From Cetorhinus maximus (lineage: Eukaryota), in the NCBI RefSeq assembly GCF_964194155.1, contig NC_135886.1, positions 5,146,001-5,210,000 on the forward strand: a stretch of 64,000 bases of DNA, written 5' to 3'. The notes under the pieces were generated by a model. The model saw only the letters and a program-made list of their open reading frames with translations, did no database searches and was not told where the DNA came from. The position numbers and the translations under genes are program-made. The stretch's first letter is position 1. Each line of letters begins with the position of its first letter. This document shows positions 1-64,000 of the stretch, one piece after another.

Positions 1-193
1 GGGATATACAACCTGCCCGACAACTTGTGAATGTGGAACTGAGCCACAGACTATGCAACATCTCCTGCAATGCCTATCACTAGAGGAACCCTGCACTGTT
101 GCAGATCTTGCCGAATTCAACAACAAGGCGTAAAAATGTGTCCAGTTCTGGCTGGGCCGTGTATAGACTGTCCGTGGACACGATAAGAAGAAG
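1..193 (+). mobile_element. 3' end of a non-LTR retrotransposon (Ingi/Vingi- or RTE-X-like), degenerate
   Basis: Frame from nt 2 reads GYTTCPTTCECGTEPQTMQHLLQC (C-terminal CCHC knuckle), has an internal stop, then a short 3' UTR ending in aagaagaag. Clade is inferred from motif recall. Confidence 0.6.
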
Positions 194-1229
194 TCCAGCT
201 GAAGCATCCATTGGAAAGAGGGCTGGAAATTGTGCCATTGTTGGGCTGGATTATGGAAGGTCCAATGGAACGAAGAAGTAAAGACTCAGGCCCCTTTCCC
301 AGAAAGGTCACTTTCCCTTGCAGCTGATTGCTTGACCAAGCTGATTGTGCCCTTGCCCACACCCCTCCCCCACCCCACACGACCCCAGAAAGAACCCTGC
401 TCCAACCAATACATTGGGAGTACCAAAGGTAAGAAGGTGAGCAGGTGTATTCAACCAGGCCAGTCACATCTCCGTCTGTGATGCCCAATTTTGAAGGGGC
501 GGGCACAGGAGCTGCCCAATCCCTATCCTCTGCCGACAAACCTCAACATGGGGCAAAAAGCAGAGCAACAAAGCCCTACCCCAAATTTCACATTGGCCTG
601 CTCCCAGTAGCGTTCAAATACCCTGGAAAATTGGGGGCCAACAACTAGGAGTTTTCCTCCAGGCAATCAGACTGAAAATAGGGAAACTAGGAGCGTCTTG
701 GAAAGCAGACAGTATTAAAAAGTGACATGAAACGATTTTTTAATTTAAGGGTAGCTTACTAAGTGAACTCGTAACAACCTCGTCACTTAGATTTTTCACA
801 AAAAATTAAGTGGCACGATGAATGAAGCTGACGGAAATATAGCCTAGAAATGACTCATTGACTTACAGCAGCCAAATGCTTTCATAGAACTGTATTGATG
901 CGTTTGTTAAATTAACGGGCTCCGGACTCTCATAGCATCTTAATCATTAATATTATCATATTGCTGTCATTTCTACATTAACAAATTGATAATATGCATA
1001 ATATTCTCTAAATCTACTGACTGTAGTAGTACATTGCATTGTGAAAGTCAAACTTTATATACGAAAATAAATCAAGTTCTAATGGGCCCATTCATGTTGT
1101 AGCTATGGTCACATAGAAAACTGTTCAGACCGTCAAATACAAGAAGCAGTGTTAAAAAGAGAAACTTATTTCGAAAGCATATGAAGATGATTGCTCCCCA
1201 ACCTGGGTTCACCTTATTTGTTTCCTTAC

Positions 1230-1278
1230 CTGATAACGAAAGAGTGACCAGGACGATAGTAAATTCAATGCTCTTCAT
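1230..1278 (-). CDS. Leader (signal peptide) exon of a probable third CD300/pIgR-like paralog (gene C); remainder lies left of the window
   Basis: aaacATG MKSIEFTIVLVTLSLS+G|gtaagg, phase 1. Same ending (TCA G|gtaag) and similar aaac(a)ATG context as the leaders of genes A and B. An in-frame upstream ATG exists at 1299. Confidence 0.65.
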
Positions 1279-2370
1279 GTTTAGAAAGAGAAGACCCATC
1301 CAATATTACGGACAGAATGCCACTTTGTACAGGTTGGATTTTACTGAGGAATTGTGATCTCCTCCCCCCACCCCCTCCCCCGGCCGGAACATAGAATTCA
1401 CGGATTTGGCAATAATGAAATGTTTGTCAACAGTTGCGTAAAGGTTGGTGCGAGGTTATCTGTTACTCAAGGTAGTTCTGCAAGTGTCACTGCCATGTTT
1501 TTAGTGGTTCGAGACTTTGCCGTGTCAGGTGATATTCTACTATTTGCTCATTTGTATCTCTAGCCTTTGTTTACACAAACCCAAATCTCAACTAGAGTTC
1601 TTGAATCGTATCAGAATCACTGTTACATATATCGAATACTCAACTGTCAAGTACTATTAAAAAGGACTGGGTCACATTCTGTGACAAGTATAGTATTTGA
1701 AACATTTTATGTTTTTAAGAACTTGAAGAAATTGAGCTTACAGAATAATCTGGAGTCTGAGCAGATAGATCACGGCCTCCGCACCTGTTTTGATCACCAT
1801 AAAGTCAACTGATTTAAATTTAAGTTAGCAGATAACCTTTGGGGATGTCCTGCGGTTGTGAAAGGCACTATTTAAATACAAGCCTTCTTGTTTTCTTTCT
1901 GTGTAATGGAAATAATGTTTGTTAGGCTTTTGTTTCCTCATCTAACTTAGCTTCAGTGTCTAAAGGAGCCTTTTGATACAAAGGAATGGTCTTTCCTTTG
2001 CTCTGTAGGGAAAGAACCTTGGACGCCTCTCAGGAAAGGTCCCCTGGCCCTGCTGGAATTTCCTCCAGGAAGTAAAAGATGGTTATCAATTGTTCACTGA
2101 GGATCTTCACCCATTTAATGAACTGCTCAAACAATTTTCTTCTGAAGATGAGCTGGGATTCCTGATGTTTGCAACCAGCCAAGCCTGCTAATAATGACTT
2201 CCTTAGCACCTTGTCAAAATATCTCGAGCTAGGTTAACTATCATCAGTCTGAAGTCTGATCTGCAGGACCACACAAAGTCTATTTATGTAGAAATTATAT
2301 CATCTAACAGTACTGATCAACAAATTAGATGATGCCATCACATGTTTGACAGTATTATGATCCCAACTGA

Positions 2371-3739
2371 TGTTATTACTGTCAGATCTCAGGGTGGAAC
2401 TCAGCTTGATAGATCCTAACTTTTAATTTTTGTTTAGAAACGTGGAGGGTGGCTACTGAACACAGTCACAGGAGTCAGCTGATGAACTTTTAACAAAAGA
2501 ATAAAACATTTATTAAACAAGAAAAGATGAACTATATTACAATCCTCCTTCACCCACACCTATACCTTTAAAGATATATACAAATTCGCAAGGATAGCAA
2601 AAGTTACAAAAGCTATCTTATACTCCGGTAATCATTGTAAGCACACAGTCCATGTAAACCAGTATGCGATTTGTGGTCAGGCACATCATTTGCAGAAACC
2701 AAGTGACAGATGCCACCCTAAACAGATGCTATGGATCCCTCATCAACTCTCCCCAGAGGTTTGTCCCACCGTGAGCCAATTGGTCTCACTGAATTCCATC
2801 TTTCACACAAGGGTTTTCAATCTCCACTCTCGAAGAACCTGCTTCGGAATCTTCTCCCAAATGATGCTTTCCCTCAGACACCTTCCACAAGGGTCCGCCT
2901 CCAGGGCTTCGAACTCTCCTTCTGATTTTCCTCTCCCCTGGATTGCCCTGTGCATTCAAGCTTTCTTCCATGCACTCTCTCTCAGACTCAACCAGGCCAG
3001 CAGAACACCACTGCTTCACATGCCTATAGTAAAGAATCACAGACCGTTGGCTTTCCCCTTTGATCTTCTGTCTTCTTGCAAGCCTGTTTTGCTTTAAGTC
3101 TGTGTCCTGCAGCTTTCTCCCTTTAAGCTTGGAGCCTTTCTCTGCTCCTCTTACCTTCATTTTACAGCACTTTTTCCCAGATTCCTGTTCTTTTCCTTTG
3201 ACTAGAAAGTCTTCTTGGGGTTTTCTTTTTTTCCCTTTAGGACCTGCTCCCTGCAGTTCCCTCTCCCAGTAGACGGCTGACAACTTGGTCTCTCCCTTGA
3301 GATCTAGAACGCGACATTCACTGTTACTTTAACTTTAGAGCAACTCATCTAAGATTCTTAGACTTATTTTCCTCAGCAGTCTGCTAGTATGTCAGCAAGA
3401 GAGAGACTTAAACTTTTCCCTTCATCTTAGAGCATAATGACCACCTGAACTCAAATTGCTTTTGGTTTCTTGGTGCCTGTGTGGGGCCTCTCTCTCTGGA
3501 CCCCTGTTGCTAGGCAACAGCACAGTTTTTCTACCTTGTGTTTGTTTTAACTTCCCTTCAAGAATCGTAAACCTTATTAAAATGTAGGCATCTTTTAAAG
3601 GGGAGCTAAAACTCAAGTTCTCCCTTTCTTAACACACCAATGCAGAAACACAAATCAAGCTTAAGCATAAAGGTAAAACTTATCCCTAACAAAAACAAAT
3701 GCGAATATAGCTTACTTAAACTATCTCTGGTTCCTAACA
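2371..3739 (-). mobile_element. Probable solo LTR
   Basis: Termini tgtta...taaca; minus-strand AATAAA at 2509-2514, about 140 nt from the 3' end; no coding domain; no matching TSD found. Confidence 0.45.
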
Positions 3740-4081
3740 CCAGGGACACCTGAAGATGCTTTCAGTGGGCCTTACACCTTGATACCCTCTCACATTGGAG
3801 GATCTGAGGCAGACAGGCAGCAAGGCAAGGGAGGGCAGAGAGGTAGGTATTTCTCTTGCAGCCTCCCAACAGATCTTTGTGTTCAGAGGAATTTGGTCTT
3901 CTGTATTTCAGCGGCAGATTACTTCCCATATAATGTGAAAAAGACAACAGGTCTAATTTTCTGAGTCTGCACATGAGTTTTGGATCTGTACTGTTGCTGG
4001 CAAGAGTTCATACCAGCATCACTAACCTTTCAATAACAATCTTCGTTTTATGAATGCAATTTACATAATTTGATTAATGAC

Positions 4082-4392
4082 TTTTTTTATTTGTTCATGG
4101 CATGTGGGCGTCGCTGGTATAGCCAACATTTATTGCCCATCCCTAAGGCCTTTGCGATGATGGTGGTAAGTCACCATCTTGAACTGCTGCAGTTCATGAG
4201 GTGTAGGTACACCCACAATGCTGTTAGGAAGGGAGTTCCATGTTTTTGACCCAGTGACAGTGAAGGAACGGCGATATAGTTCCAAGTCAGGATGGTGTGT
4301 GACTTGGAGGGGAACTTGCAGGTGTTCCCATATGTCTGTTGCCCTTGTTCTTCAAAGTGGTAGAGGTTGCGGGTTTGGTAGGTGCTGCTGAA
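4082..4392 (-). mobile_element. LINE 3' end (CR1/L2 group), family sharing its tail with the tRNA-SINEs in this window
   Basis: Reverse-complement similarity to 16300-16600 and direct similarity to 45995-46185 (tttattgcccatccctaa...gtgtaggtacacccac). Confidence 0.75.
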
Positions 4393-5954
4393 AGATAAAA
4401 CTGAAAGCTACATACTCAAAACAAGTGTTTGTGAAGTTTTAATGTCATTGTGGAAGAAAAGTACAGCAATTTCAACATGCAATAAAAATCATCGCCCGCA
4501 AGTGATAAAGTAACAGGTATCTGGGAGTTAACAATCCTTCACCAACTACAAATGTAAATTTAAAAAATTGTGGGTTAGTGTGCCATTAGTACTTCAGTAA
4601 ATACATCAGCTAAATTGTTTATGGATTCCTAAGTATGTTGAATTTAGTTATCCTTCTCCAAATGTCAGAAATTATTATATAAGACATTTCTAAACGTATC
4701 CCTTTGAATTCATGTACAGTTCTGCTTCAAGATTGATAAACCAGACAGGATTCCAAATTTCCATTTGCACAGTTGCAGTCTTTAGTTTTGTTTATGTATC
4801 TGGGAACAAGTATTTAATTACCTTAAAACAGTTTATTACACAATTCATTATCTCCCATTGCATAAAACTCATGTCGATAACATTTCCTGTCATTCTCCTG
4901 TTTATCCATTCTGTTAAAGTGATCAGATTCAATGATGAAGCATATTTGTCAGTCTTAGGATTCCTGGATAATAAATTATGAATATTCAGTTCATTCTCAG
5001 CCTCTGGTTGATTGTGTATTTGACACTATACTTGTTTCCTTTTCATAATACCACAGTCACATGTAAGATTTGATGTAATATCAGTTAACTGTTCAGTTCT
5101 ATAATTATTGATCAGCCGGGCAAAGGATTGTTGACAACTTGGACTAATACTATAATATAAATTAAAAGAACTATTTTACTTGAATCTACTTAGTAGTGAT
5201 TTAATTATCCATTTACATTGAAGCCGATTTGTTGTGGGCTCTTAAATGTTGGCACGCTCCAAAGGTACCAATTGGTGACCTCATGCCAATGACATTGGGC
5301 TAGATTTTGTAGCCAGCAGCAAAACAATGGCACCCGCCATTGACCTCTAAGAAAGCTGTCCACAAAGATCTCCCAAATTCTGTGGTGTGGACTTCCCCTT
5401 GCTCAAAGGCAATTTAAATATAGCAACAAGTCAAGGGGATCTCCAAGTGCGCAGCAGCAGTGGCATCAGCAAGCAGGATAAGCAGCCAGTCAGATTGATG
5501 TATTCTCACACACAGCAAAGCAGGAAGTTGGAAGTACTGAATCCCTTCACTTTTAATTTAAATTTGTATATTGTCCTGTGTTGTTCTGGTGCTGTATATG
5601 CCTGAATAACACAGCAACAGCACATGTACAGATCCATAAATATACAGGACTGCCTATCAACGCCTCTGGTTCACCCATTCATCGTTAATCTAACAGGATG
5701 CTTGCTTTTTTTTTTGTTTTCTCCTAGCTTTGAAAGATGACTGTCATTTTACCAGAGTGAGGGTGACTGCCCAACAATGTTCCCTCTAATTTTTCTTTGT
5801 TGTGAGTGGCCTGTTTTTTGCACTGCACGGTCCCTTTGGGATTATTGTGCAGCCATGAGCCCACACGGTTTAGAGGGAACATTACTGGACAGGTAAGTGG
5901 GCTGTCAGTGACGCTGACTGTAATGTTGTAGGTTATAGGTTCAGATAAACATGA

Positions 5955-6365
5955 GTAGGTCATTCCGCTGCTCTAACCTGCTCTGCCATTCAATTAGATC
6001 ACGGCTCATCTGTATCTTGACTCCATGTACCTGCCTTGGTTTCCCTTAATACATTTGATAAAACATTAAAGGGAATCACACCACCATGATTCTCTATGAG
6101 CCACAATTATTGCTACTTCACAACAATGCTTTTTACATTAAATTGCTAAATATGTCAAAGAATATTATTTTGCCTACCCATAATCAGAGAAAAAAAAAAT
6201 TATGCCCTTGCTTAAAAAAATTTTGTCAATCCCAATTTTAGTCCTTAACAGCTTTTTTGGGGGAGAAGGTCCAGATTTCCACACCACCCTTTGTTTAAAG
6301 CAATGATTCCTGACATCACCCCTGAACAGCTCTGATTTTAAGGTTCTGCTCCCTTGCTCTGGACA
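5955..6365 (-). mobile_element. Degraded CR1 LINE 3' fragments
   Basis: cctgctctgccattcaattagatca and cctgacatcacccctgaac segments resemble the CR1 3' end at 20040-20330. Confidence 0.5.
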
Positions 6366-6685
6366 CCAACCCCACATCCCCCCACCCACCCCCCCACCTC
6401 CCTCCAGCCCAACACCCCCAAACCCCATCTAGAGAAATTCGGTAGGTAGAGAGAAACTATCTGTTTCAGAGGGCACTTTAGAGAAAACATTTATGAGGAT
6501 TCAAGCCACTGGCAAATATTGGAAAAATGCAGACACTCTGCCTGAGATATTTCCAATATGCACTAGCTGGACTCAAGGTGCAAAATTATACTCATGCTGT
6601 AAAGGAATAATTTACAATTTACAGGAATATCGTTCTTCAGAAAGTGGGTCTTTCAGCAGCTTGCAGACGTCATGTTGGAAGAACA

Positions 6686-6877
6686 TTACTTTTTGAATAC
6701 AACTGTGGAATACTCTGTAGGTTCTGCAGCAGGAGGCTCAGTAACTGGCGGTTTGATTGCTTCCTGACTGTTGGAAGGTTTCACATTGTTGTAAGTAGCG
6801 GAGTCCTCCTGAGGGTGATTAATGGGCTGAATTGTCACAGTGGCATAAGTAACTCCTCCTTCCAACTCTCTGGACAA
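6686..6877 (-). CDS. Gene A exon 6: cytoplasmic tail with ITIM/ITSM motifs, stop codon
   Basis: Acceptor ttctttatcttcag|TTG, phase 0; LSRELEGGVTYATVTIQPINHPQEDSATYNNVKPSNSQEAIKPPVTEPPAAEPTEYSTVVFKK*. VTYATV fits the ITIM consensus, TEYSTV the ITSM consensus. Confidence 0.9.
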   Translation of the reverse strand: MSRELEGGVTYATVTIQPINHPQEDSATYNNVKPSNSQEAIKPPVTEPPAAEPTEYSTVVFKK

Positions 6878-7744
6878 CTGAAGATAAAGAATACAAGGAC
6901 GTGATTGAGGGAATGAAGCAATGAGTCCATCCATCATTAAAATACAAAAGTGAAAATTTGGGCAATCCTTCATTTTAGAAAATAAATGCACTGTGAAACT
7001 CTAAAATAAATAGGTAGTGAAATCAATATTACATGCAACTGCTTGAGTTAATCAGTAACTTTGTTTTTGGAAAGAATTTTAACCATTTCAGCACCACTGT
7101 CACGATCATAGAAAAGTATATTGGCAGATCCTTTTGCACAATTTGATGTATAAGACTTAATCAGTGATTGATCTGGTTGCTTGTATTGCAGGGTCATGTA
7201 TCTTAGCTTCAAAACAATTCTCCAACCAACAAAAAGCTAGGCCCCAAAATCCTGATTGGGCCTTGGATGTATTCTTCTGCAACAGACAGAGACCAGAAAG
7301 ATGGGGAGGAATTGCACAGCTGAAAATTTTCCCAACATGGAGGATTGCAAAGAGGGTGAGTTTTCTATTGTCCCTCCTGCTACCCACCGCCCAACCCCCC
7401 ATTCCACCCCCAGACCTCTCAGTGTCAAGAGGGCATGTTGGCAGGGAGCTATTTCCATTATTTCCTCAGGGGGACATAAGTTTCACCAGCTGGAAGATGT
7501 TGTGAGTGCTCCTGAGGCCCTGTGAAAAGGCCTGAAAACACTTGCAGCCTAAGACAACCGATTAATGCAAGGGGCCCAGAGCCCCCATGGGCTACAATTT
7601 TCAAATGTGCTTTTTGCAGGCATGGATGGCCTGCTGTGAATATACAGCAAACTCCATGCCTTGGATTGGTTCTGCGTTCTAGGCTTTCCTCTATCATAGG
7701 AACAGGAGTAGGCCATCTAGGTCCTTGATCCTGATCCACCATTT

Positions 7745-8095
7745 TTTAAAAATTCATTCATGTGATGTCAGAATGCCAGAATTTATTTACATGACCCTAA
7801 TTGTCCTTGGAAAGCCTTCTTGATCTGCTATCCGTTCGCTTTTTTTTTTACAGACTGGTTTGGTACAAGTGAGTTGCTTGCTAGGCTATTTCAGCGGAGA
7901 TATAAGAGCTAGCCACATTGCTGGGGATCTGGAGTCAGACTGGGTTAAGAATGGCATGTATGCTTTCCCAAATGACATTCATGAACCAAATGAACAGTCT
8001 GGTAGTCTCAAGTCACTGATCCTAGCTTTTGATTCAAGTTTATTTAATGAACTGAATTTAAATTCCTCGCCTGCCATGGTGGGATTTGAACTCAT
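7745..8095 (-). mobile_element. tRNA-derived SINE, interrupted near its B-box by a MITE
   Basis: Reverse-complement similarity to the SINE at 62321-62702 (gggatttgaactcat, gaatttaaattcc, ggatctggagtca). Confidence 0.65.
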
Positions 8096-8790
8096 GGGCT
8101 GGATTTTAGGGAGTGCCATGATCCCTGGCCACCTCTCCCCACCACCACAACACCTGGTTAAAATGTCAGGGAACAGCCTGCCCAGGTGAAGAAAGGTTGT
8201 CCTGCAGCCACTTAACAGCTGATAGGCCGGTAATTGGCTCGAGATGGGACTGCTGCCCTACAGGGAGAGGAAGTTCCACCTCAGACAGCGGCCATCCAAT
8301 CAGAGCCAGGCAGGTCTCCAATACCGGCAGCGCCAACATAAGTGGTGGCCACTGCCAGTACTGCACTTGAGGAGGTGAACTGCACTGTATTGTGTTGTAA
8401 GTGTTTTGAGGGTCTTGCTGGGTTCCAAGCTGGCAGGCTGCAACACGGGGAGTGGGAGTTGGAATTTGAGAGACCATGGGGAGGAGGGGACCCTGTTGGG
8501 GGGGTGGGCCCCTCTGATGGGCCCCGGGATCATTAAGAAGAGACCCTGTCCCCCTGCCTGCCTGGCGGGGTTGTCACTTGCCATGGGCCTCTCCCGCTGC
8601 CAGTTTAATTCAGCGGGATGAGGTCTTTAGTGAGCGTTAATTGCTCACTTCAGGGTCTCAGTTAGCCCATTGATGACTGGCCATCCAATGCCACCCCTGC
8701 TGCTGGTAAAATTGTGGTGTAGGGCTGGAATTTGCACTCTCCCTGCCTTCAAACCTGCCATAGGGACATGGAGAGTGTAAAATCCAGCGC
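8096..8790. mobile_element. PIF/Harbinger-type MITE
   Basis: TIRs gggctggatttta / taaaatccagcgc; 3-bp TSD cat on both sides. Confidence 0.8.
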
Positions 8791-9122
8791 CATGGTTTTA
8801 GATCAGTAAATGAAATCTTGTTGAAATGTGACCTATTTTCATGTACTCAACTTTGCCCTAAATCCCTTAATACAATTGGTGATCATTTCAGATTTAATAT
8901 TAACCATCAATTTAGCATTAACTGCTATTTGCAGAGGCGATTTCCAAATTTCTTCCACTCTTTGCGTGTAGAAGTGTTTCCTAACTTCGTTTATGAAAGT
9001 CCTGGTTAAAAGGAAGTTCAGATGAATACGCGAAACATGTATGTCCATCATACCAACTTCACAGGCTAGGAGATTCCACAAGTATGAAACCACCTAGTAT
9101 TGTCAACAGGTTATAGCCTTAC

Positions 9123-9178
9123 CACAGAGTTTGACTTTGGAATGGAATTTTCTATTTTTGATTCCTTCTCTCTGTTGT
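9123..9178 (-). CDS. Gene A exon 5: membrane-proximal cytoplasmic exon
   Basis: tttggatttttcag|AC...GTG|gtaagg; 56 nt, phase 1 to 0, bridging exons 4 and 6 in frame; DNREKESKIENSIPKSNSV. Confidence 0.8.
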
Positions 9179-10161
9179 CTGAAAAATCCAAACATAAAGG
9201 TAGTGAGCAAAGCAGCAGGAAGATTCAAAATGTGTCAGTTTTTGTGTGGTGTTAAATGCTGAGTTTTTAAAAATTAAATTGCACTCTTTGATATTCCCTA
9301 TTCAACAGTAGATGAAATATGGGGATAAATGAGAGTGTTGAGGTAATATACTTCCTGAGTAGTTGAAAACTTCAGTTAAAACCTTGTCTCACAATTAATT
9401 ACATAAGGAGGCATTAACATCAGACATGGGTTTAGATTCGATGCATATTGTTAGGTAAAATGCTTCCAGTCTGTGTCAGGCAGTTGCATTAAATCTCATA
9501 ATATATTCTGATATTGCTTCTCTACTCAATTGCCTTTCATTAACTGCAAACTGAATATAATTAATTTAATGTTTAGCGATTTGTGAAGTTGTTTTTTTTT
9601 TCTGTTTGTATTAATGAATTGATCACTTATAACATTTCTCTTGGATGAAATCAAAGGGAAAAAAAACCTTAGCCTTCCAGTAGCTATATCTCAGCTTGTC
9701 CCCCATTTCCCCCCCACAACGACAGGTTTAACACTTTTCACACGGGAAGATAAGTTTCCTGTTATAGAAACTGACCAATTTTCATCTCCATTGGAATGAA
9801 TGGAAATTAAAAGTAGATGGTTTTTAGAATGGGTGACAAATCTTCATCACTGGTTATATGCCCAGGTGGCCAGTTGAACATGTCTTTCCCGGCCCTTGTT
9901 TAAAGTTGTGTGTGTGCGCGGCTGTGGAAGATACTGTACAGGCCGTGTTCTGTGTTAACAAAGCAAAATAACTTAAAGGTACTGTGCAGTGAAAAAAATT
10001 GGCCATGCCCAATAACAACAACATTTTACAGGAACATTGTCCACAGTCTACATTCTTCCTGTTCCTTCTCTGCCATTTTGTTTGCCTTCCACTCATTGAA
10101 ACTCCTACCTATCTCCTTGAGGCTCTCGCTCACTTTCACTCCTGGCTGTCTCTATCTCTTT

Positions 10162-10816
10162 GGCCAGAATTTTACGCCCCCGTGGGTGACCTGAACGGAC
10201 GTGAAATAGAGCAAGATGACGTCGGGTGAGTGTCCCGGTGTCACCTCTCACTCGCGCGATATTTCGCTCAGTGGGTGCACGCGGCAGTGGGCAATTAAGC
10301 CCATCAACGATGAAATCAACAGCGATTTTACGTGACCCGTCCACATTTATGGTCGGCTTCTCCCAGGCGGCGTTCACATTTTTGCTCAAACCTCGATCCA
10401 GGGCAGGATGAAATCTCCGTGGGGAAATGAAATAAAAAGAGATAATCTGGGTACTGGTTTTTTATGAGGTATGCTTTCAGGTGCTTGATTGTGCTGCGCG
10501 GACTTATTTTTGTAGCATTTTTTTGTCGTATCCTTTAGTCTGTGGTGGTCTGCAGCGTCTTGGGGCAGCTCGCTTGCCTTCAGAGGGCTGTCTCGAAGCG
10601 CTCACCCGCGGCCTTGGTTACATTGGCACCCGCCCTCTTCCTGTCCTCACCCTGGCAGCGCTGAGCATTTCAGTGCACATGTCACGCTGGCTGGCCGTTA
10701 ATTGGCCAGCCCGTGTGAAATCGCGGTTGGGAGCCGATTGCAGCCAAAAGCGCCCATTTCCTGTCTGCTCCTGGGCCCGCCGATCGCGTGTGCCTGACAC
10801 CCGAAAAATTCCCGCC
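10162..10816. mobile_element. PIF/Harbinger-type MITE (same family as 36399-37048 and 61009-61704, opposite orientation)
   Basis: TIRs ggccagaatttt / aaaattcccgcc; TSD ttt; shared internal motif gaaatcgcggt / accgcgatttc. Confidence 0.8.
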
Positions 10817-10990
10817 TTTGTTTTTTTTCTCCCTCTCTGTTAGAAAAATGGATGTTCCCTTACACGCAAATCTCAGTGGCCTTGCTGTGATTCACTGTGA
10901 ATAACAATAAATAAGAGCGTTGCTGCAAAGGTTTCGCAAACAAACACGCTTGCCTGTCTGCAAACATTACATACCCTCATTCAATAATAA

Positions 10991-11128
10991 TAAAAACAAA
11001 AAACTACTGCGGATGCTGGAAATCCAAAACAAAAACAGAATTACCTGGAAAAACTCAGCAGGTCTGGCAGCATCAGTGGAGAAGAAAAGAGTCGACGTTT
11101 CGAGTCCTCACGACCCTTCAACAGAACT
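10991..11128 (-). mobile_element. Penelope-like element pseudo-LTR fragment with minimal hammerhead motif
   Basis: Near-identical to 14208-14421; flanked by duplicated (ct)cattcaata; minus strand reads agtt-CTGTTGA-stem II-GAAA-cgTC-gact. Confidence 0.75.
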
Positions 11129-11968
11129 CATTCAATACTTGGATATTTCCCCCGCAGAATTAGAGTGGGGAACTGGTCATTCAACTGAACCATTGGAGAG
11201 ATTTTACATTAATTTCATGTGTATCCATCCAGAAATCCAGCAAAAACTGACACGATATCATCTATAAGAGTCCCCCAAAAAGCTGACAGGCAAAAATATG
11301 GATTTTATGGCATTCTCGTAACTTAAGTTGCAGGCTTCACTTTTATTGTAGGCCTAAACTACTCCCAGTTTCATCCAGGCATAGCACAATGCTGACTTAT
11401 GGCAAGGCTGCCATGAAATGTAAAACAGTTGTAACCTTCTCACAACCACTTATTACAAGGTCACCTTAATATTGGTAACCATAGAATAAGAAATCAGGTG
11501 AGGATTGATCTATCACTTATCTGCAGTTGTATTGGGTCACCTATTCTCACATTTATGCCTGTCTTATTTCAATCCTCTCCTGCTGTTGGTTTGATAAATG
11601 CTGTCAACCAATTAAGATGCATTTTTTTTTTAGCCTTTCCAATGGTTGGAAGGATATCTGACATACTAAACTGTGACTTCCTTTAACTGACTACATCCCT
11701 TTGAATTCTATGCTGCACCCATCCTAATCTTCACCTGGATCTGTAAGTCATTCAGCTCAAAAGGCTGAGTTGTAGAGATTGAGTGTCATCAAGAGATTAC
11801 GATCTGGTGAGATTTGCACTAGTGAACTAGCTTGTATTAACAATATGGGAATTGGCCCCTTTACCTGGTCATTTGTTTCACTTGGAGTTTGCAGGACCTT
11901 GCTGAGCATCCTGTCCTATTTAACAATAATGATGGCACTTAAGAAGTAGCCACTTGGTAGTACAGAAC

Positions 11969-12146
11969 TTGAGTATTGCTAAAAACGTTCTGTCAAAGAG
12001 ACATTTTTGTCTTGCACCCATCAGGACAGGTTCACAAGAGCATAAATTGTTATCCCCTTTGAGATTTGGCATTCTTGTGAATCTGTCCTGATGAGTGCAA
12101 GATGAAAAGCTTTGACAGCATGTCTTTTTCTTTCAGCCATACTCAA
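11969..12146. mobile_element. Palindromic Penelope-like pLTR pair (second family) with hammerhead core
   Basis: Imperfect inverted repeat ttgagtattgct...agccatactcaa; plus arm ctgtc-CTGATGA-gtgcaagat-GAAA-agcttt-gacag at 12083-12118. Confidence 0.65.
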
Positions 12147-12969
12147 AAAAAATAGTTCATTGAGTGTGAAGTATCTCAGGGTATCAGGGTACAGAGAACA
12201 CTGTATAAACAGAATCTCTTTTTGTTTTCTGTATGTCTTTGGATTTGAGAAATATCTGCCTGATTCAATTATTCTAAAGGAATCTAACTCTGAATAGTAT
12301 TAACAAGTCGGTAAATTACTAGCAATTCTGCATGTGATGATCCATCGGCTAATTTAATACTGGTAGTTCTATTTACAAAGGGATCATTTGATATTTGACA
12401 GCTCATTCATATATCTTGCTTTCGATATTTGTTTGAGAAATTATAATTGTTTCACTTCTTTATCCAGTACCAAACTGGAGCATGGTCTTGTTTCTCCGCA
12501 CACAAAAGATAGAGAAAATACAGACAAGTGGTCCTTTTAATTAAGAAATAAAATCACCTTTGTGTTGCTAAAACGACTCCCAAGCATTTTAAAATTATCA
12601 GCAAGAAACAATACACATTGCTATGTGCCACATACAAATTGCCACAATGTTACTGGCAATCCTGTCACTATTATATTGTGCTGAATGGACACTGCAACAG
12701 AGTTCCTATTCTTCCAAGGAGATAAAGGAAGTACCGTCACTGTTGGCTCACTACTGAACTTGGTGCCAGGTTGAAATGAAAATACAAGGAGATTCCTGCC
12801 CTGGCAGAAGGATACAAACTCTTGAAATGCAGATGTAGGTAGGAGCTCAACTTGCACAATCTGTTAAAGGTCGCCCCACATCACGTGGTTGGTTTTTTTT
12901 TTGTTTAACTCGCTCGAAAGATGGATTTATTTTGCTGCGTGGGAAAATTGGTTTCATTTCAGAACTTAC

Positions 12970-13070
12970 CCCTATATTTGTGCTTCCTTATTTTGTTGAT
13001 GACTAGGATCACAAGTGCAAGAAGCATCACCATCAAAATTCCAAAGATTAGTCCAAGCGTCAGGAAAAGT
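12970..13070 (-). CDS. Gene A exon 4: uncharged transmembrane segment plus basic stop-transfer residues
   Basis: ctttcattaaccaccaag|A...AGGG|gtaagt; 101 nt, phase 2 to 1; RLFLTLGLIFGILMVMLLALVILVINKIRKHKYR. Confidence 0.9.
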
Positions 13071-13477
13071 CTTGGTGGTTAATGAAAGACAGTGAAAAAT
13101 TACATGAGTATTGGGACAAATGTAATCAGCCACACGTGGGCCAGGACATGCAAACATGCACAATAATGCAACATATTTCAAAATCTGTTGAATCTTCCAG
13201 GTGATAACATAGGACAACTGTTGCCTCTTCCCACCATCAATTCTTACCCCTCTTCTGTCTCCAATTTTTAACATTCTTACTATGTCGCATTTCTTTCTAA
13301 TCCATTATGGAATTAAATTCGTGCAGGGCTATTCCCCCCTCTCAGCAAGACCTAGAGAAATAGCACAACCCATTTAAAAAAAACATTGATTTTCTTTTTC
13401 ACTTACCTGCCTTTCTGAGCCTTTCTGACAACACGATCGGCAGTAGTAAATGCTTAATACAATTTGACATCCGTAAG

Positions 13478-13735
13478 AACAACAATTTGCATTTATATAG
13501 CAATGTAGTAAAATGTTCCATGGCTTTTCACAGGAGTATTATCAGACAAAATTTGACACTGACCCACATAAAGAGGTATCAGGACAGGCATCAACAGCTT
13601 AGTCAAAGAGAAAAGTTTAACAGAGTAACTTAAAGAAGGAGAATAGTAGAGATGTGAGAAGGTTTAGGGAAGAAATTCCAGAATTTAGGGCCCAGGCAGC
13701 TGAAGGTGTGGCAGCCAATGGTGGAGTGAAATAAA
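13478..13735 (-). mobile_element. L2-like LINE 3' end
   Basis: Tail aacaatttgcatttatatagc; reverse-complement similarity to 15130-15497 and direct similarity to 61910-62275. Confidence 0.65.
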
Positions 13736-14063
13736 TCTGAATTCTCGGCACAGTTTAGATCATGAAGGTTAATGTTACAGTAACAAAATTAATTCTGACA
13801 CTGACTGCAAGAGAATCATTTATTTCACCATCACAGTGTGAAAATCCTAAGGATTAAACGATCATAAAATAAAATAAAACTGTATGCACAAAGTTGAAAC
13901 ACCCCAGCATGCAAATGGCTAAAATTTAGAAAACACTGCATAACAAATAATGCAAAATATGCTTTTCTAACATGTTAGAAAAGGCTAAACTTTCCAATGT
14001 TTTCCACCACTGGCGGTTGAGGTGGGGGGGGGGGGTGGTGGTTTGCATCACATCATGTTCATG

Positions 14064-14181
14064 GGGCGGAATTTTACACCAGTGGAATTTTACAGTCCCA
14101 TCGAAGTCAACGGAGTTTAGAATGGCTCGCTGCATCTTATGGCACCATCCCTGCCACTATGGACCAGTGAAATTCCAGCCC
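14064..14181. mobile_element. Small Harbinger-type MITE
   Basis: TIRs gggcggaattt / aaattccagccc; TSD atg. Confidence 0.7.
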
Positions 14182-14207
14182 ATGTCTGCTGTAAACTAAT
14201 TGTTGGA

Positions 14208-14421
14208 AACAAAAACAGAAACAGAAATACCTGGAAAAACTCAGCAGGTCTGACAGCATCGGCGGAGAAGAGCAAAGTTGACGTTTCGAGTCCTCATGAC
14301 CCTTCAACAGAACGTCAACTGTGTTCTTCTCCGCCGATGCTGCCAGACCTGCTGAGTTTTTCCAGGTATTTCTGTTTCTGTTTTTGTTTTGGATTTCCAG
14401 CATCCGCAGTTTTTTGTTTTT
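14208..14421. mobile_element. Young Penelope-like pLTR inverted pair (hairpin) with minimal hammerhead motif
   Basis: Two nearly perfectly complementary arms; exact 14-bp TSD aactaattgttgga (14194-14207 and 14422-14435); minus-strand gtt-CTGTTGA...GAAA-cgTC-aac at 14276-14313. Confidence 0.85.
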
Positions 14422-15129
14422 AACTAATTGTTGGAGATTGATTATGATTAACCAACAATTCCATTATCATTATATTGTGGGCTGGCCAGGGTGGTGGAAG
14501 ACTAACTAGGTGGGTCTCGCTCTCCCTTTTTTCTAGTAATTCCTATGTTCCTAAACTCAGCCCCCCCCCAGGCCACATTATATCACTTGCAGACCATGAA
14601 AACTGAGTGTGTATTGACTGCATAGTCTTTAACTGACTCTGATAAGTGTCAAGTAAGCCCCAATACTGTCTTTCTTTTGTATCCATAAAACAATCAAGAG
14701 CTTATTACTTTGTCACTTAACCATTGGGCAAACAGAGGAGCAATGAATCCCAGTCTGACTTGCACTGGGTCACCCCTGAGCCTTGTAGAGGATAGCACTC
14801 ATTGCATAAATGTTGAATCACACTGGAACCCAGGGGAATGCATTTCAGTCAACACACATCATCACAAAATTGTCTTACCACTGCAAACAGTGATGATCTG
14901 CTGTTAAGTAGGGTAATGGTGAATATTACAAGTGGTTTTAGGTGAGGATGTTTAGCTATTGTAGCTCTAGAATGTGGTTGATGTGCATAATACTGCACCC
15001 AAAGTATGGTATGAAAGCTACATTTCCCTAAAGCTTATAATTAAACATGTAGCAAAAAATAACTTAACAATTACACTTTTAAAAAATTCACTTCTTTCAC
15101 TTCAAGTTTTTTTCTGGTTTCTTTTTAAA

Positions 15130-15497
15130 TTCTCATCCTTGTCTTCAAATCTCTCCGTGACCTCATGCCTCCATATCTCAGTAACCTCCTCAAGCCCCAT
15201 AACCTCCCGAGATACCTGCATTCCTAAGAATCTGGCCTCTGAGCATCCCTCATCTTAATTGCTCCACCACTGGTGAGGCCATGTCTTTGGTTGCCTGGGA
15301 ATTCCCTCCCGTCAGCTCCCTGCCTCTCTACCTCTCTTTCCTTCTTTAAGATGCTTCTTAAAACCTACCCCTTTTGGTCATCAGCCCTAATATCTGCTTA
15401 TGTCAAAGCCAAATTTTTCTTGATAAAGCCCCTGCGAAACACATTGGGATGCTTTACTGAGTTAGAGGTGCTATACAAATGCAAGTTTATGTTGTTG
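15130..15497 (+). mobile_element. L2-like LINE 3' end
   Basis: ggaattccctccc...ctctacctctctttccttctttaagatgcttcttaaaaccta...gtgctatacaaatgcaagtt tail. Confidence 0.65.
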
Positions 15498-15984
15498 CAG
15501 TGGCATTCATTTGAGATGCTCATAATAGGTGAAATCACATTGCAGATCACTCCTATTTCTTGAGTTTTTACCAGTGACGGGGATAATTTTACAAATTCAT
15601 GCTCATGGCAAGGAACATTGCTTATAGGGTGCACATTTCTGACCAATCATTTTAATTTCCAATGCACTCAGGACTCCTCACTGATACCACAGACCTTTAA
15701 GGATCCAGCTGTACAGTTGACTGATGGCTAAAAATTGGCAAAATTGACTTGGCACACATATAATTATAACGATACCTACACCAGAATTGAAAACAAAACA
15801 AAAAGAAATCAATCTTACATATTTACTGAGGCATTATTGCTGTACATAAACTAATACAATGTACAGGACTGTGAGGTTGTATGTTAGAAAAATGTTTTTT
15901 CATTTATGAGTCTGTCCTTGAATCCAACTCAAACTAATTGAAATATGATCTCTTCTCCTTGTATACTATCAACCATAAATACTA

Positions 15985-16600
15985 TCAACATCCTGGGGGT
16001 TATGATTTGTCAGAAACTGAACTGGACCAGTCATGTAAATACTGTGGCTACAAGAGCAGGTCAGAGGCTGGAAACTCTGAAGTGAGTAACTCGCCTCCTG
16101 ACTCCCCAAAGCCTGTCCACCATTTGCAAGGCACAAACCTACAACGCTCGAGAAACTTGATACATCCTGGATAAGGCAGCTTGCTCGATTGGCACCCCAT
16201 ACACCACCTTAAACATTCAGTCCCTCCACCATTGACACACGGTAGCAGCAGTGTGTGCCATTTACAAGATGCACTGCAGCAATTCACCAAGGCTCCTTTG
16301 ACAGCACCTTCTAACCATGTGACCTCTACCACCTAGAGGGACAGGGACAGCTGATACATGGGAATGTCACCACCCGCAAGTTCCCCTTCAAGCCACATTC
16401 CATCCTGATTTGGAACTATATCACCATTCCATCATTGTTGATGGGTTGGAACCCTAAAGCTCCCTTCCCAACAGCACTATGGGTGTACCTACACCACATG
16501 GACTGGAGTAGCTCACCACCACCTTCTCAAGGGTAATTAGGAATGAGCAACAAATGCCCTGCTTCCCAGCAATGACCACATCCCTTGAAAGGATACATTT
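15985..16600 (+). mobile_element. LINE 3' end (CR1/L2 group), degraded RT C-terminus and 3' UTR
   Basis: Translates to QKLNWTSHVNTVATRAGQRL; 3' tail matches 4082-4392 and the SINE tails. Confidence 0.7.
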
Positions 16601-17094
16601 AAAACAATACTCGAAGGGTTTGAGTTTGATTAGCCTTAGCCTAGTGCACAACACCCGTTTTTCAGCACTTGTTGACAATTCGTTGGCAGTTAGGCCAACC
16701 AAGGGGTTGCTGGATGCAAATGGAATTGGTGAAGGAGGAAGTTGCCTTCGGAGTCTAAGGGGTGAATTTCTTCAGCGCTGTTGCTTCATCAGGAAAATTG
16801 TTCATGCACGAGAACAAGAGTTTTCCATTGAACCTCTGCCGAAGTTGCACTAGTGGAATGGGGGAAACACCCAGGAAATTCAAGAACAATTTAAGCTGGT
16901 GTTGATGCTGAAAGGGCCATTCATTCTACATCATTGACATTCCTCATCTAGGGGAAACGTCTACCTAAACTTCACCAGAACAACAAAAGCACAATCTCGC
17001 ATATGGCAATCGGACATTTCTCATTATTACACTAGTGCAGATATACGTAAAAAAATGCTCAGAGTATACCAGTTCAAATGCATTTGTCATTTAC

Positions 17095-17131
17095 CTTAGT
17101 AATCCCTTGTCCTTAGTAAGTGACTTTGGAG
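17095..17131 (-). CDS. Gene A exon 3: short stalk exon
   Basis: ttttgaacag|CT...CTAAG|gtaaatga; 37 nt, phase 1 to 2; APKSLTKDKGLL; homologous to gene B exon 3. Confidence 0.85.
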
Positions 17132-17443
17132 CTGTTCAAAATGATGTACAAAAATATTATTTGATAATTTACTAGCCTCATGTTACAGATTCATTATCAA
17201 GATACATTTGCAGTGATTGCTGATTGAAATTCTGCATTTGATAGAATGATCAAAACATAGCACATGGTTTTACAATATTGTCTTACCTTTTAAACAAAAT
17301 TTTAACACCTGACAGAGAAATCAGGATCTTGGAGATTTTGCAAAATATTTACCAAGGTCTGCATCAAATTATATAAACCTATTGTATAATATAAATATAT
17401 CATTAAATATATACACACAGATAAACATATATTTGTGTCCTAC

Positions 17444-17779
17444 CTTGAACAACGTTAAGTTTTATGGGACTTAGTAGATCCAGATTGTGGTGTCTTGCTA
17501 TTCCACACCAGTACCACCCCTTATCGTTTTCTGTTATTCGCTCCATATATACTATAAGTTCTCCTTTTGTATTATCAGCTCTCACTTTTATTCTGCCGTC
17601 TTGGCTTTTCCTTTCAGAGCCTTGGGTTTGCACTAAAACATTACAGCTCCTCTGGTAGTAGCCTTTGCACCAATACTTCTGATAATCGCGATAAGATGTG
17701 TCGAAATCGCATTTGAGTTCGACTGATTCTCCCACTGTGGCATCTTTTGAGTTTGGCCCAGTTATTGAAGCGTGCGTAA
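17444..17779 (-). CDS. Gene A exon 2: V-set Ig domain, CD300/pIgR (CMRF35-like) family
   Basis: cacacttacag|TT...CAAG|gtagga; 336 nt, phase 1-1. B-strand Cys, YxKYWCKG followed by a second Cys (extra C-C' disulphide typical of CD300/pIgR/TREM), DGRI, DxGWYWCGI. Confidence 0.95.
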
Positions 17780-18627
17780 CTGTAAGTGTGAAAATATAAT
17801 AAACTTTAAAGTTAAACATTTCAGAGAAGCATAAATAAATTAAAATTTGTTCCTTTCTCTCTTAAGTGTTCAACTCATTTGTTTTTCCTGGGACCTTTGG
17901 CTCTTTGTTGGCTTTCCACTCCGTTATTCTCTCTGGCTGGCTCCCTCATTGTTTTGTCAGCAGCTGTCTGTTTTTTATTCACTAACTCACCCTTTGGCTT
18001 CAGTATTGCCCCTCGTATCTATGTGCTTGTTAGCAGTTTACCAAGTTTTGTTTCTTTCACATGTTTAATGGCAAAGGCACAGCAAGAAACTTAAATGTGC
18101 TGGGTTGGCGAAGGGGATTTGGATCAGACATTGGTGGGGAGAGGGCTACTGGGAGATTCCAAATTGCACATGGATTTCAAAGAAGCTGTGGGTAGGGGCC
18201 TCGTTGGAACATCTGGGGGTAGAGTTTGTCCTGGGATCCAAAATCGCATTCTGGACCAATTGAAGTTGTAATGGGTCTAGAGTTCAAAATATGCCCAAAA
18301 CTCTTGCAACTGGTGCAACATATATGCATGAGACTGAAACAGGTGGCGTAAATTTCAGTAGGAGTGAGAGGCTAGATAGTAGAGCAGTGAACCCATATTT
18401 TTCGAGAATGGGACAAGGTATGGGGAAAGTGGCAAGAGATTAGAGTTTGCCCCTGGGGCTAAAAGTGGAAAGCTCATGATAGTGAGAGTTATTGTGTTAG
18501 AGGAATGCTGCAAGGGCATTGAGTGTATGGTTAGGTACATGATCGACTCTTAGTGCGAGTGCTAAAATGAGGCACCAGCTGATTTCCTTGATCCTGCTGT
18601 TTCTCCAGTTTAATTTTGAAAAGCACT

Positions 18628-18671
18628 GGGGGTGGTGGGGGTTGGGGGTGGGGGGGGTGGGGGGGGGGGGG
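18628..18671 (+). repeat. G-rich tract (G-quadruplex-capable)
   Basis: Several runs of 4 or more G in 44 nt, inside a probable degraded MITE. Confidence 0.7.
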
Positions 18672-18807
18672 CAACAAATCTAATAGCCCCAAATTAGTGT
18701 GAGGCGATCTGCCTTATGCTCCAAATCTTTAGCACCACTGTACCATAACATTGGACTTTTGGTGTGAGGCTTTAGAAGCTTCATATTATGTTGTTGTTGC
18801 ATGATTA

Positions 18808-19858
18808 CAACACAGAAGGAGGCCATTCAGCCCACCGTGACTGTGCTAGCTCACTGCAGCTCAGCTAGTCCCACTGCTCCACCCTTACCTCATAGTCCTG
18901 CAATTCGTTTTCTTTTTAGATAATTATCCAGTTTCCTTTTGAACGTCTCCAATACGCTGTCAGCTAGTGCTTTCTAGATCCTCACCACTTGCTGCATAAA
19001 AAAGTTTTACACCATGACCTTTTGCGTTCATTAACTCTTGCGTCAATGGGTATAGTTTCTCTATATGTGCTCTGTCTAGACCCCTCATGATTTTGAACAC
19101 CCCTCTCTAACCTCTGCTCAATCTTTCGAAGGGGAACAGCCCTAGCTTCTCCAATTTATCCACGTATCTGAGGTCACTTAACCCTGTAAATGTTTTGTGC
19201 ATTCTCTCAAATGCCTTCACATCCTTTCTAAATCCTGATGCCCAGAATTGGACATGAGTTGAGGCTGAACCAATGTTTTCTTAAGGTTCAGCATAACTCC
19301 CTTGCTTTTGCACACTATGCCTGTAATTATGAAGGCTAGGATCCTGTATAGCCTTATAATCACTTTCTCAACCTTCCCTGCCGCAGTCAATGATTTGTAC
19401 ACATTTACCCCCAGGTCCTCTGCTCCTGCAACACCTTTAGAATTGTACACTTTATTTTATATTGCCTCTCCTTGTTTTCCCTATCAAAATGAATCACTTC
19501 CCACTCTTCTGCATTAAATTTCATTTGCCAATTGTCTGCCCATTCCATCATACTCTCTTATTGAAGTCTATCACTATCCTCTTCACAGTTCACAAAACTT
19601 CCAAGTTTTGTGTCACCTGCAAATTTTGAAATTGTGCCTGTCACACCCAAGTCTGCATCGCATAAATCAAGGAAAGTAGTGTAAGAACACCGACTACTGT
19701 GGAACCCCTTATATACCTTCCTCCAATTTGTAAAACAGCCATTCAGTGCTGCTCTGTTCCCTGTCACTCAGCCAACTTCGTATCCATTCTGCCGCTGTCC
19801 CTTTTATTCTACGGACTTTCACTTTGCTGACAAGCCTGTTATGTGGTACTTTATCAGA
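18808..19858 (-). mobile_element. CR1 LINE 3' fragment, degraded
   Basis: ISKFAGDTKLG (RT ADD motif variant) and GIVCKSKGVMLNL; 3' tail gaaggaggccattcagccc. Confidence 0.85.
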
Positions 19859-20039
19859 CTAAGAGATAATGAGAAGGTATGTTGTAGCAGGACATAAGAC
19901 TTCAGACATGCAGAACAATAGGACTGAAGCCATTTTGCTGTGAAGAAGGCAATGGAACTGGCATAACAGAAACCAGAATTTGGTGGGAGGGAGGGAGTAG
20001 AGACAGATCTAAAATGATTAAGTTGGCCCTGCAGGGGAA

Positions 20040-21963
20040 GAAACATAGAAACATAGAAAATAGGAGCAGGAGTAGGCCACTCGGCCCTTTGAGCTTGCTC
20101 TGCCATTCAATATGATCATGGCTGATCCTCCATCTCAACGCCATACTCCCGCTCTCTCCCCATACCACTTGATGCCTTTAGAGTCCAGAAATCTATCTAT
20201 TTCCTTCTTAACTATATTCGGTGACCAGCCTCTGTGGTGGAGAATTTCATAGGTTCACCACCCTCTGAGTGAAGAGGTTTCTCCTCATCTCAGTCCTAAA
20301 TGGTCTACCCCATATCCTGAGATTGTGACCCCTTGTCCTAGACACCACCCCCCCGCCAGAGGAATTATCATCCCTGCGTCCAGTCTGTCCATCCCTGACA
20401 GAATTTTATGTGTTTCAATGAAATCTCCTCTCATCCTTCTAAATTCCAGTGAATATAGGCCTAGTCGGCCCAATCTCTCCTCATATGACAATCCTGCCAT
20501 CCCAGGAACCAGTCTAGTGAACCTTTGCTGTACTCCCTCTATGGCAAGTATATCCCTTCTTAGGTAAGGAGACCAAAACTGCACACAATACTCTAGGTGT
20601 GGTCTCACCAAGACCCTACACAGCTGCAGGAGGACATCCTCGCTCCCTTATTCAAGTCTTCTCACAGTGAAGGCCAATATACTATTTGCCTTCTTAACTG
20701 TTTGCTGAACCTGCATGCTTGCTTTCAGTGATTGATGTACAAGGACACCCAGGACCCTTTGTACATCAACATTTCCCAATCTATCACCATTTAAATAATA
20801 CTCTGCCATTCTGTTTTTCCTACCAAAGTGGATGATTTCACACTTATCCACGGTATACTGCATCTGCCATGTATTTGCCCACTCACTCAACCTGTCTAAA
20901 TCACCTTGAAGCCTCTTAACACACTCATCAGTCACATTCCCATCAAGTTTTGTGTTGTCAGCAAACTTGGAAATATTTCATTTGGTTCCCTCATCCAAAT
21001 CATTGATATATATTGTGAATAGCTGGGGCCCAAGCACTGATCCCTGCAGTACCCCACTAGTCACTGCCTGCCACTCCAAAAAAGACCCATTTATTCCAAC
21101 TACCTGTTTCCTGTCTGCTAACCAATTCTCAATCCACGCCAATATATTACCCACAATCCAATGTGTTTTAATTTTACACACTAACCTCTTATGTGGAACT
21201 TTATCAAAAGCTTTCTGAAAATCCAAGTACGCCACATCCATTGGTTCTCCCTTGTCTATTCTGCTAGCCATGTCCTCAAAAAACTCCTGTAGGTTTGTCA
21301 AACACGATTTCCCTTTTATAAATCTATGTTGACTTTGTCTAATCCTGTTGATATTTTGTAAGTGTCCTGTTATCACATCCTTTATAATAGACTCTAGCAT
21401 TTTTCCTACAACTGATGCTATGCTAACTGATCTGTAATTCCCTGTTTGCTCCCTCCCTTCCTTTTAAATAGAGGGGTTACAATTGTTATCCTCCAATCTA
21501 TCGGGACTATTCCAGAATCTACAGAATTTTGGAAGATGACAACCAACCCAAGCACTATTTCCAAGGCCACCTCCTCTGGGATGTAGATTATCGGGCCCTG
21601 GGGATTTATCGGCTTTCAGTCCCATTAATTTCTCCAGCACTATTGTTTTAGTAATACTAATTTCCTTCAATTCCTCCTTCTCACTAGACCCTTGGTTCCC
21701 TAGTATTTCTTGGAAGTTATTTATGTTCCTCCATGAAGACAGGACTAAAGTAGTTGCTTCATTGTTCTGCCATTTCCTTGTTCTCTATTATAAATTCTCC
21801 AGATATGGACTGCAAGGAACCTACATTTGTATTCACTAATCTTTTTCTCTTTACATACTTATCGCTTTTATGTTCTTTGCAAGTTCACTCTCATACTCTA
21901 TTTTTCCCCTCTTAATCAGTCTCTTGGTCCTTCTTTGCCGAATTCTAAACCACTCCCAATCCT
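20040..21963 (-). mobile_element. CR1 LINE, 5'-truncated, frameshifted RT
   Basis: ORFs with [44 protein letters not shown]; 3' tail (aaacatag)2. Confidence 0.95.
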
Positions 21964-22347
21964 GGGACAGATGGAGTGGGAATAAATGAGAGAGTGAATA
22001 AGTGGTACATTTGTAAAAGTTTTGGTTGGGAGGTATACCTGGAAGATTTTGTGAGATGTGGTCTGGAACATAATTTAAATGATAGGAGTTAGACGTGGTG
22101 TTTTGCAGAACAGTTTGTTCCTTCTCAATCATTCTTGGATTTCCCCTTATTGGGTTCAACAAACAGTAAGTGAGGCTGTTTGTGTGGTTAATTATAACAT
22201 CTAGATCCATGTTCGAATCAGACCTTCTCAGCAAGTTGCTGCTGTTCCAGGCACTGATGCAACAGACTGTAGTAATGGCTGGTGAATGTGGGTTACACCA
22301 AAGTGCAATCTGAGGGGTTTTCAGGAACACCAGAGAGCGCTGTATCA

Positions 22348-22890
22348 TCTCTCCTCTCTTAGGCAGTCCCTCAGGATTGAGGATGACTTGCTTCCACTCC
22401 AGTTTGACGGGTTCTGAGATGGCTAATAAGTCCAGTGAGAGATCTGCAGAGGCTGCCCCATGCAGAGTAGGTTGTGCTTCACGGGTTGGGTTGATGTGTT
22501 GTTTGGAGGTTTGTGTGCTCCTTCTGATGCCTTGACTTCGCCTCTTCACATCCTTGACCAAATCTCTTGATCGTGCTTGGTGCCTTCTTGAACAAACCTT
22601 CTCCATTTTAGTTGGTCACAAGCCAGGGTTTCCCATGAGCCAGCAGAGATGTTTGACCTCTTCAGGGGTATTTTGAAGACTCCCTAAAGTCTTTCCGCTA
22701 TCGGCCTGGGGGCTTCCTGCTGTGACCAAGTTCTGAGTGGAACAGTTGCTTCTGGAGATTGGTGCCGGGCATACGGACGGCATGTCCAACCCACTGGAGC
22801 TGGCTTTGAGTGGTTAACGTCTCAGTGCTAGGCAAGTTAGCTTGGGAGAGGGTGCTGCTGTTGGCATTGAAAGGAGGTGTATCGACCACA
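22348..22890 (-). mobile_element. RTE-clade LINE 3' fragment
   Basis: QLQWVGHAVRMPGTNLQKQLFHSEL resembles the RTE RT C-terminal QLRWxGHxxRM motif. Confidence 0.75.
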
Positions 22891-24613
22891 CCTGAAGCTC
22901 ACTACATCCTGTGTCATCTTTACAACGCACACGGGTGAAGTCTATGGGGTGGTTTTGGTTTGGTTTTTTTCTTCTGTGGTGATGTAGACCTCAGTTCTGT
23001 ATCTTAGTTTCTCAATAATTAAAAAAACCTAAATGGACGATCCATAGAAAGAACACTTCACCTTACCTATAAAGCAGCAATTATTTATTCATTATTTTTG
23101 AATTGATTTTCAAGTTATTGAAGTCTTCTTCTATCCTGACTTCTTGAGAACTTCTCATCTATGTATTTTGCCTCGATGTTGTGACCCCTGTCCCAACTTT
23201 ATTTAAAGTGGGTCTGCAATGCTCTGGGTCTTTCAGGGCATTGGAATGAATCCCGCTTACATTTAGGTGAAGGTAGTAGAACCAGGGATAACGGAGAAAG
23301 AACGATGACACAATGTATGTGTCTGCCATTCTTTAAAGGCCACTGTTGCATTTCATATTTTCTGATGGAGGGAGCTTCACTGGATTATATGGCTGGGCAG
23401 AGGAAAATGGCAGTGCAAGACCCCCAGTGCGGCGAGGGAGTTGGGGTGGGTAGTGGTTTCTTTTACGTAAGTAAGAAGTCCATTTCTGGTGGAGGTCTTG
23501 CAATACCGCGCTGGAAAGGGTGGGGGTTGGGTTGTGGGGGAACTGCTCCACAGACATATAGAAGATTGGAATGGGGCCAAAATGGAGTCCTCTTGTTTGT
23601 TAAGCATATCCCAATAGTGCAAAATATAAACAAACATTACTTGTTATCAATCGTGCAAATATTTCATTACTCAAAAAGAGTCATTTAAATAAATCAGTCA
23701 GAACTATAACTAAGAAGTCAGGAGTTTGCAACTGTTGCACTGATTAGTTGCAAGATTCTGCCTATTTAACACAAGCGGTTGAAATTCCCCTTTTAGTCAA
23801 CACGAGCATAAAGCTGCATTGCTCTGGTTAGAAATGTGGTGACATGTCTATTTGAAACCCCAAAGACAGGAATTTCTCACCAGGTCAGATTTTGATGCCA
23901 CTTTGCATAGGAAAGTTTATTCAAATGTTGGTGATTAAAATCTCAACGTTAGTAACAGTGACTAAAACATATAACAAGAATTTTTAAAAACTTCCTCCTT
24001 CTTTGTTTTGGTATTTATGGGAGTTACAGGAGGTGAAACTGATTACAATATAATATCTCATTTTCACTTAATATTCTTCCACATTTTGCGGATATGTTGA
24101 TGTTAAACAAACCTCTGCATTAAGCTCTAACTCAAAATTTGTTGATATTTCTCATTTAAAATGCTGTAAATAATGAGAATGATCAATTGAACAAGCCAGC
24201 ACATTTAAAGAGGCTTGATCAGCACTAAGTGTAAAGTCCAGTTGTTACAAATTCAACATGAGCAGAAAGATAATCTGTCTGATCAGAAAATTCACCACTT
24301 CCAGGTTTGGATTTTTAGCTTCACACCAATCAAGACTTAAGAAAATGATCATTAAAGCAGGAGGCTTGAGTTTGTTAAAATGAGGTTCCATTGTATTAAT
24401 TGTTGTGTGAAATAGGAGACATGTATTTATCCTTTTCTCAAAAGACAATCAATGCTGATCTTGAATAATAATTGTGGCTTGTCAAGCAGAAGATATTTCT
24501 TAGCTGGTGAACAATGTCACAAGGTTTTCATCAGGATTACATTTCTGGTCAGACTGACGTAACTACACATTTCTATTACTTTCAAAATCCAAAGGAGACC
24601 AATATTTTCTTAC

Positions 24614-24653
24614 CTGATAGGAAAGCAACGGACAGGAGAAGGGTAAAACCCAT
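24614..24653 (-). CDS. Gene A exon 1: signal peptide of inhibitory CD300/pIgR-like receptor
   Basis: ATG MGFTLLLSVAFLS+G|gtaaga; 40 nt, phase 1, same length as the gene B leader; joins exon 2 as VTHASITGP. Confidence 0.85.
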
Positions 24654-25179
24654 TGTTTTAATGTTTTACAACTAATGTTCCACACACAGATCTTTACTTC
24701 AGTGGCCCTGCTTCTGTACTGCAGCATCTAACCACTCATTTCCTTCCCTTTAACGCTCGTGAGATCATGAGCACGACTATTGCTGAGAATAGAAAGGACA
24801 GTTTTCAGTTGTGACACCCTCAGACCTTACAACATGTCTAGTTTGAATAAATAAGTACCAATGCATTCATGGTACAACACTCTGGTGCTATATAAAAGCC
24901 TAATTGTTTTATTTCTTAGTGTTGTTTGAAGAATTGGATCAACTGTTTAATTGTTAGTGACAGAATGATTGTTGTGGGTAGTGTTAAAATTGTACAGCCT
25001 TTTGCAATCTCTATTAAACCATTTAGATTCTGTACAGTGTATTCCATAAAATGTGCTTTGTGATGTGTTTAATTCGCTTCTCGCCATTTTCCTCCTTGGG
25101 ATAATTTATCCAAAATTAGATGCACAGCTTCAATACTCCGAAAGCCTTGATGGGAGTTTTTAGAAAGCAAAATGCACAG

Positions 25180-25614
25180 GCTGTGTCAGCTGCAGCATTC
25201 TCACATTTGTGTCAAAAGGCTGTAGTCCCACTCCAGGACTTGAGCACAGAAATCAAGGCTGATGCTCCAGTGTAGTACCGTGGGAGTGCTGCACTGTCAG
25301 AGGTGAAGTTTTTTTGGATGTGACTGCCCTTCCTGCCCTTTGAGATGGCCGTAAAAGATCTCATCGCACTTTGTGGGAGATACCCCCAGTGTCCTGGATA
25401 ATATTTATCCCTCAATCAACATCAGAAATACAGATTATTGGTCATTATCACATTACTGTTTGTGGGAGCTTGCTGTGTACAAGTTGGCCGCAGTGTTTCC
25501 TACATTATAACAGTGACTATGCTTCAATAAAAAGTGTTTAATTGACTGCAATGTGCTTTGGGATGTCCGGTGATAACGAAAGGTGCTATGTATTTAAGTG
25601 CCAATCTTTCTTTT
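25180..25614 (+). mobile_element. Deu-domain SINE (SacSINE1/AmnSINE1-like)
   Basis: Deu core: gtgtcctggataatatttatccctcaatcaacatc...gtcattatcacattactgtttgtgggagcttgctgtg; L2-type tail. Confidence 0.8.
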
Positions 25615-26340
25615 CCATTTACAACAGTTAACCCTTAGATTTATCTATTGTTAATCGGCAGAAGTTGTGTTTGATTTTTTAAATTGGAATTCAAGCGATA
25701 GAAATGCGACTTTTATGTGATATAAAATGACTAACAAGGAAACATGGAAAAGCTACTTTGACATTGCAGCAAAGTGAATTAATTCCCTGCCATTATTTAG
25801 CTGGCACTAGTCCTTGAGTCCAAATCTGCACCATGTGATTAAAGCCTCCTTTCAGTCCGAGCTCAAAGTAATGTGCCTGAAATGCGTTTGACAGACGACA
25901 CCCACAGTTTCTGGCTCACAACTTGAAATGACTTGTGCTTCAGTACACATTGGCGCTGAGTGGCTCAGCTTCAGATCACATGAAGTTTTTCCTGCCGTAA
26001 AAGACATAAAATCGAATCATGCTTACACAATAGTCAATCAGCATTGGAGGTTGAAGATAGGGGGGGCGGAATCGTCCCAGGTTTGCACAAAGTGCGATAG
26101 TGGGCGGGTAAAATGACGTTTAATCCGTTGGCTGCAACGGCAGCTATTTCACACTGTGTCGTCCCAAACCCGTAGCATTAATTATGCCTTCCCCAGGAAA
26201 CATGCTGTCTCCATGGCCGGCAAGATCTCATTCGCCCGCCACACCATCACCTCGCTGCTTCATTACACCGGGCACCATATTTTAAGTCCAGCCGGGCGCG
26301 CACATCTCAGTTCTTCCAGCCCTGGACTACTGCAGGAAAG

Positions 26341-26586
26341 ATGTCCACGAAAAGCAAAAAGACTGCAGCCCCCAGATTCAGTGACACGTCACTGGTATGC
26401 CTTTTGGGTGCCGTGGAGGCCGCTGTGATGTCCTCTACCCACACTCTGGCTGGCTGCAGGATGGGCAGTGGCGTGACCAACCAGGCTTGGGAGGCAGTGG
26501 CAGTGGTGGTCAGCGCCAGTGACCTTCAAAAGAGGACAGCCACCCAGTGCTGCAAGAGGATGATTGATCTCCTCCGTTCCGCCAGG
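26341..26586 (+). pseudogene. Harbinger Myb/SANT-like DNA-binding protein, exon 1 (frameshifted)
   Basis: APRFSDTSL..LLGAVE...AWEAVAVVVSA...RTATQCCKRMIDL, donor AGG|gtgagt. Confidence 0.8.
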
Positions 26587-26711
26587 GTGAGTCATTACTC
26601 TCAACTCACACACTCACAAACCCATCACACATCCATAGGGCTCTCACTCGTCATTGATTAAAGGGATATCACCATTCACTCTCTCTCCCACACCTTCATT
26701 GTCCTCATCCC

Positions 26712-26930
26712 GTCCATGGGACCTTATCAAAAGCCTTGCTGAAGTCCAAGTAGACTATGTCAAATGCATTGTCCTCATCTGCACACCTGGTCACCTCTTC
26801 GAAAAATTCAATCAAATTGGTCAGACATGACCTCCCCTTAACAAAACCATGCTGACTGTCCTTGATTAATCCCTGCCTCTCCAAGTGTAGATTCATTCTG
26901 TCCCTCAGAATTGCTTCCAATAGTTTCCAG
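26712..26930 (-). mobile_element. Internal CR1 RT fragment nested in the Harbinger
   Basis: SQHGFVKGRSCLTNLIEFFEEVT...YLDFSKAFDKVP. Confidence 0.9.
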
Positions 26931-28230
26931 TAGGTGTCTGGCACTCGGAGGGCTGCTGAAGGCCAGAAATTTGCTGAGTCTGAGTCAGATGATGAGCCTC
27001 TGGACTCGGTTATGTCACAGTTGCTGGAGCTGCAAAGGCAAGCTCGGGAACATCAGGAAGGGATGTCTGCTACACTCCTCAGATTGTTTAGACACAATGG
27101 AGGAGTCTGTCAACCTTCAGGCTGTGATGCCAGTGCTAGAATGCCAGCGCACCGAGGCCAACATTGGCAGGATGATGGCCGCCATGGAGATCTTGGTCCA
27201 GGACATTGCTCCTGCGCTGCTGTGTAGGCTGAACTTCATCACTGATGCCATAGTTGGCGTCGAACAGTGTGTATGCAAGAGGGGTGCAGGCAGCTTGATC
27301 TCACTCCAGCTACCCCTTCTCCTCAAGAAGTCAGCCACGGGCCCCCGGGCACCCATAGGGAAGAGGATCTGCAGGTGTCCCCCCCCCGGGTCCATCCACC
27401 CAGGTGAATCCAGGAGTGTTCGACCCATCCAAATCCCTTCTTCCTGTGACCTCAGCAGCTCCAGCTCCACAGGCCGCGGAGAGTGCCAGCGCTACACAGC
27501 AGGACCCCAAAAGCAGGCCTGGGCCCCCCAGGTCTTGGCCCTCCAGAGGATGCCCACCAAGGTCATCACAGACAGGGTATAGCAGTCAGCAGGCTGCCTC
27601 CAGCTCTGCTGTGTATGTCCAGGGAGCACCAAGATGCAGTGGCAGGTTTAGGAAAGTTAAGAAAATGTAGTTACTCAGCCTGGGCACGGGTGTTAATTAC
27701 TTGTACACACAGTTCACTATTGTCAATAAACTCCCAAGAATGTCTCCCTGTCTATGGCTCCTTGTTCTGATGAGCAGTGTTCTTGTCACTCAGATGTGAA
27801 ACCTTTCTGCACAAGATTAAGGCAGGTGTGTCAGTCCAGAGCCTCTTCCCTGTGCTCTGTGTAGCCTTCAGACCAAAGTGATGGTCCGGCCTCACACTCC
27901 CCGGATACATTACTGATGCCTGCACCTCGGTGGTGCTTGACATTGCTGCCAGAATGGAGTGGGCAGGCATCACAGAGTTCTGAGATTCTCTCTGTGTGCT
28001 CTAAACACCCTTAAGGTGGGGCTGACCCCCATCTCTTCAGCATCTGTGACTGGTGGCGCTTTGCTCCTGAAGGGTTCAGGTGCTGAAGGCGGACAAAGGA
28101 TCAAATGCTGCTAATGTTTCATGGCTGCGTCTCTATGATTTGTCCCTGCTGACAGACCATACGTGAGCTGCCCTTGGCCAGACAGGAGTCAGACGTTGTC
28201 AGAGGCTATGTGAAGATGTATGGAGTGCCC

Positions 28231-29260
28231 TCACTGCATGTCATCCCCAAATCTAGCAGCCATGAGGGCCTACCTAGCGCACCTGCCTTGCCTGGCCATT
28301 GTGAGGGCCTCATCTCTGTCATTGCCCCCTCTGAGGACCTCCTCACCCTTATTCCCGTTGGCGTCCTCCTCATCAGAGGAGACCTCCAGCTCCTCCATCT
28401 TCTCCTCAGCCAGCTCCTCTCCCCGTTGCAGCGCCAGGTTGTAAAGGGTGCAGCGGACAATGACGATGTGTGACACCCTCTGTGGACGGTATTGCAGGGC
28501 TCCACCAGACCGGTCCAGGCACCGGAACCTCATTTTCAGCACCCCAATGGTTTGCTGCACCAAGTTGCGAGTTGCAGCATGAGCCTCGTTATACCGTCGC
28601 TCTGCTGCAGTCTGAGGCCACCACATGGGTGTTAACAGCCACGGCCTCTGTGGGTAGCCCTTGTCCCCGAGGAGCCAACCCTGCAGCTCCTGTGGACCCT
28701 GGAAGACGTCAGGGATCTGTGACCAACTGACCTGCCGGATGCATTTGTGGTGGTCGCACACCAGATGCGCATTCAGAGAATGAAAACCCTTGCGGCTTAT
28801 ATAGTTGGCTGCCTGTTGTGACGGAGATCTGAGCGCCATGTGAAAGCAGTCGATGGCACCCTGCACCTGTGGGAAACCCAAAATCTGGGCAAATCCAATT
28901 GCTCTTGCATACTGGCTGCCCTGGCCATGGGCAAAATGCTTAAAGTTGCGTGACCTCATGGATGCAATTGTGGGTGGAGGCTTGTGATGTGCCACAGCGG
29001 TTACCTGTGGATCACTGAAAGGAACCACTGGCGTAGAAATTGAGTGCCGCTGTCACTTTCACAGCCACTGGCAGTGGATCCCCTCCATGTCCCCCTGACA
29101 CCAAATCCTGCAGCAGGTGGCAGATATGATCAACCTGTTCTCTAGACAGGCGCAGTCTTCGGCAACACTGGTTCTCAGTCATCTGCAGGGATGAAAGGCG
29201 TTGCCTGTAGAGCCTTGGTCTAGCTCGGCGCTGACCAGACTCCATGATCCTGATGTACAC
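28231..29260 (-). pseudogene. Harbinger (HARBI1-like) DDE transposase, inactivated
   Basis: [57 protein letters not shown]. The PGSxHD segment is missing, the expected catalytic Glu reads Gln (VQQTIG), and the frame is broken. Confidence 0.92.
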
Positions 29261-30796
29261 CTCCTGCAGGATGAGAGTGAGACTTGTGGGTTAGCATGGG
29301 TGTACTCAGAACCTGACTTGGTTCAGTCTGAAGGCTCCTTAGCGCATCCCGGAGAGTGCTGGCCAGGACTTGGATGGCCAGAGATTAGTGCGTTGCATGG
29401 CTTCCCTAAATCCCACACACCCCCGCCCCAAACCACCAAACGTTTGGCAGCAGCTTTGCCTATTGGACTGCAGGCTGTGCTCTCAGCTCAGGCCCAGGCA
29501 TTCTCCAAACCCGCACTGCAAGGCTGCACTGTTAGCTTGAACCATGGGGGAGACTGGTTCAAACCGGGATGCTGATGTTGCAAGGGGCTGTGAGAGTTTC
29601 CAGCCGTGACTGCTCCATGGCCAACTTTAGCGAGGAGATTGTACAATGTACCCAGTCGTCCAACTGTTCTGCAGTCCATGAAAATGCTCATGACTTTGCA
29701 GTCTGTGCCCGGGGGCTGAGAAGTTCTGGAGCACTTGGTGGCACTTTGATGCCTCTGTGCTGCTTGACTGGGCAGATAAGCTAAAGGCCCGGCTCCAACT
29801 ATATCAATGTGGCTGAACCTGAAGTGTCTCAGCTGCAGAGGAATGCTCACTTTATATAAGGTTTCCCTCATGTGTGGTTGCTTCTCTCACCCATCCCCAC
29901 CCTGCACGTGCTTATGCGCTACCTTCAACTGCAGGGCAGCCCTTGCCCACCACCCCTCTCAACACGTCTCAACCACGAAGTCCTACAGGTGACCTGGGCG
30001 AGCGCTCCTCAACGTTACTGTCCATTCACCTCCGAGTTCCCCTCAAAGTGCAGCCCGCCAAGTGCTTGCCTTTTATATGCTGTTGTGAAACACATCAGTG
30101 CGATTGCTGGTGGGCGGACGGTCCAGCAGAGGGGGACGATTCCGGTGGGCTGGCCTTATAATGATATGCTGATGTATTCCAATGAGGTTCCTGATGTCCG
30201 ATGGCGGGAAATGCAGCCCGCCATTGGCGGGCGGAGCAGACGATCGCAAACTGGTTTCGTGACGTCGTGAAACTGATTTTTGGCCTCCTCGCCATATTGT
30301 CTGCTCACGCCACCGAACACGCTCAACACCAGCGGGCACGGACAATCCCAGCCAGGGGCCTGGAGGTTTCATGAGATTGTACTGTTTCTCAGCGCATTTC
30401 ATCCAAAATCGGACAAGCCAGGGCAGCGGATTGAGGACAGTCTGGCAGATGCGGCCAGTTTTTATTGGTTCACTTTGAAAACTTCCCCTCTCTCCTTTTC
30501 AGGCTGCCACTCTTTCACTGCTGGAGGGGCTCCTACTGGTCCTCCAGTGTAAGGAACCCACCCACCTGCTGTCCTCCATTGGGCAGTGAGCTCAGCCCCT
30601 GGACACCAAGTGGCCTTCCATGCAAAAATTGTAAGGGGCGTCAAGTGCCAACATGATGAGGGGTTGGGACCTGGAAACGGATCCAATGTCCGGGTCCCAA
30701 ATCAAAAACAAAATTCTGGCTCCATTTGTTTGGAAAATGTTGGAATCCATTATTAATCCATGAAAGGGTTCTTAGAAAAGTACGTGATTTTTAAAG

Positions 30797-31188
30797 AAGT
30801 TATTCTTTTAATGGGACGTGGGCGTAACTTGCATGGCCAATATTTGATGCCCATCCCTAATTACCCTTGAACTCAGTTGCTTGCTGGGCCATTTCAGAGG
30901 GCAACCTTATTACTGTGGATCTGGAGTCACATGTAGGCCAGACCAGCTAAGGATGGCAGATTTCCTTCCCTAAAGGGCATTAATGGACCCAATGGATTTT
31001 TATGGCAATCAATGATAGTTTCATGGTCACCATTACTGAGACTAGCCTTTCAATCCTAGACTTATTAATTGTTTGAAATTTGAATTGCACAAAATGTTGT
31101 GGTGGGATTTGGATTGTGTCCTTAGAGTATCAGACTGGGCTGCTGGATTGCTAATTCACTGACATTACCACTATGCCATCATCTCCCC
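30797..31188 (-). mobile_element. tRNA-derived SINE, full length
   Basis: Reverse complement of the 62321-62702 family; head ggggagatgatggcatagtggtaatgtca. Confidence 0.8.
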
Positions 31189-31191
31189 AAA

Positions 31192-32282
31192 ATGGAATTA
31201 AGCCAAGTTAACATGGATTTACGAAAGGGCAACTGTGTTTGACAAATCTATTAATAGAGTTTTTTTGGTTATAACTCATAGGGTAGACAAATGGGAAGCA
31301 ATGGATGTAATATATTTTGGATTTCAAAAGGCATTCAATGAAGTTACTTATGGGGTTTGGGTAATATATCCTCATGAATAGAGGATTTGAGAAAGGACAG
31401 AAAACAGAGACTAGCAATAAATAGATAATTTTCAGCTTGGCAGTCTGTTACTAGGGGGTATCACAATGATTAGCATTGGGTCCTCAGCTATTTATATAAT
31501 GGCTTAGCTGAAGGAGTTAAGTGTATCCAAGTTTGCTGATAATACAAAGCTAGGCGGGAAAGTAAGTTGTGAGGAGGATAAAAGTGTCTACAAAGAGATA
31601 TTGACAGGTTAAGTGGTGGGCAAGAAGGTGGCAAATGGCGAATAATTGGGGAAATGTGAAGTTATTCATTTAGGCAATAGTTTAGAAAAAACAGAATATT
31701 TTTAAAATAGTGACAAAGTATTAAATGTTGGTGCTTGGTGAGACTTTAGTGCCCTTGTGCATGAAACACAGAAAATTAACCTGTAGGTACAGCAAATAAT
31801 TAGGAAAGCAAATAGTATGTTGGCCTTTATTGCAAGGAGGCAGGAGTACAAGTGTAAGGAAGTTTTGCTGTGGGCTTTGGGGAGACCACCCTGGAGTACT
31901 GTGTACATATTAAGGATATTAAGGATATACTTGTCTTAGGATGGTGCAGCAAAGTTTACTTGAGTAATCCCTGGGATGAGTGGGTTAGCCTTTGAGGGGA
32001 AATTGAATAGAATTGATATATATTCTCTGGAGGTTAGAAAAATGAGAGGTCATCTCATTGAAACACAGAAGATTCTGAGATGGGTGACAGATGCTGTGCA
32101 GTTGCATCCCCTGGGTGGAGAGACTAGAACTAGAGGCCATGTAGTCTCAGGGTAAGAGACCAGCTTTTTAGGACTGTGATGAGGAGAAATTCCTTCAATC
32201 AGGTGGCTGTGAATCTTTAGAAATCTCTAACTCAGAGAGCTGTGAATGTTCAATCATTAAATATATTCAAGGCTGAGATGAG
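31192..32282 (+). mobile_element. Old CR1 LINE fragment
   Basis: Degenerate HGFTKG..CLTNL, YILDFKRHS (expected YLDFQKAF), SKFADNTKLG; many indels. Confidence 0.85.
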
Positions 32283-33399
32283 TTTGAGTGGAAACTCGAG
32301 CAAAGATATATTTCTAAAAGCTAGCGCAATTTTGAGCACAATTTGCAGCTAGATCACAGAAAATATTCAAAGTGGAAACTCTACCCCCGGGAACCTTGTT
32401 GAGGCAGAGCAGAGAGGATTTCATTTTTCATTTGAGGATGCTGGACCTAACTTTACAGTCCTCAATATATAAAATATTTCGATCCTCTGCATTGTTAACT
32501 CTCGCCTTGACCTGAATATAAATTCAATCCAAGACCAAGGCAAAGAAGGCCATTTTGAGACTCTGGACAGTCCATTATTGGACTGTGCCAGTGGAGACTT
32601 GCAAAAGGAACTGTTTCGTATGAAATGGATAAGAGAAGTGGCATTGTTAGTCCTGAATATTTTTGTGCGGCCTGGTAATCGTGTCTCATTGATGCCTGTG
32701 GTGATGAAGCTAGAAACCTTCTCCAGCTGCGTTGATTGTATTGAAGCAGCAGGCGATGAAGAAATAGAAATAAGTTCAAATAAATTACAGAACTGCAGTG
32801 ACCTCTTCCACAAATCAGTTAAAGCACTTTTTTTTAATGAGCAGCATTCATACATTAGTTTATTGAAAAACAATTAACTTTACAATAGGAGGTGACTAAA
32901 TATTAGGCAGAATAATACAGTTTATTTTGAGGACAAGTTTGCAATATCAACAGTTATGGAACACAAAAAATAGATCATTATGAAGCTAAAACCTGACTGC
33001 GCACTTCTGGCAGAGAGCCTCACCCACTTGGAATGTGACATCAAAAGTGTGCGTATTGTGCAAGCACATAACTTCCTGACCATTACTTTAAAGGATTGGA
33101 GAAGCATGCCTGAATCCCCAGCGAGGCTTCCCCAGCTGCTGAGCCTCGGTGTCAAAGAGCGAAATCAGAAAATGACATCAGACGTATACTCCATGAAATT
33201 CTGTGGTTTTCTCCCAAGATTCCACCGTAACCTTAACGAGGTGTTGGGGACAAATGCTGCGCAGTTACTGCTGGAGGTCAGGACCCCTGAAAAATTTCCA
33301 GTCCACGATATACATTGGAAGTGCCAACATATTGAATGGAAAAAAAATGCAATTTAGTTGTCAACACCTAGGGCTGATGAACTGGTGCTTTGACAAACT

Positions 33400-33972
33400 T
33401 TTCCATTGTTAATCTGCAAACATTTATTGTGTAAAAGCTAACCATAGCTATCAGTGTTGTGGCGTCAGTTTAAACTGATAAGTCTAGAAATTGCAGTCAG
33501 AATGAGACTCTAAATTCGGTAATGGGAACAGAACTGTGGAGCTATGGTACAGTTGTTGCTGTAATAATTCATCTTTCAGGCACAAATCTTCCCCATTGGA
33601 AAGTTTCAATGAGAAGCCTGACTTTAAAGCTGCATAGATTCAAATATTGTTTCCACATTCTATGTTTCTGGCATGGTTGGAACTATTCAGCCCTCCTCTT
33701 TGTCATTGTGGGTTGAACTAGCCTTGTTGGTAGTTTCAAATTGCACCTATTTGCAATATTTACCCTGCACTGGGTCGTCGTGACCCTTAAAGAGAGTGAG
33801 TGAGTTTCAAAGAACATAGCAGTTTTTGCATAATATTTCGCAGTCTGTCCATGCCACACATGTGGTGAATAAGGATTCAATGAAGGTAGTTTTGCTGTTC
33901 GGTTGACTGAAATTTTCCAATGCACTGAAGGTCCTGATGTCATAGTCATGTAAAGTTACAGATCCTATTAAC
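33400..33972 (-). other. Candidate non-coding terminal (3' UTR) exon of gene B
   Basis: Strong acceptor ttgtttttcaatttccag|G at 33972 and AATAAA at 33428-33423; gene B exon 4 has a gtaagt donor after its stop that needs a partner. No transcript evidence. Confidence 0.4.
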
Positions 33973-36216
33973 CTGGAAATTGAAAAACAAAGGATGTTTC
34001 AAATATGACAATACAGTACGCAAACTTTGTGTTCAGAGTAAATCTGTGCTTTCGTTATAACACAGTCATTTTAAAGGAAAATTGAAAGTACTGAATTAAG
34101 GGAATGCGTTAAGAGAAAGGATCAGTTTTAACTGTAACACAAACTGAAAATTCAGACTCTTTCTTTTTCTGTGCTCATTAGGGATTGAAACCAACATGCT
34201 TGGCAATAAGAACCTTTTCTCCCTTCTATCAATATCATATTATATAATCCTATCTAGGCTCTGCTCTTCTGAAACTGGGTCAATGTGCACTGTCAAGGCA
34301 GATTACAGAAGAACTCACTTTTTAGTGCCCACTGCCGACAGCAGGAGAGCAACATGGAGAAATAGTTAGCGGTAGGTTGAGTGACTTCCTCCTTTGATGT
34401 ATCACTCTGATTCTATGGTAAGATCACTGAGCACATCGCCAGTGGCATTGGACTGGATTTTAACTTTTCAACCTGCCGGCAGTGGTGTCAGGGAGGTTCA
34501 GAAACCCATTTGTCAGTAGCTTCTCAAAGCAGCCATTACATTATCATCTAACTTCCAGATTTCTCAGCAATTAGCCCGAGTGGGTGTGATGGTGACTATT
34601 TGCCTATTTCAGCTCAACTATTTAAAAGGACCCTGAGAGGATGTGATTTGAAGCAACTGGACAGGTGCTTAAACAGAGTCAGAACCTGGAGCTGCGGACT
34701 CACAACGTCACAAGGAAGCACCAAACTTCACTGATACCCCCCTGGAGATGATGCTTTAGGTTGGAAGGGGCCTGTTATGAGTTTCTGTTACTTGCCGATG
34801 GGAGGGAGAAGCCTGGTGTAGAGGTGTGTTCGAAAGTCACTGAGGAGATGAGCAGGACTGGGACACTCCTTCTGCTGGGAGTGGTTTAATGATCTAATCA
34901 GGACGGGAAGGTGAGTGACATGGCACATTCAAATATACCTTGATCTGTGTACCCCTTACTCTGCCTTCCCAAGCCTTCTCCAGTACCCATCCCTCTCTGT
35001 CCATGCACCTCCTCACACCCCATCTGACCATCCACCACTGATACCCATCCCCACCATAATACAATACCATACCCATCCCTCACAGTGATCCTCCACAAAT
35101 GGCTTTCTATCCTTACAACACCAGGCCAGTTAGCCTAACATCTGTCAAAGGGAAAATGTTAGAAGGTATTATTAAATATGTTATAGCAGGGCACTTAGAA
35201 AAATTCACGGCAATCAGGCAGAGTCAACCTGGTTTTGTAAAAGGGAAATCATGTTTAATCAATTTATTGAAGTTCTTTCAAGGAGTCACATGTACTGTGG
35301 ATAAAGGGGAACTGGTGGATGTACTGCTCTTAGTTTCCCAGAAGGCATTTGATAAGGTGCCACATCAAAGGTTATTTCAGAAAATAGGAGCTCATGGTGT
35401 AGGGGGAAACATATTGTCATGGATAGAAGATTGGCTAGCTAATAGGAAACTGAGATTTGACATAAATGGGTCTTTTTCTGATTGGCAGGATGTGGTGAGT
35501 GGTGTGCCACAGGGCTCAGTGCTGGGGCCTCAACTTTTTACAATTTATATAAATGACTTGGATGAAGAGACCGAAGGAATGGCTGCTAAATTTGTTGGTG
35601 ACACAAAGATAGGTAGGAAAAGAAATTGTGAAGAGGACGTATGGAGGCTACAAAGTGACATAGATAGGTTAAGTGAATGGGCAAAGATCAGGCAAATGGA
35701 GGTTAATGTGAGCAAATGTGAAGTTTTCCATTTTGACAGGAAGAATAAAAAAGAAGCTTATTATCTAAATAGTGAGAGATTGCAGAGCTCTGAGGTTCAG
35801 AGGGATCTGGGTGTCCTAGTGCATGAATCACAAAAGGTTAGTATGCAGGTGCAGCAGGTAATTAGGAAAGCTAATAGAATCTTATCATTTAGCGTGAGGA
35901 GAATTGATTACAAAAGTCGGGAGGTTATGCTTCAGTTGCACAGGGAATTGGTGAGACCACACCACTGTATTGTGTACAGTACTGGTCTCCTTATTTAAAG
36001 AAAGATGTAAATACGTTAGAAGCAGTTCAGAGAAGGTTTACTAGACTAATACCAGGAATGGACGGGTTGTCATATGATCAAAGGCTAGACAGGTTATGCT
36101 TGTATTTAGAAGAGAAAGAGGCAATCTAATTGAAGCCTTTAAGATCCTGAGGGTTCTGGACAGGGTGGATGTGGAGAGGATGTTTCCTCTTTGGGAGAAT
36201 CTAGAACTAGGGGGTC

Positions 36217-39200
36217 CATAGTATTTATGGCTTTATTTAGTGTGTAATGTACCTTTAAGAATAACGCTTATTAGGAAGAATCACATGATCTGTAGTAACG
36301 AATAGGAGAATAGCGTGGGCTAGTGGCAGTGTAGAGATAGAGTGGGAGTTGAAAGCACACATGTAGGTGCTGCTGAGTATGTTGTAAATAAGCTTAATTG
36401 GGAGGATTTTCCCTTGTCAGGCGGGCGTGGTGGGCAGGCCCAGGGAATGGCCGCACAATGGCCCTCTGCCTGTGATCAGGCCCCGACCGCGATTTCATGC
36501 TGGCTGGTCAATTAACGGCCAGAAAGCGTGAAATGCACACTGATAACCTCAGCACTGCCTCTGTGGGGGTGCTGGAGGAGCCTGAGCGCTGAGGTGGGTG
36601 CCTGTGCGAGGGTGAGCTCAGGGAAAACCCCCTGAAGGCACAGAGCTGCCTCAGGGAGTTGAAGATTTTTAACATTAAAAATAAAGATTTTAAAAATAAG
36701 GCAAACATGCCCCCTCATGTGACTCTAACATGGGAAAAATGAGTTTTAAAAATTTTTATTGGTTTTTTAAATCGCTGTTCGAAACCTCATCCCATCCGTG
36801 GATGAGGTTTCGCCAAAAATGCAAAGGCCGCTTGGCCTATTCACCCACCGGGTGGGGAAAAATTCACTTCAATTAATTGATTAATGAGCTTAACAGCCCT
36901 CTCATTTGTCGCCGGGCGCGCTGCTGACTCTCGCGCGTGCCCGCTGACCAAAATATGACGCAGGGATGCTCGCCTGACGTCATTGCTCACTATTTTACAC
37001 TCCTGCATGTAGGGCGCGTGCCCGCACACCGAGCTGACAATCCTGCCCAATGTTTCCACCCAGGAAATGTCTGCAGTTCAACTCTATTACTAATAGTATA
37101 ACTGGGCCACCCTTACAACAACCAGGCGATGAGGATTGGATAGGATTCAACAGAAGAAATCAAGTTAGAAAGAAGTCAGCACTGTACCTCGCCCAGTGAT
37201 TGTGAGCAGCAAGCTCCGTTAGAATTGAAAAAGTTACCCTCTCTTGAAATGCCACAATTTGGGAGAACTGATCCTTTTGAACCAGCCACAGACGATTGAT
37301 CTCAATACGTAGAACGCCTCACGTTCTTTTTTCAAGCAAACGAGATTACGGGGGAAGAGAAGAGGCGAGTGATCCTCTTGAGTATTTGTGGGACCAACAC
37401 CTACGGTTTGATTCGAAATTTGATGGCACCCAGCGCCCCAGATTCTAAGAATTTTGATGGATTGGTGGACCTCGTGAAGGGTCACTTTCAACCCAAGCCC
37501 TCAGCCATGATGCAGAGGTTTAGGTTTAATTTGTGAAATAGAGCCCCGGCTGAGACAATTGCATGCTACATGGAAAAGTTGAAGCAGCTAATGGAACATT
37601 GTGAGTTCGGTATGACTGTGAACGACATACTCAGAGATTGTTTAGTGTGTGGTGTGAAAGAGGACGCTATTCAGAAAAAAATTACTGTCTGAAGTGAATC
37701 TGGATTTTAAGAAGGTGCTGGAGCTAGCACTGGCCATGGAAAGCACAGCAAGAGATTCAAAAGCAATGCAGGGCGCACCAAATGGCGCCGTCCTCCAGAT
37801 CAGGTGGGAAACCTCAGCTGAAAGAGATGCGAAAAAGCGAGACTCTGGCGAGAAGTGGGAAACAGCTCCCGCTAGCTGAAGAATAAAAAAAAAATAACTT
37901 AGCAGTGAGATCGAAAAATCATTTTGATAGAGGTGGAAGCAATCCATCTTTTAGCAATTGGCAGTTTAAAAAAATCGAATGCTACTATTGTCACAGAAAT
38001 GGACATATGATGGGGTAGTGCAAGGAAAGATACAAGCAGGTTTGTAAACAAAAGAAGAAGCACAATGAAATCTACAATGTAGAAGAGCCTGGTCCAGCAA
38101 ATGCTGACATATATTCGTTGTTTAATCCGAAAGGTAGAAAGACAGAACCAATATTTGTCACAGTGAAAGTAAATGGCAAACCTGTTAGAATGGAAGTGGA
38201 CACAGGAGCTTCCACTACAGTAATTGGGGAACATACCTTCAGATATTTGAATAACGGTGAACATCAATTAAGCTTAGAACAAGCCGCCAAGCTAAAAACA
38301 TATACAGGTGAAGACAGTCAAGTAAAAGGCATAAGCAGAGTAACTGTCCATTATGGAAGCCAATCAGCAAAGCTACCAGTGTTAGTATTGAGAGGCAGAG
38401 GATCAAGCCTTCTAGGGCGAATTTGGCTAAGGGAAATCAACCTTGATTGGCCACTGGGATTCCAAAAGGAAGCTGGAAGCGTTCCTGTTTTGGAAAAGGA
38501 GTGTGTAAGGTCTCAACAACCTGAAGAAATGCAGGCTGTCTTAAGCCAAAACCTGGAAGAACAGCAGAAGGAACTCAAAGGGACCCTGCTTGGTGACAAA
38601 GTTCAAGACAAAGTGAACAACTTTCGCAGGGAATAAGAAAAGCTGATGAAAGACCTTCACACACGACAAGATTCCCTCAGGTCAAAGTTTATACCTCTGG
38701 AAAAGTCTGAAGAGAACAGAGAGAATTCAGTACTTCCCTGAACATACTGAAGAATGAGTTGGTAGAGAAGACACAACAATGCACAATTTTCCAGGAGGCA
38801 GCAAACAAATACAAAACAGAGACGGAAGAGCTGGAGAATCAGCGAAATGAAGCCAAAGAGGCTTTGGAAGCAAAAGTTGCAGAATTTTCCAAGAAGCAGA
38901 CAGATAATGAAAGTTTGGGAGACTCAGCCACTGAGTTCAGACAAGTTGAGCTTGCATCTGAGAGAAGTGTGGCCAATGGTGAAGTCAAAAAGAAGGCGGA
39001 GATTAAAGTCTGTGCTAGAAAGAAGAAGGCATGTAAAAAGGAGATAGAGAAATACTAATAGGGCCTTAATCCTGGCAGCATATGAATACACTTTCGTACA
39101 AAGGCCTGGCAATCAAATCACAAACACCAATGCCAAAGTCATTTGCTTTTACAAGAAAATGATGAGCACGTCCCAGTTCCACAGGAACTTATTTTACTGT

Positions 39201-40903
39201 TAAATTTCTTAGATTCCTCACTGGTATGTGCTCAACAGATCAGAGAGTGGACAAGTTGGGACCCAGCCCTACCTCAAGTACGAGAACAAGTGTTACAGGG
39301 TTGCTCACAGGAGCCCATATTTGATTAAATGAAACCGCACTTCAACAGAAGACGTGAAATAACCAGCCAGGATGTGGTATTGTGGGGAGTACGAGTGATA
39401 GTTCCTCCAAAGGGAAGGGAGCCGCTTTTAATTGAACTACAAAGTGCCCATCCAGGAATTTCCTGAATGAAGACCATTACATGCAGCTGTTTATGGTGGC
39501 CAGGGATGGATGGCGAAATAGAGAGTTTGGTAAAGAATTGTGGGCAATGTCAGCAACTGCAAAAGTTGCCAGTGACAGCTCTGTTACACCCATGGGAGTG
39601 GCCAGATAGACCCTGGGTGCGGTTACACATTAACTACATTGGACCTTTCCTGGGAACAATGTTTCTGCTCATTGCTGAAGTCCTTTCAAGGTGGCTGGAT
39701 GTATATGAGGTGAAGTCACCAACGTCGTCCGCTACAATTGAGAAACTACATCAGAGTTTTGCCATTCATGGACCACCAGAAGTAGTCATTTTTGATAACA
39801 GCACGGCATTTATGAGTGCTGAGTTTCAACGGTTTATCAGCCTCAACAGTATCACTCATGCGAAAACTGCACCGTACCCACCCTTACTCAAACGGACTGG
39901 CCGAAAGGGCGGTTCAAATGTTCAAGGCAGGCATGAGAAAGCTAACTGGTGATTCCTTGGCAACCAAGCTAGCTCACTTTCTTTCTCATTACAGGACCAC
40001 CCCTCACACAACAACAGGTGTCACACCTGCGGAGTTATTGTTGAAACGCCGTCTCAGGACGAGATTGAACTTAATAATACTGAATTTAGAGGGGAAGGTG
40101 GAAAGGAGTCAGGGAAGCCAGAAAACTACATACGACTGGCATAGTCATGAGAGGAAATTTACCGTGGGAGGACTGGTGTACGTGATAAACTTCGGGGAAG
40201 GATCAAAGTGGTTACTGGGTGAAATAAGTGCGGTGACTGGACCTCTAAATTACCACATGGGGGTGGAAGGCCAGATCAGCCGTAAACATGTGGACCATTT
40301 AAGGAGGACAGAGACAAATCACCAAGATTTGGTTCCACCAGTGACCATGACCGGGTCTGTGTTTCCTGCTGAGGATACACAACCCAGGATTGACATGTCT
40401 GATGTTCCTGTAAGAGTTGAAGATACTGAACTGTAAGTGCCCACCGAAGCACCTGATGTTCAGGCAACTCCGGAAAAGGAGGTTCCTGACAAAGAATCTG
40501 AAGTTGTGGAGCTGCGACATTCCACATGTACCAGGAAACCACCTGAAAGACTGAACTTGTAAATTCCTTAGCTATGAAAATATTTTATTGCCTTGAAAAA
40601 TATGTACTTGTAAATATAATATGTAGACAAGTTAAAGGGGGAGGAATGTAGTAATGATGGTTTTATTTAGTGTGTAATATACCTTTAAGAATAATGCTTG
40701 TTAGGAAGGACCACATGATCTGTAGTAACCAATAGGAGAGTAGCGCGGGCTACCTCAGCAGACGATGTAGAGATAGAGTTGGAGTTGAAAGCACACGTGT
40801 AGTTGCTGCTGAGCATGTTGTAAATAAACTTAATGTTTCCACCCAAGAAGTGTCTGCAGTTCAACTCTTTTACTAATAGTACAACTCAGCCACCCTTACA
40901 ACA
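36217..40903 (+). mobile_element. Ty3/Gypsy LTR retrotransposon, defective, lacking RT
   Basis: 5' LTR 36217-37120 (MITE-interrupted), 3' LTR 40647-40903 (tgta...aaca), degenerate PBS (caggcgatgagg), PPT aaagggggaggaa, TSD gggtc/gggac; gag remnants, protease VDTGAS, integrase (WWPGMD..CxxC, HPYSNGLAERAV). Confidence 0.95.
36399..37048. mobile_element. Harbinger-type MITE inserted in the Gypsy 5' LTR
   Basis: Absent from the 3' LTR (cttaatgtttcc is contiguous there); ends gggaggatttt / acaatcctgccc; probable TSD aat. Confidence 0.85.
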
Positions 40904-42211
40904 GGGACACTGTTTAAAAATAAGGGGTCACTCATTTAAGACAGAGATGAGGATAAGCTTTTTACTCTCGGGGGGTTGAGAGTCTTTGGAACTCTATTCC
41001 TCAAAAGGTGGTGGAAGCAGAGCCTTTGAATATTTTTAAGGCAGAGCTGGATAGATTCTTGATTAACAAGGGGGTGACTTGTTGTCGGGGGTAGGCAGGA
41101 ATGTGGGGTTGAGGTTACATTCAGATCAGCCATGATCTTATTGAATCGCAGAGCAGGCTTGAGGGGCCGAATGGCCTACTCCTGCTCCTAATTCATATGC
41201 TCGTATGCACATTCCATTTTTCACACTCATACATCTCTTCAGTTTCCTCCTTGCAGGAGAAGACAGCACAGAACCCCAGGGAGAGACAGAAAACCGGAGG
41301 TGACCCTCCGGCCATCTGCATACTGACAGCTTCAGATAAGGAATCACTGGAGATAAGCTGATCCTCAGTGTGCCTTACCCTCAGGGATGGAGATTCAGGG
41401 GCCTCCAGATGCCGGGAGGTAGAATTAACCATCACACAGCCACATGACATACAAATCTCACTTATTGACTTTATGTTAGTAGCCACTCAAATATGCTAAT
41501 ATACACATTGATGATTTATCACTTTATTTGACAGCTCTAATTCATGTCTTAAATCATCTCCCAGAGGACTTTGAAGCATCCTGTAGGAGGTGGTGCAGGA
41601 AGAGGAAGGAGAACCCTCAGAGGTAGCCACTCACTCTGGGGATGCACCGTCACAGGACCATGCACACTGCCCACTAGCACTGTGAAAGCACACTTTCAGA
41701 ACAGGCCTGTGAGTAAAAGGCATTCAACTGGGCAAGGAAACAGGTGTGAGATCTCAGTATTTAAAGGATTTCCAGCCTGTCACTTGTTCCGTCCCCTCAA
41801 ATTCCGCTGCCCTCTTACTTTGGTATCCTTGGCAAGTTTTGTGAAACATGTGCGCACACAGTTAAATTCAGAAATCCCAGTTAAAGCAGCTGAAAATGAG
41901 GTCTTTGGGTATTAAAATTGCCACTCTACTGCCCCATGGTAGAGTTTGCCACACACAGCAAAACGAGCTGAAGTTAAAGGTGGAAGTTTGGGGGTTGTCC
42001 CCATTTTCTTGATGCATCGCCAGTATTGCCCCTTTTAACCAGCTGCACCAAACCCACTCACATTTTTTCCCAAGTTGAAACTCTCCCCATTGTGTTTTGG
42101 GGTATGTTTAAATGTATGTTTTGTAGTAATCATTCTGCTCTGGTAAAATGTTAATGCACTTAATATTCTGAATATAAAGTACAGCACAAGTACAGCAAAT
42201 ATACAGTACAA

Positions 42212-43812
42212 CACCAACTTGGGCAGCGAATTCCAGACACCCACTACCCGCTGCGTAAAAAAGTTCTTCCTCATGTCCCCCCTACACCTTCTGCCACTTA
42301 TCTTGAATCTATGTCCCCTGGTTCTAGAATTCTCCATCAAGGGAAACAATTTTATCCTGTCCACTCTATCTATTTCCCTCATAATTTTGTATACCTCAAT
42401 CAAGTCACCTCTCAGCCTTCTTTGTTCTAAGGAAAATAACCCCAACCTATGCAATCTCTCCTTGTAGCTACACTTTTTTAACCCTGGCAACATTCTTGTA
42501 AACCTCCTCTGCACTCTCTCCAGAGCTATTACGTCCTTCCTGTAATGTGGTGACCAGAACTGCACACAATACTCCAGTTGTGGCCTCACCAGTGTTTTAT
42601 ACAATTCCAACATTATATCTTTACTTTTATATTCTATACCTCTGCCAGTGAAGGAGAGCATTCCATATGCCTTCTTTACAACCTTGTCTACTTGAACTGC
42701 TGCCTTCAGGGACCTGTGTACTTGTACACCAAGATCTCTCACTTCATCTACCCCTCTTAGTGTATTCCCATTTATTGTGTAATCCCTGTAACTGTTTGAC
42801 CTCCCTAAATGTATGACATCACACTTCTCTATGTTAAAATCCATCTGCCACTTTACCGCCCACTCCACCAACCAATCTATATCGTTTTGGAGATTATGGC
42901 TATCCTCTACACTATCCACTACTCCGCCAATCTTTGTGTCATCTGCAAATTTCCCAATCATGCCCTCCACGTTCATGTCCAAATCATTAATATATAACAC
43001 AAACAGCAAGGGTCCCAACACCAAGCCCTGTGGAACACCACTTGAGACAACTTTCCATTCGCAAGGGCATCCATCGACCATTACCCTTTGTTTCCTGTTA
43101 CAAAGTGAACCTTTTATCCAGTTTGCCACATTACCCTGAATCCCATGAGCTTTTACTTTCCTGACCAATCTGCCATGTGGGACCTTGTCAAATGCCTTGC
43201 TAAAATCCATGTACACAACATCCACTGCACTACCTTCATCAACCCTTCTTGTCACTTCCTCAAAGAATTCAATCAAATTTGTGAGGCAAGACCTTCCTTT
43301 AACAAATCCATGCTGACCATCCCTGAATAGTCCATGCCTTTCCACATGACAGTTAATCCTATCTCTCAGGATTGATTCTACTAATTTGCTCACCATTGAT
43401 GTAAGACTAACTGGCCTATAATTGTTTGGCATTTCCTTTGATCCCTTTTTAAACTACGTTTTCATTTCTCCAGTCCTCCGGTACCTCCCCTATATCTAGT
43501 GAAGATTGGAAAATCATCCTCAGAGCATCTGCTATCTCCTCCCTGACTTCCTTCAGCAGTCTCGGAAACAATCCATCTGGCCCTGGTGACTTATCCACTT
43601 TCAAGGATTTCAGCCCTTCGAGTACTTCCTTTCTCTTTATGACTATCCCGTCCAATATCTCGCAGTGTTCCTCCTGGATTACTATACCTACATCCTCCCT
43701 TTCCTTTGTAAATACGGAGACAAAATATTCATTCAAAACCCTTCCCACAGCCTCTGCATCTACACACAAGTTTCCATCTTCATCTCTGATAGGTCCCACT
43801 TTTTCCTTAACA
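42212..43812 (-). mobile_element. Relatively young CR1 LINE segment with long open RT frame, truncated at both ends
   Basis: About 400 uninterrupted RT codons ([43 protein letters not shown]); one frameshift near 43440; no 3' UTR or tail. Confidence 0.95.
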
Positions 43813-44032
43813 TTTTCCTTTTAGCATTAATGTCAATAAAAAGTCCCCTCAAAAAATGATCTCAATATAAGACAAAATGAGTGCACGTTTACTTCAGAAA
43901 CATTTTGTTATGGTTCTGCTATCCTTTCTGAAATATAAGGAGCAGATTATAAAGAATTCCTCCAAATGTTTTGTGCTTAAACTTAAATGCACAGAAATGA
44001 TTCAAATCAACAACTTACCAGTTTTTAATCAC

Positions 44033-44132
44033 CTATATTTTCAGTTTGACAAAAATGGCCCAAACGAGGAGAATGATGAAGAATGCCCAACGTAAGATGC
44101 TCCATATAAAATAGTACAGATATTTATTTTGC
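44033..44132 (-). CDS. Gene B exon 4: transmembrane segment with Arg, minimal tail, stop codon
   Basis: ctacctacctag|G, phase 2; RQNKYLYYFIWSILRWAFFIILLVWAIFVKLKI*; donor CTG|gtaagt 14 nt after the stop (exon ends 44019). Not shown in the ORF track. Confidence 0.88.
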
Positions 44133-44631
44133 CTAGGTAGGTAGGAGACAAAATGGTTTCATCAAGATAGTTTTCTGAATCCACAGAGTTAACTTGGATG
44201 TGTGATTGATTTAGTTACACTTGTGGCTGAACTTATCTGGTTTCGTGCTCCTGGGCATCTGGCTAATTACTGTACTGTACACACTTTGACCTGTGATAGT
44301 CCATCCATTTAAATTAGTGAGGACCAAGCATTGAGTTGGAAGGTGCACTACGTCCCAGCTGTAGCCTGTGCCAAGAGTGATGAAGCGGCAAATGTCCTGT
44401 TTGCTTTTCTCAATAGATGTGGTAACCTAATGGCAGCAGAGCATCGTGGGTCAGCTTCTACTGATCTCTTCCTGCTATGAAACTACTTGCTTTGATTAAA
44501 AGCAAAATAGAAAAGGAGGAAATGGTCAGTCAGCAGTGCTGGATAGATCAGCTGAGATGAACCTTTCAGATATAGTCTCTTCGTCAGAACTGAAATGTTA
44601 CCTTGTCTGTTTTCTCCACAGATGCTGACTG

Positions 44632-44935
44632 ATCTATTTCCCTTAGCAGAAAGGTCAAAAACCAGGGGGCATAGATTTAAAGTAATTGGTTGAAGGATTA
44701 GGAGGGAGTTGAGGACGGCTAGTGTGGATATGGAACCCACTGTTTGAAAGGGTGTAGAGGCTGAAGCCCTCACTGTATTTAAAATAAATGCTTCGATGTG
44801 CACTTGAAGTGCTCTGACTTACAGGGCCGTGGACCAAGAGGTGGAAGGTGGGATCAGGCTGGAATGCTCTTTTTTTGGCAGGCACAGGCATACTGGGCTG
44901 AATGGCCTCCTTCTGTTCCCTTTTTCTACGTTTCG
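44632..44935 (+). mobile_element. CR1 3' fragment flanked by degraded Penelope-like pLTR pieces
   Basis: ctatttcccttagcaga...ggggcatagatttaaagtaattgg...gggctgaatggcctccttctg. Confidence 0.7.
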
Positions 44936-45608
44936 AACTGTTAAAATGAGTAATGTCTTTTCCAAAATTTCCTGATTTTGTTTCTGAATTCCAGCATCTA
45001 TGGGATTCTGCTTTTTGTTCTCATTAAGATGGATTTTTATGTCTTGATTTAAACATGCAACCGGCGCTGTGAACAAAAGATGACAGTGGGCTGCTGCTGG
45101 TGGGTTTTAAGCACAATACTTACTGGTAACAAAAAGACATGGGGTAATCTTAGCCTCACGCTGTGGGCAAGAAACACATGGGGTGGGGCAGAACACTGCT
45201 TTTACACTGGCCATTAAAATTCCTGTAGGGAGCTGGTTGTAAAGCCAATATTGCACCTAATCCCATTAGTTTTTTGACAGACTCGTTGGATTAAAATTGC
45301 CTCCCAAACAAGATAAACTACTTTCTTTAACATATTTCTTGCAAAATTTGATAAACTGCAGGACTCAAGGGTGTATCAGGCTTGAGCGGACCTCCACCAC
45401 GCTAAGCAATGGACGAATGATGTGAAATTTCAATCCATGGGAATTTAGTGCCTGGAATTTCTGCGGCCGATCTCCCATTGCGATGGTTGTTTGTACCTTT
45501 TCATTCAGGATTTTGCCAGTCTCCTGTCAAAGTTATGGCAGAAGAGTGGGGAAAAGCCTCATTAGAGACTGTGAACTAGATCTTTAACTAAAATGAAGCA
45601 GCAATTCA

Positions 45609-45932
45609 GGGGATATGTTGGCAGAGTGGTAATGTCACTAGCCTAGTAATCCAGAGGCCCAGATTAATCCTCTGGGGACATGGGTTCAAATTCCACCATA
45701 GCAGCTGGTGGAATTTAAACTCAATTCATTAAATCTGCCATTGAAAGCTAGTCTCAGTGGTGGTGACCATGAAACTATCATAGACTGTCCTCACTAATGT
45801 CCCTTTAGGGAAGGAAATCTCCTGGCCTGGCCTACATTTGAATCCAGACTCAAAGCAATGTGGTTGACTCTGAAATGGCCCAGGAAGCCACTCAGTTTAA
45901 GACCAATTAGGGAAGGGCAGTAAATGCTGGCT
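45609..45932 (+). mobile_element. tRNA-derived SINE
   Basis: A box tggcagagtggt, B box gggttcaaattcc; matches 62321-62702. Confidence 0.8.
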
Positions 45933-45994
45933 GTCGTAATCTACAAAAGAAAACAAAAAGCCCTGGAAATTCTTTCAGATTCAATTTGATGATT

Positions 45995-46185
45995 ATTTTT
46001 TCTTTATTCATTCAGGGGTTGTGGGCTTCGCTGGCTGGGCCAGCATTTATTGCCCATCTCTAACTGCCCTTGAGAAGGTGGTGGTGAGCTGCTTTCTTGA
46101 ACCGCTGCAGTCCATGTGGCGTAGGTACACCCACAGTACTGTTGGGGAGGGAGCTCCAGGATTTTGACTCAGTGACAGTGAAGGA
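45995..46185 (-). mobile_element. LINE 3' end (same family as 4082-4392)
   Basis: tttattgcccatctctaactgcccttgagaaggtggtggtgagc...gtaggtacacccacag. Confidence 0.75.
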
Positions 46186-46526
46186 TTTTGGTGGCTAAAG
46201 GATGGCAAAAATACATCATTGGTGCAACAGGGGATTCACTTCTGAGTGCATGAGGCAGCCAGCTGATAGTGCTGTCTTTCCTGACTTTTATTTCTATTGA
46301 CTTCAACTGGAGAGATTTGCCAGTCCATTATCACGCATGATGGATTATCGCATAAGGTCAGAAATATCCCGTTTTGGTTCCGATATGAGTGTCCAAAATG
46401 CAATTCCTCCAGCCACATTGTCATCCCACTCATTGGGCAATCGTCCACCTGCAGCTTCCCAGAGAAACGATTTAAGTCCCTCATAACGTGATGGGACGTG
46501 GATCACTTTTTACACTTGGAAACATA

Positions 46527-49500
46527 GGGAGGAATTTTCCATTCGAGGCCTAAGTCCGATGGTGGAATGGGAACTGGGAGTGTTTCCTGCCGTGGAGGCC
46601 GGTAGGAATTTGTGCTGAATTATGTGGTGCTGGCCTAATTAATTATGCAGCCGGGGGTTTGCCGATGTATGGCACGGCGGGGCAGGCTGGATGGCGTGTG
46701 CCACCCCATCATATCCGGGCACCATATTTTAAAGGCATCTGAACAGCAACTTCTTCCATACCCACTGCTGAAGGAGGAGATGCCTGTCGATCAAGGGGGA
46801 TCTCCAGCCCCCACGTTCAGTGACTCTTCCCCCCGATGTGCTGCTCAATGCAGTGGAGGCCAATGGGGTGTGTTCTACCCTGAGGATGGAAGGAGGAGGC
46901 CGAGCCATATGACCAACCCTGCGTGGGAGGAAGTCCCCGGGATGGTCAGTGCTCAGGGCCTCCACCAGAAAAGACTGTCCTGCAAGGCTGGAAACAGATG
47001 AATGATCTCAACTGCGCCACCAGGATAAGTGGAGCCTCAACTGCTCACACTCGCCTCACTGAATAGGAGAAGGCACATGGGCCTCAGTGGCAAGAGCACC
47101 ATCCGTGCAGCTCATGCATTAAAGAGCTACTCAACGTGACAAGGTGATGCCTCCCAGCCCCACTGCAGTCCATCCAGTCTGCAGGTGGAGAGGCCACTGT
47201 GGGTCCCTGTCCCTTTCACACAGAGAGCTCAGATGCTGTCTGGGAGGGGGAGGGGGGGGAAAAGGGGATTAGATGTTAAGGGCACCAGCAATCACCGCTA
47301 ATGAAATGCCTCTGTGAGCCTTATCCTTCCACCTCCATGGGCTCAGCACTCTGGAGGGTGCAGCCCGGGAACCCTTGTGAACAACCTGCAGTGCATCAAT
47401 CACACGGCACAAAATCCAATGGGTTATTTGTAAGACTGGGAGCGCGAGAAGGAAACTTGATCCCTAATTGCTTTCAACCCCACCTCTCTTTGAGAAAAGT
47501 TGAGGCACAACAGGAGAGGTAGAGAGAAGACGGGAGGGGGCCTTCCTGAGTTTGAGCCTCACTGAGTTTGAGGACTAGGCAGCCCCGCTGGCAGGGGAAG
47601 AACCGGACTGAGCCTGAGCGGATAGAGAGGTCAGAGGGCGGCCTCGGTCCAGTAAGGAGCCATGTATAATATAGTCACATAGAAAGCTAAGGTTTATGTG
47701 TTCCTCTATGTTGGAGACAGCTCGCCTGCTCCTATCTTACTTACAGGTGCCAGCAGGAAGAGGGTAAGGGAAGAAGCGGAGACCCTGCCCAGCAGTTCCT
47801 CCAGCCCACACAGGATTGAGGATATTGGGGAGGAGGAAGAAAGTGCACCTGTAGCAGTCACCTGCACCCTCCACCAGCACAGAGAGACACACCTCAGTGG
47901 GTACTAAACATAGTTCAGGCAGGACCTCACATTCTGGTGGTCACCGCACAGACATGTGTCCACAGGGTCAGCCAAGCTCACTGGCACTCGGCGGACTGCT
48001 GGGGAAGAGGTACCTGTGAAGCCCAAGTCAGAGGACGAGCCTCTGGGATGGGCCCTGCGAGAGGTGGGCAACATCAGGCAGAGGTGTCGGAGGCCCTCAA
48101 CAGAGCAACACGTGAGGCAAAGGAGTCCATCCCCCTGCTAGCTGATGAAGTGGTGCCGACATGTGCACGCGTCGAGGTCTCCACAGGGAGATGGAATGCC
48201 CAGTTTCTTCTGGAGATGCGCGTAGATCTGCAGTGCATTGCTGTAGCCATGGTTAAGCTTTTGCAGTGGCTATGTGAGATGGGGCCGGGGCACCTCGACC
48301 TCCCTCCAGGCACTCCTGCTCCTCAAGGAGTCAGGCAGGGGCCTTCAGGCGCCCAAAGGGAGGAGGCGTGGCTGTTGGGCCTCACTGGGACACTCTCTCA
48401 GGACTCTCGGAGAACGCCAAGCCTTCGGAATCCCCCTTGCCTGTGACCCCCTCTCAGCTCCGCCCTCTGTGACTGCAGAGGGAGCAGCTGCCCCACAGCA
48501 GGACAGCCAAAGTAAGCCGGCGCCCTCCAGGCCTCAGGTCTCCAGAGGGGATGCCCACCAAAATCCTCTAAGAAAACAGGGCAAACTAGTTATCAAGCTG
48601 TCTCCATCTCTGCTGTGGCTGTCGGGGGAGCACCTAGAAGTAGTGGCAGGAAACGCAAGATTAAATCTTGCTTTCATGTGGTTGCGTGGGTGCACTGTGA
48701 TTGTTAATGCTATGACACATTTCTAACTTTAATGAGGTCGGATGTGGGTTATCTGCGATTCATAGCCCTTAAGCCTGTGCACACCACACCACTCACACTC
48801 CCCATTGCATTAGACAAGGAGGACAGGAATGAAGAGGTGGGATGGACTGGAGGCTTGTGGGGTCGGTGGGGGGTGTGGGGCAGGAGAGATTGGGCTTAGT
48901 AAGGGAAAGAGAGAGATGCTGCAGGAGTTGTAGAATGAATGAGCTGGTATGGAGTGGGAGTCTGGAAAGGGCAATAATGGAGCATTGGTGGTGGGGGGAG
49001 GGATGGGGGTGGGGCTGGTGTGAGGTCTGCAGGTGTGAACAGGCAAGAGGGGATTCCTGTCCTCCTTGTCTAATTCCCCCCGCCAGCACAGACCATTGCC
49101 GCCCAACTGTACCTCATGCAGCCAAAAGCCTGTCGTGAGAAGATCCACTGCCGGGAAGCTCCTGCGGCTAGAAGACCCTCGGGATTGACGCTCCACCCAC
49201 CCACTGCTGCACATGGTGCTCCAGGGTACACAGTCACTGGAGGCCTCCATCTTCTACTGTCTGCAAGTTGCCCCATGGCCTCTCCTTCCAGGTGAGCAGT
49301 GACTTGTCCACGACACATTAGTCCAGCATCGTGGAAAGTTGGACAAGGGGGGGACAATTCCGGTCGGGCCTTCATCTGTATCCCATTAATGGGATGCAAA
49401 ACGGCTTCCTGCTGACCTCTGGTGGGAATGGCGACCCCGCCATGATGGGCATTTCCGCTGTCATTTTGCATGGACGAGAAACTAGTCTTTTAGCTCCTGC

Positions 49501-49562
49501 CACATTGTGCCCCCCCCACCTCCCCCACCCCCCGCCAGTGGGGGGGCTGGAAAATTCTGCCC
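46527..49562 (+). mobile_element. Non-autonomous Harbinger derivative retaining Myb/SANT gene remnants only
   Basis: TIRs gggaggaattttcca / tggaaaattctgccc; exact TSD ata; inserted in the tail of a CR1; PAPTFSDSS...NPAWEEV...MNDL. Confidence 0.85.
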
Positions 49563-50440
49563 ATAGAAAATTGGAACAGGAGGAGGCCTTTCGGCCCAGC
49601 ATATCTGTGTCTGCCACAAAAGAAGAGCATCCCAGCCTAATCCCACCTTCCAGCTCTTGGTGCATAGCCCTGTAAGTTCAGGCACTCAAATGCATATCCA
49701 AGTATTTTAAAAAATACATTGAAGGTCTCTGCCTTTACCACCCTTTCAAGCAGTGAGCTCCATATCCCCACCATCCTCTGGTGAGAAACCTATCCTAAAC
49801 TCCCCTTTAAACCTCATACCAATTTCTTTAAATCTATGCCCCCAGTTTTTGACCTCTCTGTTGAGGGAAATCCACTCTCTCTGGCCCCTCATAATTTTAT
49901 ATGACACAATTAAATCTCCCCTCAGCCTCCTCTGTCCAAAGGAAACAACCCCAGCCCACCCAATCTTTCCTCATGAAGGTTCCCGCAAGGGGGCTGGGGG
50001 GTGGGATGTGAAGGTATGAGAGGGAGGGGAACCTGTGGTGGTGGGGGAGTAAAACTTTGGGAGGACCCTGTGATGGGCCCAGAGGGCCTGTTAATGAGGG
50101 ATGTCCCTGCCCAAAGCCAGGCCATGCGCTTGGTGTGGGTCTCTTCCCTGCCACTGGTTAAATCCCAGTGATGGCAGGATGAGACCCTAAGTGGACATTA
50201 AATGCCCACCAAAGGGACTCAGTTGACCCACAGGCGCTGACATACCACCACCATTGGTAAAATTGCAATGGGGGCAGGAGTGGGAATTGTTGTAATATGC
50301 CTTTAAGGGATAGCACCAGGACATCACTAGAAGGGAAGTGTGTCATGTAATCCAGTCTTAGTTCCACTTCTGCCTGTGATATTCTTCAGTCCTGGCAACA
50401 CCCTCATAAACCTCCTCTGTGCCCTCTCTTTAGTGTGATC
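49563..50440 (-). mobile_element. CR1 3' fragment interrupted by a local inverted duplication (49977-50380)
   Basis: CR1 stops at caatctttcctcat (49974) and resumes at attcttcagtcctggcaaca (50381). Confidence 0.75.
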
Positions 50441-51310
50441 ATGATTGTGTAGAGACAGAATAATTGTTCAGAATAGACCAGTTTAAATAGGCATGACATT
50501 TACCTTAGGATTTCCTCATCTGATGGAGAGATTGAAAGAAGTGCTTTGGGACCTGTAAGAAATTATATAAATAATTGTTATTAAATTATACTGCCAAATT
50601 GTGTTACACATCAGTCTAAGTCAACAGAGATAAATTTCTTCAAATTTGTGATGAAAAAAAGTGGAAAGTTTCATGAGCAGAATTAGTACTGAAATTATAT
50701 ATTTTGGTCTGAATTTAATGCTCTCCTGCATTTTGGTTTGAAGGAGGGGATGGCATTTTAAATGCAGTGGGTGGCGTGCATGCTGCCTACCTGACTGTTG
50801 TGTTGTTATAATGATATAGGCACCAATCACTCATAAGGGATTGTGTAAAAACGTTGTTGGTTCATTTACTGAGAACAGGCAGATGAGAATATTTATACAA
50901 AGGAAGAAAGCTTGAAGACATCAGAGCTGTGCTGCCTTTTGATCACAGGCAGTGATGTCATGCTGCTATCCCTTAAAGGCATATTACACCAATTCCCACT
51001 CCTGCCCCCATTGCAATTTTACCAATGGTGGGGATAGTGTCAGTGCCTGTGGGTCAACTGAGTCCCTTTAGTGGGAATTTAATGTCCACTTAGGGTCTCA
51101 TCCTGCCCTCACTGGGATTTAACCAGTGGCAGGGAAGAGGCCCATACCAAGCGCATGGCCTGGCGTTGGGCAGGGACAGCCCTCATTAACAGGCCCTCTG
51201 GGCCCATCATAGGGTCCTCCCCCGCTACCCCAGGTCCCCCACCCTCCCATGGCTTGTGGCCTCTCATACCCTCGCATTCCCCCCCCCCCAAAGCCCCCTT
51301 GCGGGAACCT
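49977..51310. repeat. Inverted repeat pair, arms 49977-50380 and 50942-51310, bracketing gene B exon 3
   Basis: For example ccattggtaaaattgcaatgggggcaggagtgggaattg versus caattcccactcctgcccccattgcaattttaccaatgg. Confidence 0.9.
50504..50552 (-). CDS. Gene B exon 3: short stalk exon
   Basis: tttcttacag|GT...CTAAG|gtaaatgt; 49 nt, phase 1 to 2; GPKALLSISPSDEEIL. Confidence 0.85.
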
Positions 51311-51681
51311 GCAAGACCGCCAAACTCTCACCCGTTGCGACCTCCTCCTGGCCTGAAGCACCAGTGGCCAGCAACTCTCTGAGGGGGAACTTCAGGGGTG
51401 GAAATCCCACCTCTAGTTTATTAGTGGCCAATCTGCTGGGCGGGCTCCCCCCTACCCCCGATGTTTTAGCCGGTGAGTTGGGGGCTGCAGCTCCCTGTTC
51501 AATCCAACCCAGTTTGTTATTTGTCATGATTCTGCTGGCGCACTCTTTACAGGATTCTAACTTACCACTGCAAAGCTTTGGAAATGTTGCAGAACATATA
51601 CTAAAACATACTGCAAACGTTATAAACTCGAAACTATACAGCTGAAAATGCCCAAAATAAACAAAAACATTCAGATCCTAC

Positions 51682-52014
51682 CTTCAGTGATTTTAAGTGC
51701 TACAGGGCTTAACAGGTCCCAGAAAAGCCTTTCAATTCCACACCAGTACAAGCCTTCATCATCCTGCGTTAAGTGTTCCATTGTGACTGTAAACTCCCCT
51801 GCTTCAGTATCAGCTGCAATGGTGATTCTGCCATCAGAATTTGCCTTGTTCGGGCTGTGGGTTTGCACAAGAATAGCACAGGATTCCTGGGTGTTGCCTT
51901 TGCACCAGTACTTTCGATAATTGCTGTAGTATTTGTCATATGTACATGTGACATGGATTGATTGTCCGACTAATGCATTGATAACATCTGGTCCATTTAA
52001 TGCAGCGTACGTAA
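51682..52014 (-). CDS. Gene B exon 2: V-set Ig domain, CD300/pIgR (CMRF35-like) family
   Basis: cacactgaacag|TT...GAAG|gtagga; 333 nt, phase 1-1, open; VTYAALNGPDVINALVGQSIHVTCTYDKYYSNYRKYWCKGNTQESCAILVQT...DEGLYWCGIERLFWDLLSPVALKITE. Confidence 0.95.
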
Positions 52015-52195
52015 CTGTTCAGTGTGAAATTATAACACATGTTTTAAAGTACAATAAAAATAAATCAGCGCAACAGTTTAACAGCATAAAGTGTCCTTTG
52101 AATACTTGAAATTTCAAAATGTGCATTAAGGCTTGTAAACTCACTCTCCCAATTTGATGGTCCTAATGATGGTGTTTGAAGGATTTCTGTATTAA

Positions 52196-53250
52196 CGCCT
52201 GGATTTTCACCCCCGAGGCGGGTAATGGGAGTCGGGAAAATTCCTGCTCGGCCCGCCTGCCTCAGGAGAAAGTGTCAGCCCAGGCAGGGTCCTCATGGCT
52301 GGGGGGTGGGTGCGGGCTGGGGTCGGGTTAGCTGACCTGGAAAAAAGGTTTGGAGGCAGCCGCAGATGCTACCGGGTCCAGGGATGGGCTTTTTAAAAGG
52401 CCTGCCTCGGTGCCATGGGACTTTGTCCCAGTGAAAAAAAACACAAAGGCCCTCTGTTGCCCACCCCTCACATCTCCTTCATCCTCCAAACACTCCACAT
52501 AGAATAAATTGGATAGATACATGGCTGGGAGAGGTCTGGAGGGTTATGGACTGGGTGCAGGTCAATGGGACTAGTGGAATAATATTTCAGCACAGACTAG
52601 AAGGGCCGAATGGCCTGTTTTCTGTGCTGTAGTGTTCTATGGTTCTATGGTTCTATGTCCCATCAATGCCATCTCATGACCCTATGTTCATGACTCATCC
52701 CTATGTTCCTTCACCTTCCACCCAACCCCTCAGAGCAGAGGGGCCTGAGGGGGTTGGTGGGGGCATAACTTGGCGTAGGAGCCATGAGGGGAACCTTTTG
52801 AACTTACATTTTAAAAGATCACCTCAAGCGCACTAGGGCCGGCATTTTCGGGCCCCGCTGTGGACGGGATCCACCATGGGCAAGGCAGTGCCCCAGCCAG
52901 AAATCCATTGCCTTGTGACGGGTCCGGAAGATGGCGGTGGTGGGCGGGTGTGGAACATTCTGCCCCTACGGATCACGAATCCACTCATGGGCCGTGAATC
53001 GCGACACTTTAAAAACCTGGCCCAGCTCCATGAAAACTGCAGAGGATCGGGACAGGCCTACCTCCGCAATGGAGCCGACCAGGCCGGGAGTGCTGGATGC
53101 GTGCTCCTGACAGGAAGCAGCCCGCATCCTTTAAAAACACTCCCAAGAATCGCACAGCCTGGGAGTGGGGTCGGGAATCCTGGAATCGGGACCCGCCTGC
53201 CATTTTTCCAAGGGCTCCTCAGTCAACTTGACTCAGTGAAAATCCAGGCC
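52196..53250. mobile_element. Harbinger-type MITE containing a nested CR1 3' end (about 52505-52657)
   Basis: TIRs gcctggattttcac / gtgaaaatccaggc; nested piece ends gggccgaatggcctg...(ttctatgg)n. Confidence 0.75.
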
Positions 53251-53334
53251 AAGGTGTCTGGCAAAGGAGAACCAAAAAACATTCTGTATTGAAATTCAGC
53301 TGCCCTTGTGTAAATAGGGATTCCAAGGACTGGA

Positions 53335-53711
53335 TTAAGTGGGGAGATTATTCACGCAGAGAGGTTGCATTCATTGGAATTTAGAAGGTTAAGGGATGAT
53401 TTTATTGGAATTTTCAAGATGTTAAGGGGATTAGATAGGGTAGGTAGAGAGCAACTATTTCCATGGTTGGCAGTCTATAGGGGAGATAGTTTCAAAACTA
53501 GAGCCTGCCCTTCCAAGAGTGAAATGAGGGAAACTCCTCCTGTACACCTACACACAATTTGGAACTCTCTTGCGCAATGGAAGTTGATATCTGGTCATTA
53601 CTAATTTTAGGTCTGAGTTTGATAGATTTTTATCAACCAAAGCTATTCGCGGAAATAGGCCAAAGGCAGGCGTATGAAGTTAGGTCATAGGTCAGCCATG
53701 ATCTCATTGAA
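53335..53711 (+). mobile_element. Old CR1 3' fragment
   Basis: LHSLEFRRLRDDFIGIFKMLRGLDRV. Confidence 0.8.
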
Positions 53712-53780
53712 ATGAAAACAGAAAGTGCTGGGAAGACTCAGCAGGTCCGCAGCATCCACGGGGAGAGAAACGAGGCTAAT

Positions 53781-53887
53781 GGGCGGAATTTTCCAGCCCC
53801 TCCCGCCGGTGGGGGTCTCCCGCCGAAGTCAACGGGCATTTGATTGGCTCGCCCCATCCCTCACGGCTGGGCTGGGAAACCCTGGCC
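53781..53887. mobile_element. Small Harbinger-type MITE inserted in a Penelope-like pLTR
   Basis: Ends gggcggaattttcc / ggaaaccctggcc; TSD aat; host is gaaaacagaaagtgctgggaagactcagcaggtc...gtttca. Confidence 0.7.
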
Positions 53888-54484
53888 AATGTTTCAAGTA
53901 AACATAACCCTTCTCCAGGACACGATACAGAGCACGGTTTCAATATAGAATGCTTCCTGTACTTCCTTTGCAAGACACAGTAAGCACCTCAACTACATCA
54001 TTCGAATGACCAAATTGGGAGAGTAAGTTTACCAATCTCAATGCACACATTTAAATTCGAAGTGTTTGCTAATATTGGAACTGGCTCAAGGGGCCTCCTG
54101 CAGTTCCCATAATATGACACAAACATTGCTGAAAATCGAACATCGCTTCCGCATTTGGAGGAGCATACATGGAACATTAACCTGTAAATGTTAATTGCCA
54201 TTATTACTTTTTTAAAATTGACATCTAGTTTCTTTTGCTCTGGTGCAATAAGGCCGAAGGGCACAATAGTTCAGCGCATGAAGCAGTGGCAAGGAAAAAG
54301 ATGATCAAAAAGATTATGACATGAACGGGTGTTTACCCTCCTGTCACAGTATAGAGAGGCTTTCCTCAGCAGCAGATTGCTGACACATAAATCTGCACGG
54401 ATTCATAAAACGGCTTCAATTATTTGAAACAGATGTTTAAGTAAAACACACAAGGATAGTTTAAGGTGCATTAAAATGAATGGA

Positions 54485-54826
54485 AAAAGAAATCAAGTCT
54501 TGCATCTTTCATGACATCAGAATGCTTAACAGCCAACAAACATGCTGCAAGTACACTCATTGTCGTAGTCAAAGAGGCAAACAATGTGTGTGCAGCAAGA
54601 TCCCACAAATAACAATGAAAGACCAGATGATTTATTTTTATATCATACATCAAGGTAACACCATGAAATCTTTCACATGCACCTGATAGGGGAGATGGGA
54701 TGTCTGAGCCCTGATCACTAAGCTGAAGTGTTATTCTGGTTCACATGCTCAAGTCTCTGGAGTGGGACTTGAACCCACAACCTTCCAGATACCATAACTA
54801 CTGTTCCACCATTGAGCCACAGCTGA
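54485..54826 (-). mobile_element. Deu-domain SINE, degraded
   Basis: cagcaagatcccacaaataacaatg; tgctcaagtctctggagtgggacttgaacccacaacc. Confidence 0.7.
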
Positions 54827-55036
54827 TAGGAATGCTGCAGTGGATTTTCCTGTTCCTATGCCTGGGGGTATTGAATTTCCTATAGGAAAATTGGACAGGG
54901 AGGATTAACAAACTTATAATTAGGCAAATATTCTAGAAGAAAGATCTGCTACTAATTAATGTTTCTATAAAACTTGCACTAATGCACACAATTCTCATTT
55001 CACCATAGAAGCTCCTAAAAATTGTTTGTTTCTTAC

Positions 55037-55076
55037 CTGAGAAGGAGACCATGAAAAGATGAAATGACAAATCCAT
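55037..55076 (-). CDS. Gene B exon 1: signal peptide of activating-type CD300/pIgR-like receptor
   Basis: aaaacATG MDLSFHLFMVSFS+G|gtaaga; 40 nt, phase 1. Confidence 0.82.
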
Positions 55077-55214
55077 GTTTTACGTTTTAAAGTTGAACAA
55101 ATATCACAGAGAAAGTTATGGGACTGCTCCTCCTTATTTTTGCTTCACCCAGCTTTATTGACCAATGTAACTGAAAACAAGAGGATGATTCTAGTTTTCA
55201 ACTGCTCAAGTTCA

Positions 55215-55223
55215 CAGGAAGTG
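55215..55223 (+). promoter_or_regulatory. Possible ETS-family site about 140 bp upstream of the gene B ATG
   Basis: caggaagtg matches the ETS consensus; short motif, position only suggestive. Confidence 0.3.
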
Positions 55224-55271
55224 CATTTTAAGGAATGGGGAAGGGCTAATGACAAGATGAATTATTTTGTC

Positions 55272-55406
55272 AAAAGTAAATACCGCAGACGCTAGAGATC
55301 TTAATAAAACCGGAAAGTGCTGGAAATACTCAGCAGATCTGGAAGTATCGGCGGAGAGAGCAACAGAGTTAATGTTTCGAGTTGAATATGACTCTTCTTC
55401 AGAACT
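55272..55406 (-). mobile_element. Penelope-like pLTR fragment with hammerhead core
   Basis: Minus strand agtt-CTGAAGA-agagtc..actc-GAAA-catt-aact. Confidence 0.7.
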
Positions 55407-55450
55407 GCTGTACAGTCCTGATAAAGACTCATATTTGCCTCGAATCATTG

Positions 55451-56365
55451 GGGCTGGATTTTCATCCCTGAGGCAGGTAGCGGGAGTTGGGAAAATTCCT
55501 GGCTCCGTCCACCTGCTTCAGGAGAAAGTGCCTGCAAGGACGGGATTTTCATCGTTGGCGCAGTCTGGCCAGCTGACCCGGGAAACTTTCAGAGGCAGGC
55601 CACAGGGGCTGCCAGATCTGGAGGTGCCCTGTTTAAAAGGCCTGCCTCAGAGCTGTGGGACACCATCCCAGTTAAAAAGAAAAACAGAAAGGCGCTCCAG
55701 CCCTCACCCCTCAAACGCCCTCACCCTCACACATTCCCCATGCTCCATCCAGGCCATTTCATACCCTCCCCTCCCCCACATGTTCCGTATGGCCCCTCAT
55801 GCCCACATGCCAAGCTATGGCTCTTCCAAGCCCATTCATTCAATATACACTTTACAGAAGCAATGAACCCAATGGTGACAGTAAGATTGCAAAATAAGCT
55901 TTTAAAAAAGTTATTCATTGATATCTTTCCACTTCCTTCAGTAAAACTCCTTTTTACTACAGTCAAATTAAAGTGTCAATCATCCAAGCCCCTTAAAGTT
56001 TCAATAGCAGAAACTGCAAACACTTGAAACCTCTTTAGCTTGTGCAAGTAAAATAAACTGACAGCAGAGATTACTGAGCTAGAAACATTAATCAAGCAAT
56101 GTTTTTCCCGGGGCTCATGTGTTTCAGCAGGCTAATGGATTTATGGGGCTCTCTGCCAAGCCTTATCCTGTATTCTTGACTGAGAGCCCATTCATCCATT
56201 AGCGTACTAAAACATCTGGAGCCTGGAGTGCAGGATGTGTGCTCGGGACCTGAGCTAGTTGGGACTCCTAAAAGGCACCCCCAAAAATTGGAAACCCCAG
56301 AGTTGCGATCCACTACAATTTTTAAAGGGCTCCTGAGTCACCCCAATTAGGAGAGAATCCAACCC
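55451..56365. mobile_element. Harbinger-type MITE related to 52196-53250
   Basis: Ends gggctggattttc / gagaatccaaccc; shared subterminal gggagt(t/c)gggaaaattcctg and tcaggagaaagtg. Confidence 0.7.
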
Positions 56366-57486
56366 GTTAACTCGATTTCTCTCTCCACAGATGCTGCCAG
56401 TATTTCAAGCACTTTGTGTTTGAATTGTTTTGGTCTTTGTTAGATTTTTTAATGTTTTGTTTGGCTGTTTCTGCAAATCTGGCAAAGTGAAGTGCATGTA
56501 TCTGATTTGTGGGTTTTTTGTTCAAATAAAGTGAGGTTTAATGTGTTAATATCAAGAGAATGTCAAATTATCCTGTTTTTGTAGCTGGCTGGACAATGTG
56601 TTAATCACCAGCTACCACAGATAACCTGAAACACTTGGCCTGGATCAATGAATCATGATATTAAATGACACACTTTTAACTTAGAGCCAGAAGGAGCAGG
56701 ACTCCTGAGGCTGACACTAGCCCCCTCTTTCTCACTGCCCACCCTCTCCTCTCTCTTCAGCCTAACCGCTCCATGGCTTACCTGAGGGTTGCCACCTCTA
56801 TTACAGCAGCCCAACATTTATCTGGCCTTTGTCAGTGAGTTGCCAAGGGCCGTGCGATAGGCGTCTGCAGCTTCTCACTCTTATTAAAATGAGGCTCAAG
56901 ACCCAAAAACGATCAGACCACGGGCCTAACTGTTCTGGTGCAGGGATTGACGAATACCGCTGATAGGTCACTTTACTCAGTTTCCACTCCAGTGCATTTT
57001 CTTTGGTATCTACATTACTCAATGAGGAACTGCCCAAGTTTCTGTTGCCATTTGTTGTTTCTTGATCTTTATTCCAATCACACTGGAGCCTAGCTTTCAA
57101 ACAAACTTTAATAATCTATTGCTTGCGACATTCTTCTTGACCTTAAGGCTGTTTGTTTGAATGGGAGGATGGCCATTATTAGTCAACTTGTTATTAACAT
57201 TGCCTTATGTGGCTTATTACCTAATTTTGTTTCATAATGTTCCTGTGAAACATCCTGGAATTTTTAGTATGTTATGTAAATGCAAATTGTTATTGTTGCC
57301 ATTGTTAATACCCCAAACACTTTCTGCTTCTGGATAGTTGATGAGAGAAAGTAAGTATAGTTTGCCTGAATTTCTCCTGTCCGTAACAGTCACTAATAAA
57401 GATTACTTTAATCTAATTTGTCTATTCTGTCTGGTTGATTCTGTTACAATTGTGAGGTTTACAAGATTGTTGTGTTTTGGGATTGT

Positions 57487-60118
57487 GGCCAGGATTTTCT
57501 GCTCCATCCTGTAGCAGGCACCATGGCAGGCGAGAGTGGAAAATATTGTCAGAGTGAAAAAATCGGTTTCATGTTGGTGGGAAATCAGGTTGCGATTGTT
57601 GACGCCTGATTTCAATGGAGGCGCGCGATTCCTGCCTTGCCATACATTGCTGACTTTTCGAAGACTGTCTTTGTCCCAGACCAGGGAGGGGGGAGGGCAT
57701 GTCATTCAAGTGTCAGTCATGCCCAGCATGTTGTGCACTGGGCCTAGTTGTTATAACAGGCGCCTCAGTCTGGGTGAAGGGTTTCTGCTTCAATAATGGG
57801 CTGCAGGTGGCACTCTCAAAGTCAGGGTAGGCTATAGATGGGTAAAGGTACTGTAGGGTCATTTGAGAGGTTCAAGGTGGGGTGGAGGGGGAATTCAGTA
57901 TCTCACTGTGCAATCGGCCTCAAGATGGGGATCTGCAAATGGGGCATAGGCACATCTACCTCACACAGGGATATCCTCCACAATCAAAATGACATAAAGC
58001 CTTGGAGGGGAAGGCTTGAGAATTATTGGAGGGGGAGAAACCTAAACATAATGCACCCCCAGGACGATGGCAGGGATCACCGCACTCACACGGGGTAGGG
58101 TCCAAGCTGGTCTGATAGTGAGGCCTTGGCACCATCATCTTGCAACCTGAAGTGGTTGTGCAGCACAAAATTAAACTGAGGAATAGATCAGCTGGTGAGG
58201 GCCGTTTGGAGGAGTGGCGCACTGCACTGGGGGTGCCATTAAAGGGGCACCCAACTGAACTGTGCATTCCCAAATGAGGAGGGATGAACACCTGAGACAT
58301 GTTAGGAGCCTTTCAATGATAATGCAGGGAATCAGGAGAATGAAGCAATGAAGCACATTCATGCCAGATTAATGACGAATCATGGCACTAATGGAACTTT
58401 TTGCTTTAACCCCTTGTTCTAAGTATGCCAATTTCCCACAGTGATAACAAGGTCTACAGCGTTTTGGAGACTGGACAGTAATTGAAGATCACAGCGTCTG
58501 GCCAAAGCAACCTCGTAGCAGTCGGTCATGTCAAGGTTGGAGTAGGGGGTGGGGAAGGTGCATTATCAAACGTTCCTTGCGCTGGCCAGGATTTCAGTGT
58601 CGAATAGCTGCTGTCACTGGAACCATGTCCTTGAACCCACAGTCACACTCCAGTAATCTACAGAAATAGGAGCTTCTGGAGGATCATGTTGACTCATCTT
58701 TTTTTCTGATGTTGCAGAGAAGGGAACTTTAGGAAGATGGAGACTGGATTTGTTGTTGTTTGCATAATCGCTCACAGGAAGGAGAGAAGGTGGAGAAGAT
58801 TGTGATTGTGGCATCTGGCTTGCCAAAGAGAGGAGCTACACCCTCATGAGCGCGGGCTACCAGGGCCCCCTCCGGGCGCAGAGGATGAGGCTCACAGGAA
58901 CGTTGTGTGTAGGTGACTCCTTGAGGATAGGGGTAAGCTGGAGTGAGATCGAGTTGCCCTGTCCCCTTCTCCCATAGCCACTGATAGATGACATCAAGGG
59001 CTACACCAATGACGTAAAGCTCCTGGTGCAGTGCAGGGCCTATGTCCTAGATAAAGGTCTCCATGGTGGCTGCCGACCTACCAGTGTTGGCCTCAGCTCT
59101 TTGGTATCACGACGCTATAACCTCAGACTGAATGTGGATGGATGCCCCCATTGTATGTTGCAATCTGTGGAAAGCAGCTGATATTCCCCTGACTGTCACT
59201 GACGCTCCACCAACTGAGTTGGGATCAAGTCCGGAGGCTCGTCATCAGATTCAGACTCAGCAGAATCCTGGCATCCAGCAGTTCCCCCTAGCGCTGGCTA
59301 TCTCAGATGCCTTTGACTCAACTTGCTATGGATGAGATTGTGTGCTGTGATCATCAGATTGTGACTCAAGGCCACTCTGGAACTAGGTCCCGCTGAAGTG
59401 TGTGTTTCTGCGTCGGAGGAGGATGTGAATGAACGCTGTGATGCATCTTAAATGGAGCACTCCTCTTCTTCTTACTTCGAAGTTTCTTCAAGGCTGGAGA
59501 TGAAGGCCTGGTTGGATGATGCCCTCAGATGCTTTCTGCAGGTGCCTATGAAAGAAATTGGAGGTTACTTAAACATGGAAAGTGACTGGAAGATAGCAGA
59601 ATGCACTCACAGTATGGTTGTCTTAGGGATGATTGGTGCAGGGTCCTCACTTAGGTTTACAGTGCCAATCTCACCGTCACCACATACAAGGTCCCTGTCC
59701 ACTCCGGTCAGTGCAATGGCACACTCCTCATATGGAGTTATGGCCTTAATTTCAGCCAATCCACCTCCGGTCTGGGGCCTCTCTCTCATCTATTATGTAC
59801 GAGCATGAAGACAAATGGATAAATGGATGGGCACATTGTGTGGTTGGTGGGTGGAGCAGTGGACGGGATGAAGAAACCAACAACACAGGATATGAGCCCA
59901 GATGGAGATGGGAAGGTGAATGAGGGAATGAGTGGTGATGTGTCTTTAGCTGGAAGTGTGTGAGACCTCTGTGAAGTGTCTTCCTGCTTAAGGCCTTATG
60001 GGCTTGTGAATGTGTGAGTTTAGGGTGATGAGATGGTTGACTTATCCTGCTGCGATGGATGAGATCCTTCATCCCCTTTCTGCACTGGATCGCAGACCTT
60101 TGCTGTGGAGAGTGGGTT
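57487..60118 (-). mobile_element. Truncated Harbinger derivative with Myb/SANT gene remnants
   Basis: One TIR ggccaggattttct; minus-strand QRSAIQCRKGMKDLIHRSR and RERPQTGGGLAEIKAITPYEE. Confidence 0.75.
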
Positions 60119-61008
60119 GTGTTATAAGAATAGGGGAACATTCCTTTCTGTAGTTTAAAGTAAAAGTCGCCTACAAAAAGAAAATGCGGTTTTCAATAGT
60201 GCTTTTTCTTAATCATTTGCTACAGTAAGAGTTTTAAAATATGAAATCTTGCTGTGCCATTCTTTCAACTATTAACTGGAAGTTCGAATATGTTTTTTAA
60301 AAGTTCTTGGTCTCTATGGTGATCGTAATAATTCTAAAGAGAAAATGCTCGAAGTGTGATTGCTGCATATACATTGCCATGGGAACTAATCGTACATTAG
60401 GGTGATTTCGACTTTCTGTGATAGTGCAAAAGGGATAGTGAATCTGCCACCCATTTTATGTCTCCCCCAATTAACTGCACAAAACAAAAACCTGTTTTAT
60501 AATCAAAATATCAAAAGTCATTATTCTTATTCACTCTAGGTGCAGCTGTTATGGGGAAGCATGGATAAGAATCACCAACCTTTGCCTTGCCACCATTTCT
60601 CAAATTCACGCATTTGCTGTAAAGGAATCAATTGTGGGCTTATTGAAGCCAAGGTTACATTAATATTCACGGCCACCTTGTATTTTGCACCTGGTAGCTG
60701 TGCCTTCACCATGCTATTTTATGTCTAAAATTGATGTACTAAGTTGGTGTCCCTCTGAAATACGTATTGAATAATGTTTGCTTGACAATCAACCAGGGTG
60801 CTATTTTGCTTAATGTTCGTTAAGTATTTTCCTTTTGGGACGGTGAAAATTCTTCACGTAATTTTTGCCACAATAGGGCAGGGCTGTAGGTGAGGTGTGG
60901 ATGTGGTTCAGTGCAACATGTCTTATCGCGTGCGGTTTCTCATCAAAAGTGAAAGTGGTTTGAGGAAAAGCTGTTGAACATCCTTTTCTCCCCCAGTGGT
61001 CAAACTTA

Positions 61009-61704
61009 GGGCAGGATTTTCAGGTCTCAGGGTGGGCGCGGAGGAGGGGCCCGGGAGAGACTGGGGAACGGTCCACCGCCTGTGATCGCCCCCCCCCCGA
61101 TCACGATTTCACGCTGGCCGGCCAGTTAACGGCTAGCCGGTGTGAAAGGTGAGCTGAGAAGCTCAGCGCTGCCAGGGTGGGTGTGGGGGGGTGGCGGGAG
61201 GAGGTCAAGTGCCAAAATCTGCGCACGAGCGGGGAAGTGTGCACTGAAAACTGTCTGAAGGCAGAGAGCTGGCTCAGGGGAGCTGAAGAATATAAAACCC
61301 TTAAATAAAGGTATGGGAAATGTGAAGAAGAAACATGTCCCCCACGTAGGACTTATCACATGAACACAGACATCATAAAAGTCCTGTCAAAACATTCTTA
61401 AAAAAATGTTATTGTTGGAAACCCCATCCTGCCTGTGGATGAGGTTTCCTCAATAATGCAAAGGCCGCTTGGCCGATTCATCTGCCCCCTCCGCCAACCG
61501 TAAGGCTGGACTGGCAGCAGACATAGCAGTTAATTAAAGGCTTAACGGCCTTAATAGGGTCTCTTAATTGTCGGTGGGCACGGTCGCATGCACCCACCGA
61601 CCGAAATACCGCGTGAGTCGGGACACTCGCCCAACGCCAATGCGTGCTGTTTTACGCCTAACTGGGTTGGGTGCACACCTGCCGCAGGACATAAAATTCT
61701 GCCC
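61009..61704. mobile_element. Harbinger-type MITE
   Basis: TIRs gggcaggatttt / aaaattctgccc; TSD tta/ttg; colinear with 36399-37048. Confidence 0.85.
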
Positions 61705-61909
61705 TTGATGCGATCAGCCAGCTAGATTTAAACTTAAACCAATTTAATTTTACCGAATTGCATGTGTTTTTCAAAATAGCTGAGGCGATGTATCAACAGC
61801 TAAAGTATGTCATCGTCTCAGCAAGGGACCTGTATCAGCAAAAACTGCAACATATGACCAGAATTAAAAGAAGTGAGGAAGTATTAAACTCAGCATATTT
61901 ACAGCTGTA

Positions 61910-62275
61910 ACAACTCGTGTTTATACAATGCCTTTAACATATTGCAAAATATCCCAAGGCACTCCACAGGGGCGTGGTCAGTCAGACTTTGACACTGAAC
62001 CACATAAGCAGATAATAACACAGGTGACTGAACGTTTGATTCAAGAGGTAGACTCTATGGAGAGTTTTGAAGGAGGAGAGAGGTTCGAAATAAGGGAAGG
62101 CTTCCTGGAGCTTAGGACCTAAACAGCTGAAGGCCCAGTCACCAATGCTGCAGTGAAGGGAGTGGACTTACAGGATGAGGTTACAGAGACAGGAAGGCTA
62201 TGGAGATACAGAGGCTCTGGTGGGATTGGGATACAAGAACGAGCATTTTAAATTTGAGACATTGCTGGATCTTGA
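61910..62275 (-). mobile_element. L2-like LINE 3' end, degraded
   Basis: tttgacactgaaccacataag and cttaggacctaaacagctgaagg, similar to 13478-13735. Confidence 0.6.
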
Positions 62276-62320
62276 GCTTAATTATTTCATTTTGCAAAAT
62301 ATTTTTTAAGTGCATATTAT

Positions 62321-62702
62321 GGGGAGATGGTGGCATAGTGGTAATGTCACTGACCTAGTAATCCAGAGGCCCAGGCTAATTCTCTGGGGACATGGGTTCA
62401 AATCCCACCATAGCAGCTGGTGGAATTTAAATTCAATTAATAAATCTGGAATATAAAGATAGTCTTAGTAATAGTGACCATGAAACTCTCATCGATTGTT
62501 GATAAAATGCATCTATAGGGAAGGAAGTCTGCCACCCTTACCTGGTCTGGCCTACATATGACTGCAGGTCCACAGCAATGTGGTTGACTCTTAACTGCCC
62601 TCTGAAGCAGTTTGGCAAGCCACTCAGTTCAAGGGGAATTAGGGATAAGCAACAAACATTGGCCTTGCCAGTGACACTTACATCCCATGAAAGAATTAAA
62701 AA
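62321..62702 (+). mobile_element. tRNA-derived SINE, full length
   Basis: A box tggcatagtggt, B box gggttcaaatccc; 3' tail shared with the LINE at 15985-16600. Confidence 0.85.
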
Positions 62703-63360
62703 GAATAATGCAACCATCACCTTCTCATGGGAACTGGGGATGGCCAATAAATGCTGGTCTTAGCAGTGAGATTCTAATGTAAGGGTATTAAACTCCTTAA
62801 AATGATTAAATTTCTTTCTCAATCAATATGAAAGCAACCATGTTGCAAAAGTGCAAATCTAGTACTTCCAACAGAAGGAGACATGCCAGCAGTTCCTGTG
62901 GTAAAAATGAGTGGGCAAAGTATCGATATTTAGCATTGAGTATTATCCAATAGATGGAAAGATATTCTTCAAACCAACATGACAGGGTGGAGTGACAAGG
63001 GTTTTAAACTCTTTTAGTACAAAATAAAGATTGCACAACTCACTTAAACACCGCGTCACTGCATTCGAGGACTATAATGCAATAGTTTGTTTGTAGAAAT
63101 TTAATTTTTAACCAGCACTTTAGGCAGCTGAAGTTTCACAACACAGTGAGCAATGTCAATACAACAAGACAGAAGAAAAAAATCAGCAAAAATATAGAAA
63201 AAGAAATGTGATTTAAACAGTCAAAATAGCACAAGCATATCAGTGGGTTTGAAGGCAGCTTTCTGTAGATATTTACATGAATTGCCTTATTCTGGAAGAA
63301 GTGTGCTAAGAAGTGCTGGAGAGATGAGGTTCACTCAGTAAAGCAAATTCAGTGACCTCC

Positions 63361-63538
63361 AACATAGAAAATTGTGCAGCACAGAAGGAGGCCATTTGGC
63401 CCTTTGGGATTCTGCCAGCTCTTTTGAAGGAAAATCCAGTTGATTCCATTCCCTTGCTCTTTCCCCTGCAATTTCTTCTCTTTCAAGTATTTATCCAATT
63501 TCCTTCTGAAGGCTACTATTGAGTCAATATCCACAACC
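63361..63538 (-). mobile_element. CR1 3' terminal fragment
   Basis: SIVAFRRKLDKYLKEKKLQG; tail cagcacagaaggaggccatttggccc. Confidence 0.75.
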
Positions 63539-63884
63539 CCATTAGATCCAAATTCTGTCCATTCTTACCATCTGCTGCCATCACCCTACATGCTTTGGGC
63601 TGTGTTTCTTGCTCCATTTCTGACATCCTTCACTCGTGCCCTCACTATTTTTGGAAATGCCTCCTTTTTATTAATTTTTCTTTCAATCTTTTACGTATCT
63701 GCTTTCTATTTCCACATGGGTGAGAAGGGAGAAAAAAGCCGATTTTGACCACTAAAAACAAATGATCAATAACAATAAGACGATGCATTGTTAAAGAATA
63801 ACATACATGGAGGGAAATTTGCAAAAATGTTTTGCAGGTGTTGATATCTTCCAAATGGAGGTTTTCCATTGATTGACTTTAAAA

Positions 63885-63976
63885 AGGAAAGACTTGCATT
63901 TATATAGCTTGTTTCATAACCATCAGATATCTCAAAGCACTTTACAGCCAATGAAGTGTAATCACTGTTGTAATGT
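63885..63976 (-). mobile_element. Deu-SINE 3' tail
   Basis: gaaagacttgcatttatatagc...aaagcactttacagccaatgaagtg. Confidence 0.7.
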
Positions 63977-64000
63977 TGAAAAAAGAGATTTTTTTGTCGA

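Follow-up and report, generated by a model that had tools for sequence, protein, structure and literature searches.

The skate MDIR family was reportedly published in 2006, and the abstract of that study is said to describe MDIR5 as lacking signalling motifs. In the available part of PMC3031540, the MDIRs are presented as multigene families of activating and inhibitory receptors in the skate, a cartilaginous fish, and as CD300/TREM/pIgR-like. Here we report the analysis of a window of 64,000 nucleotides from Cetorhinus maximus (contig C8, 5.15-5.21 Mb), in which an initial annotation had proposed two paired receptor genes, below called A and B, of a family said to be little characterised in cartilaginous fish. 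This last claim is overstated, given the skate MDIRs already described (PMC3031540, same part), whose relatives fill the upstream part of the cluster holding A and B. The interval first proposed ends exactly at the stop codon of gene A (6686) and the ATG of gene B (55076).

On the whole, genes A and B are not a lone pair and are part of a much larger receptor cluster of 550 kb, at whose V-only edge they sit. The cluster has 22 V exons (21 intact and one with stops), 12 C2 exons, seven Arg-type transmembrane (TM) exons and seven tyrosine-motif tails. Among the 22 V exons, 13 match skate MDIR receptors, with 48-64% identity to MDIR2, MDIR3 and MDIR5 of clearnose skate (P0249, P0182 and P0194, respectively). 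The MDIR-type exons span C8:5.25 to 5.61 Mb, upstream of B, the nearest MDIR-type tail exon lying about 45 kb upstream of the gene B ATG. Automatic gene prediction fuses the B orthologue with an MDIR-type gene in whale shark, and the A orthologue with a downstream two-V gene in three sharks; these fusions with cluster neighbours show that the gene order is conserved. In the flanks, over about 150 kb to either side, the Ig protein set matched only LINE sequences; this was an Ig query and not a general gene search. A V match on C37 (E 6e-6) was dropped as weak (28%).

The likeness to the MDIRs lies in the locus itself, with its 13 MDIR-type V and 12 C2 exons, in the WxxxRW TM motif found in both skate MDIR5 and shark B, and in the tyrosine-motif tails of skate MDIR2/3 and shark A. 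However, the V domains of A and B have 34% and 36% identity to MDIR2/3/5 and fall outside the MDIR V clade, and each gene has a single V and, from there to the TM exon, no C2 exon. For both reasons the label 'MDIR', judged from the sequences, fits the locus and TM type and not the orthology of the two genes. As the comparison covered MDIR2/3/5 only, A or B could equal MDIR1 or MDIR4, neither of which is among the 112 matches of the MDIR protein search (lengths 259-825).

Gene A lies on the minus strand and has six exons, with all introns GT..AG and an ORF open for 253 aa. Exon 1 (24614..24653, 40 nt) encodes the leader, the same as in the orthologue P0004, and exon 2 (17444..17779, 336 nt) a V-set Ig domain (Pfam V-set E 1.2e-14) with an extra Cx7C disulfide loop. 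The mini stalk of exon 3 (17095..17131, 37 nt) has both junctions joined in contigs of runs X1, X2 and X6; exon 4 (12970..13070, 101 nt), with an AAG acceptor, carries the uncharged TM segment and is given by the gene model and junction contigs. Exon 5 (9123..9178, 56 nt), the first cytoplasmic exon, has its junctions in X1 and X2 contigs, as has the junction of exon 6 (6686..6877, 192 nt), which encodes the tail with VTYATV (Y201), Y219 and TEYSTV (Y246) and the stop. The initial annotation had proposed to look for spliced reads over its predicted junctions. Our check covered four of the five, the exon 1 junction being outside the stretch compared, and contigs of X1 and X2, from two studies, carry each of these four in joined form and contigs of X6 two of them, with one joint placed up to 3 nt off the modelled boundary. 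These three runs are from related shark species and, like X13, only presumed RNA; none of the four junctions is listed in the same-species run X13, nor is any run recorded as RNA among the listed matches to the V exon of A, and neither result has a bearing on expression. Gene A is thus spliced in related sharks. In addition, the model and a white-shark RefSeq protein agree at 232 of the 253 residues, and the tail has 64-93% identity across seven orthologues with both the VTYATV and TEYSTV motifs kept. The ORF, the introns and the RefSeq match confirm gene A as the complete, phase-consistent minus-strand gene first described.

Gene B, also on the minus strand, has four exons encoding 173 aa, with a TM Arg and almost no tail (four residues). 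The leader exon (55037..55076, 40 nt) equals the start of P0164, and the V-set exon (51682..52014, 333 nt; Pfam V-set E 1.6e-17) is 100% identical to RefSeq CMRF35-like molecule 2. The mini stalk exon (50504..50552, 49 nt) belongs to the gene model and is skipped in RefSeq isoform X2, which is consequently without TM segment. The last exon (44032..44132), defined by the gene model and a motif survey, holds the TM with its WxxxRW Arg motif, the four-residue tail and the stop. RefSeq XP_078402491.1 is the same as our model letter for letter, so that gene B is also complete as claimed; both genes already carry automatic CMRF35-like annotation. The common exon plan proposed for the two genes holds for the first four exons, while A has two extra cytoplasmic exons.

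The CD300 family is the other close system. CD300lf is the best single-domain match of both V domains (72 bits for A and 70 bits for B), and the predicted model of the A domain compares to CD300lf with Z 20.6 and rmsd 0.9 over 107 aligned positions, so sequence and fold bear out the CD300-like V domains of the initial annotation. As listed in the available part of PMC6166816, the Ca2+/phospholipid pocket of mouse CD300lf consists of Tyr34, Cys36-Cys44, Gln41, Arg42, Trp89 and Asp98. Mapped by counting from the conserved Cys and Trp and not by superposition, five of the six pocket residues are in place in A, with the Asp98 equivalent shifted by one, and five of six in B, with Glu at the Arg42 position; this position is thus basic in A and acidic in shark B. 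Like CD300, A and B have a single V with a Cx7C second disulfide followed by TM and tail, appear to keep most lipid-pocket residues, and set an ITIM tail (A) against a charged TM (B), as the inhibitory CD300LF/CD300A are set against CD300C and other activating members. They differ in the very short stalk, in their position outside the CD300 clade, and in the TM Arg of B within WxxxRW, which stands against Glu in CD300C (PMC12447643, available part) and Lys in other CD300 members (P0100). Moreover, there is no sign of gene conversion between A and B, in contrast with that described between CD300A and CD300C in the same text (PMC12447643).

A phylogeny of the V domains, suggested in the initial annotation, recovers A and B as sister clades (support 99/96). 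Sharks and batoids are represented in both, which shows that the duplication behind A and B is old. A+B are not joined in the 62-row tree and have only SH-aLRT 87 in the 114-row tree. In the 62-row tree both lie outside the MDIR2/3/5 V clade (100/98), the tetrapod CD300 clade (98/93) and the pIgR-D1 clade (100/99), and in all three trees, built on about 105 columns, outside the MDIR and CD300 clades. The rows include mammalian pIgR recognised by similarity only, ten outgroup rows without names and no named TREM. The AU test rejects none of the groupings A+B+CD300 (p-AU 0.364), A+B+MDIR (p-AU 0.364) and A+B+pIgR-D1 (p-AU 0.225). By these trees, A and B are a sister lineage of their own in sharks and batoids, outside the three clades.

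As for the pairing, opposite signalling modules on linked genes, the strict mark of paired receptors, are present as first noticed: A has a neutral TM and tyrosine motifs, B a TM Arg without tail. VTYATV fits the classical ITIM consensus as stated in the available part of PMC12447643, and TEYSTV fits the non-classical form only. The V-domain identity, put at about 46% initially, holds at 51 of 111 columns. We consider it somewhat probable that A and B are old elasmobranch sister genes in the V-only end of an MDIR-type cluster, A inhibitory and B adaptor-coupled, with differing preference for lipid-type ligands. Under this reading, A would be an inhibitory receptor of leukocytes, and its tail tyrosines, once phosphorylated, would recruit SHP-1/SHP-2. 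The tailless B would signal through its TM Arg, paired with the Asp in an adaptor of the FcRgamma or CD3zeta type; two adaptor TM exons of the zeta/FcRgamma family are found in the genome. Both V domains would retain most of a cleft like that of CD300lf, and binding of Ca2+/lipid-type head groups is probable for both, with a preference that may differ through the basic (A) or acidic (shark B) residue at the Arg42 position. A and B would then be long-diverged receptors of opposite sign and not a gene-converted same-ligand pair.

We consider it unlikely that the two are instead a genuine inhibitory/activating pair with one ligand in common, in the manner of CD300A/CD300C, and perhaps orthologous to CD300 directly. 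They are adjacent, on the same strand, sister clades and each other's closest cluster paralogue (47% versus at most 42%), CD300lf is their best single-domain match, and the tree with CD300 is not rejected; however, the tree with MDIR does equally well, the ectodomains are neither highly similar nor homogenised (46-47%), unlike CD300A/C (PMC12447643, available part), and each groups with its own orthologues. Other pairs in the cluster are 82-95% identical, closer than A/B, and the Arg42 position is of opposite charge in A and B, both of which make a common ligand for A and B doubtful. By identity, A/B is a weaker candidate for a same-ligand pair than those cluster pairs. In humans, CD300 has NHERF1 and RAB37 as neighbours. 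The initial annotation had pointed to the NHERF1 region for synteny, and this finds no support, both EBP50_C matches (two of two) being on C25 and C15 and the receptor cluster on C8. Of the ancient paired system first envisaged, the old duplication stands.

The coupling of B may be compared with FcRgamma-coupled Arg-TM receptors (LILRA, GPVI, NKp46, FcalphaR, Xenopus XFL TM1), to which it is similar in an Arg in the outer TM half, almost no tail, and TM and tail in one exon, as described for activating Xenopus XFLs (PMC2413239, available part). It differs from them in a V-set and not C2 ectodomain, and in reading SILR and not NxxR, the form given in the same text as the FcRgamma-coupling motif (PMC2413239). 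The Arg and the cytoplasmic basic residue are 14 residues apart in B and about 18 apart in most relatives. Another possibility, quite improbable in our view, is that the Arg of B is placed at the membrane surface, B being a non-signalling or shed decoy buffering A or other cluster members. The RefSeq isoform skipping the stalk, the missing NxxR and MDIR5, which has the same WxxxRW and is reportedly without signalling motifs, speak for it. Against it, WxxxRW is kept in seven cluster exons, many shark, ray and coelacanth proteins and one sturgeon protein, hydrophobic residues flank the Arg of B on both sides, and the TM and tail share one exon as in activating XFLs.

A link of A and B to the origin of pIgR and FcmuR was also proposed initially, and no functional link was found. 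It is very unlikely that they belong to the pIgR/FCAMR/FcmuR line and, as immunoglobulin receptors, bind shark IgM. The V-domain superfamily is common to them, the tree with pIgR-D1 is not rejected, and pIgR chains head the PDB lists by summed score; however, these scores sum several domains, and pIgR D1 taken alone reaches 38 bits with A and 54 bits with B, whereas CD300lf reaches 72 and 70 bits, respectively. The D1 CDR1 loop has a role in Ig binding, and the CDR1 of A and B is two residues shorter and without the SVNRH/TVNKH motif. In the human order, the PIGR/FCAMR region lies between IL10 and C1orf116. These markers are on the same shark contig, at C8:19.12 and 19.86 Mb, 14 Mb away from A and B, so the IL10/PIGR synteny suggested for the window does not hold; between them lies a separate V exon, not A or B, whose gene, at C8:19.28 Mb and without the B-strand cysteine as the assembly reads, is a positional PIGR/FCAMR candidate. 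A multi-domain pIgR assembled from B, A and neighbours was rejected, each gene having its own leader and TM and the single V of A joining directly to stalk and TM. The 577-653 aa 'pIgR-like' database proteins contain a complete A, its tail in mid-protein, fused to the next gene; the mapping shows that each of these three shark entries joins adjacent genes of the cluster, and for PIGR/FCAMR it indicates another gene by position.

Genes A and B are real and add members to a known system, not a new system. The pair alone adds little, because skate MDIRs were already known to have the on/off design and automatic names exist for both genes; the literature search found no paper on A and B, a weak result since subscription journals are poorly covered in it. 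In the available part of a 2014 survey, no PIGR or FcRgamma homologue is reported in sharks (PMC4016189). The Cetorhinus maximus genome has candidates for both, which later work may already report. Inside a fast-changing cluster, A and B are a fixed landmark, one-to-one across sharks and batoids, and this conservation makes them good reagents for CD300-type lipid sensing and FcRgamma coupling in cartilaginous fish. A wider picture is speculative and, as a whole, unlikely: the contig arm may preserve the early arrangement of the CD300/TREM/pIgR superfamily, with the MDIRs and the A/B lineage in one large cluster not far from NFYA and with a single V receptor, flanked by IL10 and C1orf116, as shark PIGR/FCAMR forerunner. 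A would then be a CD300lf-like Ca2+/phospholipid inhibitory receptor predating the shark-ray split, and WxxxRW an FcRgamma-coupling module common to sharks through sturgeon and coelacanth. As a synteny marker, DAD1 was uninformative, with 25 matches over many contigs. TREM2 scores below CD300lf, the trees holding no named TREM. The human TREM neighbours are NFYA and FOXP4; in the shark, NFYA lies 1.8 Mb from the cluster end and a FOXP at 15.5 Mb.

The window contains two V-domain exons, both on the minus strand, and the remainder consists of repeats. With the exons joined by coordinates, gene A (putatively inhibitory) has six exons, with GT..AG at every intron, and encodes 253 aa, and gene B (putatively activating) has four exons and encodes 173 aa; both match Pfam V-set. 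The B model is exactly RefSeq XP_078402491.1, labelled basking shark and named CMRF35-like molecule 2, and the A model shares 232 of 253 positions with white-shark CMRF35-like molecule 1; both genes are already annotated, automatically. On the whole, the initial annotation of two minus-strand V-type genes with opposite modules is right. Between the two V domains, 51 of 111 columns are identical, in keeping with the claimed 46% or so. The TM of A is uncharged, and the A tail carries tyrosines at 170, 201 (VTYATV), 219 and 246 (TEYSTV); the TM of B contains WSILRW, and the protein stops four residues beyond it. The exon plan claimed to be shared holds only in part, given the different exon numbers. 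Both genes are probably functional. Between and within them lie reverse-transcriptase (LINE-type) fragments (window 20288-21784, 35060-35995 and 42038-43820), a DDE_Tnp_4 transposase remnant (26182-29052) and the remains of a disrupted LTR element that match protease and integrase (38019-40433).

Four of 13 listed sequencing runs were aligned to window 6200-17900, spanning four of the five A junctions; they are contigs whose RNA nature is a guess, and the three positive ones (X1, X2, X6) come from related species. In these guessed RNA contigs the predicted junctions are borne out: X1 and X2, from two studies, join all four, and X6 joins the first two; none is joined in X13, likewise contigs of guessed RNA nature. 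One joint is placed up to 3 nt off the model boundary, at a site where the relatives' sequence differs. In one X6 contig the A TM exon continues into the intron, which may represent unspliced RNA; read on the window, this form would have a tail ending within a few residues and without tyrosine motifs. Window 12580-13070, where it lies, is a candidate short form of A. For B, a RefSeq isoform (also called X2) skips the stalk exon (window 50504-50552) and loses the TM, and would be secreted.

As to signalling, A would inhibit via SHP-1/2: its VTYATV matches the classical ITIM described in PMC12447643 and its TEYSTV the non-classical form, and both are conserved as far as skates. The skate A orthologues P0135, P0158 and P0159 have an additional cytoplasmic stretch of about 24 residues, absent from shark A. 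B would require an adaptor for signalling. Two TM exons of the zeta/FcRgamma family, both with the Asp, are present in the genome, at L081:1486-1578 (contig C16) and L082:1486-1578 (contig C356); one is putatively FcRgamma and one CD3zeta. As in FcRgamma-coupled receptors, a single exon of B encodes both TM and tail, but their NxxR, as given in PMC2413239, is missing from B. A 2014 survey (PMC4016189) reported that sharks had no PIGR or FcRgamma homologues.

The proposed CD300-like nature of the V domains is well reflected in the per-domain matches, where CD300lf is the best solved single domain for both A (72 bits) and B (70 bits), compared with 38 and 54 bits for isolated pIgR D1 and 29 and 54 bits for NKp44. 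The AlphaFold model of the A V domain (pLDDT 94.6) aligns with mouse CD300lf over 107 residues (Z 20.6, rmsd 0.9; the predictor knows these structures), and the next fold matches are teleost pIgR (Z 16.9), TREM2 (16.3) and human pIgR (15.9). V-domain trees, each of about 105 columns, were built from 114, 62 and 26 rows, with redundant and long-branch rows left out of the latter two; several outgroup rows are unnamed, and named TREM, FCAMR and FCMR are not among the rows. A groups with shark and skate orthologues, and B with one shark protein and one electric-ray protein. An A+B clade appears in two trees (SH-aLRT 87 with 114 rows; 99/96 with 26 rows) and is not resolved with 62 rows, where the MDIR (skate modular domain immune-type receptor; 100/98), tetrapod CD300 (98/93) and pIgR D1 (100/99) clades exclude A and B. 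AU tests do not reject any of the groupings of A+B with MDIR (0.364), with CD300 (0.364) or with pIgR D1 (0.225).

We counted the pocket positions from the conserved Cys and Trp, with the CD300lf residues given in PMC6166816 as reference. By this counting, A keeps Tyr34, Cys36-Cys44, Gln41, Arg42 and Trp89 and has its Asp one position further on, whereas B has exact Asp spacing and Glu at position 42. This position is basic in all seven A orthologues, Glu also in two shark B orthologues and Ser in two other B-like proteins. Unlike pIgR, neither A nor B has the D1 CDR1 motif. The opposite charge at position 42, together with the old, unconverted divergence of A and B, argues for different ligands.

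The paired design, in a family claimed to be little characterised in cartilaginous fish, is already known from skate MDIRs and CD300; according to PMC3031540, skate and zebrafish have MDIRs as multigene receptors, activating and inhibitory, that are similar to CD300, TREM, FCAR and pIgR. B shares WxxxRW with MDIR5, and MDIR2 and MDIR3 have tyrosine-motif tails as A does, but the V domains of A and B are only 34% and 36% identical to those of MDIR2/3/5. The WxxxRW short-tail TM motif is also found in bony-fish pIgR-like proteins (sturgeon P0044, coelacanth P0105), and MDIR2 residues 90-206 match FCRL5 as well. In a search mostly outside subscription journals, we found no description of the A/B lineage or map of the shark cluster, and the accessible parts of PMC9321927, PMC10768021, PMC10801876 and bioRxiv 2022.04.21.489081 do not mention these genes.

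The window corresponds to C8:5146001-5210000. Examined gap-free over C8:4.906-5.760 Mb, the surrounding cluster has 22 V exons (5.057-5.609 Mb), of which 21 are intact and one is interrupted by stops, 12 C2 exons, seven Arg-type TM exons (B's among them) and seven tyrosine-motif tails (A's among them). Upstream of B, 13 V exons are 48-64% identical to skate MDIR2/3/5, and a ray V-C2 query has these three among its 112 matches. Here, at C8:5245985-5608965 (L018-L054), Arg-TM and tyrosine-tail forms of MDIR-type V-C2 genes alternate. Opposite pairs closer than A/B within the cluster as a whole, assigned by exon order rather than cDNA, are V 5.289 (Arg TM)/5.352 Mb (tyrosine tail) at 95% identity, and V 5.102/5.080 and V 5.320/5.257 Mb, each at 82%. 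The MDIR-type array also has an inverted block (5.514-5.585 Mb), and one of its copies, at 5.608 Mb, contains stops. Downstream of A (C8:5047617-5138562, L005-L014) are a two-V gene, an Arg-TM/ITIM single-V pair (82% identical) and a divergent two-V gene with tyrosine tail. In whale shark, automatic annotation fuses an MDIR-type gene with the B orthologue, and in three sharks it fuses the A orthologue with the two-V gene downstream, showing that the gene order is conserved. Such fused database proteins can mimic a multi-domain pIgR; P0001, P0002, P0003, P0232, P0073 and P0025, shark proteins named pIgR-like or uncharacterised, are fusions of adjoining cluster genes.

For synteny, the human gene neighbourhoods served as reference. 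Both NHERF-type matches are on contigs other than C8, which carries NFYA (7.44 Mb), a FOXP-family match (15.5 Mb), a weak IL10-family match with two internal stops (19.12 Mb) and C1orf116 (19.86 Mb); thus, between the RAB37/NHERF1 and IL10/PIGR alternatives, the cluster lies on a TREM/PIGR-region-related arm and not beside NHERF. Of 21 matches to pIgR D1 of a bird, 20 are within the cluster and one is between IL10 and C1orf116, the position of FCMR/PIGR/FCAMR in human; 80 kb of this 740-kb interval was examined. This lone minus-strand V exon (C8:19280311-19280628, L087:5311-5628) has a candidate leader near 19281814 and a Lys-containing TM exon near 19272370 (L086). It has neither the B-strand cysteine nor the D1 CDR1 motif, scores roughly equally to pIgR D1 (47 bits) and CD300LF (49 bits), and is not settled in the 62-row tree. 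We regard it as a positional candidate for PIGR/FCAMR or a pseudogene, perhaps already covered by Flowers 2021, which deals with how PIGR and FCAMR arose. One more, weak V-domain match off C8 is at C37:2686609-2686878 (L061). In addition, 25 DAD1-family matches are spread over many contigs, many of them full-length in a single frame, suggesting numerous processed DAD1 copies.
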